From: the human T2T-CHM13v2.0 reference genome, Homo sapiens
Assembly (NCBI RefSeq): GCF_009914755.1
Contig: NC_060942.1
Direction: 5' to 3' (one strand)
Length of the DNA stretch: 64,000 nt
Shown here: in pieces, positions 1 through 64,000 of the stretch
Position numbering within the stretch: the first letter of the stretch is position 1
Layout of the letters: every line of letters starts with the position of its first letter
Translations under genes and position numbers: made by a program
The notes under the pieces: generated by a model
Told to the model about the DNA's origin: nothing
Seen by the model: only the letters and a program-made list of their open reading frames with translations
Database searches by the model: none

Positions 1-122
1 CTAAGAAACTTCTTTGGGATATATGTACACAACTAACGGAGTTGAATCATTCTATTTATAGATCAGTTTTCAAACGCTCTTTTTATGGAATCTGTAAGTG
101 GATATTCGGATAACTCTGAGGA

Positions 123-139
123 TTTCGTTGGAGACGGGA
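123..139 (+). promoter_or_regulatory. CENP-B box (representative intact site)
   Basis: tTTCGttggAgaCGGGa matches the nTTCGnnnnAnnCGGGn core. Similar intact sites occur at ~1144, ~10257, ~15525 and ~20288. Confidence 0.9.
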
Positions 140-1309
140 TTACATATAAAAAGTAGACAGCAGCATTCTCAGAAGCTTCTTTGTGATGTTTGCTTTTAAG
201 TCACAGAGTTGAACATTCGCATTCATAGAGCAGGTTTGAAACACTCTTTCTGTAGTATCTGGAAGTGGACGTTTCGAGCGCTTTCAGGCTCATGGTGAAA
301 AAGGAAATATCTTCCCATAAAAACTAGACAGAAGGATTCTCAGAAACTTATTTGTGATGTGTGTCCTCAACTAACAGAGTTGAACCTTTCTTTTGATACA
401 GCAGTTTGGAAACACTCTTTTTGTAGAATCTGCAAGTGGATATTTGGATAACTTTGAAGATTTCTTTGGAAACGGGAATATCTTCATGTAAAATCGAGAC
501 AGAAGCATTCTCAGAAACTGCTTTGTGATGTCTGCATTCACGTCACAGGGTTGAACATTCGTTTCATAGAGCAGTTTTGAAACACTCTTTCTGTAGTATC
601 TGGATGTGGACACTTGGACCGCTTTGACACTTACGGTGAAAAAGGAAATATCTTCCCATAAAAACTAGACAGAAGCATTCTCACAAACTGGTTTGTGATG
701 TATGTCCTCAACTAAGAGAGTTGAACCTTTCTATTTACAGAGCAGTTTTGAAAGACTCTATTGGAGAATCTGCAAGTGGATATTTGGAAAGCTTTAAGGA
801 TTTCTTTGGAAACCGGAATATCTTCAGGTAAAATCTAGACAGAGGCTTTCTCAGAAACTTCTTTGTGATGTGTGTCCTAAAGTAACAGAGTACAACCTGT
901 CTTTTGATACAGCAGCTTGGAAACACTCTTTCTGTAGAATCTGCAAGTGGATATTTGGATAGCTGTAGCCATTTCGTTGGAAACGGGAATATCTTCATAT
1001 AAACTCTAGACAGAAGCACTCTCAGAAACTACTTTGTGATATCTGTATTCAAGTCACAGAGTTGAATATTCCCTTTCTTAGAGCAGGTTTGAAGCCGTCT
1101 CTTCGTGGAATCTGCGGGAGGATATTTGGATAACCTTGAGGATTTCGTTGGAAACGGGATTACATATAGAAAGTAGACAGCAGCATTCTAAGAAGCTGCT
1201 TTGTGCTGTTTCCTTTTAAGTCACAGTGTTGAACATTCCCTTACATAGAGCAGGTTTGAAACACTCTTTCGGTAGTATCTGGAAGAGGACATTTCGAGCG
1301 CTTTCAGGC

Positions 1310-1326
1310 CTATGGTGAAAAAGGAA
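1310..1326 (+). promoter_or_regulatory. pJalpha box (representative A-type monomer site)
   Basis: ctatggtgaaaaaggaa sits at the position homologous to the CENP-B box. Confidence 0.75.
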
Positions 1327-3468
1327 ATATCTTCCCATAAAAACTAGACAGAAGCATTCGCAGAAACTTGTTTGTGATGTGTGTCCTCAACTCACAGGGT
1401 TGAACATTTCGTTTGACACAGCAGTTTGGAAACACGCTTTTTGTAGAATCTGCAAGTAGATATTTGGATAGCTTTGTGGATTTCTTTGGAAATGGGAGTA
1501 TCTCCATATAAAACATAGACAGAAACATTCTCACAAACTGCTTCGTGATATCTGCATTCACGTCACAGAGTTGAACATTCCCTTTCATAGAGCAGGTTTG
1601 AAACACTCTTTCTGTAGTATCTGGATGTGGACACTTGGAGCGCTTTGACGCTTACGGTGAAAAAGGAAATATCTTCCCATAAAAACTAGATAGAAGCATT
1701 CTCACAAACTGGTTTGTGATGTAGGTCCTCAACTAACAGAGTACAACCTGTCTTTTGATACAGCAGTATTGAAACACTCTTTCTGTAGAATCTGCAATTG
1801 GATCTTTGGATAGCTCTAACGATTTCGTTGGATAAGGGAATACCTTCATATAAAATCTAGACAGAGGCACTGTCGGAAACTGCTTTGTGATATCTGCATT
1901 CAACTCACAGAGTTGAACATTCCCTTTCTTAGAGCAGGTTTGAAACACTCTTTTTGTAGTATCTGGAAGTGGACATTTGGAGCGCTTTGACGCCTTTGGT
2001 GATAAAGGAAATGTCTTCACATAAAAACTAGACAAAAGCATTCTATGAAACTTCTTTGGGATATATGTACTCAACTAACGGAGTTGAATCATTCTATTTA
2101 TAGATCAGTTTTCAAAAGCTCTTTTTATGCAATCTACAAGTGGATATTCGGATAGCTCTGAGGATTTCGTTGGAGACGGGATTACATATAAAAAGTAGAC
2201 AGCAGCATTCTCAAAAGCTTCTTTGTGATGTTTGCTTTTAAGTCACAGAGTTGAATATTCCCTTCCGTAGAGCAGGCTTGAAACACTCTTTCTGTAGTAT
2301 CTGGAAGTGGACATTTCGAGCGCTTTCAGGCCTGTGTTGAAAAAGGAAACATCTTCCCAAAAAAACTAGACAGAAGCATTCTCAGAAACTTCTTTGTGAT
2401 GTGTGTCCTCAACTAACAGAGTTCAACCTCTCTTATGATACAGCAGTTTGGAAACACTCTTTTGGTAGAATATGCAAGGGGATATTTGGATAGCTCTAAG
2501 TATTTCGTTGGAAACGGGGATATCTTCATATAAAATCTAGACAGAAGCACTCTCAGGAACTACTTCGTGATATCTGCATTCAAGTCACAGAGTTGAATAT
2601 TCCCTTTCTCAGAGCAGGTTTGAAACAGTCTTTTCTTGGAATCTGCAGGAGGATATTTGGATAGCTTTGAGGATTTCGTTGGAAACGGGATTACATATAC
2701 AAAGTAGACAGCAGCATTCTCAGAGGCTTCTTTGTGATGTTTGCTTTTAAGTCACAGAGTTGAACATTCGCATTCATAGAGCAGGTTTGAAACACTCTTT
2801 CTGTAGTATCTGGAAGTGGACGTTTCGTGCGCTTCGACGCCATTGCTGAAAAAGGATATGTCTTCACATAAAAACTAGACAGAAGCATTCTCAGAAACTT
2901 CTTTGGGATATATGTACTCAACTAACGGAGTTGAATCATTCTATTTATAGATCAGTTTTCAAAAGCTCTTTTTATGGAATCTGCAAGTGGATATTCGGAT
3001 AGCTCTGAGGATTTCGTTGGAGACTGGATTACATATATAAAGTAGACAGCAGCATTCTCAGAAGCTTCTTTGTGATGTTTGCTTTTAAGTCACAGAGTTG
3101 AATATTCCCTTCCATAGAGCAGGTCTGAAACACTCTTTCTGTAGTATCTGGATGTGGACACTTGGAGCGCTTTGACGCTTACGGTGAAAAAGGAAATATC
3201 TTCCCATAAAAACTAGACAGAAGCATTCTCAGAAACTTATTTGTGATGTGTGTCCTCAACTAACAGAGTTGAACCTTTCTTTTGATACAGCAGTTTGGAA
3301 ACACTCTTTTTGTAGAATCTGCAAGTGGATATTTGGATAACTTTGAAGATTTCGTTGGAAACGGGAATATCTTCATGTAAAATCGAGACAGAAGCATTCT
3401 CAGAAACTGCTTTGTGATGTCTGCATTCACGTCACGGGATTGAACATTCGCTTTCATAGAGCAGGTTT

Positions 3469-3479
3469 GAAACACTCTT
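3469..3479 (+). other. L1 target-site duplication, left copy (GAAACACTCTT)
   Basis: Identical 11-mer at 4095-4105. The TSD may extend to 13-14 bp (gaaacactcttct vs gaaacactctttct). Confidence 0.85.
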
Positions 3480-4094
3480 CTTTTTTTTTTTTTATTATAC
3501 TCTAAGCTTTAGGGTACATGTGCACATTGTGCAGGTTAGTTACATATGTATACATCTGCCATGCTGGTGCGCTGCACCCACTAATGTGTCATCTAGCATT
3601 AGGCATATCTCCCAATGCTATCCCTCCTCCATCCCCCGACCCCACCACATTCCCCAGAGTGTGACATTCCCCTTCCTGTGTCCATGTGATCTCATTGTTC
3701 AATTCCCACCTATGAGTGAGAATATGCGGTGTTTCGTTTTTTGTTCTTGCGATAGTTTACTGAGAATGATATTTTCCAATTTCATCCATGTCCCTACAAA
3801 TGATATGAACACATCATTTTTTATGGCTGCATAGTATTCCATGGTGTATATGGGCCACATTTCCTTAATCCAGTCTATCATTGTTGGACATTTGGGCTGG
3901 TTCCAAGTCTTTGCTATTGTGAATAGTGCCGCAATAAACATACGTGTGCATGTGTCTTTATAGCACCATGATTTATAGTCCTTTGGGTATATACCCAGTA
4001 ATGGGATGGCTGGGTCAAATGGTATTTCTAGTTCTAGATCCCTGAGGAATCGCCACACTGACTTCCACAATGGTTGAACTACTTTACAATCCCA
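3480..4094 (-). mobile_element. 5'-truncated LINE-1, L1HS Ta subfamily (Ta-0-type alleles), ~615 bp including poly(A)
   Basis: Poly-T at 3481-3493, then the reverse complement of the L1 3'UTR and ORF2 3' end. The sense strand reads GATGACACATTAGTGGG (Ta 'ACA' diagnostic) and CTTAGAGTATAAT (Ta 3'UTR G). ORF2 reads YPKDYKS (Ta-0 type, not Ta-1 YPNEYKS). It is flanked by a direct repeat. Confidence 0.93.
3699..4094 (-). pseudogene. L1 ORF2p C-terminal fragment (~130 aa), non-functional remnant
   Basis: Translation WDCKVVQPLWKSVWRFLRDLELEIPFDPAIPLLGIYPKDYKS...KLSQEQKTKHRIFSLIGGN* matches the human L1 ORF2p C-terminus. The native stop is at 3699-3701. No EN or RT domains are present. Confidence 0.93.
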
Positions 4095-4105
4095 GAAACA
4101 CTCTT
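4095..4105 (+). other. L1 target-site duplication, right copy (GAAACACTCTT)
   Basis: L1 sequence ends at ...acaatccca (4094). Satellite resumes with gaaacactctttctgtag, repeating 3469-3479. Confidence 0.85.
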
Positions 4106-7100
4106 TCTGTAGTATCTTGATGTGGACACTTGGAGCGCTTTGATGCTTACGGTGAAAAAGGAAGTATCTTCCCATAAAAACTACACAGAAGCATTCTCAC
4201 AAAGTGGTTTGTGATGTATGTCCTCAACTAACAGAGTTGAAACTTTCTATTTACAGAGCAGTTTTGAAAGACTCTATTGGAGAATCTGCAAGTGGATATT
4301 TGGAAAGCTTTAAGGATTTCATTGGAAACCGGAATATCTTCAGGTAAAATCCAGACAGAGGCATTCTCAGGAAGTTCTTTGTGATGTGTGTCCTCAAGTA
4401 ACAGAGTAAAACCTGTCTTTTGATACAGCAGTTTGGAAACACTCTTTCTGTAGAATCTGCAAGTGGATATTTGGATAGCTCTAGCTATATCGTTGGAAAC
4501 GGGAATATCTTCATATAAACTCTAGACAGAAGCACTCTCAGAAACTTTGTGATATCTGTATTCAAGTCACAGAGTTGAATATTCCCTTTCTCACAGCAGG
4601 TTTGAAACCGTCTTTTCGTGGAATCTGCAGGAGGATATTTGGATAACTTTGAGGATTTCGTTGGAAACGGGATTACATATACAAAGTAGACAGCAGCATT
4701 CTACGAAGCTGCTTTGTGATGTTTGCTTTTAAGTCACAGAGTTGAACATTCCCTTACAGAGAGCAGGTTTGAAACACTCTTTATGTAGTATCTGGAAGAG
4801 GACATTTCGAGCGCTTTCAGGCCTATGGTGAAAAAGGAAATATCTTCCCATAAAAACTAGACAGAAGCATTCGCAGAAACTTGTTTGTGATATGTGTCCC
4901 AAACTCACAGACTTGAACATTTCGTTTGACAGAGCAGTTTGGAAACACGCTTTTTGTAGAATCTGCAAGTGGATATTTGGATAGCTTTGTGGATTTCGTT
5001 GGAAATGGGAGTATCTTCATATAAAACATAGACAGAAACATTCTCAGAAACTGCTTTGTGATATCTCCATTCACGTCACAGAGTTGAACATTCCCTTTCA
5101 TAGAGCAGGTTTGAAAGACTCTTTCTGTAGTATCTGGATGTGGACACTTGGAGCGCTTTGACGCTTACGGTGAAAAAGGAAATATCTTCCCATAAAAACT
5201 AGACAGAAGCATTCTCACAAACTGGTTTGTGATGTAGGTCCTCAACTAACAGAGTACAACCTGTCTTTTGATACAGCAGTATTGAAACACTCTTTCTGTA
5301 GAATCTGCAATTGGATATTTGGATAGCTCTAACGATTTCGTTGGAAACGGGAATACTTTAATATAAAATCTAGACAGAGGCACTCTCAGAAACTGCTTTG
5401 TGATATGTCAATTCAAGTCACAGAGTTGAACATTCCCTTTCTTAGAGCAGGTTTGAAACACTCTTTTTGTAGTATCTGGAAGTGGACATTTGGAGCGCTT
5501 TTACGCCTTTGGTGATAAAGGAAATGTCTTCACATAAAAACTAGACAGAAGCATTCTAAGAAACTTCTTTGGGATATATGTACTCAACTAACCGAGTTGA
5601 ACCTTGCTCTTTATAGATCAGCTTTTTAATGCTCTTTTTGTGGAATCTGCAAGTGGATATTCGGATAGCTCTGAGGATTTCGTTGGAGACGGTATTACAT
5701 ATAAAAAGTACACAGCAGCATTCTCAGAAGCTTCTTTGTGATGTTTGCTTTTAAGTCACAGAGTTGAATATTCCCTTCCATAGAGCAGGCTTGAAACACT
5801 CTTTCTGTAGTATCTGGAAGTGGACATTTCGAGCGCTTTCAGGCCTGTGTTGAAAAAGGAAACATCTTCCCAAAAAAACTAGACAGAAGCATTCTCAGAA
5901 ACTTCTTTGTGATGTGTGTCCTCAACTAACAGAGTTCAACCTCTCTTATGATACAGCAGTTTGGAAACACGCTTTTGGTAGAATATGCAATTGGATATTT
6001 GGATAGCTCTAAGTATTTCGTTGGAAACGGGGATATCTTCATACAAAATCTAGACAGAAGCACTCTCAGAAACTACTTTGTGATATCTGCATTCAAGTCA
6101 CAGAGTTGAACATTCCCATTCATAGAGCAGGTTTGAAACACTCTTTCTGTAGTATCTGAAAGTGGACATTTCGAGCGCTTTCAGGGCTACGTTGAAAAAG
6201 GAAACATCTTCCCATAAAAACTAGACAGTAGCATTCTCAGAAACTTATTTGTGATGTGTGTCCTCAACTAACAGTGTTGAACCTTTCTTTTGATTCAGCA
6301 GTTTGGAAACACTCTTTTTGTAGAATCTGCAAGTGGATATTTGGAAAACTTTGAAGATTTCATTGGATACGGGAATATCTTCATGTAAAATCGAGAAAGA
6401 AGCACTCTCAGAAACTGCTTTGTGATGTCTGCATTCACGTCACGGGATTGAACATTCGCTTTCATAGAGCAGGTTTGAAACACTCTTTCTGTAGTATCTG
6501 GATGTGGACACTTGGAGCGCTTTGACGCTTACGGTGAAAAAGGAAATATCTTCCCATAAAAACCAGACAGAAGCATTCTCACAAACTGGTTTGTGATGTA
6601 TGTCCTCAACTAAGAGGGTTGTACCTTTCTATTTACAGAGCAGTTTTGAAAGACTCTATTGGAGAATCTGCAAGTGTATATTTGGAAAGCTTTAAGGATT
6701 TCATTGGAAACCGGAATATCTTCAGGTAAAATCTAGACAGAGGCATTCTCAGAAACTTCTATGTGATGTGTGTCCTCAACTAACAGAGTTCAGCCTTTGT
6801 TATGATACAGCAGTTTGGAAACACTCTTTTTGTACTATCAGGAAGTGGACTTTTGGAGCGCTTTGACACCTTTAGTGATAAAGAAATGTCTTCCCATAAA
6901 AACACGATGGAAGCATTCTAAGAAAATTCTTTGGTATATATGTACTCAACTAACAGAGTTGAACCTTTCTATTTATAGATCAGTCTTGAAAAGCTCTTTT
7001 CGTGGAATCTGCAAGTGAATCTTAGGATAGCTCTGAGGATTTCGTTGGAAAGGGTATTACATATAAAAGTAGACAGCAGCATTCTAAGAATCTTCTTTGT

Positions 7101-7166
7101 GATGTTTGCTTTTAAGTCACAGAGTTCAACATTCCCTTCCATAGAGCCGGTTTGAAACCCTTTTTT

Positions 7167-9263
7167 TGTAGTATCTGGAAGTGGACATTTCGAGCACTTT
7201 CAGGCCTATGGTGAAAAAGGAAATATCTTCCCATAAAAGCAATACAGAAGCATTCCCAGAAACTTCGTTATGATGTGTGTCCTCAGCTAACAGAGTTGAA
7301 CCTTTCTAATTACAGAGCAGATTTGAAAGACGCTTTTTGGAGAATCTGCAAGTGGATATTTGGAGAGCTTTAAGGATTTCTTTGGAAACCGGAATATCTT
7401 CAGGTAAAATCTAGACGGTGGCATTCTCAGAAACTTCTTTGTGATGTGTGTCCTCAACTAACAGAGTTCAACTTTCTTATGATACAGCAGTTTGGAAACA
7501 CTCTTTATGTAGAATTTGCAAGTAGATATTTGGATAGCTCTATTTTGTTGGAAACGGGCATAACTTCATATAAAATCTAGACAGAAGCACTCTCAGAAAC
7601 TACTTTGTGATATCTGCATTCAACTCACAGAGTTCAATATTCCCTTTCTTAGACCAGGTTTGAAACCGTCTTTTCGTGGAATCTGCAGGAGGATATTTGG
7701 ATAGGTTTGAGGATTTCGGTGGAAACACGATTTCATATACAAAGTAGACAGCAGCATTCTCAGAAGCTTCTTTGTGATGTTTGCTTTTAAGTCACAAAGT
7801 TGAAAATTCCCTTTCATAGAGGAGGTTTCAAACACTCTTTCTGTAGTATCTGGAAGTGGACATTTCGAGCACTTTCAGGCCTATGGTGAAAAAGGAAATA
7901 TCTTCCCATAAAAGCAATACAGAAGCATTCCCAGAAACTTCGTTATGATGTGTGTCCTCAGCTAACAGAGTTGAACCTTTCTAATTACAGAGCAGATTTG
8001 AAAGACGCTTTTTGGAGAATCTGCAAGTGGATATTTGGAGAGCTTTAAGGATTTCTTTGGAAACCGGAATATCTTCAGGTAAAATCTAGACGGTGGCATT
8101 CTCAGAAACTTCTTTGTGATGTGTGTCCTCAACTAACAGAGTTCAACTTTCTTATGATACAGCAGTTTGGAAACACTCTTTATGTAGAATTTGCAAGTAG
8201 ATATTTGGATAGCTCTATTTTGTTGGAAACGGGCATAACTTCATATAAAATCTAGACAGAAGCACTCTCAGAAACTACTTTGTGATATCTGCATTCAACT
8301 CACAGAGTTCAATATTCCCTTTCTTAGACCAGGTTTGAAACCGTCTTTTCGTGGAATCTGCAGGAGGATATTTGGATAGGTTTGAGGATTTCGGTGGAAA
8401 CACGATTTCATATACAAAGTAGACAGCAGCATTCTCAGAAGCTTCTTTGTGATGTTTGCTTTTAAGTCACAAAGTTGAAAATTCCCTTTCATAGAGGAGG
8501 TTTCAAACACTCTTTCTGTAGTATCTGGAAGTGGACATTTCGAGCACTTTCAGGCCTATGGTGAAAAAGGAAATATCTTCCCATAAAAGCAATACAGAAG
8601 CATTCCCAGAAACTTCGTTATGATGTGTGTCCTCAGCTAACAGAGTTGAACCTTTCTAATTACAGAGCAGATTTGAAAGACGCTTTTTGGAGAATCTGCA
8701 AGTGGATATTTGGAGAGCTTTAAGGATTTCTTTGGAAACCGGAATATCTTCAGGTAAAATCTAGACGGTGGCATTCTCAGAAACTTCTTTGTGATGTGTG
8801 TCCTCAACTAACAGAGTTCAACTTTCTTATGATACAGCAGTTTGGAAACACTCTTTATGTAGAATTTGCAAGTAGATATTTGGATAGCTCTATTTTGTTG
8901 GAAACGGGCATAACTTCATATAAAATCTAGACAGAAGCACTCTCAGAAACTACTTTGTGATATCTGCATTCAACTCACAGAGTTCAATATTCCCTTTCTT
9001 AGACCAGGTTTGAAACCGTCTTTTCGTGGAATCTGCAGGAGGATATTTGGATAGGTTTGAGGATTTCGGTGGAAACACGATTTCATATACAAAGTAGACA
9101 GCAGCATTCTCAGAAGCTTCTTTGTGATGTTTGCTTTTAAGTCACAAAGTTGAAAATTCCCTTTCATAGAGGAGGTTTCAAACACTCTTTCTGTAGTATC
9201 TGGAAGTGGACATTTCGAGCACTTTCAGGCCTATGGTGAAAAAGGAAATATCTTCCCATAAAA
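7167..9263 (+). repeat. Local tandem triplication of a 675-bp 4-monomer unit (~3.1 copies)
   Basis: Identical 71-aa ORFs at 7620, 8295 and 8970 give a period of 675. Private markers (aaaagcaatacagaagcattccc, ctagacggtggc, ggaaacacga) recur three times. Confidence 0.95.
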
Positions 9264-9869
9264 ACTAGACAGAAGCATTCGCAGAAACTTGTTTGTAATG
9301 TGTGTCCTCAACTCACAGAGTTGAACATTTCGTTCGAGAGATCAGTTTGGAAACACTCTTTTTGTAGAATCTGAAAGTGGATATTTGGATAGCTTTGTGG
9401 ATTTCGATGGAAACGGGAGTATCTTCATACAAAACCTAAGCAGAAATATTCTAAGAAACTGCTTTGTGATATCTGCATTCACGTCACAGAGTTGAACATT
9501 CCCTTTGATAGAGCAGGTTTGAAACACTCTTTCTGTAGTGTCTGGATGTGGACACTTTGAGCGCTTTGACGCTTACGGTGAAAAAGGAAATATCTTCCCA
9601 TAAAAACTAGAGAGAAGCATTCGCTGAAACTTCTTTGTGATGTGTGTCCTCAACTAACAGAGTTGAACCTTTCTATTTACAGAACAGTTTTCAAAGACTC
9701 TTTTTGGAGAATCTGCAAGTGGATATTGGGATAGCTTTAAGGATTTCATTGGAAACCGGAATATCTTCAGGTAAAATCTAGCCAGAGGCATTCTCAGAAA
9801 CTTCTTCGTGATGTGTGTCCTCAACTAACAGAGTACAACCTGTCTTTTGATACAGCAGTTTGGAAACAA

Positions 9870-12800
9870 TCTTTTTGTAGAATCTGCAAGAGGATATTTG
9901 GATAGCTCTAGCGATTTCGATGGATACGGGAATACCTTCATATGAAATCTAGACAGAGGCACTCTCAGAAACTGCTTTGTGATATCTGCATTCAAGTCAC
10001 AGAGTTGAACATTCCCTTTCTTAGAGCAGGTTTGAAACTCTCTTTTTGTAGTATCTGGAAGTGGACACTTGGAGCGCTTTGACGCCTTTGGTGAAAAAGG
10101 AAATGTCTTCCCATAAAAACTAGACAGAAGCATTCTAAGAAACTTCTTTGGGATATATGTACTCAACTAACAGAGTTGAACCTTTCTATTTAGAGATCAG
10201 TTTTAAAAAGCTCTTTTTGTGGAATCCGCAAGTGGATATTAGAATAGCTCTGAGGATTTCGTTGGAGACGGGATTACGTATAAAAAGTAGACAGCAGCAT
10301 TCTCAAAAGCTTCTTTGTGATGTTTGCTTTTAAATCGCAGAGTTCAATATTCCCTTCCGTAGAGAAGGTTTGAAACACTCTTTCTGTAGTATCTGGAAGT
10401 GGACATTTCGAGCGATTTCAGGCCTGTGTTGAAAAAGGAAATATCTTCCAATAAAAACTAGACGGAAGCATTCTCAAAAATTTCTTTGTGATGTGCGTCC
10501 TCAACTAACAGAGTTCATCCTTTCTTATGATACAGCAGTTTATAAACACTCTTTTTGTAGAATCTGCAAGTGGATATTTGCATAGCTCTAACCATTTCAT
10601 AGGAAACGGGAATACCTTCATATAAAATCTAGACAGAGGCACCCTCAGAAACTGCTTTGTGATATCTGCATTCAAGTCACAGAGTTGAACATTCCCTTTC
10701 TTAGAGCAGGTTTGAGACAATCTATTTGTAGTATCTGGTAGTGGACATTTGGAGCGCTTTGACGCCTTTGGTGAAAAAGGAAATATCTTCCATAAAAACT
10801 AGACAGAAGCATTCCAAGAATCTTCCTTGCGATATATGTACTCAACTACCAGAGTTGAACCTTTCTATTGATAGATCAGTTTTGAAAAGCTCTTTTTGTG
10901 GAATCTGCAATTGGATATAAGGATAGTTCTGAGGATTTCGTTGGAGACGGGATTGCATATAAAAAGTAGACAGCAGCATTCCCAGAAGCTTCTTTGTGAT
11001 GTTTGCTTTTAAGTCACAGAGTTGAATATTCCCTTCCATAGAGCAGGTTTGAAACCCTCTTTGTCTACTATCTGGAAGTGGACATTTCGAGCGCTTTCAG
11101 GCCTATGGTGAACAAGGAAATATCGTCCCATAAAAACTAGACAGAAGCATTCGCAGAAACTTGTTTGTGATGTGTGTCCTCATCTCACAGAGGTGACCAT
11201 TTCGTTTGACAGAGCAGTTTGGAAACACGCTTTTTGCAGAATACGCAAGTGGATATTTGGATAGCTGTAACGATTTCGTTGGATACGGGAATAACTTCAT
11301 ATAAATTCTAGACAGAGGCACTCTCAGAAACTGCTTTTTGATATCTGCATTCAAGTCACGGAGTTGAACATTCTCTTTCTTAGAGCAGGTTTGAAACACT
11401 CTTTTTGTAGTATCTGGAAGTGGACATTTGGAGGGCTTTGACGCCTTTGGTGAAAAAGGAAATGTCTTCCCATAAAAACTAGACAGAAGCATTCTAAGAA
11501 ACTTCTTTGGGATATATGTACTCAACTAACAGAGTTGAACCTTTCTCTTTATAGATCAGTTTTGAAAAGCTCTTTTTGTGGAATCTGCAAGTGGATATTA
11601 AAATAGCTCTGAGGATTTCGTTGGAGACGGGATGACATATAAAAAGTAGACAGCAGCATTCTCAGAAGCGTCTTTGTGATGTTTGCTTTTAAGTCACAGA
11701 GTTGAATTTTCCCTTCCATAGAGCAGGTTTGAAACAATCTTTCTGTAGTATCTGGAAGTGGACATTTCGAGCGCTTTCAGGCCTATGTTGAAAAATTAAA
11801 TATCTTCTCATAAAAACTATACAGAAGCATTCTCAGAAACGTCTTTGTGATGTGTGGCCTCAACTAACAGAGTTCAACCTTTCTTATGATACAGCAGTTT
11901 GGAAACACTCTTTTTGTAGAATATGCAATTGGATATTTGGATAGCTCTAAGTATTTCGTTGGAGACGGGAATATCTTCATATAAAATCTAGACAGAAGCA
12001 CTCTCAGAAACTACTTTGTGATATCTGCATTCAAGTCACAGAGTTGAAAATTCCCTTTCTTAGACCAGGTTTTAAACCGTCTTCTCGTGGAATCTGCAGG
12101 AGGATATTTCGATAGCCTTGAGGGTTTAGTTGGAAACGGGATTACATATACAAAGTAGACAGCAGCATTCTCAGAAGCTTCTTTGTGATGTTTGCTTGTA
12201 AGTCACAGAGTTGAACATTCTCTTTCATAGAGCAGGTTTGAAACACTCTTCCTGTAGTATCTGGAAGTGGACATTTCGAGCGCTTTCAGGCCTATGGTGA
12301 ACAAGGAAATATCTTCCCATAAAAACTAGATAGAAGCATTCGCAGAAACTTCTTTGTGATGTGTGTCCTCAACTCACAGAGTCGAACATTTCGTTTGACA
12401 GAGCAGTTTGGAAACACGCTTTTTGTAGAATCTGCAAGTGGATATTTGGATAGCTTTGCGGATTTTGCTTGAAACGGGAGTATCTTCCTATTAAACCTAG
12501 ACAGAAACATTCTCAGAAACTGCTTTGTGATGTCTGCATTCACGTCACGGAGTTGAACATTCCCTTTCATAGAGCAGGTTTGAAACTCCCTTTCTGTAGT
12601 ATCTGGATGTGGACACTTGGAGGGCTTTGACGCTTACGGTGAAAAAGGAAATATGTTCCCATGAAAACTAGACAGAAGCATTCTCACAAACTGGTTTGTG
12701 ATGTATGTCCTCAACTAACAGACTTGAACCTTTCTATTTACAGAGCAGTTTTGAAAGACACTTTTTGGAGACTCTGCAAGTGGATATTTGGAGAGCTTTA

Positions 12801-15800
12801 AGGATTTCACTGGAAACCGGAATATCTTGAGGAAAAATCTAGACAGAGGCATTCTCAGAAACTTCTTTGTGATGTGTGTCCTCAACTAACAGAGTACAAC
12901 TTGTCTTCTGATACAGCAGTTTCGAAACACTCTTTTTGTAGAAACTCCAAGAGGATATTTCGATAGCTCTAACGGTTTCGTTGGAAACCGGAATACCTTC
13001 ATATAAAATTTAGCAGAGGCACTCTCAGAAACTGCTTTGTGATATCTGCATTCAAGTCACAGAGTTGAACATTCCCTTTCTTAGAGCAGGTTTGAAACAC
13101 CCTTTTTGTAGTATCTGGAAGTGGACATTTGGAGCGCTTTGACGCCTCTGGTGAAAAAGGAAAGGTCTTCCCATAAAAACTAGACAGAAGCATTCTAAGG
13201 AACTTCTTTGGGATATATGTACTCAACTAACACAGTTGAACCTTTCTATTTATAGATCAGTTTTGAAAAGCTCTTTTTGTGGAATCCGCATGTGGATATT
13301 AGGATAGCACTGAGGATTTCGTTGGAGACGGGATTACGTATAAAAAGTAGACAGCAGCATTCTCAGAAGCTTCTTTGTGATGTTTGCTTTTAAATCGCAG
13401 AGTTCAATATTCCCTTCCATAGAGCAGGTTTGAGACACTCTTTCTGTAGTATCTGGAAGTGGACATTTCGAGCGATTTCAGGCCTATGTTGAAAAAGGAA
13501 ATATCTTCCAATAAAAATTAGACGGAAGCATTCTCAAAAATTTCTTTGTGATGTGTGTCCTCAACTAACAGGGTTCAACCTTTCTTTTGATACAGCAGTT
13601 TGTAAACACTCTTTTTGTAGAATCTGCATGTGGATATTTGGATAGCTCTAACCATTTCATAGGAAACGAGAATAACTTCATATAAAATCTAGACAGAGGC
13701 ACTCTCAGAAACTACTTTGTGATATCTGCGTTCAAGTCACAGAGTTGAACATTCCCTTTCTTAGAGCAGGTTTGAGACACTCTTTTTGTAGTATCTGGAA
13801 GTGGACATTTGGAGCGCTTTGACGCCTTTGGTGAAAAAGGAAATATCTTCCATAAAAACTAGACAGAAGCATTCTAAGAAACTTCTTGGCGATATATGTA
13901 CTCACCTAACAGAGTTGAACCTTTCTATTGATAGATCAGTTTCGAAAAGCTCTTTTTGTGGAATCTGCAATTGGATATAAGGATAGTTCTGAGGATTTCG
14001 TTGGAGACGGGATTGCATATAAAAAGTAGACAGCAGCATTCTCAGAAGCTTCTTTGTGATGTTTGCTTTTAAGTCACAGAGTTGAATATTCCATTCCATA
14101 GAGCAGGTTTGAAACCCTCTTTCTCTACTATCTGGAAGTGGACATTTCGAGCGCTTTCAGGCCTATGGTGAACAAGGAAATATCGTCCCATAAAAACTAG
14201 ACAGAAGCATTAGCAGAAAATTGTTTGTGATGTGTGCCCTCAACTCACAGAGTGGAACACTTCGTTTCACAGAGCAGTTTGGAAACACGCTTTTTGTAGA
14301 ATTTGCATGTGGATATTTGGATAGCTTTGTGGATTTCGTTGGAAACGGAAGTATCCTCATATAAAAATTAGACAGAAACATTCTCAGAAACCGCTTTGTG
14401 ATGTCTGCATTCACGTCACAGAGTTGAACATTCCCTTTCATAGAGCAGGTTTGAAACACTCTTTCTGTAGTATCTGGATGTGGACACTTGGAGCACATTG
14501 ACGCTTACGGTAAAAAAGGAAATATCTTCCCATAAAAACTAGACAGAAGCATTCTCACAAACTGGTTTGTGATGTATGTCCTCAACTAACAGCGTTGAAC
14601 CTTTCTATTTACAGAGCAGTTTTGAAAGACTCTTTTTGGAGAATCTGTAAGCGGATATTTGGAGAGCTTCAAGGATTTCATTTTAAACCGTAATATCTTC
14701 AGGTAAAATCTAGCCAGAGGCATTCTCAGAAACTTATTTATGATGTGTGTCCTCAACTAACAGAGTACAACCTATCTTTTGATACAGCAGTTTGGAAACA
14801 CTCTTTTTGTAGAATCTGCAAGTGGATATTTCGATAGCTGTAACGATTTCGTTGGAAATGGGAATACCTTCATATAAAATCTAGAGAGGCACTCTCCGAA
14901 AGTGCTTTGAGCTATCTGCTTTCAAGTCACAGAGTTGAACATTCCCTTTCTTAGAGAAGGTTTGAAACACTCTTTTTGTAGTATGTGTAAGTGGACACTT
15001 AGACCGCTTCGACCCCTTTGGTGAAAAAGGAAATGTCTTCCCATAAAAACTAGACAGAAGCATTCTAAGAAACTTCTTTGGGATATATGTACTCAACTAA
15101 CAGAGTTGAACCTTTCTATTTCTGGGTCAGTTTTGAGAAGCTCTTTTTCTGTAATCTGCAAGTGGATATTCGGATAGCTCTGAGGATTTCCTTGGAAACG
15201 GGATTTCATATAAAATATAGACAGCAGCATTCTCAGAAGCTTCTTTGTGATGGTTGCTTTTAAGTCACAGAGTTGAATATTCCCTTCCATAGAGCAGGAT
15301 TGAAACACTCTTTCTGTAGTATCCGGAAGTGGACATTTCGGGCGATTTCAGTCCTATGTTGAAAAAGGAAATATCATCCCATAAAAACTAGACAGAAGCA
15401 TTCTCAGAAATTTCTTTGTGATGTGTGTCCTCAACTAACAGAGTTCAAACTGTCTTATGATACAGCAGTTTGGAAACACTCCTTTTGTAGAATATGCAAG
15501 TGGATATTTGGATAGCTCTAACTATTTCGTTGGAAACGGGAATATCTTCATATAAAATCTAGACACAAGCACTCTCAGAAACTACTTTCTGATATCTGCA
15601 TTCAAGTCACAGAGTTGAATATTCCCTTTCTTAGAGCAGGTTTGAAACCGTCTTTTCGTGGAATCTGCAGGAGGATATTTGGATAGCTTTGAGGATTTCG
15701 TTGGAAAAGGGATTAAATATAAAAATAGAAAGCAGCATTCTCAGAAGCTTCTTTGTGATGTTTGCTTTTAAGTCACAGTGTTCAACATTCCCTTTCATAG

Positions 15801-18800
15801 AGCAGTTTTGAAACACTCTTTCTGTAGTATCTGGAAGTGGACATTTCGAGTGCTTTCAGGCCTATGGTGAAAAAGGAAATATCTTCCGATAAAAACTAGA
15901 CAGAAGCATTCGCAGAAACTTGTTTGTGATATGTATCCTCAACTATCAGAGTTGAACATTTCATTTGACAGAGCAGTTTGGAAACACGCTTTTTGTAGAA
16001 TCTGCAAGTGGATATTTGGATAGCTTTGTGGATTTCCTTGGAAACGGGAGTATCTTCATATAAAACCTAGACAGAAACATTCTCAGAAACTGCTATATGA
16101 TGTCTGCATTCACGTCACAGAGTTGATCATTCCCTTTCATAGAGCAGGTTTGAAACACTCTTTCTGTACTATCTGGATGTGGACACTTGGAGCGCTTTGA
16201 CGCTTAAGGTGCAAAAGAAATATCTTCCCATAAAAACTAGACAGAAGCATTCTCACAAACTGGATTGTGATGTTTGTCCTCAACTAACAGAGTTGAAACA
16301 TTTTATTTGCAGAGCAGTTTTGAAAGACTGTTTTTGGAGAATCTTCAAGTGGATATTTGGAGAGCTTTAAGGAATTCATTGGAAACGGGAATATCTTCAT
16401 ATAAAATCTAGACAGAGGCATTCTCAGAAACTTCTTTGTGATGTGTGTCCTCAACTAACGGCGGTACATCCTGTCTTTTGATACAGCAGTTTGGAAACAC
16501 TCTTTTTGTAGAATCTGCCAGTGGATATTTGCATAGCTCTAATGATTTCTTTGGAAACGGGAATACCTTCATATAAAATCTAGACAGAGGCACTCTCAGA
16601 AACTGCTTTGTGATATCTGCATTCAAGTCACACAGTTCAACATTCCCTTTCTTAGAGCAGGTTTGAAACACTCTTTTTGCAGGATCTGGAAGTGGACATT
16701 TGGAGCGCTTTGACGCCTTTGGTGATAAAGGAAATGTCTTCACATAAAAACTAGAAAGAAGCATTCTAAGAAACATCTTTGTGATATATGTACTCAACTA
16801 ACCGAGTTGAACCTTGCTCTTTATAGATCAGCTTTTTAATGCTCTTTTTGTGGAATCTGCAAGTGGATATTTGGATAGCTTTCAGGATTTCGTTGGAAAC
16901 GGGATTACAAACAAAATGTAGACAGCAGCATTCTCAGAAACTTCTTTGTGATGTTTGCTTTTAAGTCACAGAGTTGAACATTCCCTTCCATAGAGCAGTT
17001 TAGAAACACTCTTTCTATAGTATCTGGAAGTGGACATTTCGAGCGATTTCAGGCCTATGTTGAAAAACGAAATATCTTCCCATAAAAACTAGACAGTAGC
17101 ATACTCAGAAGCTTCTTTGTGATGCTTGCTTTTAAGTCACAGAGTTGAACATTCCCTTTCGTAGAGCAGGTTTCAGACACTCTTTCTGTAGTATCTGGAA
17201 GTGGACATTTCGAGTGTTTTCAGGCCTATGGTGAACAAGGAAATATCTTCCCATAAAAACCAGACACAAGCATTTGCAGAAACTTGTTTGTGATGTGTGT
17301 CCTCAACTCACAGAATAGAACATTTCGTTTGACAGAGCAGCTTGGAAACACGCTTTTTGTAGAATCTGCAAGTGGATATTTGGATAGCTTTGTGGATTTC
17401 GTTGGAAACGGGAGAATCTCCATATAAAACCTAGACAGAAACATTCTCAGAAACTGCTTTGTGATGTCTGCATTCACGTTACAGAGTTGAATATTCCCCT
17501 TCATAGAGCAGGTTTGATACACTCTTTCTGTAGTATCTGGATGTGGACACTTGGAGCGCTTTGACGCTTACAGTGAAAAAGGAAATATCTTCCCATAAAA
17601 ACTAGACAGAAGCATTCTCACAAACTGGTTTGTGATGTATGTCCTCATCTAACAGAGTTGAACTTTTCTATTTACAGAGCAGTTTTGAAAGACTCTTTTT
17701 GGAGAATCTGCAAGTGGATATTTCGAGAGCTTTAAGGATTTCACTGGAAACCCGAATATCTTCAGGTAAAATCTAGACAGAGGCATTCTCAGAAACCTCT
17801 TTGTGATGTGTGTCCTCAACTAACAAAGTACTACCTGGCTTTTGATACAGCAGTTTGGAAACACTCTTTTTGTACAATCTGCAAGTGGATATTTGGATAG
17901 CTCTAAAGATTTCGTAGGAAACGGGAATACCTTCATATAAAATCTAGACAGAGGCACTCTCAGAAACTGCTTTGTGATATCTGCATTCAAGTCACAGTGT
18001 TGAACATTCCCTTTCTGAGAGCAGGTTTGAACCACTCTTTTTGTAGTATCTGGAAGTGGACATTTGGAGCGCTTTGACGCCATTGGTGAAAAAGGAAATG
18101 TCTTCCCATAAAAACTAGACAGAAGCATTCTAAGAAACTTCTTTGGGATATATGTACTCAACTAACAGAGTTGAAACTTTCTATTTAGAGATCAGTTTTG
18201 AAAAGCTCTTTTTGTGGAATCTGCAAGTCGATGTTAGGATACCGCCGAAGATTTCGTTGGAGACGGGATTACATATAAAAATAGACAGCAGCATTCTCAG
18301 AAGCTTCTTTGTGATGTTTGCTTTTAAATCACAGAGTTGAATATTCCCTTCCATAGAGCAGGTTTGAAACACTCTTTCTGTAGTATCTGGAAGTGGACAT
18401 TTCGAGCGATTTCAGGCCTATGTTGAAAAAGGAAATATCTTCCCATAAAAACTAGACAGAAGCATTCTCAGAAACTTCTTTGTGATGTGTGTCCTCAACT
18501 AACAGAGTTCAACCTCTCTTATGATACAGCAGTTTGGAAACACTCTTTTTGTAGAATATGCAACTGGATATTTGGAGAGCTCTAACTATTTTGTTGGTAA
18601 CGGGAATATCTTCATATAAAATCTAGACAGAAGCACTCTCAGAAACTACTTTGTGATATCTGCATTCAAGTCACAGAGTTGAATATTCCCTTTCTTAGAG
18701 CAGGTTTGAAACCGTCTTTTCGTGGAATCTGCAGGAGGATATTTGGATAGCTTTGAGGATTTCGTTGGAAACGGGATTACATATACAAAGTGGACAGCAG

Positions 18801-21800
18801 CATTCTCAGAAGCTTCTTTGTGATGTTTGCTTTTAAGTCACAGAGTTGAACATTCCCTTTCATAGAGCAGGTTTCAAACACTCTTTCTGTAATATCTGGA
18901 AGTGGCCATTTCGAGCGCTTTCAGGCCTATGGTGAACAAGGAAATATCTTCCCATAAAAACTAAACAGAAGCCTTCGCAGAAACTTGTTTGTGATGTGTG
19001 TCCTCAACTCACAGAGTTGAACATTTCGTTTGACAGAGCAGTTTGGAAACACGCTTTTTGTAGAATCTGCAAGTGGATATTTGGATAGCTTTGTGGATTT
19101 CCTTGGAAACGGGAGTATCTTCATATAAAACCTAGACAGAAACATTCTCAGAAACTGCTTTGTGATGTCTGTATTCACGTCACAGAGTTGAATATTTCCT
19201 TTCATAGAGCAGGTTTGAAACACTCTTTCTGTAGTATCTGGATGTGGACACTTGGAGCGCTTTGAGGCTTACGGTGCAAAAGGAAATATCTTCCAATGAA
19301 AACTAGACAGAAGCATTCTCAAAAACTAGTTTGTGATGTATTTCCTCAACTAACAGAGTTGAACCTTTCTATTTACAGAGTAGTTTTGAAAGACTCTTTT
19401 TGGAGAATCTACAAGTGGATATTTGAGAGCTTTAAGGATTTCATTGTAAACCGGAATATCTTCAGGTAAACTCTAGACAGAGGCATTCTCAGAAACTTCT
19501 TTGTGATGTGTGTCCTCAACTAACAGAGTTCAGCCTTTGTTATGATACAGCAGTTTGGAAACACTCTTTTTGTACTATCAGGAAGTGGACTTTTGGAGCG
19601 CTTTGACACCTTTGGTGATAAAGAGATGTCTTCCCATAAAAACCAGACGGAAGCATTCTAAGAGAATTCTTTGGGATATAAGTACTCAACTAACAGAGTT
19701 GAACCTTTCTATTTATAGATCAGTCTTGAAAAGCTCTTTTCGTGGAATCTGCAAGTGAATCTTAGGATAGCTCTGAGGATTTCGTTGGAAATCGGATTAC
19801 ATATAAAAAGTAGACAGCAGCATTCTCAGAAACTTCTTTGTGATGTTTGCTTTTAAGTCACAGAGTTCAATATTCCCTTCCATAGAGCCGGTTTGAAACA
19901 CTTTTTTTGTAGTATCTGGAAGTGGACATTTCGAGCGATTTCAGGCCTATGTTGAAAAAGGAAACATCTTCCCATAAAAAAAGACAGAAGCATTCTCAGA
20001 AACTTCTTTGTGATGTGTGTCCTCAACTAACAGAGTTCAACCTCTCGTATAATACAGCAGTTTGAAAAAACACTTTTTGTAGAATATGCAAGTGGATATT
20101 TGAACAGCTCTAACTATTTCGTTCGAAATGGGAATATCTTCATATAAAATCTAGACAGAAGCACTCTCAGAAACTACATTGTGATATCTGTATTCAAGTC
20201 ACAGAGTTGAATATTCCCTTTCTTAGAGCAGGTTTGAAACCGTCTTTTCGTGGAAGCTGCAGGAGGATATTTGGATAGCTTTGAGGATTTCGTTGGAAAC
20301 GGGATTACATATACAAAGTAGACAGCAACATTCTCAGAAGCTTCTTTGTGATGTTTGCTTCTAAGTCACAGAGTTGAACATTCCCTTTCATACAGCAGGT
20401 TTGAAACACTCTTTCTGTAGTATCTGGAAGTGGACATTTCGAGCGCTTTCAGGCCCATGGTGAAAAAGGAAATATCTCCCCATAAAAACTAGACAGAAGC
20501 ATTCGCAGAAACTTGTTTGTGATGTGTGTCCTCAACCAACAGAGTTGAACATTTCCTGTGACAGAGCAGTTTGGAAACACGCTTTTTGTAGAATCTGCAA
20601 TTGGATATTTGGATAGCTTTGTGGATGTCGTTGGAAACGGGAGTATCTTCATATAAAACCTAGACGGAAACATTCTCCGAAACTCCTTTGTAATGTCTGC
20701 ATTCACGTCACAGAGTTGAACATTCCCTTTCATAGAGCAGGTTTGAAACACTCTTTCTGAAGTATCTGGATGTCGACACTTGGAGCGCTTTGACGCTTAC
20801 ACTGAAAAAGGAAATAACTTCCCATGAAAACTAGACAGAAGCATTCTCACAAACTGGTTTGTGATGTATGTCCTCAACTAACAGAGTTGAACCTTTCTAT
20901 TTACAGAGCAATTTTCAAAGACTCTTTTTGGAGAATCTGCAAGTGGATATCTGGAGATCTTTTAGGATTTCATTGGAAACCGGAATATCTTCAGGTAAAA
21001 TCTAGACAGAGGCATTCTCAGAAACTTCTTCATGATGTGCGTCCTCAACTAACAGAGTACAACCTGTCTTTTGATACATCAGTTTGGAAACACTCTTTTT
21101 GTAGAATCTGGAAGTGGATATTTCGATAGCTCTAACGATTTCGTTGGAAACGGGAATAGCTTCATATAAAATCTAGGCAGAGGCACTCTCAGAAACTACT
21201 TTGTGAGATCTGCATTCAAGTCACAGAGTTCAACATTCCCTTTCGTAGATCTGGTTTGATAGACTCTTTTTATTGTATCTGGAAGTGGACATTTGGAGCG
21301 CTTTGACGACTTTGGTGAAAAAGGAAATATCTTCCCATAAAAACTAGACAGAAGCATTCTCAGAAACTTGTTTGTGCTGTGTGTACTCAACTGACAGAGC
21401 TGAACTTTTCTTTCTACACAGCAGTTTTGAAAAACTCTTTTTGTAGTATCTGCAAGTGGATAATTGGATGGCTTTAAGGATTTCGTTGGAAATGGGTCTA
21501 CATTCATGTAAAATCTACACAGAAGCATTCTCAGAAACTTCTTTGGGATATATGTACTCAACTAACAGAGTTGAACCTTTCTATTTCTGGGTCAGTTTTG
21601 AGAAGCTCTTTTTCTGTAATCTGCAAGTGGATATTCGGATAGCTCTGAGGATTTCCTTGGAAATGGGATTTCATATAAAATGTAGACAGCAGCATTCTCA
21701 GAAGCTTCTTTGTGATGTTTGCTTTTAAGTCACAGAGTTGAATATTCCCTTCCATAGAGCAGGATTGAAACACTCTTTCTGTAGTATCCGGAAGTGGACA

Positions 21801-24496
21801 TTTCGGGTGATTTCAGTCCTATGTTGAAAAAGGAAATATCATCCCATAAAAACTAGACAGAAGCATTCTCAGAAATTTCTTTGTGATGTGTGTCCTCAAC
21901 TAACAGAGTTCAAACTGTCTTATGATACAGCAGTTTGGAAACACTCCTTTTGTAGAATATGCAAGTGGATACTTGGATAGCTCTAACTATTTCGTTGGAA
22001 ACGGGAATATCATCATATAAAATCTAGACACAAGCACTCTCAGAAACTACATTCTAATATCTGCATTCAAGTCACAGAGTTGAATATTCCCTTTCTTAGA
22101 GCAGGTTTGAAACCGTCTTTTCGTGGAATGTGCAGGAGGATATTTGGATAGCTTTGAGGATTTCGTTGGAAAAGGGATTACATATACAAAGTAGAAAGCA
22201 GCATTCTCAGAAGCTTCTTTGTGATGTTTGCTTTTAAGTCACAGAGTTGAACATTCCCTTTCATAGAGCAGTTTTGAAACACTCTTTCTGTAGTATCTGG
22301 AAGTGGACATTTCGAGTGCTTTCCGAACTATCGTGAAAAAGGAAATATCTTCCGATAAAAACTAGACAGAAGCATTCGCAGAAACTTGTTTGTGATGTGT
22401 GTCCTCAACTCACAGAGTTGAACATTTCGTTTGACAGAGCAGTTTGGAAACACGCTTTTTGTAGAATCTGCAAGTGGATATTTGGATAGCTTTGTGGATT
22501 TCCTTGGAAACGGGAGTATCTTCATATAAAACCTAGACAGAAACATTCTCAGAAACTGCTTTGTGATGTCTGTATTCACATCACAGAGTTGAATATTTCC
22601 TTTCATAGAGCAGGTTTGAAACACTCTTTCTGTAGTATCTGGATGTGGACACTTGGAGCGCTTTGAGGCTTACGGTGCAAAAGGAAATATCTTCCAATGA
22701 AAACTAGACAGAAGCATTCTCAAAAACTAGTTTGTGATGTATTTCCTCAACTAACAGAGTTGAACCTTTCTATTTACAGAGTAGTTTTGAAAGACTCTTT
22801 TTGGAGAATCTACAAGTGGATATTTGGAGAGCTTTAAGGATTTCATTGTAAACCGGAATATCTTCAGGTAAAATCTAGACAGAGGCATTCTCAGAAACTT
22901 CTTTGTGATGTGTGTCCTCAACTAACAGAGTTCAGCCTTTGTTATGATACAGCAGTTTGGAAACACTCTTTTTCTACTATCAGGAAGTGGACTTCTGGAG
23001 CGCTTTGACACCTTTGGTGATAAAGAGATGTCTTCCCATAAAAACTAGACGGAAGCATTCTAAGAGAATTCTTTGGGATATACGTACTCAACTAACAGAG
23101 TTGAACCTTTCTATTTATAGATCAGTCTTGAAAAGCTCTTTTCGTGGAATCTGCAAGTGAATCTTAGGATAGCTCTGAGGATTGCGTTGGAAACGGGATT
23201 ACATATAAAAAGTAGACAGCAGCATTCTCAGAAACTTCTTTGTGATGTTTGCTTTTAAGTCACAGAGTTCAATATTCCCTTCCATAGAGCCGGTTTGAAA
23301 CACTTTTTTTGTAGTATCTGGAAGTGGACATTTCGAGCGATTTCAGGCCTATGTTGAAAAAGGAAACATCTTCCCATAAAAACAAGACAGAAGCATTCTC
23401 AGAAACTTCTTTGTGATGTGTGTCCTCAACTAACAGAGTTCAACCTCTCTTATAATACAGCAGTTTGAAAAAACACTTTTTGTAGAATATGCAAGTGGAT
23501 ATTTGAACAGCTCTAACTATTTCGTTCGAAATGGGAATATCTTCATATAAAATCTAGACAGAAGCACTCTCAGAAACTACATTGTGATATCAGTATTCAA
23601 ATCACAGAGTTGAATATTCCCTTTCTTAGAGCAGGTTTGAAACCGTCTTTTCGTGGAAGCTGCAGGAGGATATTTGGATAGCTTTGAGGATTTCGTTGGA
23701 AACGGGATTACATATACAAAGTAGACAGCAACATTCTCAGAAGCTTCTTTGTGATGTTTGCTTCTAAGTCACAGAGTTGAACATTCCCTTTCATACAGCA
23801 GGTTTGAAACACTCTTTCTGTAGTATCTGGAAGTGGACATTTCGAGCGCTTTCAGGCCCATGGTGAAAAAGGAAATATCTCCCCATAAAAACTAGACAGA
23901 AGCATTCGCAGAAACTTGTTTGTGATGTGTGTCCTCAACCAACAGAGTTGAACATTTCCTGTGACAGAGCAGTTTGGAAACACGCTTTTTGTAGAATCTG
24001 CAAGTGGATATTTGGATAGCTTTGTGGATTTCCTTGGGAACGGGAGTATCTTCATATAAAACCTAGACGGAAACATTCTCCGAAACTCCTTTGTAATGTC
24101 TGCATTCACGTCACAGAGTTGAACATTCCCTTTCATAGAGCAGGTTTGAAACACTCTTTCTGAAGTATCTGGATGTGGACACTTGGAGCGCTTTGACGCT
24201 TACGGTGAAAAAAGAAATAACTTCCCATGAAAACTAGACAGAAGCATTCTCACAAACTGGTTTGTGATGTATGTCCTCAACTAACAGAGTTGAACCTTTC
24301 TATTTACAGAGCAGTTTTCAAAGACTCTTTTTGGAGAATCTGCAAGTGGATATCTGGAGATCTTTAAGGATTTCACTGGAAACCGGAATATCTTCAGGTA
24401 AAATCTGGACAGAGGCATTCTCGGAAACTTCTTCGTGATGTGCGTCCTCAACTAACAGAGTACAACCTGTCTTTTGATACATCAGTTTGGAAACAC
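9870..24496 (+). repeat. 86-monomer super-HOR, copy 1 (14,627 bp)
   Basis: ORFs recur at +14,627 (10505/25132, 16408/31035, 21196/35823) with near-identical sequence. Identity with copy 2 begins after the last mismatch at 9869. Confidence 0.93.
11490..13190 (+). repeat. Example of the complete ancestral 10-mer HOR (~1.7 kb; box order B-A-B-B-A-B-A-B-B-A); possibly related to the D18Z2/S2C18H2 family (tentative)
   Basis: Ten distinguishable monomer types occur in the same order here and at 15061-16761 and 23056-24757. The chromosome family is inferred only from the 10-mer SF2-like organisation and has not been verified. Confidence 0.7.
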
Positions 24497-27400
24497 TCTT
24501 TTTGTAGAATCTGCAAGAGGATATTTGGATAGCTCTAGCGATTTCGATGGATACGGGAATACCTTCATATGAAATCTAGACAGAGGCACTCTCAGAAACT
24601 GCTTTGTGATATCTGCATTCAAGTCACAGAGTTGAACATTCCCTTTCTTAGAGCAGGTTTGAAACTCTCTTTTTGTAGTATCTGGAAGTGGACACTTGGA
24701 GCGCTTTGACGCCTTTGGTGAAAAAGGAAATGTCTTCCCATAAAAACTAGACAGAAGCATTCTAAGAAACTTCTTTGGGATATATGTACTCAACTAACAG
24801 AGTTGAACCTTTCTATTTAGAGATCAGTTTTAAAAAGCTCTTTTTGTGGAATCCGCAAGTGGATATTAGAATAGCTCTGAGGATTTCGTTGGAGACGGGA
24901 TTACGTATAAAAAGTAGACAGCAGCATTCTCAAAAGCTTCTTTGTGATCTTTGCTTTTAAATCGCAGAGTTCAATATTCCCTTCCGTAGAGAAGGTTTGA
25001 AACACTCTTTCTGTAGTATCTGGAAGTGGACATTTCGAGCGATTTCAGGCCTATGTTGAAAAAGGAAATATCTTCCAATAAAAACTAGACGGAAGCATTC
25101 TCAAAAATTTCTTTGTGATGTGCGTCCTCAACTAACAGAGTTCATCCTTTCTTATGATACAGCAGTTTATAAACACTCTTTTTGTAGAATCTGCAAGTGG
25201 ATATTTGCATAGCTCTAACCATTTCATAGGAAACGGGAATACCTTCATATAAAATCTAGACAGAGGCACCCTCAGAAACTGCTTTGTGATATCTGCATTC
25301 AAGTCACAGAGTTGAACATTCCCTTTCTTAGAGCAGGTTTGAGACAATCTATTTGTAGTATCTGGTAGTGGACATTTGGAGCGCTTTGACGCCTTTGGTG
25401 AAAAAGGAAATATCTTCCATAAAAACTAGACAGAAGCATTCCAAGAATCTTCCTTGCGATATATGTACTCAACTACCAGAGTTGAACCTTTCTATTGATA
25501 GATCAGTTTTGAAAAGCTCTTTTTGTGGAATCTGCAATTGGATATAAGGATAGTTCTGAGGATTTCGTTGGAGACGGGATTGCATATAAAAAGTAGACAG
25601 CAGCATTCTCAGAAGCTTCTTTGTGATGTTTGCTTTTAAGTCACAGAGTTGAATATTCCCTTCCATAGAGCAGGTTTGAAACCCTCTTTGTCTACTATCT
25701 GGAAGTGGACATTTCGAGCGCTTTCAGGCCTATGGTGAACAAGGAAATATCGTCCCATAAAAACTAGACAGAAGCATTCGCAGAAACTTGTTTGTGATGT
25801 GTGTCCTCATCTCACAGAGGTGACCATTTCGTTTGACAGAGCAGTTTGGAAACACGCTTTTTGCAGAATACGCAAGTGGATATTTGGATAGCTGTAACGA
25901 TTTCGTTGGATACGGGAATAACTTCATATAAATTCTAGACAGAGGCACTCTCAGAAACTGCTTTTTGATATCTGCATTCAAGTCACGGAGTTGAACATTC
26001 TCTTTCTTAGAGCAGGTTTGAAACACTCTTTTTGTAGTATCTGGAAGTGGACATTTGGAGGGCTTTGACGCCTTTGGTGAAAAAGGAAATGTCTTCCCAT
26101 AAAAACTAGACAGAAGCATTCTAAGAAACTTCTTTGGGATATATGTACTCAACTAACAGAGTTGAACCTTTCTCTTTATAGATCAGTTTTGAAAAGCTCT
26201 TTTTGTGGAATCTGCAAGTGGATATTAAAATAGCTCTGAGGATTTCGTTGGAGACGGGATGACATATAAAAAGTAGACAGCAGCATTCTCAGAAGCGTCT
26301 TTGTGATGTTTGCTTTTAAGTCACAGAGTTGAATTTTCCCTTCCATAGAGCAGGTTTGAAACAATCTTTCTGTAGTATCTGGAAGTGGACATTTCGAGCG
26401 CTTTCAGGCCTATGTTGAAAAATTAAATATCTTCTCATAAAAACTATACAGAAGCATTCTCAGAAACGTCTTTGTGATGTGTGGCCTCAACTAACAGAGT
26501 TCAACCTTTCTTATGATACAGCAGTTTGGAAACACTCTTTTTGTAGAATATGCAATTGGATATTTGGATAGCTCTAAGTATTTCGTTGGAGACGGGAATA
26601 TCTTCATATAAAATCTAGACAGAAGCACTCTCAGAAACTACTTTGTGATATCTGCATTCAAGTCACAGAGTTGAAAATTCCCTTTCTTAGACCAGGTTTT
26701 AAACCGTCTTCTCGTGGAATCTGCAGGAGGATATTTCGATAGCCTTGAGGGTTTAGTTGGAAACGGGATTACATATACAAAGTAGACAGCAGCATTCTCA
26801 GAAGCTTCTTTGTGATGTTTGCTTGTAAGTCACAGAGTTGAACATTCTCTTTCATAGAGCAGGTTTGAAACACTCTTCCTGTAGTATCTGGAAGTGGACA
26901 TTTCGAGCGCTTTCAGGCCTATGGTGAACAAGGAAATATCTTCCCATAAAAACTAGATAGAAGCATTCGCAGAAACTTCTTTGTGATGTGTGTCCTCAAC
27001 TCACAGAGTCGAACATTTCGTTTGACAGAGCAGTTTGGAAACACGCTTTTTGTAGAATCTGCAAGTGGATATTTGGATAGCTTTGCGGATTTTGCTTGAA
27101 ACGGGAGTATCTTCCTATTAAACCTAGACAGAAACATTCTCAGAAACTGCTTTGTGATGTCTGCATTCACGTCACGGAGTTGAACATTCCCTTTCATAGA
27201 GCAGGTTTGAAACTCCCTTTCTGTAGTATCTGGATGTGGACACTTGGAGGGCTTTGACGCTTACGGTGAAAAAGGAAATATGTTCCCATGAAAACTAGAC
27301 AGAAGCATTCTCACAAACTGGTTTGTGATGTATGTCCTCAACTAACAGACTTGAACCTTTCTATTTACAGAGCAGTTTTGAAAGACACTTTTTGGAGACT

Positions 27401-30400
27401 CTGCAAGTGGATATTTGGAGAGCTTTAAGGATTTCACTGGAAACCGGAATATCTTGAGGAAAAATCTAGACAGAGGCATTCTCAGAAACTTCTTTGTGAT
27501 GTGTGTCCTCAACTAACAGAGTACAACTTGTCTTCTGATACAGCAGTTTCGAAACACTCTTTTTGTAGAAACTCCAAGAGGATATTTCGATAGCTCTAAC
27601 GGTTTCGTTGGAAACCGGAATACCTTCATATAAAATTTAGCAGAGGCACTCTCAGAAACTGCTTTGTGATATCTGCATTCAAGTCACAGAGTTGAACATT
27701 CCCTTTCTTAGAGCAGGTTTGAAACACCCTTTTTGTAGTATCTGGAAGTGGACATTTGGAGCGCTTTGACGCCTCTGGTGAAAAAGGAAAGGTCTTCCCA
27801 TAAAAACTAGACAGAAGCATTCTAAGGAACTTCTTTGGGATATATGTACTCAACTAACACAGTTGAACCTTTCTATTTATAGATCAGTTTTGAAAAGCTC
27901 TTTTTGTGGAATCCGCATGTGGATATTAGGATAGCACTGAGGATTTCGTTGGAGACGGGATTACGTATAAAAAGTAGACAGCAGCATTCTCAGAAGCTTC
28001 TTTGTGATGTTTGCTTTTAAATCGCAGAGTTCAATATTCCCTTCCATAGAGCAGGTTTGAGACACTCTTTCTGTAGTATCTGGAAGTGGACATTTCGAGC
28101 GATTTCAGGCCTAGGTTGAAAAAGGAAATATCTTCCAATAAAAATTAGACGGAAGCATTCTCAAAAATTTCTTTGTGATGTGTGTCCTCAACTAACAGGG
28201 TTCAACCTTTCTTTTGATACAGCAGTTTGTAAACACTCTTTTTGTAGAATCTGCATGTGGATATTTGGATAGCTCTAACCATTTCATAGGAAACGAGAAT
28301 AACTTCATATAAAATCTAGACAGAGGCACTCTCAGAAACTACTTTGTGATATCTGCGTTCAAGTCACAGAGTTGAACATTCCCTTTCTTAGAGCAGGTTT
28401 GAGACACTCTTTTTGTAGTATCTGGAAGTGGACATTTGGAGCGCTTTGACGCCTTTGGTGAAAAAGGAAATATCTTCCATAAAAACTAGACAGAAGCATT
28501 CTAAGAAACTTCTTGGCGATATATGTACTCACCTAACAGAGTTGAACCTTTCTATTGATAGATCAGTTTCGAAAAGCTCTTTTTGTGGAATCTGCAATTG
28601 GATATAAGGATAGTTCTGAGGATTTCGTTGGAGACGGGATTGCATATAAAAAGTAGACAGCAGCATTCTCAGAAGCTTCTTTGTGATGTTTGCTTTTAAG
28701 TCACAGAGTTGAATATTCCATTCCATAGAGCAGGTTTGAAACCCTCTTTCTCTACTATCTGGAAGTGGACATTTCGAGCGCTTTCAGGCCTATGGTGAAC
28801 AAGGAAATATCGTCCCATAAAAACTAGACAGAAGCATTAGCAGAAAATTGTTTGTGATGTGTGCCCTCAACTCACAGAGTGGAACACTTCGTTTCACAGA
28901 GCAGTTTGGAAACACGCTTTTTGTAGAATTTGCATGTGGATATTTGGATAGCTTTGTGGATTTCGTTGGAAACGGAAGTATCCTCATATAAAAATTAGAC
29001 AGAAACATTCTCAGAAACCGCTTTGTGATGTCTGCATTCACGTCACAGAGTTGAACATTCCCTTTCATAGAGCAGGTTTGAAACACTCTTTCTGTAGTAT
29101 CTGGATGTGGACACTTGGAGCACATTGACGCTTACGGTAAAAAAGGAAATATCTTCCCATAAAAACTAGACAGAAGCATTCTCACAAACTGGTTTGTGAT
29201 GTATGTCCTCAACTAACAGCGTTGAACCTTTCTATTTACAGAGCAGTTTTGAAAGACTCTTTTTGGAGAATCTGTAAGCGGATATTTGGAGAGCTTCAAG
29301 GATTTCATTTTAAACCGTAATATCTTCAGGTAAAATCTAGCCAGAGGCATTCTCAGAAACTTATTTATGATGTGTGTCCTCAACTAACAGAGTACAACCT
29401 ATCTTTTGATACAGCAGTTTGGAAACACTCTTTTTGTAGAATCTGCAAGTGGATATTTCGATAGCTGTAACGATTTCGTTGGAAATGGGAATACCTTCAT
29501 ATAAAATCTAGAGAGGCACTCTCCGAAAGTGCTTTGAGCTATCTGCTTTCAAGTCACAGAGTTGAACATTCCCTTTCTTAGAGAAGGTTTGAAACACTCT
29601 TTTTGTAGTATGTGTAAGTGGACACTTAGACCGCTTCGACCCCTTTGGTGAAAAAGGAAATGTCTTCCCATAAAAACTAGACAGAAGCATTCTAAGAAAC
29701 TTCTTTGGGATATATGTACTCAACTAACAGAGTTGAACCTTTCTATTTCTGGGTCAGTTTTGAGAAGCTCTTTTTCTGTAATCTGCAAGTGGATATTCGG
29801 ATAGCTCTGAGGATTTCCTTGGAAACGGGATTTCATATAAAATATAGACAGCAGCATTCTCAGAAGCTTCTTTGTGATGGTTGCTTTTAAGTCACAGAGT
29901 TGAATATTCCCTTCCATAGAGCAGGATTGAAACACTCTTTCTGTAGTATCCGGAAGTGGACATTTCGGGCGATTTCAGTCCTATGTTGAAAAAGGAAATA
30001 TCATCCCATAAAAACTAGACAGAAGCATTCTCAGAAATTTCTTTGTGATGTGTGTCCTCAACTAACAGAGTTCAAACTGTCTTATGATACAGCAGTTTGG
30101 AAACACTCCTTTTGTAGAATATGCAAGTGGATATTTGGATAGCTCTAACTATTTCGTTGGAAACGGGAATATCTTCATATAAAATCTAGACACAAGCACT
30201 CTCAGAAACTACTTTCTGATATCTGCATTCAAGTCACAGAGTTGAATATTCCCTTTCTTAGAGCAGGTTTGAAACCGTCTTTTCGTGGAATCTGCAGGAG
30301 GATATTTGGATAGCTTTGAGGATTTCGTTGGAAAAGGGATTAAATATAAAAATAGAAAGCAGCATTCTCAGAAGCTTCTTTGTGATGTTTGCTTTTAAGT

Positions 30401-33400
30401 CACAGTGTTCAACATTCCCTTTCATAGAGCAGTTTTGAAACACTCTTTCTGTAGTATCTGGAAGTGGACATTTCGAGTGCTTTCAGGCCTATGGTGAAAA
30501 AGGAAATATCTTCCGATAAAAACTAGACAGAAGCATTCGCAGAAACTTGTTTGTGATATGTATCCTCAACTATCAGAGTTGAACATTTCATTTGACAGAG
30601 CAGTTTGGAAACACGCTTTTTGTAGAATCTGCAAGTGGATATTTGGATAGCTTTGTGGATTTCCTTGGAAACGGGAGTATCTTCATATAAAACCTAGACA
30701 GAAACATTCTCAGAAACTGCTATATGATGTCTGCATTCACGTCACAGAGTTGATCATTCCCTTTCATAGAGCAGGTTTGAAACACTCTTTCTGTACTATC
30801 TGGATGTGGACACTTGGAGCGCTTTGACGCTTAAGGTGCAAAAGAAATATCTTCCCATAAAAACTAGACAGAAGCATTCTCACAAACTGGATTGTGATGT
30901 TTGTCCTCAACTAACAGAGTTGAAACATTTTATTTGCAGAGCAGTTTTGAAAGACTGTTTTTGGAGAATCTTCAAGTGGATATTTGGAGAGCTTTAAGGA
31001 ATTCATTGGAAACGGGAATATCTTCATATAAAATCTAGACAGAGGCATTCTCAGAAACTTCTTTGTGATGTGTGTCCTCAACTAACGGCGGTACATCCTG
31101 TCTTTTGATACAGCAGTTTGGAAACACTCTTTTTGTAGAATCTGCCAGTGGATATTTGCATAGCTCTAATGATTTCTTTGGAAACGGGAATACCTTCATA
31201 TAAAATCTAGACAGAGGCACTCTCAGAAACTGCTTTGTGATATCTGCATTCAAGTCACACAGTTCAACATTCCCTTTCTTAGAGCAGGTTTGAAACACTC
31301 TTTTTGCAGGATCTGGAAGTGGACATTTGGAGCGCTTTGACGCCTTTGGTGATAAAGGAAATGTCTTCACATAAAAACTAGAAAGAAGCATTCTAAGAAA
31401 CATCTTTGTGATATATGTACTCAACTAACCGAGTTGAACCTTGCTCTTTATAGATCAGCTTTTTAATGCTCTTTTTGTGGAATCTGCAAGTGGATATTTG
31501 GATAGCTTTCAGGATTTCGTTGGAAACGGGATTACAAACAAAATGTAGACAGCAGCATTCTCAGAAACTTCTTTGTGATGTTTGCTTTTAAGTCACAGAG
31601 TTGAACATTCCCTTCCATAGAGCAGTTTAGAAACACTCTTTCTATAGTATCTGGAAGTGGACATTTCGAGCGATTTCAGGCCTATGTTGAAAAACGAAAT
31701 ATCTTCCCATAAAAACTAGACAGTAGCATACTCAGAAGCTTCTTTGTGATGCTTGCTTTTAAGTCACAGAGTTGAACATTCCCTTTCGTAGAGCAGGTTT
31801 CAGACACTCTTTCTGTAGTATCTGGAAGTGGACATTTCGAGTGTTTTCAGGCCTATGGTGAACAAGGAAATATCTTCCCATAAAAACCAGACACAAGCAT
31901 TTGCAGAAACTTGTTTGTGATGTGTGTCCTCAACTCACAGAGTTGAACATTTCGTTTGACAGAGCAGCTTGGAAACACGCTTTTTGTAGAATCTGCAAGT
32001 GGATATTTGGATAGCTTTGTGGATTTCGTTGGAAACGGGAGAATCTCCATATAAAACCTAGACAGAAACATTCTCAGAAACTGCTTTGTGATGTCTGCAT
32101 TCACGTTACAGAGTTGAATATTCCCCTTCATAGAGCAGGTTTGATACACTCTTTCTGTAGTATCTGGATGTGGACACTTGGAGCGCTTTGACGCTTACAG
32201 TGAAAAAGGAAATATCTTCCCATAAAAACTAGACAGAAGCATTCTCACAAACTGGTTTGTGATGTATGTCCTCATCTAACAGAGTTGAACTTTTCTATTT
32301 ACAGAGCAGTTTTGAAAGACTCTTTTTGGAGAATCTGCAAGTGGATATTTCGAGAGCTTTAAGGATTTCACTGGAAACCCGAATATCTTCAGGTAAAATC
32401 TAGACAGAGGCATTCTCAGAAACCTCTTTGTGATGTGTGTCCTCAACTAACAAAGTACTACCTGGCTTTTGATACAGCAGTTTGGAAACACTCTTTTTGT
32501 ACAATCTGCAAGTGGATATTTGGATAGCTCTAAAGATTTCGTAGGAAACGGGAATACCTTCATATAAAATCTAGACAGAGGCACTCTCAGAAACTGCTTT
32601 GTGATATCTGCATTCAAGTCACAGTGTTGAACATTCCCTTTCTGAGAGCAGGTTTGAACCACTCTTTTTGTAGTATCTGGAAGTGGACATTTGGAGCGCT
32701 TTGACGCCATTGGTGAAAAAGGAAATGTCTTCCCATAAAAACTAGACAGAAGCATTCTAAGAAACTTCTTTGGGATATATGTACTCAACTAACAGAGTTG
32801 AAACTTTCTATTTAGAGATCAGTTTTGAAAAGCTCTTTTTGTGGAATCTGCAAGTCGATGTTAGGATACCGCCGAAGATTTCGTTGGAGACGGGATTACA
32901 TATAAAAATAGACAGCAGCATTCTCAGAAGCTTCTTTGTGATGTTTGCTTTTAAATCACAGAGTTGAATATTCCCTTCCATAGAGCAGGTTTGAAACACT
33001 CTTTCTGTAGTATCTGGAAGTGGACATTTCGAGCGATTTCAGGCCTATGTTGAAAAAGGAAATATCTTCCCATAAAAACTAGACAGAAGCATTCTCAGAA
33101 ACTTCTTTGTGATGTGTGTCCTCAACTAACAGAGTTCAACCTCTCTTATGATACAGCAGTTTGGAAACACTCTTTTTGTAGAATATGCAACTGGATATTT
33201 GGAGAGCTCTAACTATTTTGTTGGTAACGGGAATATCTTCATATAAAATCTAGACAGAAGCACTCTCAGAAACTACTTTGTGATATCTGCATTCAAGTCA
33301 CAGAGTTGAATATTCCCTTTCTTAGAGCAGGTTTGAAACCGTCTTTTCGTGGAATCTGCAGGAGGATATTTGGATAGCTTTGAGGATTTCGTAGGAAACG

Positions 33401-36400
33401 GGATTACATATACAAAGTGGACAGCAGCATTCTCAGAAGCTTCTTTGTGATGTTTGCTTTTAAGTCACAGAGTTGAACATTCCCTTTCATAGAGCAGGTT
33501 TCAAACACTCTTTCTGTAATATCTGGAAGTGGCCATTTCGAGCGCTTTCAGGCCTATGGTGAACAAGGAAATATCTTCCCATAAAAACTAAACAGAAGCC
33601 TTCGCAGAAACTTGTTTGTGATGTGTGTCCTCAACTCACAGAGTTGAACATTTCGTTTGACAGAGCAGTTTGGAAACACGCTTTTTGTAGAATCTGCAAG
33701 TGGATATTTGGATAGCTTTGTGGATTTCCTTGGAAACGGGAGTATCTTCATATAAAACCTAGAAAGAAACATTCTCAGAAACTGCTTTGTGATGTCTGTA
33801 TTCACGTCACAGAGTTGAATATTTCCTTTCATAGAGCAGGTTTGAAACACTCTTTCTGTAGTATCTGGATGTGGACACTTGGAGCGCTTTGAGGCTTACG
33901 GTGCAAAAGGAAATATCTTCCAATGAAAACTAGACAGAAGCATTCTCAAAAACTAGTTTGTGATGTATTTCCTCAACTAACAGAGTTGAACCTTTCTATT
34001 TACAGAGTAGTTTTGAAAGACTCTTTTTGGAGAATCTACAAGTGGATATTTGAGAGCTTTAAGGATTTCATTGTAAACCGGAATATCTTCAGGTAAACTC
34101 TAGACAGAGGCATTCTCAGAAACTTCTTTGTGATGTGTGTCCTCAACTAACAGAGTTCAGCCTTTGTTATGATACAGCAGTTTGGAAACACTCTTTTTGT
34201 ACTATCAGGAAGTGGACTTTTGGAGCGCTTTGACACCTTTGGTGATAAAGAGATGTCTTCCCATAAAAACCAGACGGAAGCATTCTAAGAGAATTCTTTG
34301 GGATATAAGTACTCAACTAACAGAGTTGAACCTTTCTATTTATAGATCAGTCTTGAAAAGCTCTTTTCGTGGAATCTGCAAGTGAATCTTAGGATAGCTC
34401 TGAGGATTTCGTTGGAAATCGGATTACATATAAAAAGTAGACAGCAGCATTCTCAGAAACTTCTTTGTGATGTTTGCTTTTAAGTCACAGAGTTCAATAT
34501 TCCCTTCCATAGAGCCGGTTTGAAACACTTTTTTTGTAGTATCTGGAAGTGGACATTTCGAGCGATTTCAGGCCTATGTTGAAAAAGGAAACATCTTCCC
34601 ATAAAAAAAGACAGAAGCATTCTCAGAAACTTCTTTGTGATGTGTGTCCTCAACTAACAGAGTTCAACCTCTCGTATAATACAGCAGTTTGAAAAAACAC
34701 TTTTTGTAGAATATGCAAGTGGATATTTGAACAGCTCTAACTATTTCGTTCGAAATGGGAATATCTTCATATAAAATCTAGACAGAAGCACTCTCAGAAA
34801 CTACATTGTGATATCTGTATTCAAGTCACAGAGTTGAATATTCCCTTTCTTAGAGCAGGTTTGAAACCGTCTTTTCGTGGAAGCTGCAGGAGGATATTTG
34901 GATAGCTTTGAGGATTTCGTTGGAAACGGGATTACATATACAAAGTAGACAGCAACATTCTCAGAAGCTTCTTTGTGATGTTTGCTTCTAAGTCACAGAG
35001 TTGAACATTCCCTTTCATACAGCAGGTTTGAAACACTCTTTCTGTAGTATCTGGAAGTGGACATTTCGAGCGCTTTCAGGCCCATGGTGAAAAAGGAAAT
35101 ATCTCCCCATAAAAACTAGACAGAAGCATTCGCAGAAACTTGTTTGTGATGTGTGTCCTCAACCAACAGAGTTGAACATTTCCTGTGACAGAGCAGTTTG
35201 GAAACACGCTTTTTGTAGAATCTGCAAGTGGATATTTGGATAGCTTTGTGGATTTCCTTGGGAACGGGAGTATCTTCATATAAAACCTAGACGGAAACAT
35301 TCTCCGAAACTCCTTTGTAATGTCTGCATTCACGTCACAGAGTTGAACATTCCCTTTCATAGAGCAGGTTTGAAACACTCTTTCTGAAGTATCTGGATGT
35401 CGACACTTGGAGCGCTTTGACGCTTACACTGAAAAAGGAAATAACTTCCCATGAAAACTAGACAGAAGCATTCTCACAAACTGGTTTGTGATGTATGTCC
35501 TCAACTAACAGAGTTGAACCTTTCTATTTACAGAGCAATTTTCAAAGACTCTTTTTGGAGAATCTGCAAGTGGATATCTGGAGATCTTTTAGGATTTCAT
35601 TGGAAACCGGAATATCTTCAGGTAAAATCTAGACAGAGGCATTCTCAGAAACTTCTTCATGATGTGCGTCCTCAACTAACAGAGTACAACCTGTCTTTTG
35701 ATACATCAGTTTGGAAACACTCTTTTTGTAGAATCTGGAAGTGGATATTTCGATAGCTCTAACGATTTCGTTGGAAACGGGAATAGCTTCATATAAAATC
35801 TAGGCAGAGGCACTCTCAGAAACTACTTTGTGAGATCTGCATTCAAGTCACAGAGTTCAACATTCCCTTTCGTAGATCTGGTTTGATAGACTCTTTTTGT
35901 TGTATCTGGAAGTGGACATTTGGAGCGCTTTGACGACTTTGGTGAAAAAGGAAATATCTTCCCATAAAAACTAGACAGAAGCATTCTCAGAAACTTGTTT
36001 GTGCTGTGTGTACTCAACTGACAGAGCTGAACTTTTCTTTCTACACAGCAGTTTTGAAAAACTCTTTTTGTAGTATCTGCAAGTGGATAATTGGATGGCT
36101 TTAAGGATTTCGTTGGAAATGGGTCTACATTCATGTAAAATCTACACAGAAGCATTCTCAGAAACTTCTTTGGGATATATGTACTCAACTAACAGAGTTG
36201 AACCTTTCTATTTCTGGGTCAGTTTTGAGAAGCTCTTCTTCTGTAATCTGCAAGTGGATATTCGGATAGCTCTGAGGATTTCCTTGGAAATGGGATTTCA
36301 TATAAAATGTAGACAGCAGCATTCTCAGAAGCTTCTTTGTGATGTTTGCTTTTAAGTCACAGAGTTGAATATTCCCTTCCATAGAGCAGGATTGAAACAC

Positions 36401-39123
36401 TCTTTCTGTAGTATCCGGAAGTGGACATTTCGGGTGATTTCAGTCCTATGTTGAAAAAGGAAATATCATCCCATAAAAACTAGACAGAAGCATTCTCAGA
36501 AATTTCTTTGTGATGTGTGTCCTCAACTAACAGAGTTCAAACTGTCTTATGATACAGCAGTTTGGAAACACTCCTTTTGTAGAATATGCAAGTGGATACT
36601 TGGATAGCTCTAACTATTTCGTTGGAAACGGGAATATCATCATATAAAATCTAGACACAAGCACTCTCAGAAACTACATTCTAATATCTGCATTCAAGTC
36701 ACAGAGTTGAATATTCCCTTTCTTAGAGCAGGTTTGAAACCGTCTTTTCGTGGAATGTGCAGGAGGATATTTGGATAGCTTTGAGGATTTCGTTGGAAAA
36801 GGGATTACATATACAAAGTAGAAAGCAGCATTCTCAGAAGCTTCTTTGTGATGTTTGCTTTTAAGTCACAGAGTTGAACATTCCCTTTCATAGAGCAGTT
36901 TTGAAACACTCTTTCTGTAGTATCTGGAAGTGGACATTTCGAGTGCTTTCCGAACTATCGTGAAAAAGGAAATATCTTCCGATAAAAACTAGACAGAAGC
37001 ATTCGCAGAAACTTGTTTGTGATGTGTGTCCTCAACTCACAGAGTTGAACATTTCGTTTGACAGAGCAGTTTGGAAACACGCTTTTTGTAGAATCTGCAA
37101 GTGGATATTTGGATAGCTTTGTGGATTTCCTTGGAAACGGGAGTATCTTCATATAAAACCTAGACAGAAACATTCTCAGAAACTGCTTTGTGATGTCTGT
37201 ATTCACATCACAGAGTTGAATATTTCCTTTCATAGAGCAGGTTTGAAACACTCTTTCTGTAGTATCTGGATGTGGACACTTGGAGCGCTTTGAGGCTTAC
37301 GGTGCAAAAGGAAATATCTTCCAATGAAAACTAGACAGAAGCATTCTCAAAAACTAGTTTGTGATGTATTTCCTCAACTAACAGAGTTGAACCTTTCTAT
37401 TTACAGAGTAGTTTTGAAAGACTCTTTTTGGAGAATCTACAAGTGGATATTTGGAGAGCTTTAAGGATTTCATTGTAAACCGGAATATCTTCAGGTAAAA
37501 TCTAGACAGAGGCATTCTCAGAAACTTCTTTGTGATGTGTGTCCTCAACTAACAGAGTTCAGCCTTTGTTATGATACAGCAGTTTGGAAACACTCTTTTT
37601 CTACTATCAGGAAGTGGACTTCTGGAGCGCTTTGACACCTTTGGTGATAAAGAGATGTCTTCCCATAAAAACTAGACGGAAGCATTCTAAGAGAATTCTT
37701 TGGGATATACGTACTCAACTAACAGAGTTGAACCTTTCTATTTATAGATCAGTCTTGAAAAGCTCTTTTCGTGGAATCTGCAAGTGAATCTTAGGATAGC
37801 TCTGAGGATTGCGTTGGAAACGGGATTACATATAAAAAGTAGACAGCAGCATTCTCAGAAACTTCTTTGTGATGTTTGCTTTTAAGTCACAGAGTTCAAT
37901 ATTCCCTTCCATAGAGCCGGTTTGAAACACTTTTTTTGTAGTATCTGGAAGTGGACATTTCGAGCGATTTCAGGCCTATGTTGAAAAAGGAAACATCTTC
38001 CCATAAAAACAAGACAGAAGCATTCTCAGAAACTTCTTTGTGATGTGTGTCCTCAACTAACAGAGTTCAACCTCTCTTATAATACAGCAGTTTGAAAAAA
38101 CACTTTTTGTAGAATATGCAAGTGGATATTTGAACAGCTCTAACTATTTCGTTCGAAATGGGAATATCTTCATATAAAATCTAGACAGAAGCACTCTCAG
38201 AAACTACATTGTGATATCAGTATTCAAATCACAGAGTTGAATATTCCCTTTCTTAGAGCAGGTTTGAAACCGTCTTTTCGTGGAAGCTGCAGGAGGATAT
38301 TTGGATAGCTTTGAGGATTTCGTTGGAAACGGGATTACATATACAAAGTAGACAGCAACATTCTCAGAAGCTTCTTTGTGATGTTTGCTTCTAAGTCACA
38401 GAGTTGAACATTCCCTTTCATACAGCAGGTTTGAAACACTCTTTCTGTAGTATCTGGAAGTGGACATTTCGAGCGCTTTCAGGCCCATGGTGAAAAAGGA
38501 AATATCTCCCCATAAAAACTAGACAGAAGCATTCGCAGAAACTTGTTTGTGATGTGTGTCCTCAACCAACAGAGTTGAACATTTCCTGTGACAGAGCAGT
38601 TTGGAAACACGCTTTTTGTAGAATCTGCAAGTGGATATTTGGATAGCTTTGTGGATTTCCTTGGGAACGGGAGTATCTTCATATAAAACCTAGACGGAAA
38701 CATTCTCCGAAACTCCTTTGTAATGTCTGCATTCACGTCACAGAGTTGAACATTCCCTTTCATAGAGCAGGTTTGAAACACTCTTTCTGAAGTATCTGGA
38801 TGTGGACACTTGGAGCGCTTTGACGCTTACGGTGAAAAAAGAAATAACTTCCCATGAAAACTAGACAGAAGCATTCTCACAAACTGGTTTGTGATGTATG
38901 TCCTCAACTAACAGAGTTGAACCTTTCTATTTACAGAGCAGTTTTCAAAGACTCTTTTTGGAGAATCTGCAAGTGGATATCTGGAGATCTTTAAGGATTT
39001 CACTGGAAACCGGAATATCTTCAGGTAAAATCTGGACAGAGGCATTCTCGGAAACTTCTTCGTGATGTGCGTCCTCAACTAACAGAGTACAACCTGTCTT
39101 TTGATACATCAGTTTGGAAACAC
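24497..39123 (+). repeat. 86-monomer super-HOR, copy 2 (14,627 bp)
   Basis: Offset 14,627 from copy 1 throughout and to the start of copy 3 (25132/39759). Confidence 0.93.
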
Positions 39124-42100
39124 TCTTTTTGTAGAATCTGCAAGAGGATATTTGGATAGCTCTAGCGATTTCGATGGATACGGGAATACCTTCATATGAA
39201 ATCTAGACAGAGGCACTCTCAGAAACTGCTTTGTGATATCTGCATTCAAGTCACAGAGTTGAACATTCCCTTTCTTAGAGCAGGTTTGAAACTCTCTTTT
39301 TGTAGTATCTGGAAGTGGACACTTGGAGCGCTTTGACGCCTTTGGTGAAAAAGGAAATGTCTTCCCATAAAAACTAGACAGAAGCATTCTAAGAAACTTC
39401 TTTGGGATATATGTACTCAACTAACAGAGTTGAACCTTTCTATTTAGAGATCAGTTTTAAAAAGCTCTTTTTGTGGAATCCGCAAGTGGATATTAGAATA
39501 GCTCTGAGGATTTCGTTGGAGACGGGATTACGTATAAAAAGTAGACAGCAGCATTCTCAAAAGCTTCTTTGTGATCTTTGCTTTTAAATCGCAGAGTTCA
39601 ATATTCCCTTCCGTAGAGAAGGTTTGAAACACTCTTTCTGTAGTATCTGGAAGTGGACATTTCGAGCGATTTCAGGCCTATGTTGAAAAAGGAAATATCT
39701 TCCAATAAAAACTAGACGGAAGCATTCTCAAAAATTTCTTTGTGATGTGCGTCCTCAACTAACAGAGTTCATCCTTTCTTATGATACAGCAGTTTATAAA
39801 CACTCTTTTTGTAGAATCTGCAAGTGGATATTTGCATAGCTCTAACCATTTCATAGGAAACGGGAATACCTTCATATAAAATCTAGACAGAGGCACCCTC
39901 AGAAACTGCTTTGTGATATCTGCATTCAAGTCACAGAGTTGAACATTCCCTTTCTTAGAGCAGGTTTGAGACAATCTATTTGTAGTATCTGGTAGTGGAC
40001 ATTTGGAGCGCTTTGATGCCTTTGGTGAAAAAGGAAATATCTTCCATAAAAACTAGACAGAAGCATTCCAAGAATCTTCCTTGCGATATATGTACTCAAC
40101 TACCAGAGTTGAACCTTTCTATTGATAGATCAGTTTTGAAAAGCTCTTTTTGTGGAATCTGCAATTGGATATAAGGATAGTTCTGAGGATTTCGTTGGAG
40201 ACGGGATTGCATATAAAAAGTAGACAGCAGCATTCTCAGAAGCTTCTTTGTGATGTTTGCTTTTAAGTCACAGAGTTGAATATTCCCTTCCATAGAGCAG
40301 GTTTGAAACCCTCTTTGTCTACTATCTGGAAGTGGACATTTCGAGCGCTTTCAGGCCTATGGTGAACAAGGAAATATCGTCCCATAAAAACTAGACAGAA
40401 GCATTCGCAGAAACTTGTTTGTGATGTGTGTCCTCATCTCACAGAGGTGACCATTTCGTTTGACAGAGCAGTTTGGAAACACGCTTTTTGCAGAATACGC
40501 AAGTGGATATTTGGATAGCTGTAACGATTTCGTTGGATACGGGAATAACTTCATATAAATTCTAGACAGAGGCACTCTCAGAAACTGCTTTTTGATATCT
40601 GCATTCAAGTCACGGAGTTGAACATTCTCTTTCTTAGAGCAGGTTTGAAACACTCTTTTTGTAGTATCTGGAAGTGGACATTTGGAGGGCTTTGACGCCT
40701 TTGGTGAAAAAGGAAATGTCTTCCCATAAAAACTAGACAGAAGCATTCTAAGAAACTTCTTTGGGATATATGTACTCAACTAACAGAGTTGAACCTTTCT
40801 CTTTATAGATCAGTTTTGAAAAGCTCTTTTTGTGGAATCTGCAAGTGGATATTAAAATAGCTCTGAGGATTTCGTTGGAGACGGGATGACATATAAAAAG
40901 TAGACAGCAGCATTCTCAGAAGCGTCTTTGTGATGTTTGCTTTTAAGTCACAGAGTTGAATTTTCCCTTCCATAGAGCAGGTTTGAAACAATCTTTCTGT
41001 AGTATCTGGAAGTGGACATTTCGAGCGCTTTCAGGCCTATGTTGAAAAATTAAATATCTTCTCATAAAAACTATACAGAAGCATTCTCAGAAACGTCTTT
41101 GTGATGTGTGGCCTCAACTAACAGAGTTCAACCTTTCTTATGATACAGCAGTTTGGAAACACTCTTTTTGTAGAATATGCAATTGGATATTTGGATAGCT
41201 CTAAGTATTTCGTTGGAGACGGGAATATCTTCATATAAAATCTAGACAGAAGCACTCTCAGAAACTACTTTGTGATATCTGCATTCAAGTCACAGAGTTG
41301 AAAATTCCCTTTCTTAGACCAGGTTTTAAACCGTCTTCTCGTGGAATCTGCAGGAGGATATTTCGATAGCCTTGAGGGTTTAGTTGGAAACGGGATTACA
41401 TATACAAAGTAGACAGCAGCATTCTCAGAAGCTTCTTTGTGATGTTTGCTTGTAAGTCACAGAGTTGAACATTCTCTTTCATAGAGCAGGTTTGAAACAC
41501 TCTTCCTGTAGTATCTGGAAGTGGACATTTCGAGCGCTTTCAGGCCTATGGTGAACAAGGAAATATCTTCCCATAAAAACTAGATAGAAGCATTCGCAGA
41601 AACTTCTTTGTGATGTGTGTCCTCAACTCACAGAGTCGAACATTTCGTTTGACAGAGCAGTTTGGAAACACGCTTTTTGTAGAATCTGCAAGTGGATATT
41701 TGGATAGCTTTGCGGATTTTGCTTGAAACGGGAGTATCTTCCTATTAAACCTAGACAGAAACATTCTCAGAAACTGCTTTGTGATGTCTGCATTCACGTC
41801 ACGGAGTTGAACATTCCCTTTCATAGAGCAGGTTTGAAACTCCCTTTCTGTAGTATCTGGATGTGGACACTTGGAGGGCTTTGACGCTTACGGTGAAAAA
41901 GGAAATATGTTCCCATGAAAACTAGACAGAAGCATTCTCACAAACTGGTTTGTGATGTATGTCCTCAACTAACAGACTTGAACCTTTCTATTTACAGAGC
42001 AGTTTTGAAAGACACTTTTTGGAGACTCTGCAAGTGGATATTTGGAGAGCTTTAAGGATTTCACTGGAAACCGGAATATCTTGAGGAAAAATCTAGACAG

Positions 42101-45100
42101 AGGCATTCTCAGAAACTTCTTTGTGATGTGTGTCCTCAACTAACAGAGTACAACTTGTCTTCTGATACAGCAGTTTCGAAACACTCTTTTTGTAGAAACT
42201 CCAAGAGGATATTTCGATAGCTCTAACGGTTTCGTTGGAAACCGGAATACCTTCATATAAAATTTAGCAGAGGCACTCTCAGAAACTGCTTTGTGATATC
42301 TGCATTCAAGTCACAGAGTTGAACATTCCCTTTCTTAGAGCAGGTTTGAAACACCCTTTTTGTAGTATCTGGAAGTGGACATTTGGAGCGCTTTGACGCC
42401 TCTGGTGAAAAAGGAAAGGTCTTCCCATAAAAACTAGACAGAAGCATTCTAAGGAACTTCTTTGGGATATATGTACTCAACTAACACAGTTGAAACTTTC
42501 TATTTAGAGATCAGTTTTGAAAAGCTCTTTTTGTGGAATCCGCATGTGGATATTAGGATAGCACTGAGGATATCGTTGGAGACGGGATTACGTATAAAAA
42601 GTAGACAGCAGCATTCTCAGAAGCTTCTTTGTGATGTTTGCTTTTAAATCGCAGAGTTCAATATTCCCTTCCATAGAGCAGGTTTGAGACACTCTTTCTG
42701 TAGTATCTGGAAGTGGACATTTCGAGCGATTTCAGGCCTATGTTGAAAAAGGAAATATCTTCCCATAAAAACTAGACAGAAGCATTCTCAGAAACTTCTT
42801 TGTGATGTGTGTCCTCAACTAACAGAGTTCAACCTCTCTTATGATACAGCAGTTTGGAAACACTCTTTTTGTAGAATATGCAACTGGATATTTGGAGAGC
42901 TCTAACTATTTTGTTGGTAACGGGAATATCTTCATATAAAATCTAGACAGAAGCACTCTCAGAAACTACTTTGTGATATCTGCATTCAAGTCACAGAGTT
43001 GAATATTCCCTTTCTTAGAGCAGGTTTGAAACCGTCTTTTCGTGGAATCTGCAGGAGGATATTTGGATAGCTTTGAGGATTTCGTAGGAAACGGGATTAC
43101 ATATACAAAGTGGACAGCAGCATTCTCAGAAGCTTCTTTGTGATGTTTGCTTTTAAGTCACAGAGTTGAACATTCCCTTTCATAGAGCAGGTTTCAAACA
43201 CTCTTTCTGTAATATCTGGAAGTGGCCATTTCGAGCGCTTTCAGGCCTATGGTGAACAAGGAAATATCTTCCCATAAAAACTAAACAGAAGCCTTCGCAG
43301 AAACTTGTTTGTGATGTGTGTCCTCAACTCACAGAGTTGAACATTTCGTTTGACAGAGCAGTTTGGAAACACGCTTTTTGTAGAATCTGCAAGTGGATAT
43401 TTGGATAGCTTTGTGGATTTCCTTGGAAACGGGAGTATCTTCATATAAAACCTAGAAAGAAACATTCTCAGAAACTGCTTTGTGATGTCTGTATTCACGT
43501 CACAGAGTTGAATATTTCCTTTCATAGAGCAGGTTTGAAACACTCTTTCTGTAGTATCTGGATGTGGACACTTGGAGCGCTTTGAGGCTTACGGTGCAAA
43601 AGGAAATATCTTCCAATGAAAACTAGACAGAAGCATTCTCAAAAACTAGTTTGTGATGTATTTCCTCAACTAACAGAGTTGAACCTTTCTATTTACAGAG
43701 TAGTTTTGAAAGACTCTTTTTGGAGAATCTACAAGTGGATATTTGAGAGCTTTAAGGATTTCATTGTAAACCGGAATATCTTCAGGTAAACTCTAGACAG
43801 AGGCATTCTCAGAAACTTCTTTGTGATGTGTGTCCTCAACTAACAGAGTTCAGCCTTTGTTATGATACAGCAGTTTGGAAACACTCTTTTTGTACTATCA
43901 GGAAGTGGACTTTTGGAGCGCTTTGACACCTTTGGTGATAAAGAGATGTCTTCCCATAAAAACCAGACGGAAGCATTCTAAGAGAATTCTTTGGGATATA
44001 AGTACTCAACTAACAGAGTTGAACCTTTCTATTTATAGATCAGTCTTGAAAAGCTCTTTTCGTGGAATCTGCAAGTGAATCTTAGGATAGCTCTGAGGAT
44101 TTCGTTGGAAATCGGATTACATATAAAAAGTAGACAGCAGCATTCTCAGAAACTTCTTTGTGATGTTTGCTTTTAAGTCACAGAGTTCAATATTCCCTTC
44201 CATAGAGCCGGTTTGAAACACTTTTTTTGTAGTATCTGGAAGTGGACATTTCGAGCGATTTCAGGCCTATGTTGAAAAAGGAAACATCTTCCCATAAAAA
44301 AAGACAGAAGCATTCTCAGAAACTTCTTTGTGATGTGTGTCCTCAACTAACAGAGTTCAACCTCTCGTATAATACAGCAGTTTGAAAAAACACTTTTTGT
44401 AGAATATGCAAGTGGATATTTGAACAGCTCTAACTATTTCGTTCGAAATGGGAATATCTTCATATAAAATCTAGACAGAAGCACTCTCAGAAACTACATT
44501 GTGATATCTGTATTCAAGTCACAGAGTTGAATATTCCCTTTCTTAGAGCAGGTTTGAAACCGTCTTTTCGTGGAAGCTGCAGGAGGATATTTGGATAGCT
44601 TTGAGGATTTCGTTGGAAACGGGATTACATATACAAAGTAGACAGCAACATTCTCAGAAGCTTCTTTGTGATGTTTGCTTCTAAGTCACAGAGTTGAACA
44701 TTCCCTTTCATACAGCAGGTTTGAAACACTCTTTCTGTAGTATCTGGAAGTGGACATTTCGAGCGCTTTCAGGCCCATGGTGAAAAAGGAAATATCTCCC
44801 CATAAAAACTAGACAGAAGCATTCGCAGAAACTTGTTTGTGATGTGTGTCCTCAACCAACAGAGTTGAACATTTCCTGTGACAGAGCAGTTTGGAAACAC
44901 GCTTTTTGTAGAATCTGCAATTGGATATTTGGATAGCTTTGTGGATGTCGTTGGAAACGGGAGTATCTTCATATAAAACCTAGACGGAAACATTCTCCGA
45001 AACTCCTTTGTAATGTCTGCATTCACGTCACAGAGTTGAACATTCCCTTTCATAGAGCAGGTTTGAAACACTCTTTCTGAAGTATCTGGATGTCGACACT

Positions 45101-48100
45101 TGGAGCGCTTTGACGCTTACACTGAAAAAGGAAATAACTTCCCATGAAAACTAGACAGAAGCATTCTCACAAACTGGTTTGTGATGTATGTCCTCAACTA
45201 ACAGAGTTGAACCTTTCTATTTACAGAGCAATTTTCAAAGACTCTTTTTGGAGAATCTGCAAGTGGATATCTGGAGATCTTTTAGGATTTCATTGGAAAC
45301 CGGAATATCTTCAGGTAAAATCTAGACAGAGGCATTCTCAGAAACTTCTTCATGATGTGCGTCCTCAACTAACAGAGTACAACCTGTCTTTTGATACATC
45401 AGTTTGGAAACACTCTTTTTGTAGAATCTGGAAGTGGATATTTCGATAGCTCTAACGATTTCGTTGGAAACGGGAATAGCTTCATATAAAATCTAGGCAG
45501 AGGCACTCTCAGAAACTACTTTGTGAGATCTGCATTCAAGTCACAGAGTTCAACATTCCCTTTCGTAGATCTGGTTTGATAGACTCTTTTTGTTGTATCT
45601 GGAAGTGGACATTTGGAGCGCTTTGACGACTTTGGTGAAAAAGGAAATATCTTCCCATAAAAACTAGACAGAAGCATTCTCAGAAACTTGTTTGTGCTGT
45701 GTGTACTCAACTGACAGAGCTGAACTTTTCTTTCTACACAGCAGTTTTGAAAAACTCTTTTTGTAGTATCTGCAAGTGGATAATTGGATGGCTTTAAGGA
45801 TTTCGTTGGAAATGGGTCTACATTCATGTAAAATCTACACAGAAGCATTCTCAGAAACTTCTTTGGGATATATGTACTCAACTAACAGAGTTGAACCTTT
45901 CTATTTCTGGGTCAGTTTTGAGAAGCTCTTTTTCTGTAATCTGCAAGTGGATATTCGGATAGCTCTGAGGATTTCCTTGGAAATGGGATTTCATATAAAA
46001 TGTAGACAGCAGCATTCTCAGAAGCTTCTTTGTGATGTTTGCTTTTAAGTCACAGAGTTGAATATTCCCTTCCATAGAGCAGGATTGAAACACTCTTTCT
46101 GTAGTATCCGGAAGTGGACATTTCGGGTGATTTCAGTCCTATGTTGAAAAAGGAAATATCATCCCATAAAAACTAGACAGAAGCATTCTCAGAAATTTCT
46201 TTGTGATGTGTGTCCTCAACTAACAGAGTTCAAACTGTCTTATGATACAGCAGTTTGGAAACACTCCTTTTGTAGAATATGCAAGTGGATACTTGGATAG
46301 CTCTAACTATTTCGTTGGAAACGGGAATATCATCATATAAAATCTAGACACAAGCACTCTCAGAAACTACATTCTAATATCTGCATTCAAGTCACAGAGT
46401 TGAATATTCCCTTTCTTAGAGCAGGTTTGAAACCGTCTTTTCGTGGAATGTGCAGGAGGATATTTGGATAGCTTTGAGGATTTCGTTGGAAAAGGGATTA
46501 CATATACAAAGTAGAAAGCAGCATTCTCAGAAGCTTCTTTGTGATGTTTGCTTTTAAGTCACAGAGTTGAACATTCCCTTTCATAGAGCAGTTTTGAAAC
46601 ACTCTTTCTGTAGTATCTGGAAGTGGACATTTCGAGTGCTTTCCGAACTATCGTGAAAAAGGAAATATCTTCCGATAAAAACTAGACAGAAGCATTCGCA
46701 GAAACTTGTTTGTGATGTGTGTCCTCAACTCACAGAGTTGAACATTTCGTTTGACAGAGCAGTTTGGAAACACGCTTTTTGTAGAATCTGCAAGTGGATA
46801 TTTGGATAGCTTTGTGGATTTCCTTGGAAACGGGAGTATCTTCATATAAAACCTAGAAAGAAACATTCTCAGAAACTGCTTTGTGATGTCTGTATTCACG
46901 TCACAGAGTTGAATATTTCCTTTCATAGAGCAGGTTTGAAACACTCTTTCTGTAGTACCTGGATGTGGACACTTGGAGCGCTTTGAGGCTTACGGTGCAA
47001 AAGGAAATATCTTCCAATGAAAACTAGACAGAAGCATTCTCAAAAACTAGTTTGTGATGTATTTCCTCAACTAACAGAGTTGAACCTTTCTATTTACAGA
47101 GTAGTTTTGAAAGACTCTTTTTGGAGAATCTGCAAGTGGATATTTGGAGAGCTTTAAGGATTTCATTGTAAACCGGAATATCTTCAGGTAAAATCTAGAC
47201 AGAGGCATTCTCAGAAACTTCTTTGTGACGTGTGTCCTCAACTAACAGAGTTCAGCCTTTGTTATGATACAGCAGTTTGGAAACACTCTTTTTGTACTAT
47301 CAGGAAGTGGACTTCTGGAGCGCTTTGACACCTTTGGTGATAAAGAGATGTCTTCCCATAAAAACCAGACGGAAGCATTCTAAGAGAATTCTTTGGGATA
47401 TACGTACTCAACTAACAGAGTTGAACCTTTCTATTTATAGATCAGTCTTGAAAAGCTCTTTTCGTGGAATCTGCAAGTGAATCTTAGGATAGCTCTGAGG
47501 ATTGCGTTGGAAACGGGATTACATATAAAAAGTAGACAGCAGCATTCTCAGAAACTTCTTTGTGATGTTTGCTTTTAAGTCACAGAGTTCAATATTCCCT
47601 TCCATAGAGCCGGTTTGAAACACTTTTTTTGTAGTATCTGGAAGTGGACATTTCGAGCGATTTCAGGCCTATGTTGAAAAAGGAAACATCTTCCCATAAA
47701 AACAAGACAGAAGCATTCTCAGAAACTTCTTTGTGATGTGTGTCCTCAACTAACAGAGTTCAACCTCTCTTATAATACAGCAGTTTGAAAAAACACTTTT
47801 TGTAGAATATGCAAGTGGATATTTGAACAGCTCTAACTATTTCGTTCGAAATGGGAATATCTTCATATAAAATCTAGACAGAAGCACTCTCAGAAACTAC
47901 ATTGTGATATCAGTATTCAAATCACAGAGTTGAATATTCCCTTTCTTAGAGCAGGTTTGAAACCGTCTTTTCGTGGAAGCTGCAGGAGGATATTTGGATA
48001 GCTTTGAGGATTTCGTTGGAAACGGGATTACATATACAAAGTAGACAGCAACATTCTCAGAAGCTTCTTTGTGATGTTTGCTTCTAAGTCACAGAGTTGA

Positions 48101-48816
48101 ACATTCCCTTACATACAGCAGGTTTGAAACACTCTTTCTGTAGTATCTGGAAGTGGACATTTCGAGCGCTTTCAGGCCCATGGTGAAAAAGGAAATATCT
48201 CCCCATAAAAACTAGACAGAAGCATTCGCAGAAACTTGTTTGTGATGTGTGTCCTCAACCAACAGAGTTGAACATTTCCTGTGACAGAGCAGTTTGGAAA
48301 CACGCTTTTTGTAGAATCTGCAAGTGGATATTTGGATAGCTTTGTGGATTTCCTTGGGAACGGGAGTATCTTCATATAAAACCTAGACGGAAACATTCTC
48401 CGAAACTCCTTTGTAATGTCTGCATTCACGTCACAGAGTTGAACATTCCCTTTCATAGAGCAGGTTTGAAACACTCTTTCTGAAGTATCTGGATGTGGAC
48501 ACTTGGAGCGCTTTGACGCTTACGGTGAAAAAAGGAATAACTTCCCATGAAAACTAGACAGAAGCATTCTCACAAACTGGTTTGTGATGTATGTCCTCAA
48601 CTAACAGAGTTGAACCTTTCTATTTACAGAGCAGTTTTCAAAGACTCTTTTTGGAGAATCTGCAAGTGGATATCTGGAGATCTTTAAGGATTTCACTGGA
48701 AACCGGAATATCTTCAGGTAAAATCTAGACAGAGGCATTCTCGGAAACTTCTTCGTGATGTGCGTCCTCAACTAACAGAGTACAACCTGTCTTTTGATAC
48801 ATCAGTTTGGAAACAC
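39124..48816 (+). repeat. Super-HOR copy 3, 57-monomer deletion variant (9,693 bp; 4,934 bp or 29 monomers missing)
   Basis: The offset to copy 1 changes from 29,254 (12999/42253) to 24,320 (18927/43247). Equivalents of ORFs 13902-18181 are absent. Confidence 0.93.
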
Positions 48817-51800
48817 TCTTTTTGTAGAATCTGCAAGAGGATATTCGGATAGCTCTAGCGATTTCGATGGATACGGGAATACCTTCATATGAAATCTAGA
48901 CAGAGGCACTCTCAGAAACTGCTTTGTGATATCTGCATTCAAGTCACAGAGTTGAACATTCCCTTTCTTAGAGCAGGTTTGAAACTCTCTTTTTGTAGTA
49001 TCTGGAAGTGGACACTTGGAGCGCTTTGACGCCTTTGGTGAAAAAGGAAATGTCTTCCCATAAAAACTAGACAGAAGCATTCTAAGAAACTTCTTTGGGA
49101 TATATGTACTCAACTAACAGAGTTGAACCTTTCTATTTAGAGATCAGTTTTAAAAAGCTCTTTTTGTCGAATCCGCAAGTGGATATTTGAATAGCTCTGA
49201 GGATTTCGTTGGAGACGGGATTACGTATAAAAAGTAGACAGCAGCATTCTCAAAAGCTTCTTTGTGATCTTTGCTTTTAAATCGCAGAGTTCAATATTCC
49301 CTTCCGTAGAGAAGGTTTGAAACACTCTTTCTGTAGTATCTGGAAGTGGACATTTCGAGCGATTTCAGGCCTAGGTTGAAAAAGGAAATATCTTCCAATA
49401 AAAACTAGACGGAAGCATTCTCAAAAATTTCTTTGTGATGTGCGTCCTCAACTAACAGAGTTCATCCTTTCTTATGATACAGCAGTTTATAAACACTCTT
49501 TTTGTAGAATCTGCAAGTGGATATTTGCATAGCTCTAACCATTTCATAGGAAACGGGAATACCTTCATATAAAATCTAGACAGAGGCACCCTCAGAAACT
49601 GCTTTGTGATATCTGCATTCAAGTCACAGAGTTGAACATTCCCTTTCTTAGAGCAGGTTTGAGACAATCTATTTGTAGTATCTGGTAGTGGACATTTGGA
49701 GCGCTTTGACGCCTTTGGTGAAAAAGGAAATATCTTCCATAAAAACTAGACAGAAGCATTCCAAGAATCTTCCTTGCGATATATGTACTCAACTACCAGA
49801 GTTGAACCTTTCTATTGATAGATCAGTTTTGAAAAGCTCTTTTTGTGGAATCTGCAATTGGATATAAGGATAGTTCTGAGGATTTCGTTGGAGACGGGAT
49901 TGCATATAAAAAGTAGACAGCAGCATTCTCAGAAGCTTCTTTGTGATGTTTGCTTTTAAGTCACAGAGTTGAATATTCCCTTCCATAGAGCAGGTTTGAA
50001 ACCCTCTTTGTCTACTATCTGGAAGTGGACATTTCGAGCGCTTTCAGGCCTATGGTGAACAAGGAAATATCGTCCCATAAAAACTAGACAGAAGCATTCG
50101 CAGAAACTTGTTTGTGATGTGTGTCCTCATCTCACAGAGGTGACCATTTCGTTTGACAGAGCAGTTTGGAAACACGCTTTTTGCAGAATACGCAAGTGGA
50201 TATTTGGATAGCTGTAACGATTTCGTTGGATACGGGAATAACTTCATATAAATTCTAGACAGAGGCACTCTCAGAAACTGCTTTTTGATATCTGCATTCA
50301 AGTCACGGAGTTGAACATTCTCTTTCTTAGAGCAGGTTTGAAACACTCTTTTTGTAGTATCTGGAAGTGGACATTTGGAGGGCTTTGACGCCTTTGGTGA
50401 AAAAGGAAATGTCTTCCCATAAAAACTAGACAGAAGCATTCTAAGAAACTTCTTTGGGATATATGTACTCAACTAACAGAGTTGAACCTTTCTCTTTATA
50501 GATCAGTTTTGAAAAGCTCTTTTTTTGGAATCTGCAAGTGGATATTAAAATAGCTCTGAGGATTTCGTTGGAGACGGGATGACATATAAAAAGTAGACAG
50601 CAGCATTCTCAGAAGCGTCTTTGTGATGTTTGCTTTTAAGTCACAGAGTTGAATTTTCCCTTCCATAGAGCAGGTTTGAAACAATCTTTCTGTAGTATCT
50701 GGAAGTGGACATTTCGAGCGCTTTCAGGCCTATGTTGAAAAATTAAATATCTTCTCATAAAAACTATACAGAAGCATTCTCAGAAACGTCTTTGTGATGT
50801 GTGGCCTCAACTAACAGAGTTCAACCTTTCTTATGATACAGCAGTTTGGAAACACTCTTTTTGTAGAATATGCAATTGGATATTTGGATAGCTCTAAGTA
50901 TTTCGTTGGAGACGGGAATATCTTCATATAAAATCTAGACAGAAGCACTCTCAGAAACTACTTTGTGATATCTGCATTCAAGTCACAGAGTTGAAAATTC
51001 CCTTTCTTAGACCAGGTTTTAAACCGTCTTCTCGTGGAATCTGCAGGAGAATATTTCGATAGCCTTGAGGGTTTAGTTGGAAACGGGATTACATATACAA
51101 AGTAGACAGCAGCATTCTCAGAAGCTTCTTTGTGATGTTTGCTTGTAAGTCACAGAGTTGAACATTCTCTTTCATAGAGCAGGTTTGAAACACTCTTCCT
51201 GTAGTATCTGGAAGTGGACATTTCGAGCGCTTTCAGGCCTATGGTGAACAAGGAAATATCTTCCCATAAAAACTAGATAGAAGCATTCGCAGAAACTTCT
51301 TTGTGATGTGTGTCCTCAACTCACAGAGTCGAACATTTCGTTTGACAGAGCAGTTTGGAAACACGCTTTTTGTAGAATCTGCAAGTGGATATTTGGATAG
51401 CTTTGCGGATTTTGCTTGAAACGGGAGTATCTTCCTATTAAACCTAGACAGAAACATTCTCAGAAACTGCTTTGTGATGTCTGCATTCACGTCACGGAGT
51501 TGAACATTCCCTTTCATAGAGCAGGTTTGAAACTCCCTTTCTGTAGTATCTGGATGTGGACACTTGGAGGGCTTTGACGCTTACGGTGAAAAAGGAAATA
51601 TGTTCCCATGAAAACTAGACAGAAGCATTCTCACAAACTGGTTTGTGATGTATGTCCTCAACTAACAGACTTGAACCTTTCTATTTACAGAGCAGTTTTG
51701 AAAGACACTTTTTGGAGACTCTGCAAGTGGATATTTGGAGAGCTTTAAGGATTTCACTGGAAACCGGAATATCTTGAGGAAAAATCTAGACAGAGGCATT

Positions 51801-54800
51801 CTCAGAAACTTCTTTGTGATGTGTGTCCTCAACTAACAGAGTACAACTTGTCTTCTGATACAGCAGTTTCAAAACACTCTTTTTGTAGAAACTCCAAGAG
51901 GATATTTCGATAGCTCTAACGGTTTCGTTGGAAACCGGAATACCTTCATATAAAATTTAGCAGAGGCACTCTCAGAAACTGCTTTGTGATATCTGCATTC
52001 AAGTCACAGAGTTGAACATTCCCTTTCTTAGAGCAGGTTTGAAACACCCTTTTTGTAGTATCTGGAAGTGGACATTTGGAGCGCTTTGACGCCTCTGGTG
52101 AAAAAGGAAAGGTCTTCCCATAAAAACTAGACAGAAGCATTCTAAGGAACTTCTTTGGGATATATGTACTCAACTAACACAGTTGAACCTTTCTATTTAT
52201 AGATCAGTTTTGAAAAGCTCTTTTTGTGGAATCCGCATGTGGATATTAGGATAGCACTGAGGATTTCGTTGGAGACGGGATTACGTATAAAAAGTAGACA
52301 GCAGCATTCTCAGAAGCTTCTTTGTGATGTTTGCTTTTAAATCGCAGAGTTCAATATTCCCTTCCATAGAGCAGGTTTGAGACACTCTTTCTGTAGTATC
52401 TGGAAGTGGACATTTCGAGCGATTTCAGGCCTAGGTTGAAAAAGGAAATATCTTCCAATAAAAATTAGACGGAAGCATTCTCAAAAATTTCTTTGTGATG
52501 TGTGTCCTCAACTAACAGGGTTCAACCTTTCTTTTGATACAGCAGTTTGTAAACACTCTTTTTGTAGAATCTGCATGTGGATATTTGGATAGCTCTAACC
52601 ATTTCATAGGAAACGAGAATAACTTCATATAAAATCTAGACAGAGGCACTCTCAGAAACTACTTTGTGATATCTGCGTTCAAGTCACAGAGTTGAACATT
52701 CCCTTTCTTAGAGCAGGTTTGAGACACTCTTTTTGTAGTATCTGGAAGTGGACATTTGGAGCGCTTTGACGCCTTTGGTGAAAAAGGAAATATCTTCCAT
52801 AAAAACTAGACAGAAGCATTCTAAGAAACTTCTTGGCGATATATGTACTCACCTAACAGAGTTGAACCTTTCTATTGATAGATCAGTTTCGAAAAGCTCT
52901 TTTTGTGGAATCTGCAATTGGATATAAGGATAGTTCTGAGGATTTCGTTGGAGACGGGATTGCATATAAAAAGTAGACAGCAGCATTCTCAGAAGCTTCT
53001 TTGTGATGTTTGCTTTTAAGTCACAGAGTTGAATATTCCCTTCCATAGAGCAGGTTTGAAACCCTCTTTCTCTACTATCTGGAAGTGGACATTTCGAGCG
53101 CTTTCAGGCCTATGGTGAACAAGGAAATATCGTCCCATAAAAACTAGACAGAAGCATTAGCAGAAAATTGTTTGTGATGTGTGCCCTCAACTCACAGAGT
53201 GGAACACTTCGTTTCACAGAGCAGTTTGGAAACACGCTTTTTGTAGAATTTGCATGTGGATATTTGGATAGCTTTGTGGATTTCGTTGGAAACGGAAGTA
53301 TCCTCATATAAAAATTAGACAGAAACATTCTCAGAAACCGCTTTGTGATGTCTGCATTCACGTCACAGAGTTGAACATTCCCTTTCATAGAGCAGGTTTG
53401 AAACACTCTTTCTGTAGTATCTGGATGTGGACACTTGGAGCACATTGACGCTTACGGTAAAAAAGGAAATATCTTCCCATAAAAACTAGACAGAAGCATT
53501 CTCACAAACTGGTTTGTGATGTATGTCCTCAACTAACAGCGTTGAACCTTTCTATTTACAGAGCAGTTTTGAAAGACTCTTTTTGGAGAATCTGTAAGCG
53601 GATATTTGGAGAGCTTCAAGGATTTCATTTTAAACCGTAATATCTTCAGGTAAAATCTAGCCAGAGGCATTCTCAGAAACTTATTTATGATGTGTGTCCT
53701 CAACTAACAGAGTACAACCTATCTTTTGATACAGCAGTTTGGAAACACTCTTTTTGTAGAATCTGCAAGTGGATATTTCGATAGCTGTAACGATTTCGTT
53801 GGAAATGGGAATACCTTCATATAAAATCTAGAGAGGCACTCTCCGAAAGTGCTTTGAGCTATCTGCTTTCAAGTCACAGAGTTGAACATTCCCTTTCTTA
53901 GAGAAGGTTTGAAACACTCTTTTTGTAGTATGTGTAAGTGGACACTTAGACCGCTTCGACCCCTTTGGTGAAAAAGGAAATGTCTTCCCATAAAAACTAG
54001 ACAGAAGCATTCTAAGAAACTTCTTTGGGATATATGTACTCAACTAACAGAGTTGAACCTTTCTATTTCTGGGTCAGTTTTGAGAAGCTCTTTTTCTGTA
54101 ATCTGCAAGTGGATATTCGGATAGCTCTGAGGATTTCCTTGGAAACGGGATTTCATATAAAATATAGACAGCAGCATTCTCAGAAGCTTCTTTGTGATGG
54201 TTGCTTTTAAGTCACAGAGTTGAATATTCCCTTCCATAGAGCAGGATTGAAACACTCTTTCTGTAGTATCCGGAAGTGGACATTTCGGGCGATTTCAGTC
54301 CTATGTTGAAAAAGGAAATATCATCCCATAAAAACTAGACAGAAGCATTCTCAGAAATTTCTTTGTGATGTGTGTCCTCAACTAACAGAGTTCAAACTGT
54401 CTTATGATACAGCAGTTTGGAAACACTCCTTTTGTAGAATATGCAAGTGGATATTTGGATAGCTCTAACTATTTCGTTGGAAACGGGAATATCTTCATAT
54501 AAAATCTAGACACAAGCACTCTCAGAAACTACTTTCTGATATCTGCATTCAAGTCACAGAGTTGAATATTCCCTTTCTTAGAGCAGGTTTGAAACCGTCT
54601 TTTCGTGGAATCTGCAGGAGGATATTTGGATAGCTTTGAGGATTTCGTTGGAAAAGGGATTAAATATAAAAATAGAAAGCAGCATTCTCAGAAGCTTCTT
54701 TGTGATGTTTGCTTTTAAGTCACAGTGTTCAACATTCCCTTTCATAGAGCAGTTTTGAAACACTCTTTCTGTAGTATCTGGAAGTGGACATTTCGAGTGC

Positions 54801-57800
54801 TTTCAGGCCTATGGTGAAAAAGGAAATATCTTCCGATAAAAACTAGACAGAAGCATTCGCAGAAACTTGTTTGTGATATGTATCCTCAACTATCAGAGTT
54901 GAACATTTCATTTGACAGAGCAGTTTGGAAACACGCTTTTTGTAGAATCTGCAAGTGGATATTTGGATAGCTTTGTGGATTTCCTTGGAAACGGGAGTAT
55001 CTTCATATAAAACCTAGACAGAAACATTCTCAGAAACTGCTATATGATGTCTGCATTCACGTCACAGAGTTGATCATTCCCTTTCATAGAGCAGGTTTGA
55101 AACACTCTTTCTGTACTATCTGGATGTGGACACTTGGAGCGCTTTGACGCTTAAGGTGCAAAAGAAATATCTTCCCATAAAAACTAGACAGAAGCATTCT
55201 CACAAACTGGATTGTGATGTTTGTCCTCAACTAACAGAGTTGAAACATTTTATTTGCAGAGCAGTTTTGAAAGACTGTTTTTGGAGAATCTTCAAGTGGA
55301 TATTTGGAGAGCTTTAAGGAATTCATTGGAAACGGGAATATCTTCATATAAAATCTAGACAGAGGCATTCTCAGAAACTTCTTTGTGATGTGTGTCCTCA
55401 ACTAACGGCGGTACATCCTGTCTTTTGATACAGCAGTTTGGAAACACTCTTTTTGTAGAATCTGCCAGTGGATATTTGCATAGCTCTAATGATTTCTTTG
55501 GAAACGGGAATACCTTCATATAAAATCTAGACAGAGGCACTCTCAGAAACTGCTTTGTGATATCTGCATTCAAGTCACACAGTTCAACATTCCCTTTCTT
55601 AGAGCAGGTTTGAAACACTCTTTTTGCAGGATCTGGAAGTGGACATTTGGAGCGCTTTGACGCCTTTGGTGATAAAGGAAATGTCTTCACATAAAAACTA
55701 GAAAGAAGCATTCTAAGAAACATCTTTGTGATATATGTACTCAACTAACCGAGTTGAACCTTGCTCTTTATAGATCAGCTTTTTAATGCTCTTTTTGTGG
55801 AATCTGCAAGTGGATATTTGGATAGCTTTCAGGATTTCGTTGGAAACGGGATTACAAACAAAATGTAGACAGCAGCATTCTCAGAAACTTCTTTGTGATG
55901 TTTGCTTTTAAGTCACAGAGTTGAACATTCCCTTCCATAGAGCAGTTTAGAAACACTCTTTCTATAGTATCTGGAAGTGGACATTTCGAGCGATTTCAGG
56001 CCTATGTTGAAAAACGAAATATCTTCCCATAAAAACTAGACAGTAGCATACTCAGAAGCTTCTTTGTGATGCTTGCTTTTAAGTCACAGAGTTGAACATT
56101 CCCTTTCGTAGAGCAGGTTTCAGACACTCTTTCTGTAGTATCTGGAAGTGGACATTTCGAGTGTTTTCAGGCCTATGGTGAACAAGGAAATATCTTCCCA
56201 TAAAAACCAGACACAAGCATTTGCAGAAACTTGTTTGTGATGCGTGTCCTCAACTCACAGAATAGAACATTTCGTTTGACAGAGCAGCTTGGAAACACGC
56301 TTTTTGTAGAATCTGCAAGTGGATATTTGGATAGCTTTGTGGATTTCGTTGGAAACGGGAGAATCTCCATATAAAACCTAGACAGAAACATTCTCAGAAA
56401 CTGCTTTGTGATGTCTGCATTCACGTTACAGAGTTGAATATTCCCCTTCATAGAGCAGGTTTGATACACTCTTTCTGTAGTATCTGGATGTGGACACTTG
56501 GAGCGCTTTGACGCTTACAGTGAAAAAGGAAATATCTTCCCATAAAAACTAGACAGAAGCATTCTCACAAACTGGTTTGTGATGTATGTCCTCATCTAAC
56601 AGAGTTGAACTTTTCTATTTACAGAGCAGTTTTGAAAGACTCTTTTTGGAGAATCTGCAAGTGGATATTTCGAGAGCTTTAAGGATTTCACTGGAAACCC
56701 GAATATCTTCAGGTAAAATCTAGACAGAGGCATTCTCAGAAACCTCTTTGTGATGTGTGTCCTCAACTAACAAAGTACTACCTGGCTTTTGATACAGCAG
56801 TTTGGAAACACTCTTTTTGTACAATCTGCAAGTGGATATTTGGATAGCTCTAAAGATTTCGTAGGAAACGGGAATACCTTCATATAAAATCTAGACAGAG
56901 GCACTCTCAGAAACTGCTTTGTGATATCTGCATTCAAGTCACAGTGTTGAACATTCCCTTTCTGAGAGCAGGTTTGAACCACTCTTTTTGTAGTATCTGG
57001 AAGTGGACATTTGGAGCGCTTTGACGCCATTGGTGAAAAAGGAAATGTCTTCCCATAAAAACTAGACAGGAGCATTCTAAGAAACTTCTTTGGGATATAT
57101 GTACTCAACTAACAGAGTTGAAACTTTCTATTTAGAGATCAGTTTTGAAAAGCTCTTTTTGTGGAATCTGCAAGTCGATGTTAGGATACCGCCGAAGATT
57201 TCGTTGGAGACGGGATTACATATAAAAATAGACAGCAGCATTCTCAGAAGCTTCTTTGTGATGTTTGCTTTTAAATCACAGAGTTGAATATTCCCTTCCA
57301 TAGAGCAGGTTTGAAACACTCTTTCTGTAGTATCTGGAAGTGGACATTTCGAGCGATTTCAGGCCTATGTTGAAAAAGGAAATATCTTCCCATAAAAACT
57401 AGACAGAAGCATTCTCAGAAACTTCTTTGTGATGTGTGTCCTCAACTAACAGAGTTCAACCTCTCTTATGATACAGCAGTTTGGAAACACTCTTTTTGTA
57501 GAATATGCAACTGGATATTTGGAGAGCTCTAACTATTTTGTTGGTAACGGGAATATCTTCATATAAAATCTAGACAGAAGCACTCTCAGAAACTACTTTG
57601 TGATATCTGCATTCAAGTCACAGAGTTGAATATTCCCTTTCTTAGAGCAGGTTTGAAACCGTCTTTTCGTGGAATCTGCAGGAGGATATTTGGATAGCTT
57701 TGAGGATTTCGTAGGAAACGGGATTACATATACAAAGTGGACAGCAGCATTCTCAGAAGCTTCTTTGTGATGTTTGCTTTTAAGTCACAGAGTTGAACAT

Positions 57801-60800
57801 TCCCTTTCATAGAGCAGGTTTCAAACACTCTTTCTGTAATATCTGGAAGTGGCCATTTCGAGCGCTTTCAGGCCTATGGTGAACAAGGAAATATCTTCCC
57901 ATAAAAACTAAACAGAAGCCTTCGCAGAAACTTGTTTGTGATGTGTGTCCTCAACTCACAGAGTTGAACATTTCGTTTGACAGAGCAGTTTGGAAACACG
58001 CTTTTTGTAGAATCTGCAAGTGGATATTTGGATAGCTTTGTGGATTTCCTTGGAAACGGGAGTATCTTCATATAAAACCTAGAAAGAAACATTCTCAGAA
58101 ACTGCTTTGTGATGTCTGTATTCACGTCACAGAGTTGAATATTTCCTTTCATAGAGCAGGTTTGAAACACTCTTTCTGTAGTATCTGGATGTGGACACTT
58201 GGAGCGCTTTGAGGCTTACGGTGCAAAAGGAAATATCTTCCAATGAAAACTAGACAGAAGCATTCTCAAAAACTAGTTTGTGATGTATTTCCTCAACTAA
58301 CAGAGTTGAACCTTTCTATTTACAGAGTAGTTTTGAAAGACTCTTTTTGGAGAATCTACAAGTGGATATTTGAGAGCTTTAAGGATTTCATTGTAAACCG
58401 GAATATCTTCAGGTAAACTCTAGACAGAGGCATTCTCAGAAACTTCTTTGTGATGTGTGTCCTCAACTAACAGAGTTCAGCCTTTGTTATGATACAGCAG
58501 TTTGGAAACACTCTTTTTGTACTATCAGGAAGTGGACTTTTGGAGCGCTTTGACACCTTTGGTGATAAAGAGATGTCTTCCCATAAAAACCAGACGGAAG
58601 CATTCTAAGAGAATTCTTTGGGATATAAGTACTCAACTAACAGAGTTGAACCTTTCTATTTATAGATCAGTCTTGAAAAGCTCTTTTCGTGGAATCTGCA
58701 AGTGAATCTTAGGATAGCTCTGAGGATTTCGTTGGAAATCGGATTACATATAAAAAGTAGACAGCAGCATTCTCAGAAACTTCTTTGTGATGTTTGCTTT
58801 TAAGTCACAGAGTTCAATATTCCCTTCCATAGAGCCGGTTTGAAACACTTTTTTTGTAGTATCTGGAAGTGGACATTTCGAGCGATTTCAGGCCTATGTT
58901 GAAAAAGGAAACATCTTCCCATAAAAAAAGACAGAAGCATTCTCAGAAACTTCTTTGTGATGTGTGTCCTCAACTAACAGAGTTCAACCTCTCGTATAAT
59001 ACAGCAGTTTGAAAAAACACTTTTTGTAGAATATGCAAGTGGATATTTGAACAGCTCTAACTATTTCGTTCGAAATGGGAATATCTTCATATAAAATCTA
59101 GACAGAAGCACTCTCAGAAACTACATTGTGATATCTGTATTCAAGTCACAGAGTTGAATATTCCCTTTCTTAGAGCAGGTTTGAAACCGTCTTTTCGTGG
59201 AAGCTGCAGGAGGATATTTGGATAGCTTTGAGGATTTCGTTGGAAACGGGATTACATATACAAAGTAGACAGCAACATTCTCAGAAGCTTCTTTGTGATG
59301 TTTGCTTCTAAGTCACAGAGTTGAACATTCCCTTTCATACAGCAGGTTTGAAACACTCTTTCTGTAGTATCTGGAAGTGGACATTTCGAGCGCTTTCAGG
59401 CCCATGGTGAAAAAGGAAATATCTCCCCATAAAAACTAGACAGAAGCATTCGCAGAAACTTGTTTGTGATGTGTGTCCTCAACCAACAGAGTTGAACATT
59501 TCCTGTGACAGAGCAGTTTGGAAACACGCTTTTTGTAGAATCTGCAATTGGATATTTGGATAGCTTTGTGGATGTCGTTGGAAACGGGAGTATCTTCATA
59601 TAAAACCTAGACGGAAACATTCTCCGAAACTCCTTTGTAATGTCTGCATTCACGTCACAGAGTTGAACATTCCCTTTCATAGAGCAGGTTTGAAACACTC
59701 TTTCTGAAGTATCTGGATGTCGACACTTGGAGCGCTTTGACGCTTACACTGAAAAAGGAAATAACTTCCCATGAAAACTAGACAGAAGCATTCTCACAAA
59801 CTGGTTTGTGATGTATGTCCTCAACTAACAGAGTTGAACCTTTCTATTTACAGAGCAATTTTCAAAGACTCTTTTTGGAGAATCTGCAAGTGGATATCTG
59901 GAGATCTTTTAGGATTTCATTGGAAACCGGAATATCTTCAGGTAAAATCTAGACAGAGGCATTCTCAGAAACTTCTTCATGATGTGCGTCCTCAACTAAC
60001 AGAGTACAACCTGTCTTTTGATACATCAGTTTGGAAACACTCTTTTTGTAGAATCTGGAAGTGGATATTTCGATAGCTCTAACGATTTCGTTGGAAACGG
60101 GAATAGCTTCATATAAAATCTAGGCAGAGGCACTCTCAGAAACTACTTTGTGAGATCTGCATTCAAGTCACAGAGTTCAACATTCCCTTTCGTAGATCTG
60201 GTTTGATAGACTCTTTTTGTTGTATCTGGAAGTGGACATTTGGAGCGCTTTGACGACTTTGGTGAAAAAGGAAATATCTTCCCATAAAAACTAGACAGAA
60301 GCATTCTCAGAAACTTGTTTGTGCTGTGTGTACTCAACTGACAGAGCTGAACTTTTCTTTCTACACAGCAGTTTTGAAAAACTCTTTTTGTAGTATCTGC
60401 AAGTGGATAATTGGATGGCTTTAAGGATTTCGTTGGAAATGGGTCTACATTCATGTAAAATCTACACAGAAGCATTCTCAGAAACTTCTTTGGGATATAT
60501 GTACTCAACTAACAGAGTTGAACCTTTCTATTTCTGGGTCAGTTTTGAGAAGCTCTTTTTCTGTAATCTGCAAGTGGATATTCGGATAGCTCTGAGGATT
60601 TCCTTGGAAATGGGATTTCATATAAAATGTAGACAGCAGCATTCTCAGAAGCTTCTTTGTGATGTTTGCTTTTAAGTCACAGAGTTGAATATTCCCTTCC
60701 ATAGAGCAGGATTGAAACACTCTTTCTGTAGTATCCGGAAGTGGACATTTCGGGTGATTTCAGTCCTATGTTGAAAAAGGAAATATCATCCCATAAAAAC

Positions 60801-63443
60801 TAGACAGAAGCATTCTCAGAAATTTCTTTGTGATGTGTGTCCTCAACTAACAGAGTTCAAACTGTCTTATGATACAGCAGTTTGGAAACACTCCTTTTGT
60901 AGAATATGCAAGTGGATACTTGGATAGCTCTAACTATTTCGTTGGAAACGGGAATATCATCATATAAAATCTAGACACAAGCACTCTCAGAAACTACATT
61001 CTAATATCTGCATTCAAGTCACAGAGTTGAATATTCCCTTTCTTAGAGCAGGTTTGAAACCGTCTTTTCGTGGAATGTGCAGGAGGATATTTGGATAGCT
61101 TTGAGGATTTCGTTGGAAAAGGGATTACATATACAAAGTAGAAAGCAGCATTCTCAGAAGCTTCTTTGTGATGTTTGCTTTTAAGTCACAGAGTTGAACA
61201 TTCCCTTTCATAGAGCAGTTTTGAAACACTCTTTCTGTAGTATCTGGAAGTGGACATTTCGAGTGCTTTCCGAACTATCGTGAAAAAGGAAATATCTTCC
61301 GATAAAAACTAGACAGAAGCATTCGCAGAAACTTGTTTGTGATGTGTGTCCTCAACTCACAGAGTTGAACATTTCGTTTGACAGAGCAGTTTGGAAACAC
61401 GCTTTTTGTAGAATCTGCAAGTGGATATTTGGATAGCTTTGTGGATTTCCTTGGAAACGGGAGTATCTTCATATAAAACCTAGAAAGAAACATTCTCAGA
61501 AACTGCTTTGTGATGTCTGTATTCACGTCACAGAGTTGAATATTTCCTTTCATAGAGCAGGTTTGAAACACTCTTTCTGTAGTATCTGGATGTGGACACT
61601 TGGAGCGCTTTGAGGCTTACGGTGCAAAAGGAAATATCTTCCAATGAAAACTAGACAGAAGCATTCTCAAAAACTAGTTTGTGATGTATTTCCTCAACTA
61701 ACAGAGTTGAACCTTTCTATTTACAGAGTAGTTTTGAAAGACTCTTTTTGGAGAATCTGCAAGTGGATATTTGGAGAGCTTTAAGGATTTCATTGTAAAC
61801 CGGAATATCTTCAGGTAAAATCTAGACAGAGGCATTCTCAGAAACTTCTTTGTGACGTGTGTCCTCAACTAACAGAGTTCAGCCTTTGTTATGATACAGC
61901 AGTTTGGAAACACTCTTTTTGTACTATCAGGAAGTGGACTTCTGGAGCGCTTTGACACCTTTGGTGATAAAGAGATGTCTTCCCATAAAAACCAGACGGA
62001 AGCATTCTAAGAGAATTCTTTGGGATATACGTACTCAACTAACAGAGTTGAACCTTTCTATTTATAGATCAGTCTTGAAAAGCTCTTTTCGTGGAATCTG
62101 CAAGTGAATCTTAGGATAGCTCTGAGGATTGCGTTGGAAACGGGATTACATATAAAAAGTAGACAGCAGCATTCTCAGAAACTTCTTTGTGATGTTTGCT
62201 TTTAAGTCACAGAGTTCAATATTCCCTTCCATAGAGCCGGTTTGAAACACTTTTTTTGTAGTATCTGGAAGTGGACATTTCGAGCGATTTCAGGCCTATG
62301 TTGAAAAAGGAAACATCTTCCCATAAAAACAAGACAGAAGCATTCTCAGAAACTTCTTTGTGATGTGTGTCCTCAACTAACAGAGTTCAACCTCTCTTAT
62401 AATACAGCAGTTTGAAAAAACACTTTTTGTAGAATATGCAAGTGGATATTTGAACAGCTCTAACTATTTCGTTCGAAATGGGAATATCTTCATATAAAAT
62501 CTAGACAGAAGCACTCTCAGAAACTACATTGTGATATCAGTATTCAAATCACAGAGTTGAATATTCCCTTTCTTAGAGCAGGTTTGAAACCGTCTTTTCG
62601 TGGAAGCTGCAGGAGGATATTTGGATAGCTTTGAGGATTTCGTTGGAAACGGGATTACATATACAAAGTAGACAGCAACATTCTCAGAAGCTTCTTTGTG
62701 ATGTTTGCTTCTAAGTCACAGAGTTGAACATTCCCTTTCATACAGCAGGTTTGAAACACTCTTTCTGTAGTATCTGGAAGTGGACATTTCGAGCGCTTTC
62801 AGGCCCATGGTGAAAAAGGAAATATCTCCCCATAAAAACTAGACAGAAGCATTCGCAGAAACTTGTTTGTGATGTGTGTCCTCAACCAACAGAGTTGAAC
62901 ATTTCCTGTGACAGAGCAGTTTGGAAACACGCTTTTTGTAGAATCTGCAAGTGGATATTTGGATAGCTTTGTGGATTTCCTTGGGAACGGGAGTATCTTC
63001 ATATAAAACCTAGACGGAAACATTCTCCGAAACTCCTTTGTAATGTCTGCATTCACGTCACAGAGTTGAACATTCCCTTTCATAGAGCAGGTTTGAAACA
63101 CTCTTTCTGAAGTATCTGGATGTGGACACTTGGAGCGCTTTGACGCTTACGGTGAAAAAAGGAATAACTTCCCATGAAAACTAGACAGAAGCATTCTCAC
63201 AAACTGGTTTGTGATGTATGTCCTCAACTAACAGAGTTGAACCTTTCTATTTACAGAGCAGTTTTCAAAGACTCTTTTTGGAGAATCTGCAAGTGGATAT
63301 CTGGAGATCTTTAAGGATTTCACTGGAAACCGGAATATCTTCAGGTAAAATCTAGACAGAGGCATTCTCGGAAACTTCTTCGTGATGTGCGTCCTCAACT
63401 AACAGAGTACAACCTGTCTTTTGATACATCAGTTTGGAAACAC
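48817..63443 (+). repeat. 86-monomer super-HOR, copy 4 (14,627 bp)
   Basis: The full ORF series is present again (49452 onward); 48802 to 63429 is 14,627. Confidence 0.93.
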
Positions 63444-64000
63444 TCTTTTTGTAGAATCTGCAAGAGGATATTTGGATAGCTCTAGCGATTTCGATGGATA
63501 CGGGAATACCTTCATATGAAATCTAGACAGAGGCACTCTCAGAAACTGCTTTGTGATATCTGCATTCAAGTCACAGAGTTGAACATTCCCTTTCTTAGAG
63601 CAGGTTTGAAACTCTCTTTTTGTAGTATCTGGAAGTGGACACTTGGAGCGCTTTGACGCCTTTGGTGAAAAAGGAAATGTCTTCCCATAAAAACTAGACA
63701 GAAGCATTCTAAGAAACTTCTTTGGGATATATGTACTCAACTAACAGAGTTGAACCTTTCTATTTAGAGATCAGTTTTAAAAAGCTCTTTTTGTGGAATC
63801 CGCAAGTGGATATTTGAATAGCTCTGAGGATTTCGTTGGAGACGGGATTACGTATAAAAAGTAGACAGCAGCATTCTCAAAAGCTTCTTTGTGATCTTTG
63901 CTTTTAAATCGCAGAGTTCAATATTCCCTTCCGTAGAGAAGGTTTGAAACACTCTTTCTGTAGTATCTGGAAGTGGACATTTCGAGCGATTTCAGGCCTA
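63444..64000 (+). repeat. Super-HOR copy 5, partial (runs off the window)
   Basis: Matches the start of the unit (gcgatttcgatggatacggg, catatgaaatc, gaaactctct). Confidence 0.9.

What the first reader, a model, noticed from the sequence alone, without database searches (positions are those of the whole stretch)
3480..4094. Young L1HS Ta-0 insertion with unexpectedly high, non-CpG divergence: a possible dated reporter of local hypermutation
Seen: Ta diagnostics (ACA, 3'UTR G) and Ta-0 ORF2 alleles. Against the L1HS consensus as I recall it, I count about 15-18 substitutions in ~600 bp (~2.5-3%), e.g. at 3507, 3556, 3604, 3628, 3631, 3650, 3665, 3735, 3801, 3811, 3853, 3863, 3897, 3966, 4082 and 4089. 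Many are transversions, while CpGs (gtgcgc, cccgac, atgcgg, ttgcga, gccgca, atacgt, aatcgc) are retained. Established: Ta elements are human-specific, normally well under 1% from consensus, and decay first at CpGs. Inference: this satellite layer mutated several-fold faster than euchromatin by a non-deamination process, which would also explain why the surrounding HORs look old.
Basis: partly seen in the sequence, partly recalled or inferred. Interest (0 to 1): 0.85.

Follow-up and report, generated by a model that had tools for sequence, protein, structure and literature searches.

The report
Over-mutated young L1 in alpha satellite
A short piece of a young, human-specific L1 jumping gene sitting inside chromosome 18 alpha satellite really does carry about six to eight times more single-base changes than its relatives elsewhere, but what caused the excess is still open.

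Summary
Window 3494-4094 (minus strand) is a 5'-truncated L1HS Ta-0 3' end with a 13-nt poly(A) and an 11-bp target-site duplication. It is the only non-alpha-satellite DNA in 104 kb.

It has 18 substitutions in 600 bp against 29 near-identical genomic copies. None is at a CpG (7 of 7 CpGs kept), and 10 are transversions. Thirty ordinary ACA-type copies average 2.3 differences per 570 sites (maximum 6).

The variants are not older-subfamily states (0 of 18). None of the copies scored shared more than one variant in the two segments tested.

The cause is not settled.
- **For satellite-linked mutation after insertion:** the folded spectrum matches the flanking satellite's own lineage-specific changes. 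One of four other alpha-satellite-embedded Ta copies also has 11 differences. Hoyt et al. already report that L1Hs in monomeric alpha satellite are more diverged.
- **For a single one-strand burst:** 16 of 18 hits fall on C or A of the L1 sense strand while the flanks are symmetric. The L1 is also denser in changes than its older flank.

Verdict: a real, moderately interesting instance of a described class.

The parts
3469..3479 (+). Left copy of the 11-bp target-site duplication, GAAACACTCTT
   Evidence: It is identical to 4095-4105. With the L1 and one copy removed, the joined 80-mer matches uninterrupted alpha satellite elsewhere in the window at 96-98.7% without gaps.
3480..3480 (-). Single c (G in L1 sense) between the duplication and the poly(A). 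It may be an untemplated base or an A>G change in the tail.
   Evidence: 28 of 29 compared copies have A at this aligned position. Not resolved.
3481..3493 (-). Poly(A) tail, 13 nt, pure
   Evidence: Read directly from the sequence.
3494..3698 (-). L1 3' UTR with 7 of the 18 private substitutions (3507, 3556, 3604, 3628, 3631, 3650, 3665). ACA is at 3585-3587 and the Ta-type G at 3502.
   Evidence: The ACA at L1 positions 5930-5932 as an L1Hs marker, and ACA/G versus GAG/A, come from PMC6354063 (passages).
3699..4094 (-). ORF2 C-terminal coding part plus stop codon, truncated at the 5' end at 4094. It holds 11 of the 18 private substitutions. The Ta-0 marker states are at 3981 and 3978.
   Evidence: The 131-aa translation is open to the native stop. 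It aligns to residues 1145-1275 of human LINE-1 ORF2p (8sxt_A, E 1.2e-83). There are 4 synonymous and 7 non-synonymous nucleotide changes.
4095..4105 (+). Right copy of the target-site duplication
2890..6105 (+). Flanking divergent alpha satellite (copy A, with the L1 excluded), used as the local comparison
   Evidence: It matches window 1-2592 (copy B, which has no L1) at 95.6% over 2593 bp across the empty site. There are 42 A-derived, 53 B-derived and 14 unpolarised differences in 2589 aligned sites.

Best explanation
This is a genuine, dead-on-arrival L1HS Ta-0 insertion: 601 bp of ORF2 end and 3' UTR, a 13-nt poly(A) and an 11-bp target-site duplication, in a roughly 20-kb divergent stretch of chr18 q-side alpha satellite. 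Its 18 extra substitutions are real mutations of this one copy.

The most likely origin is after insertion. The copy was hit by the same CpG-independent, transversion-rich and C>G/C>A-rich mutagenesis that marks the alpha satellite around it. This is the kind of spectrum linked in the literature to double-strand-break repair in duplicated DNA. The rate was roughly 6-8 times that of Ta copies elsewhere.

The one-strand bias suggests that much of it came in one or a few repair episodes in which the L1 sense strand was single-stranded, not from a steady clock.

Shown: the element's identity, the count, that the variants are private, the spectrum and the strand bias. Inferred: the timing (after insertion) and the repair mechanism.
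For: Identity and count.

Excess: 18 against a mean of 2.3 in 30 ordinary copies, or 2.9 in the 14 with the Ta-0 state.

The variants are not inherited. 0 of 18 match any of 8 GAG-type or 3 older copies. In a 76-mer with 4 variants and a 71-mer with 5, the best other scored hit shares one.

The spectrum resembles the flank's. The log-likelihood of the L1's folded spectrum is -30.8 under the flank's A+B lineage changes and -36.7 under ordinary Ta copies. Permutation p is 0.87 against the flank and 0.025 against ordinary copies. C>G plus C>A make up 8 of 18 changes, against 7 of 69 in ordinary copies (p 0.002).

Flank lineage changes are also transition-poor and CpG-poor: 14:28 and 26:27 transitions to transversions, with 1 and 3 at CpG. 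The 26 singleton differences among the near-identical 14-kb repeats nearby run 14:12.

In the unbiased sample, the only true-Ta outlier (L061, 11 differences) is one of just 4 alpha-satellite-flanked copies.

Literature, passages read:
- L1Hs in monomeric alpha satellite are more diverged and less methylated (10.1101/2021.07.12.451456).
- De novo SNV rate is 1.1e-7 per bp per generation in monomeric/divergent alpha satellite (10.64898/2025.12.09.693231), against 1.17e-8 genome-wide (PMC12240836).
- Segmental duplications show more C>G and C>A and fewer CpG transitions, with C>G tied to double-strand breaks (PMC10172114).
Against: 16 of 18 hits are on C or A of the L1 sense strand (binomial p 0.003). 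The flank's A-derived changes are symmetric, with G+T 24 and A+C 18 on the plus strand. Fisher p is 0.019 against flank A and 0.007 against A+B. A process acting on the whole region should mark the flanks the same way.

The L1 must be younger than the A/B duplication, because copy B lacks it. Yet it has 3.0% changes against 1.6-2.2% in the A lineage (one-sided p 0.025 to 0.14, depending on how the 14 unpolarised sites are assigned). The 229 bp just upstream differ from B at only 4 sites.

Three of the four other alpha-satellite-flanked Ta copies have 1, 2 and 6 differences. Without the studied copy the association is not significant (Mann-Whitney p 0.15).

Flank 'mutations' may partly be conversions between monomers, so the spectrum match is not clean. 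Some of the 26 singletons are clustered.
Confidence: 0.45

Rival explanations
1. Burst at retrotransposition. The changes were written in while the element was RNA or single-stranded cDNA. Possible routes are damaged or modified C and A in the L1 RNA template, low-fidelity reverse transcription or second-strand synthesis, or damage to the exposed intermediate. The copy then aged normally.
For: Strand coordination: 16 of 18 hits fall on C or A of the sense strand, which is the RNA strand. This differs from ordinary Ta copies (39:30, p 0.013) and from the flanks (p 0.007-0.019). The excess stops at the element in the sense that the flanks are symmetric and less dense. Changes are spread evenly over coding sequence (11 in 393 nt) and UTR (7 in about 205 nt), and synonymous to non-synonymous is 4:7, near neutral. 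The intact 11-bp duplication and pure poly(A) fit a copy that is otherwise young.
Against: No known editing signature fits. Only 1 of 18 changes is G>A, which is what APOBEC3 acting on cDNA would give. None of the 9 C hits follows a T. A>G accounts for only 5 of 18. C>G (4) and C>A (3) are not expected from RNA deamination. The folded spectrum matches the satellite flank, which this model does not predict. L061, a second over-mutated Ta copy in alpha satellite, has no strand bias. I know of no report of L1 insertions with about 3% scattered mixed substitutions made at insertion; one literature search (listing only) showed none.
Confidence: 0.3
2. Inherited from a diverged source element. The copy descends from a Ta-0 progenitor that had itself accumulated these changes and is absent from, or unsampled in, this genome.
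For: The genome searches scored only 40 of 5151, 681 and 1626 candidates, so sharing cannot be excluded outright. The source could also be missing from CHM13.
Against: All 29 closest copies lack all 18 variants, apart from single odd bases. The best other hits in the two multi-variant segments share at most one. Synonymous to non-synonymous is 4:7 against a 20% random expectation, so there is no sign of selection on an active lineage. A Ta-0 source would face the same time limit and would itself need hypermutation.
Confidence: 0.07
3. Assembly or cell-line artefact. The bases are consensus errors or CHM13-specific culture mutations.
For: The element lies in a satellite region, and I could not inspect reads.
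Against: There are 18 substitutions and no indel in 600 bp, and the reading frame is kept to the native stop. Long-read consensus errors are mainly indels (general knowledge, not tested here). The L1 is unique sequence within 104 kb of alpha satellite. The adjacent 3 x 14,000 bp repeats align with no gap columns.
Confidence: 0.03
4. Wrong subfamily, or conversion from older L1s. The copy is really L1PA2/3-like, or a mosaic patched by older copies.
For: Such mosaics exist. L065 carries ACA but older states at 6 other diagnostic-like sites.
Against: The studied copy has the young state at 8 of 8 informative diagnostic-like sites, and 0 of 18 variants equal the state in any of 11 older copies. 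It is 32-37 mismatches from five full-length GAG-type copies and 18 from a Ta-0 copy.
Confidence: 0.02

Closest known systems
L1HS Ta-0 subfamily, 5'-truncated insertion made by target-primed reverse transcription
   Same: It has ACA and the 3' UTR G, the older states at the two ORF2 markers, a poly(A), an 11-bp target-site duplication and 5' truncation. The ORF2p C-terminus aligns to solved human ORF2p.
   Different: It has 3.0% private substitutions against about 0.4-0.5% in 30 ordinary copies. The spectrum is 8:10 transitions to transversions against 51:18, and no CpG has decayed.
L1Hs embedded in monomeric alpha satellite, reported as more diverged and less methylated (Hoyt et al., preprint 10.1101/2021.07.12.451456; passages read)
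   Same: This is an L1Hs copy in divergent, non-HOR alpha satellite with raised divergence. The intact CpGs fit low methylation.
   Different: In the passages I read, that report is a class-level statistic on RepeatMasker L1Hs, without subfamily control, spectrum, strand analysis or mechanism. Here the copy is shown to be Ta-0, so greater age does not explain the divergence.
Raised point-mutation rates in centromeric regions (PMC12240836; 10.64898/2025.12.09.693231; PMC11062924 seen in a search listing only)
   Same: The size of the effect is similar. Published monomeric/divergent alpha satellite is about 9-fold above the genome-wide de novo rate. Here it is 6-8-fold above other Ta copies.
   Different: Changes in satellites can be conversions between repeats. 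PMC12240836 says 29% of Yq12 changes match non-orthologous sites. An L1 has no local partner, and its variants match no other L1 tested.
Shift of the mutation spectrum in segmental duplications (Vollger et al. 2023, PMC10172114; passages read)
   Same: There are more C>G and C>A changes and fewer CpG transitions.
   Different: The shift there is tens of percent. Here C>G plus C>A make up 44% of changes, against 10% in ordinary copies. This is alpha satellite, not a segmental duplication.
Strand-coordinated mutation clusters from damaged long single-stranded DNA, and APOBEC kataegis (recalled from the literature; my search found no paper that I read)
   Same: The hits are concentrated on one strand (16 of 18).
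   Different: None of the 9 cytosine hits is in a TpC context, and adenines are hit as well. The cluster does not visibly continue into the flanks.
APOBEC3- or ADAR-edited retroelement copies (recalled)
   Same: A retroelement copy with an excess of substitutions that could date from its RNA or cDNA stage.
   Different: Only 1 G>A and 5 A>G out of 18. Transversions dominate.

Membership tests
L1HS Ta | ACA at L1 positions 5930-5932, where older elements have GAG (PMC6354063, passages) | tested here: met
   ACA is at ref 508-510 (window 3585-3587). All 8 of 8 GAG-pattern copies have G, A, G there. The exact 27-mer holding ACA occurs 499 times in the genome and the GAG version 3919 times.
L1HS Ta | G at the second 3' UTR marker, where older elements have A. 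'ACA/G' versus 'GAG/A' is from PMC6354063; the position number 6015 is recalled. | tested here: met
   Ref 593 (window 3502) is G in the studied copy and in 37 of 38 ACA-type copies. It is A in 8 of 8 GAG-type copies.
L1HS Ta-0 (as against Ta-1) | Older states at the two ORF2 marker sites. Recalled as G and C at 5536/5539 from Boissinot et al. 2000, which I did not read here. | tested here: met
   Ref 114/117 are G and C in the studied copy, as in 5 of 5 GAG-type copies covering the sites and in 15 of the other ACA-type copies. The majority of ACA-type copies have T and G.
Insertion by target-primed reverse transcription | Target-site duplication, poly(A) tail, and an empty site that closes exactly | tested here: met
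   There is an 11-bp duplication and a 13-nt poly(A). The joined empty site matches uninterrupted alpha satellite at 96-98.7% without gaps, and the 2.6-kb paralogue B runs through it.
Insertion by target-primed reverse transcription | Endonuclease nick at a TTTT/AA-like site (recalled consensus) | tested here: inconclusive
   The inferred nick on the plus strand is TCTT/TC, a weak match. The extra c at 3480 makes the exact junction ambiguous.
APOBEC3 editing of L1 cDNA | Excess of G>A on the sense strand | tested here: not met
   1 of 18 changes is G>A.
APOBEC3A/B kataegis | C>T and C>G at TpC, strand-coordinated | tested here: not met
   The hits are strand-coordinated, but none of the 9 cytosine hits follows a T. 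The preceding base is A in 5, C in 3 and G in 1.
ADAR hyper-editing of the template RNA | Changes almost all A>G on the sense strand | tested here: not met
   5 of 18 are A>G and there is no T>C. The other 13 are of other types.
   The A-lineage flank is 1.6-2.2% changed against 3.0% for the L1. One-sided p is 0.025-0.14. Conversion between monomers could have erased flank changes.
   For the folded six-class spectrum, permutation p is 0.87 against the flank and 0.025 against ordinary Ta copies. The strand bias is not shared (p 0.007-0.019).
   The four alpha-satellite-flanked Ta copies in the sample have 1, 2, 6 and 11 differences, against a mean of 2.3 (maximum 6) in 30 others. Mann-Whitney p is 0.15 without the studied copy and 0.05 with it.

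The most novel reading that the evidence does not exclude
The insert records a strand-specific mutation shower confined to the inserted DNA. For example, the 0.6-kb L1 may have been looped out as single-stranded DNA when its satellite flanks paired with an empty allele or an out-of-register paralogue during break repair. Alternatively, it may have been damaged as a single-stranded intermediate at insertion. That would be a germline mutational route specific to heterologous insertions in tandem repeats. It would also mean that young transposons in satellites cannot be used as simple clocks.
Probability: 0.2. Interest if true: 0.75.

Novelty: new member of a known kind. Interest (0 to 1): 0.45.

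Why it matters
Point-mutation rates in centromeric satellites are hard to measure, because changes there can be conversions between repeats. A young transposon of known starting sequence and bounded age, with no local partner, is a clean reporter.

This copy shows a 6-8-fold excess of true point changes that spare CpGs. If that proves general, it would be independent support for the high pedigree-based rates and for a break-repair-type process in divergent alpha satellite.

If instead the changes came in one strand-specific burst, L1-based dating of satellite layers would be biased for such copies. One element cannot decide this. The class-level fact, that L1Hs in monomeric alpha satellite are more diverged, is already in print.

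Tried and rejected
- **Older subfamily or conversion from older L1s:** rejected (distances).
- **Shared source lineage in this genome:** no support, with the caveat that only 40 candidates were scored per search.
- **Other 'ACA' copies that looked as diverged:** L065 (17-19 differences) is a mosaic with older states at 6 other diagnostic-like sites. L058 has its differences clustered in the first 162 bp, with a 9-bp deletion, beside an older L1. Both were dropped from the baseline.
- **Genome-wide paralogues of the flanks:** the right-flank search scored 1 of 11,538 candidates and gave only 77-89% hits at chr18:15.96 Mb. The left-flank search was not scored. Only the local paralogue B was usable.
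- **Other reporters nearby:** none. The L1 is the only non-alpha-satellite stretch in 104 kb.
- **More alpha-satellite-embedded Ta copies:**
  - The six chr2:94.0-94.3 Mb hits are one insertion duplicated six times in non-alpha-satellite DNA.
  - Three pericentromeric candidates from a 43-hit sub-lineage pattern were not alpha-satellite-flanked.
  - A search by locus handles returned the same first 100 places.
- **HOR periodicity of the flanks by ungapped offsets:** uninformative.
- **Purifying selection on the coding part:** not seen.
- **Papers and other sources:** the published Altemose paper could not be fetched by the ids I tried, and bioRxiv supplements are closed. The tables listing L1s in alpha satellite and their divergence (Altemose Table S15, Hoyt Table S22) were therefore not seen and may bear on generality.

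Full report
**What is there**

Window 3481-4094 is the only stretch in 104 kb (the window plus 40 kb upstream) that does not match alpha satellite. On the minus strand it is the last 601 bases of an L1. It comprises 393 nt encoding the C-terminal 131 residues of ORF2p, the stop codon, the 3' UTR and a 13-nt poly(A).

The translation is open to the native stop. It aligns to residues 1145-1275 of solved human LINE-1 ORF2p (8sxt_A, E 1.2e-83).

The element is flanked by an identical 11-bp direct repeat, GAAACACTCTT, at 3469-3479 and 4095-4105. When the L1 and one repeat copy are removed, the joined site matches uninterrupted alpha satellite elsewhere in the window at 96-98.7% without gaps. A 2.6-kb paralogue (window 1-2592, 'B') also runs straight through the empty site at 95.6% identity. 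This is a precise, 5'-truncated retrotransposition event.

**Checking the count**

A search of the window's own genome scored 40 of 5151 candidates: the element itself and 39 others, all at 97%. Nine of the 29 fetched copies differ from it at exactly 18 positions with no gaps over 614 bases.

Column by column, the element differs from 28 or 29 of the 29 copies at 18 sites inside the L1. In L1 sense the changes are:

| Change | Count |
|---|---|
| A>G | 5 |
| C>G | 4 |
| C>A | 3 |
| C>T | 2 |
| A>C | 1 |
| A>T | 1 |
| G>T | 1 |
| G>A | 1 |

That is 8 transitions and 10 transversions. None is at a CpG, and all 7 CpGs of the majority state are intact.

**Subfamily**

The exact 27-mer carrying ACA occurs 499 times in the genome. 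The same 27-mer with GAG occurs 3919 times.

I compared 39 ACA-type copies, taken in coordinate order from chr1 and chr3, with 8 GAG-type copies. Sites that separate the two groups in this segment are ref 169, 291, 323, 449, 457, 508-510 and 593, plus 114/117, which split the ACA group itself.

The studied copy has the young state at 8 of 8 informative sites; ref 323 has mutated to a third base. It has the older state at 114/117, shared with 15 other ACA-type copies.

It lies 18 mismatches from a Ta-0 copy and 32-37 from five full-length GAG-type copies.

**How unusual it is**

For the baseline I excluded the two marker sites, one recurrent CpG site and the 27-mer used for selection. I dropped four short copies. 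I also dropped two copies that are not plain Ta: L065, a mosaic with older states at six sites, and L058, a chimeric alignment beside an older L1.

- Thirty non-satellite ACA-type copies carry 0-6 differences from the majority state per 570 sites, mean 2.3.
- The 14 of these with the Ta-0 state average 2.9.
- The studied copy has 18 (Poisson P 6e-11 and 2.5e-9).
- The ordinary copies show 51 transitions to 18 transversions, with hits spread over A 21, C 18, G 18 and T 12.

The excess and the odd spectrum are both real.

**What it is not**

None of the 18 variant bases equals the state in any of 8 GAG-type or 3 still older copies. Older-subfamily membership and conversion from older L1s are therefore out.

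Two short segments were searched against the genome, one holding 4 variants and one holding 5. In both, the best other scored hit shares a single variant. No source lineage is visible in this genome, with the limit that only 40 candidates were scored per search.

Of the 11 coding changes, 4 are synonymous, against a random expectation of 20%. There is no sign that they arose in an active, selected lineage.

I could not inspect reads. Even so, 18 substitutions with no indel in unique sequence is not what assembly error looks like (inference).

The flanking satellite lineage 'A' and its paralogue 'B' were polarised with two more distant copies. The results, over 2589 aligned sites, were:

| Class | Changes | Transitions : transversions | At CpG |
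|---|---|---|---|
| A-derived | 42 | 14:28 | 1 |
| B-derived | 53 | 26:27 | 3 |
| Unpolarised | 14 | 3:11 | not counted |

C<->G changes are about a quarter of each derived set.

The L1's folded six-class spectrum cannot be told apart from this (permutation p 0.87). It is distinct from ordinary Ta copies (p 0.025), and C>G plus C>A make up 8 of 18 changes against 7 of 69 (p 0.002).

The 26 singleton differences among three near-identical 14-kb repeats a few kb away run 14:12, with 2 at CpG.

In the unbiased sample, the one remaining true-Ta outlier is L061 at chr1:121.79 Mb. It has 11 differences, not ancestral, at 6:5 transitions to transversions. It is one of only four copies flanked by alpha satellite; the others have 1, 2 and 6.

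In print (passages read):
- Hoyt et al. report that L1Hs in monomeric alpha satellite are more diverged and less methylated than L1Hs elsewhere.
- A 2025 preprint gives 1.1e-7 de novo SNVs per bp per generation for monomeric/divergent alpha satellite, against 1.17e-8 genome-wide.
- Vollger et al. describe more C>G and C>A and fewer CpG transitions in duplicated DNA, and link C>G to double-strand breaks.

The 6-8-fold excess here is of the same order.

**Evidence against a simple regional clock**

Sixteen of the 18 hits are on C or A of the L1 sense strand, which is G or T of the plus strand. The expected share from composition is 54.5%, giving a binomial p of 0.003. This grouping was chosen after seeing the data.

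The flank's A-derived changes are symmetric (24 against 18), as are those of ordinary Ta copies (39 against 30). Fisher p is 0.019 and 0.013, and 0.007 against flanks A+B together. L061 shows no such bias.

Copy B lacks the L1, so the insertion is younger than the A/B split. Yet the L1 has 3.0% changes against 1.6-2.2% for the A lineage (p 0.025-0.14). The 229 bp just upstream differ from B at only 4 sites.

Conversion between satellite copies could have erased flank changes, so this is not decisive.

A one-strand pattern confined to the insert points to a single-stranded intermediate. That could be at retrotransposition or in a later repair episode. No known editing signature fits: 1 G>A, no TpC context, and 5 A>G.

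**Setting**

The L1 lies in a roughly 20-kb divergent zone. Upstream is an array with a period of about 1.87 kb and 97-98.7% identity. Downstream are 14.6-kb repeats that are 99.7-100% identical. The very young repeats nearby neither require nor exclude it.

**Verdict**

The element is an instance of an already described class, L1Hs in divergent or monomeric alpha satellite with raised divergence. This analysis adds that greater subfamily age, conversion and a shared source lineage do not explain it. It also adds that the changes spare CpGs, are rich in C>G and C>A, and sit almost entirely on one strand.

I favour satellite-linked, repair-type mutation after insertion, probably episodic (0.45), over a burst at retrotransposition (0.30). 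One copy and a sample of four comparable elements cannot settle it.

Noticed in passing
window ~10800-64000: Alpha satellite here is organised in 14,627-bp repeat units that are 99.7-100% identical. Three 14,000-bp copies align without a single gap column and differ at only 26 singleton sites, some of them clustered as if converted.
   Followed up: partly
40 kb upstream of the window (L031-L034), about -40000 to -12000 in window coordinates: A regular array with a period of about 1,872 bp and 97-98.7% identity between units. It gives way to the divergent zone that holds the L1.
   Followed up: no
L061 (G000:C1:121788740-121791766), L1 at 1010-1609: A second ACA-type L1 (Ta-1 marker state) flanked by alpha satellite. 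It has 11-12 private, mostly non-CpG substitutions per 600 bp and no strand bias.
   Followed up: partly
L065 (G000:C1:147345282-147348308), L1 at 1419-2018: An L1 copy that carries the Ta ACA but older-type states at six other diagnostic-like sites, including the second 3' UTR marker. It looks like a mosaic or converted element, and it shows that ACA alone can mislabel a copy.
   Followed up: partly
L090-L095 (G000:C2:94.009-94.310 Mb): One Ta insertion present six times with the same non-alpha-satellite flank, in two clusters about 290 kb apart with 6-12 kb spacing. The insertion was evidently carried along by a pericentromeric tandem duplication.
   Followed up: partly
L035-L042 (G000:C18:15.957-15.968 Mb): The right flank of the L1 has its best scored genome-wide matches (77-89%) on the other side of the chr18 centromere. 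This is as expected if the two sides carry mirror-image old layers. Only 1 of 11,538 candidates was scored.
   Followed up: no
L058 (G000:C1:106462211-106465237): A Ta copy whose first 162 aligned bases hold about 12 differences and a 9-bp deletion, next to an older L1. It is probably an alignment running into the older element.
   Followed up: no
window 3480: A single c (G in L1 sense) lies between the poly(A) and the target-site duplication. It could be a further A>G change in the tail or an untemplated base.
   Followed up: no

What the first reader, a model, noticed from the sequence alone, without database searches (positions are those of the whole stretch)
9790..9935. Origin junction of the super-HOR mappable to ~20 bp, creating a chimeric monomer
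Seen: the monomer at ~9790 differs from its counterpart at ~24417 in its first half (ctcag/ctcgg, gtgtgt/gtgcgt, tacagcag/tacatcag, a9869/c) and matches after 9869 (aagagga, ttcgatggatacggg). The first half of the 24417 monomer shares gtgcgt and tacatcag with the monomer at ~21013, its 3.4-kb paralog. Inference: the first duplication was an in-register exchange between two type-9 monomers 14.6 kb apart, crossing over at ~9870-9890. The window therefore holds the true array edge and the unrecombined left parent.
Basis: partly seen in the sequence, partly recalled or inferred. Interest (0 to 1): 0.7.

Follow-up and report, generated by a model that had tools for sequence, protein, structure and literature searches.

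The report
Founding junction of alpha-satellite macro-repeat
A 14.6-kb block of inactive centromere-flanking satellite DNA on human chromosome 18 is repeated about six and a half times, and each join between copies carries the same hybrid 171-base monomer, likely the scar of one ordinary misaligned exchange whose second parent sequence is missing from this genome.

Summary
Identity at offset 14,627 starts at 9870. All six junction monomers (24415, 39042, 48735, 63362, plus two beyond the window) are hybrids. Their left half belongs to the family of the 21012 paralog (11 of 12 derived sites); their right half is the 9788 monomer (0 of 25). The switch maps to 9870-9886 (conservatively 9856-9890). 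The 9788 monomer is the unrecombined left parent, not the chimera. The array (89.1 kb, 86-monomer unit, copies 99.8-99.99% identical) ends mid-unit at chr18:21,117,007, giving (AB)6A, at a second hybrid junction. A look-alike of the right parent lies 0.4 kb beyond that end, but it is a 97.4% paralog with 12 fixed differences. No true right parent was found in CHM13. Best reading: one in-register exchange between 87-92% identical monomers founded the unit; the right parent was likely lost by a distal deletion, or was never on the recombining homolog. Hybrid monomers and long tandem duplications are known features of alpha satellite, and similar events lie next door. The array is probably the catalogued inactive HOR S2C18qH2-B (inferred). 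A breakpoint-hotspot idea failed out of sample. Well mapped, ordinary mechanism.

The parts
9788..9958 (+). Left-edge monomer: the unrecombined left parent (non-P type in both halves)
   Evidence: Carries 2 of 12 P-family derived states upstream and 0 of 25 downstream; alignment
9870..9886 (+). Crossover window of the founding junction, in left-edge coordinates (conservative bounds 9856-9890)
   Evidence: Last mismatch to the junction copies at 9869; first mismatch of the junction copies to both P-family proxies at phase 9887
9870..24496 (+). Unit U1 of the macro-repeat: 14,627 bp, 86 monomers, a patchwork of diverged 10-mer (1.7-kb) HOR copies. Segment A = 9870-17371, segment B = 17372-24496
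   Evidence: 17099-18799 is one 1701-bp 10-mer, 91.9% identical to the p-arm 10-mer array
21012..21182 (+). P1: 3.4-kb paralog monomer used as proxy for the missing right parent; present once per B segment
   Evidence: 19981-21110 is 98.5% identical to 23384-24513, and the match ends at the junction
24415..24585 (+). Hybrid junction monomer J1 (switch at 24497-24513)
   Evidence: 11 of 12 P-derived states upstream, 0 of 25 downstream, p=1.4e-8
24497..39123 (+). Unit U2 (full length), ending in hybrid monomer J2 at 39042; carries a four-site conversion patch from the 3.4-kb paralog at phase 20601-20635
39124..48816 (+). Unit U3: 9,693 bp, 57 monomers, with an in-register deletion of 4,934 bp (junction 42689-42763); ends in J3 at 48735
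48817..63443 (+). Unit U4 (full length), ending in hybrid monomer J4 at 63362
63444..64000 (+). Start of U5. Beyond the window (extended coordinates, window + L001-L005): U5 to 76878 with a 1,192-bp deletion, U6 76879-91505, partial U7 91506-99007 (chr18:21,117,007), second hybrid junction 98978-99007, paralog D monomer at 99418

Best explanation
Position 9870 is the proximal edge of an (AB)6A tandem array of a 14,627-bp alpha-satellite unit whose six joins share one hybrid monomer, likely made by a single in-register misaligned exchange within 17 identical bases (9870-9886) between two related monomers. Shown: the hybrid structure, the edge, seven copies at 99.8-99.99% identity, and two later in-register deletions. 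Inferred: the founding exchange joined a P-family monomer (tail of B) to the 9788 monomer (head of A) by homology-directed unequal exchange or template switching; later unequal exchanges between near-identical copies expanded it; and a separate in-register deletion (at least 7.1 kb) at the distal end fused A to a third P-family paralog and removed the true right parent. Whether that deletion came after the duplication, or was already on the recombining homolog, cannot be told from one genome. Rough age 0.2-1.8 Myr (inferred). No function is implied.
For: Edge and unit. Hybrid test with two independent proxies and three outgroup paralogs: 11/12 vs 0/25 derived sites; 32/33 vs 0/39 informative sites. 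The left-edge monomer shows no such switch (2/12, 0/25). Register and monomer type are conserved across the join (cluster 39). No old divergence at the left edge: 0 differences in the first 452 bp. Distal end is itself a hybrid: 0 of 8 P-derived states before 99007 and 9 of 10 after, while the internal A|B continuation carries 0 of 18. The tail of B has six 99-100% copies, all at internal joins. Homology-driven exchange is visibly active here: deletions of 4,934 and 1,192 bp with 75- and 18-bp identity windows, a conversion patch in U2, and a two-site patch near the U3 junction.
Against: The true right parent is not observed, so the upper bound (9886) rests on 97%-identical proxies. The genome search scored only 40 of 6,777 candidates. 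The ancestral single-copy arrangement is a reconstruction. A 17-bp identical tract is unremarkable for these parents (46% of identical bases lie in tracts that long), so the window does not discriminate among crossover, template switch and microhomology-mediated repair. The patchy U3 junction shows junctions here are not always clean. One haploid genome only.
Confidence: 0.75

Rival explanations
1. One-step origin of ABA: unequal exchange between two structurally different homologs (one L-A-B-R0, one already L-A-D) produced L-A-B|A-D directly, and exchange between A copies then gave (AB)nA. The 9870-9886 junction is the same, but the right parent was never on this chromosome. This is a variant of the best explanation that differs in order of events.
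For: Explains the non-flush end without a post-expansion deletion. Other duplications nearby are also non-flush: 22,287-bp offset with 18.9 kb of identity, a 3,403-bp triplication with 913 bp overlap, and a p-arm 3,402-bp offset with 2,281 bp of identity.
Against: U7 differs from U6 at 1 of 7,502 sites and shows no distinct haplotype, although later expansion would erase that. Meiotic crossover is described as repressed in centromeric haplotypes (PMC9549924 passages). It needs a pre-existing deletion polymorphism.
Confidence: 0.3
2. The junction is old (about 2.7% divergence), the distal monomer at 99418 is the real right parent, and later conversion or homogenisation made all A copies identical right up to the old boundary.
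For: The 99418 monomer has the expected reciprocal pattern (B-tail-like left half, 21012-like right half) and lies 0.4 kb past the array end. Over its first half it differs from junction copies U3-U6 only at phase 9796. Conversion patches do occur in this array.
Against: 12 differences from the B tail are fixed in all six copies over 492 bp (Poisson p=3e-10 at array-level divergence). D is no closer to the B tail (97.4%) than to P1 (97.2%). U1 keeps no old divergence at its edge (0 of 452 bp, p=5e-6 at 2.7%).
Confidence: 0.08
3. The founding junction was the distal phase (17371) and the 9870 edge is a later deletion, making 9788 the chimera.
For: The array is symmetric in form ((AB)nA), so either edge could in principle be primary. 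The 17371 phase is also a junction.
Against: The internal A|B continuation shows no family switch (0 of 18 P-derived states), whereas the internal B|A join does. The 9788 monomer shows no switch.
Confidence: 0.04
4. Assembly artefact (false duplication or misjoin).
For: U6 and U7 differ at only 1 of 7,502 sites, so copy number could be mis-resolved. Raw reads were not available.
Against: Copies carry structured shared and private variants (44 variable sites), two distinct deletions and a conversion patch. The hybrid monomer recurs six times. The hg38 model for a q-arm 10-mer HOR is of similar size (93,042 bp).
Confidence: 0.02

Closest known systems
Hybrid monomers in alpha-satellite HOR structural variants (Altemose et al., bioRxiv 10.1101/2021.07.12.452052; Miga and Alexandrov 2021, PMC9549924; passages read)
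   Same: A rearrangement breakpoint inside a monomer fuses parts of two monomers, keeps the 171-bp length, and is then amplified. Described as abundant.
   Different: Here the new unit is 86 monomers (a duplication of about 8.5 diverged 10-mers, not a small deletion variant), and the left parent survives at the array edge, so the switch maps to 17 bp.
Inactive sister HORs S2C18pH2-A and S2C18qH2-B/-D/-E (PMC9549924 text and Supplemental Table 2)
   Same: q-arm, SF2-type, 10-mer-based, about 90 kb: fits the entry S2C18qH2-B (10 monomers, 93,042 bp hg38 model). A 10-mer from the unit is 91.9% identical to the p-arm 1701-bp array, near the stated 3-7% sister divergence.
   Different: The catalogue lists a 10-mer. 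In CHM13 the homogeneous period is 86 monomers and the 10-mers within it are only about 90-96% alike.
Macro-repeats and recent local tandem duplications in HOR arrays (Altemose et al., passages)
   Same: Long tandem duplications superimposed on HOR periodicity.
   Different: Reported there for active arrays; this one is in an inactive flank and has a mappable edge.
Recombination breakpoints of about 20 bp in D17Z1 variants (Warburton, Waye and Willard 1993; paper not held; seen only as a citation and one citing sentence in PMC3694981)
   Same: Breakpoints mapped to about 20 bp of identity between homologous monomers.
   Different: Those are deletion variants of an active HOR. Non-random position within the monomer was not supported here out of sample.

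Membership tests
Alpha-satellite HOR array (SF2-type) | Head-to-tail ~171-bp monomers with dimeric (342-bp) periodicity and CENP-B-box-type sites | tested here: met
   TRF periods 171 and 342; 18 of 86 U1 monomers carry the CENP-B core motif. D1/D2 classes were not formally assigned.
Alpha-satellite HOR array (SF2-type) | Multi-monomer unit repeated with much higher identity than its monomers share | tested here: met
   Units differ by 0.01-0.23%; monomers in the unit share 65-87% by position bin
Hybrid monomer | Two halves trace to different monomers, with length conserved | tested here: met
   11/12 vs 0/25 derived sites; 171 bp
Simple tandem duplication (L-U-U-R) | Left parent intact at the proximal edge | tested here: met
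   9788 monomer shows no family switch
Simple tandem duplication (L-U-U-R) | Array ends in the same phase, with the reciprocal right parent at the distal edge | tested here: not met
   Ends at phase 17371; the distal look-alike is a 97.4% paralog; no seventh B tail among the 40 scored of 6,777 candidates
S2C18qH2-B | q-arm location, 10-monomer base HOR, about 93 kb | tested here: met
   89,138 bp; contains a 1701-bp 10-mer; catalogue values
S2C18qH2-B | Monomers match the S2C18qH2-B reference model (GJ212066.1, HumAS-HMMER profiles) | not testable with these tools
   Model sequences and CenSat track not available
Inactive (pseudocentromeric) array | No CENP-A or kinetochore occupancy | not testable with these tools
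   No chromatin data; the catalogue lists all S2C18H2 arrays as 'pseudo'
Non-random recombination site within the monomer | Independent junctions cluster at one monomer position | tested here: inconclusive
   5 of 5 discovery windows touch positions 99-105 (post hoc p=0.019; 0.001-0.006 under other nulls), but only 1 of 3 out-of-sample windows does

The most novel reading that the evidence does not exclude
This locus records the birth of a new 86-monomer HOR from dead satellite within the human lineage (0.2-1.8 Myr), with both edges mapped to 17 and 30 bp. It may have formed in one step as ABA by exchange between structurally different homologs in a region thought to be crossover-cold. If so, ancestral (L-A-B-R0), deleted (L-A-D) and expanded alleles could still segregate, making 'how new HORs start' directly testable in pangenomes, and non-flush (AB)nA ends would be a general signature.
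Probability: 0.2. Interest if true: 0.55.

Novelty: new member of a known kind. Interest (0 to 1): 0.27.

Why it matters
Founding junctions of large HOR arrays are usually erased by turnover. Here the left parent, six hybrid copies and two proxies for the right parent survive, so the event maps to 17 bp and can be roughly dated. It shows that exchange between 87-92% identical monomers 14.6 kb apart in register can seed a homogeneous macro-repeat in an inactive layer. It gives diagnostic k-mers for typing this locus across pangenomes. The mechanism class is known, no gene or function is involved, and similar duplications lie within 100 kb, so the value is as a clean worked example.

Tried and rejected
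(1) Reciprocal parent at the distal end: looked in 50 kb beyond the window (L001-L005) and by genome search with the B tail and the P1 continuation; only a 97% paralog was found. (2) p-arm or upstream donor for B: 50 kb of p-arm and 90 kb upstream gave no segment above about 97.6%. (3) Breakpoint hotspot at monomer positions 99-105: suggested by five junctions, not reproduced in three further tandem-duplication windows (81-109 hit; 32-89 and 44-79 miss). (4) Special length of the crossover tract: 17 bp is typical for these parents. (5) Distal phase as the founding junction: rejected. (6) Prior description of the 86-mer or its junction: searches for 'S2C18qH2' (0 papers), '86mer'+'alpha satellite' (0), ROCK1+HOR terms (0), 'S2C18H2' (2 papers, neither describes it in the passages read), D18Z2 terms and hybrid-monomer terms found none. 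The Science version of Altemose et al., its supplements, bioRxiv supplements and the CenSat track could not be seen and may annotate this array. SRF 'cen18' hits were Arabidopsis CEN180. My monomer cut drifted over about -2700 to 4000 and beyond 100900, so cluster labels there were not used. For the divergence summary the conversion patch 20601-20635 and the U3 junction zone were left out; one search includes them.

Full report
Coordinates. Window coordinates are used throughout. Values above 64000 continue into fetched stretches L001-L005 (add 21,018,000 for chr18); negative values are upstream stretches.

1. Observation. Self-comparison gives dominant offsets 14,627, 24,320, 38,947 and 9,693. 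On the 14,627 diagonal the last mismatch is 9869, then 452 identical bases. Upstream the diagonal stays in register at 92% (454/493).

2. Anatomy. A genome search with the junction found six near-perfect copies plus the left edge (40 of 7,450 candidates scored). With 50 kb fetched downstream, the array resolves into seven copies: U1 9870-24496, U2 to 39123, U3 to 48816 (4,934 bp deleted), U4 to 63443, U5 to 76878 (1,192 bp deleted), U6 to 91505, and a partial U7 91506-99007. These hold 86, 57, 79 and 44 monomers for U1, U3, U5 and U7. Copies differ by 0.013-0.234% over 44 variable sites; U1 and U2 share several alleles against the rest. With A = phase 9870-17371 and B = 17372-24496, the array is (AB)6A, 89,138 bp. 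The unit is a patchwork of diverged 10-mers; 17099-18799 is one 1701-bp 10-mer, 91.9% identical to the 1701-bp array on the p arm.

3. Which monomer is the chimera. Three related segments form a 'P family': P1 (around 21012), the B tail (up to 24496) and a distal segment D (99008 onward), all about 97.2-97.4% alike over 492 bp. I scored sites where P1 and D share a state absent from three outgroup paralogs. The junction copy carries 11 of 12 such states upstream of the switch and 0 of 25 downstream (p=1.4e-8); the left-edge monomer carries 2 of 12 and 0 of 25. Without outgroups the counts are 32 of 33 and 0 of 39. So the hybrid is the 24415 monomer and its five copies, and 9788 is the intact left parent. 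The switch lies between 9869 and 9887. 9869A is private to the left edge and could in principle postdate the duplication, so the conservative window is 9856-9890.

4. The distal end. The array instead stops at phase 17371. That end is itself a hybrid: 0 of 8 P-derived states before 99007 and 9 of 10 after (p=4e-4), with a window at 98978-99007, while the internal A|B continuation has 0 of 18. The monomer at 99418 has the reciprocal look. However, D differs from the B tail at 13 of 492 aligned sites, 12 of them fixed in all six copies, against about one expected at array-level divergence (p=3e-10). A search with the B tail alone returned six 99-100% copies, all internal (40 of 6,777 candidates scored). 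No donor above about 97.6% was found in 50 kb of p arm or 90 kb upstream. The true right parent is therefore not seen in CHM13.

5. Mechanism. Shown: register-conserving hybrid joins, near-identical copies, later in-register deletions with 75-bp and 18-bp identity windows, a four-site conversion patch in U2 and a two-site patch upstream of the U3 junction. Inferred: one misaligned homology-directed exchange between a P-family monomer and the 9788 monomer founded the B|A join; unequal exchange between copies expanded it; an in-register deletion fused A to D and removed the right parent. The parents were about 92% alike upstream and 85-88% downstream. A 17-bp tract is typical for them, so crossover, template switch and microhomology-mediated repair cannot be separated. 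The order of the distal deletion is open: it may have followed the duplication, or pre-existed on the recombining homolog and given ABA in one step. An old junction with D as true parent is unlikely, since U1 keeps no old divergence at its edge (0 of 452 bp). Age: 0.10% mean and 0.18% maximum divergence give 0.24-1.8 Myr, using a recalled base rate of 0.5e-9 per site per year and the 1.1-4.1-fold flank elevation read in passages of PMC11062924.

6. A lead that failed. Five junction windows in and beside the array all touch monomer positions 99-105, upstream of the CENP-B box site (post hoc p=0.019 with window lengths kept; 0.001-0.006 under parent-based nulls). Only 1 of 3 further tandem-duplication windows upstream did. 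I do not claim a hotspot.

7. Comparison with what is known. Hybrid monomers from breakpoints inside monomers are described as common (passages of bioRxiv 10.1101/2021.07.12.452052; PMC9549924). Macro-repeats and recent local duplications are described in HOR arrays. Breakpoints of about 20 bp were reported for alpha satellite in 1993 (seen only through a citing sentence). The catalogue of chr18 inactive sister HORs lists S2C18qH2-B as a q-arm 10-mer of 93,042 bp and -D/-E as 11-mers (Supplemental Table 2 of PMC9549924). This array fits -B by size and period, and the 1,872-bp arrays upstream fit -D/-E; both assignments are inferred, not tested against models. Similar events lie next door: a 22,287-bp duplication, a 3,403-bp triplication, and 1,361-, 1,188-, 851- and 675-bp duplications. 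I found no paper describing the 86-mer or its junction, but CenSat tracks and several supplements could not be seen.

8. Verdict. The feature is real and precisely mapped. It is a new, clean example of a known process. Interest 0.27.

Noticed in passing
window 7167-9263: Perfect triplication of a 675-bp (4-monomer) unit, 0 mismatches in 1,422 bp, ending 600 bp left of the array edge; crossover window 7842-7913. Very recent, or worth checking in reads.
   Followed up: partly
window 42495-42763 (U3): The 4,934-bp deletion junction is patchy: two right-parent alleles at 42495 and 42507 lie about 200 bp upstream of the main switch at 42689-42763, as heteroduplex repair or a separate conversion would leave.
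   Followed up: partly
window 35228-35262 (U2, phase 20601-20635): Four clustered variants match the 3.4-kb paralog exactly: a short conversion patch. The same phase (20600/24003) marks a step in P1-versus-B-tail identity (100% to 97%) and corresponds to the distal array edge.
   Followed up: partly
L005:1165-3451 (chr18 about 21,123,165-21,125,451): Alpha satellite switches strand: a 2.3-kb inverted block ends the satellite on the ROCK1 side.
   Followed up: no
L015-L019 (chr18 about 20,959,470-21,000,650): A 22,287-bp-offset duplication (18.9 kb at 99.5%) inside an 1,872-bp 11-mer array; also non-flush, i.e. ABA-like.
   Followed up: partly
L012-L013 (chr18 about 20,933,620-20,941,340) and L009 (15,946,377-15,952,059): A 3,403-bp triplication (99.9%) at the q edge and a 3,402-bp-offset duplication (2,281 bp, 99.9%) near the p edge of the large central array.
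   Followed up: no
window 15068-15715 vs 21533-22180; 18974-21110 vs 22375-24513: Older internal duplications at 98.5-99.8% identity show the 86-mer unit was itself built by earlier in-register exchanges.
   Followed up: partly
window about 3480-4095: The 338/342-bp dimer periodicity breaks here and my monomer cut lost register; a small indel or rearrangement between older layers is likely.
   Followed up: no

What the first reader, a model, noticed from the sequence alone, without database searches (positions are those of the whole stretch)
9870..64000. Giant 14,627-bp (86-monomer) higher-order repeat made by re-amplifying a block of already diverged HORs
Seen: near-identical copies at a period of 14,627, while sub-units inside one copy differ by several percent. 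Manual parse by type-1 monomer start: 10131(4), 10810(4), 11490(10), 13191(4), 13870(7), 15061(10), 16762(8), 18126(9), 19654(11), 21526(9), 23056(10), totalling 86. Established: typical active human HOR units are much shorter (a few to ~35 monomers). Inference: a degraded 10-mer layer was re-amplified as a third-tier repeat (monomer, then 10-mer, then 86-mer), i.e. an early-stage new array.
Basis: partly seen in the sequence, partly recalled or inferred. Interest (0 to 1): 0.8.

Follow-up and report, generated by a model that had tools for sequence, protein, structure and literature searches.

The report
Tandemly amplified 86-monomer alpha-satellite block
A 14.6-kb block of old, already diverged centromeric satellite repeats on the long-arm edge of the human chromosome 18 centromere has recently been copied head-to-tail about six and a half times, a clear but mechanistically ordinary example of how new long satellite repeat units arise.

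Summary
The window is all 171-bp alpha satellite. From window 9870 a 14,627-bp unit of exactly 86 monomers repeats in tandem.

The third copy is only 9,693 bp, because of a 29-monomer deletion. The array also continues 35 kb past the window to 99,007: 89,138 bp, about 6.5 unit-equivalents, seven copies, six junctions.

Copies differ by 0.04-0.22%. Same-position monomers inside one unit are only about 92% alike. So a diverged 10-mer HOR layer was re-amplified as a block.

The edges, both internal deletions and the mosaic variant patterns all keep monomer register. This points to stepwise unequal homologous exchange.

The kind is known (superHOR, cascading HOR, amplified piece of an old array). 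I found no printed record of this unit, which is longer than the 52-mer called the longest human HOR. Centromere function and "early-stage new array" are untested. Read support and other haplotypes could not be checked.

The parts
9870..24496 (+). Copy 1 of the 14,627-bp, 86-monomer unit (full length).
   Evidence: The left edge of near-identity is at 9870. There are 86 monomers per period. Copy 1 differs from copy 2 at 14 of 14,627 positions (phase 10131).
24497..39123 (+). Copy 2 (full length). It is a mosaic. It shares derived alleles with copy 1 at some sites and with copies 3-7 at others. It also carries a 4-site patch at unit 20601-20635 that matches paralogous monomers.
39124..48816 (+). 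Copy 3, 9,693 bp. It lacks 4,934 bp (29 monomers), corresponding to copy-1 coordinates of about 13.5k-18.4k.
   Evidence: (gap at alignment columns 3305-8238).
42689..42763 (+). Exchange interval of the copy-3 deletion (unit 13435-13509 joined to 18369-18443). It lies at the same position in monomers 20 and 49, which are 96.5% alike and are each other's best or near-best partner.
   Evidence: 2 of 3 private copy-3 variants just to the left match monomer 48, which indicates a conversion patch.
48817..63443 (+). Copy 4 (full length).
63444..64000 (+). Start of copy 5. Outside the window it continues to 76878 (13,435 bp, lacking 1,192 bp = 7 monomers). Copy 6 (76879-91505, full) and copy 7 (91506-99007, truncated at unit position 17371) follow.
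8896..9869 (+). Left flank. It is an in-register paralogue of the unit's last ~970 bp at about 92% identity, and is the presumed partner of the founding unequal exchange.
   Evidence: about 75 mismatches over 8896-9869 at shift 14,627, then near-perfect identity from 9870.
24471..24522 (+). A 52-base word spanning the unit-to-unit junction (24496|24497).
   Evidence: exactly 6 exact matches in the 3.1-Gb genome. All lie on chr18, spaced 14,627 / 9,693 / 14,627 / 13,435 / 14,627 bp apart. The reversed control gave 0 matches.
18972..24586 (+). Intermediate-age internal duplication within the unit: monomers 53-65 (18972-21183) against monomers 73-85 (22373-24586), 20 monomers (3,401-3,402 bp) apart.
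   Evidence: 98-99% over 1-kb chunks. (93.6-100% per monomer; 12 of 13 pairs at least 97.6%).

Best explanation
This is a young tandem array of a 14,627-bp block cut from an older, moderately diverged alpha-satellite array. That older array is a chr18-type dimeric 10-mer HOR family, probably a sister or divergent form of S2C18H2/D18Z2.

Proposed history:
- An unequal homologous exchange between two in-register 10-mer copies 86 monomers apart (about 92% alike) founded a duplication.
- Further unequal exchanges between the now near-identical 14.6-kb copies raised the number to seven. They also made mosaic copies.
- Exchange between paralogous monomers inside a copy removed 29 monomers from copy 3.
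- A similar in-register exchange removed 7 monomers from copy 5.
- A further exchange truncated the last copy.
- Patchy gene conversion from paralogous monomers added clustered variants.

What is shown: the structure, the register-preserving joins, the shared and mosaic variants, and the uniqueness of the array in this genome.

What is inferred: the order of events, the recombination mechanism, an age within the human lineage, and the absence of any function beyond being pericentromeric satellite.
For: 1. Period and copies. Shift 14,627 gives 0.996-0.9995 identity. There are seven copies spanning 9870-99007. A junction-spanning 52-mer occurs 6 times in the genome, only here.

2. Old substrate, young amplification. 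Same-class monomers inside a unit average 91.8% identity and different classes 74.6%. Copies differ by 0.04-0.22% with no small indels.

3. Register is kept everywhere.
- The unit is 86 whole monomers.
- The array edge at 9870 and its repeat at 24497 both fall at position 82 of monomer 85.
- The left flank is a 92% in-register paralogue of the unit end.
- The 4,934-bp deletion joins position 78-152 of monomer 20 to the same position of monomer 49 (96.5% alike).
- The 1,192-bp deletion joins position 104-121 of monomers 33 and 40.
- Past the right edge, about 93% in-register similarity continues for about 200 bp.

4. Stepwise growth, not one burst. 16 of 41 variable sites are shared by two or more copies. 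8 of them split {1,2} from {3-7}, and 2 join {6,7}. Neighbouring copies are closest: copies 5 and 6 differ at 6 of 13,435 sites.

5. Recombination and conversion.
- With paralogues as outgroup, copy 1 keeps the ancestral base at 10322, 13487, 18766 and 19137, while copies 2-7 share the derived one.
- Copies 1 and 2 share derived bases at 14093, 22580, 22812 and 24407. These two patterns are incompatible on a single tree.
- Copy 2 has a 4-site patch within 35 bp that matches paralogues.
- 2 of 3 private variants beside the copy-3 junction match the partner monomer.
- Transitions to transversions are 22:19.

6. The same region shows other recent block duplications: 17.8 kb duplicated at a distance of 22,287 bp at 99.6%, and 4,749-bp repeats at 99.7%.
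Against: - No read-level, optical-map or second-haplotype support could be examined. The copy number and even the tandem structure rest on one assembly.
- High identity could partly reflect continuing homogenisation of older copies rather than recent origin. Conversion patches show that such processes act here.
- The copy-5 deletion joins monomers only 77.8% alike through an 18-bp identical stretch. That fits short-homology repair or replication template switching as well as classical unequal crossing-over.
- The non-integer copy number (6.51) needs an extra, unobserved truncating event.
- The family name (SF2, S2C18H2) was not tested against reference monomers.
Confidence: 0.85

Rival explanations
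1. Assembly artefact. Some or all of the near-identical 14.6-kb copies are false duplications or mis-joins in the reference assembly.
For: Copies differ at as few as 6 of 13,435 sites, which is the hardest case for assemblers.
Against: 41 variable sites distinguish the copies, and 16 of them show structured sharing. Two different monomer-register deletions mark copies 3 and 5. The six junctions are exact and regularly spaced. From recall, not from a call: this assembly was read-validated and the period is shorter than typical HiFi reads.
Confidence: 0.05
2. An old tandem array kept near-identical by continuing gene conversion or homogenisation. On this reading the 0.1% divergence says nothing about age.
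For: Conversion-like patches are present: copy 2 at 20601-20635, copies 2 and 5 at 17315/17317, and copy 3 beside its deletion. The transversion share is high, at 22 transitions to 19 transversions.
Against: The patches seen import differences from paralogous monomers rather than erase them. There are no small indels among six copies over 14.6 kb. The left flank, an equally good conversion partner, stays at 92% right up to a sharp edge at 9869/9870.
Confidence: 0.07
3. Single-burst amplification (rolling-circle or re-replication) rather than stepwise unequal exchange.
For: All copies are in one orientation and phase, and divergence is very low.
Against: 16 of 41 variable sites are shared by subsets of copies. 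Neighbouring copies are closest, and polarised patterns are mutually incompatible on one tree. A burst predicts a star genealogy made of singletons.
Confidence: 0.03

Closest known systems
superHOR. [quoted passage not shown]
   Same: The repeat unit is itself a fixed string of HOR copies and HOR structural variants, and it recurs in tandem. Here 11 sub-units recur about 6.5 times.
   Different: Those annotations concern active, homogeneous arrays and HOR haplotypes that differ by about 1-3%. Here the sub-units differ by about 8%, the array lies in the distal pericentromeric flank, and n = 11 is beyond the 2-9 range scanned there.
Cascading HORs and 'longest HOR' reports from the GRMhor group. 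These are the human chr21 52mer (PMC12385485, passages read: two copies, 0.2% divergence, called the longest human HOR unit to date) and the orangutan Y 58mer, with a preliminary 84mer on orangutan chr5 (PMC12428378, abstract and passages read).
   Same: Long units in which monomer types recur, with very low copy-to-copy divergence (0.04-0.22% here).
   Different: This unit has 86 monomers, more than any unit named in those passages, and about 6.5 copies against two for the 52mer. The listing of that group's papers shows human chr3, chr15 and chr21 and orangutan chr13 and Y, but no chr18 paper.
Chr18 pericentromeric sister HORs S2C18H2-A, -B, -D, -E, i.e. D18Z2 (Miga and Alexandrov review PMC9549924, passages read). 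S2C18H2-A is written as a 1-10 unit in preprint 10.1101/2025.10.24.684490 (passage read). D18Z2 has a breach of dimeric order (PMC4496801, passage read).
   Same: It is on chr18 and built from two alternating monomer types with breaches. The unit is a 10-mer. An adjacent 11-mer array is built from the same monomer set in another order. Monomers are about 87% identical to the 12-mer array sampled at 18.5 Mb, as expected for different HORs of one suprachromosomal family.
   Different: No reference monomers or annotation track could be consulted, so the name is an inference. Intra-array divergence of about 8% lies between 'sister/homogeneous' and 'divergent' HOR as that review defines them.
Re-amplification of a piece of an old, damaged array (Shepelev et al. 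[quoted passage not shown]
   Same: This is exactly the process inferred here.
   Different: That passage states a general principle. It does not describe this locus or a unit of this length.
Tandem segmental duplication or macrosatellite-like array formed by non-allelic homologous recombination (general knowledge, recalled).
   Same: The unit is kilobase-scale, identity exceeds 99%, there are few copies, and internal deletions arose by homologous exchange.
   Different: The substrate is itself satellite, so every breakpoint has in-register homology. The product has the formal architecture of an HOR.

Membership tests
Alpha satellite | Head-to-tail monomers of about 171 bp. | tested here: met
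   TRF gives period 171 and 375.6 copies over 4-63982. The monomer HMM gave 1,204 plus-strand hits across the 264 kb examined, and modal monomer lengths are 171, 167 and 170 bp.
Alpha satellite | CENP-B boxes in one of two alternating monomer types. | tested here: met
   18 of 86 unit monomers carry the minimal box, and all 18 are in one of the two coarse monomer groups. The motif was typed from recall.
SF2 / S2C18H2 (D18Z2) HOR family of chr18 | Dimeric alternation of two monomer types with a breach of the alternation, in a 10-monomer unit, on chr18. | tested here: met
   Two coarse types alternate, with two adjacent same-type pairs per 10-mer. The canonical sub-unit is 10 monomers. The window is on C18.
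SF2 / S2C18H2 (D18Z2) HOR family of chr18 | Monomers match the reference D1/D2 classes and the S2C18H2 monomer set within a few percent. | not testable with these tools
   No reference monomer library or HOR annotation track was available. The paper with the tables (PMC9233505) is not held.
Classical (Willard-type) HOR | Unit copies are far more alike than the monomers within a unit. | tested here: met
   Copies are 99.78-99.96% identical. The mean identity of different-class monomers is 74.6%.
Classical (Willard-type) HOR | Each monomer type occurs once per unit. | tested here: not met
   The 86 monomers fall into 12 classes at a 12% threshold, 18 at 10% and 55 at 5%. One class has 18 members.
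superHOR / cascading HOR | [quoted passage not shown] | tested here: met
   11 sub-units of 4-11 monomers recur in the same order in four full copies, two deleted copies and one truncated copy.
Active (kinetochore-bearing) centromeric array | CENP-A enrichment and a hypomethylated dip, within a megabase-scale homogeneous array. | not testable with these tools
   No chromatin data were available. The array is 89 kb. The 99.8%-homogeneous 2,035-bp 12-mer sampled at 18.5 Mb is a different HOR.

The most novel reading that the evidence does not exclude
This would be the longest tandemly repeated alpha-satellite unit yet recorded in a human genome: 86 monomers and about 6.5 copies, against the published 52-mer with two copies. 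It would be a human-lineage, copy-number-polymorphic nascent HOR caught within its first few rounds of unequal exchange. Its founding junction, recombinant copies and first deletions are all still readable, so HOR birth could be studied directly across haplotypes.
Probability: 0.35. Interest if true: 0.5.

Novelty: new member of a known kind. Interest (0 to 1): 0.35.

Why it matters
New HORs are thought to arise when a stretch of an older, diverged array is amplified as a block. Usually only the homogenised end product is seen.

Here the founding join, the 92%-identical partner flank, the recombinant copies, conversion patches and the first monomer-register deletions are all still legible in an array of only seven copies.

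The junction word is unique in the genome. It therefore gives a simple marker for counting copies across human haplotypes and for asking whether other apes have the array.

The unit also exceeds the length of anything called the 'longest human HOR' in the papers I could read. This shows that such records depend on definition and on looking outside active arrays.

The finding does not change how centromeres are thought to work.

Tried and rejected
- Whole-window self-BLAST returned only the self hit, because contained HSPs are culled. I replaced it with 1-kb and 342-bp chunk searches.
- MAFFT misplaced the truncated copy 7. Its 4.7% 'divergence' there is an artefact. Copy 7 was compared without gaps instead.
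- My automatic breakpoint picker gave a wrong interval for copy 3. I read the interval 13435-13509 from the printed mismatch lists of the same call.
- DNA searches of the genome with 1 kb and with the whole unit were uninformative on copy number. In one search only 6 of 9,548 candidates were scored and the window itself was not returned. One search was not scored. The exact junction-word search answered the question.
Only three sites were obtained, so the limits of the active array and of the p-side relatives were not mapped.
The analysis was rerun without labels.
- Literature:
  - The search for '86mer', '86-mer HOR', '14627' and '14.6 kb' listed 25 of 3,613 papers. None of the 25 had the first two terms, and the rest were not seen.
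  - 'superHOR', the chr18 HOR names and the cascading-HOR/GRMhor terms gave no description of this unit.
  - PMC9233505 and its tables are not held, and bioRxiv supplements are closed. A catalogue entry for chr18:21.03-21.12 Mb in those tables or in browser tracks cannot be excluded.
- I considered and rejected chance. No other shift in the same blocks exceeded about 0.75 ungapped identity.
Full report
**What is in the window.**
The whole window is alpha satellite. TRF reports one 171-bp array over 4-63982 with 375.6 copies, and composition is flat. Ungapped self-comparison over all shifts from 100 to 40,000 peaks at 38,947, 24,320 and 14,627.

Locally, shift 14,627 gives 0.9956 identity over 9001-28000 and 0.9995 over 43001-49000. 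Shift 9,693 gives 0.9951 over 33001-43000. So the period is 14,627 bp, but one copy is 4,934 bp short.

Chunk-wise BLAST and a multiple alignment give these copies in the window:
- copy 1: 9870-24496
- copy 2: 24497-39123
- copy 3: 39124-48816 (9,693 bp)
- copy 4: 48817-63443
- copy 5: starts at 63444

**Beyond the window.**
The window is chr18:21,018,001-21,082,000 of the genome held. I fetched 100 kb on each side.

The array continues as follows:
- copy 5: to 76878 (13,435 bp, lacking 1,192 bp)
- copy 6: 76879-91505 (full)
- copy 7: 91506-99007, truncated at unit position 17371

In total the array is 89,138 bp. Adding back the two deletions gives 6.51 unit-equivalents.

A 52-base word spanning the unit-to-unit junction occurs exactly six times in the 3.1-Gb genome. 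All six are here, spaced 14,627 / 9,693 / 14,627 / 13,435 / 14,627 bp apart. The reversed control gave 0 matches. The array is therefore unique in this genome.

Alpha satellite ends at window 107,451. Its last 2.3 kb are inverted.

**Anatomy of the unit.**
An HMM built from the region splits the unit into exactly 86 monomers between 10131 and 24757.

The others turn out to be monomer-register variants of it:
- three 4-mers (positions 1,2,9,10 twice, and 1,5,6,10 once)
- a 7-mer lacking positions 2-4
- an 8-mer lacking positions 3-4
- two 9-mers lacking position 9
- an 11-mer with an extra position-3-like monomer
- three full 10-mers; in one of them the second monomer types to the twin position 5

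Two coarse monomer types alternate, with two breaches per 10-mer. 18 of 86 monomers carry a minimal CENP-B box, all in one type.

Same-class monomers within the unit average 91.8% identity (425 pairs, range 84.8-100). Different classes average 74.6%.

Inside the unit there are also intermediate-age duplications:
- monomers 53-65 against 73-85: 93.6-100%, with 12 of 13 pairs at least 97.6%
- monomers 30-35 against 68-73: 96.4-98.8%
- monomers 1-6 against 19-24: 94.7-98.2%

So there are at least four tiers, not three.

**How alike the copies are.**
Copies 1-6 differ pairwise at 6-24 positions (0.04-0.22%). Apart from the two large deletions there is no indel.

Across all seven copies 41 sites vary. 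25 are singletons and 16 are shared by two or more copies. 8 sites split copies {1,2} from {3-7}, 2 join {6,7}, 2 join {3,4}, and others join {4,5} and {4,5,6}. Neighbours tend to be closest: copies 5 and 6 differ at 6 of 13,435 sites.

I polarised the sites using paralogous monomers at least 90% identical. Copy 1 keeps the ancestral base at 10322, 13487, 18766 and 19137, where copies 2-7 share the derived one. Copies 1 and 2 share derived bases at 14093, 22580, 22812 and 24407. These two sets cannot fit a single tree, so copy 2 is a mosaic.

Copy 2 also has four changes within 35 bp (20601-20635). Three of them take the base that most paralogues carry, and the fourth the base of one of six, which is a conversion patch. 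Transitions to transversions are 22:19. That transversion share is higher than the roughly 2:1 I recall for point mutation, and it fits a contribution from conversion.

**Edges and deletions.**
Left of 9870, the flank 8896-9869 aligns in register with the end of the unit at about 92% (about 75 mismatches). From 9870 on, copy 1 and copy 2 show only two mismatches up to 10600. The edge falls at position 82 of the same monomer type at both 9870 and 24497.

Right of 99007, about 93% in-register similarity continues for about 200 bp before register is lost.

The copy-3 deletion (29 monomers) has its exchange interval at unit 13435-13509. This is positions 78-152 of monomer 20, joined to the same positions of monomer 49. 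The two are 96.5% alike, and monomer 20 is monomer 49's best match in the unit. 2 of 3 private copy-3 variants just to the left carry the bases of the partner's upstream monomer 48.

The copy-5 deletion (7 monomers) joins monomers 33 and 40 at positions 104-121, through an 18-bp identical stretch. These monomers are only 77.8% alike.

**Mechanism.**
Every join keeps monomer register and lies in homology. Variants are nested and mosaic, and neighbouring copies are closest.

The best reading is therefore a founding unequal homologous exchange between two 10-mer copies 86 monomers apart. Stepwise unequal exchange among the new copies followed, with conversion patches and secondary deletions. A further exchange with the flank truncated the last copy.

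A single-burst amplification predicts a star genealogy, which is not seen.

For age I used a recalled rate of about 0.5e-9 per site per year. With that rate, 0.04-0.22% corresponds to roughly 0.4-2 million years, or less if satellite DNA mutates faster. This is an inference, and conversion could distort it.

**Context.**
A sample of the array at 18.5 Mb is a 2,035-bp 12-mer at 99.8% identity. Its monomers are on average only 86.8% identical to their best match in the unit.

A sample on the p-arm side (15.945 Mb) carries the same 10-mer in the same order, with similar 4-mer variants. Identity is 93.5% to the best unit monomer, and 87-95% to the canonical ten. So the family flanks the central array on both sides, and its structural variants are old. 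This fits the layered-expansion picture (preprint 10.1101/2021.07.12.452052, passages read).

Upstream of the window, from about -82k to -21k, lies an 1,872-bp 11-mer at about 98% identity. It is built from the same monomer set in another order. It contains a 17.8-kb block duplicated at a distance of 22,287 bp at 99.6%. At -96.8k to -90.2k there are 4,749-bp repeats at 99.7%. Recent large-block duplication is thus a habit of this flank.

**What is known.**
- The review PMC9549924 (passages read) names the sister HORs S2C18H2-A, -B, -D, -E in the chr18 pericentromere.
- A preprint writes S2C18H2-A as a 1-10 unit (10.1101/2025.10.24.684490, passage read).
- Both chr18 families are SF2 dimeric (10.1101/2021.03.10.434819, passages read).
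- PMC4496801 (passages read) notes a breach of dimeric order in D18Z2. It also states that an amplified piece of a damaged old array can look homogeneous again.
- SuperHORs are defined in PMC8336445 and annotated in HG002 (PMC13477032), passages read in both.
- The GRMhor group calls a chr21 52mer with two copies the longest human HOR unit (PMC12385485, passages read). It reports 58-59mers, and a preliminary 84mer, in orangutan (PMC12428378, abstract and passages read).

None of the searches turned up this 86-monomer unit. However, the T2T tables (PMC9233505 not held; bioRxiv supplements closed) and the browser tracks could not be seen.

**Verdict.**
The re-amplification reading is supported. 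The kind is known, but this member appears to be unrecorded in what I could search, and it is unusually long.

Centromere function, read support, polymorphism and the family name remain untested.

Noticed in passing
window 3482-4094: A 613-bp non-satellite insertion interrupts the alpha satellite of the left flank. It begins with a T-run followed by sequence that, from recall, looks like the reverse complement of an L1 3' end with its poly-A tail. That would make it a 5'-truncated L1 on the minus strand. No repeat library was available to confirm this. The 14.6-kb array itself has no such insertion.
   Followed up: partly
upstream of the window, about -82,000 to -21,000 (loci L012-L018): There is a fairly homogeneous (about 98%) 1,872-bp 11-monomer HOR array. 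It is built from the same monomer set as the 10-mer but in another order, lacking positions 1-2. It is probably a sister HOR.
   Followed up: partly
upstream of the window, -57,399..-39,600 against -35,112..-17,313 (loci L015-L019): A 17.8-kb block of the 11-mer array is duplicated at a distance of 22,287 bp with 99.6% identity. This is another recent large-block duplication in the same flank.
   Followed up: partly
upstream of the window, -96,799..-90,200 (locus L011): Repeats with a 4,749-bp period (about 28 monomers) at 99.1-99.7% identity.
   Followed up: no
downstream of the window, 105,154-107,451 (locus L005): The last 2.3 kb of alpha satellite are inverted (14 minus-strand monomers). 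The satellite ends at 107,451, about 6.5 kb before the annotated end of ROCK1 at 113,976. HOR-type dimeric satellite thus reaches almost to the edge of the satellite domain. No long monomeric layer was seen on this side.
   Followed up: no
locus L021 (chr18:15,945,001-15,953,000): The p-arm side of the centromere carries the same 10-mer family with the same order and similar 4-mer variants, and a 3,402-bp (20-monomer) periodicity. This mirrors the 20-monomer internal duplication of the q-side unit.
   Followed up: partly
window 7000-9000: The left flank has short-range repeats at about a 675-bp (4-monomer) period, with 96-100% identity between 1-kb chunks. The first 3.5 kb of the window show a 338-bp dimer period.
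   Followed up: no
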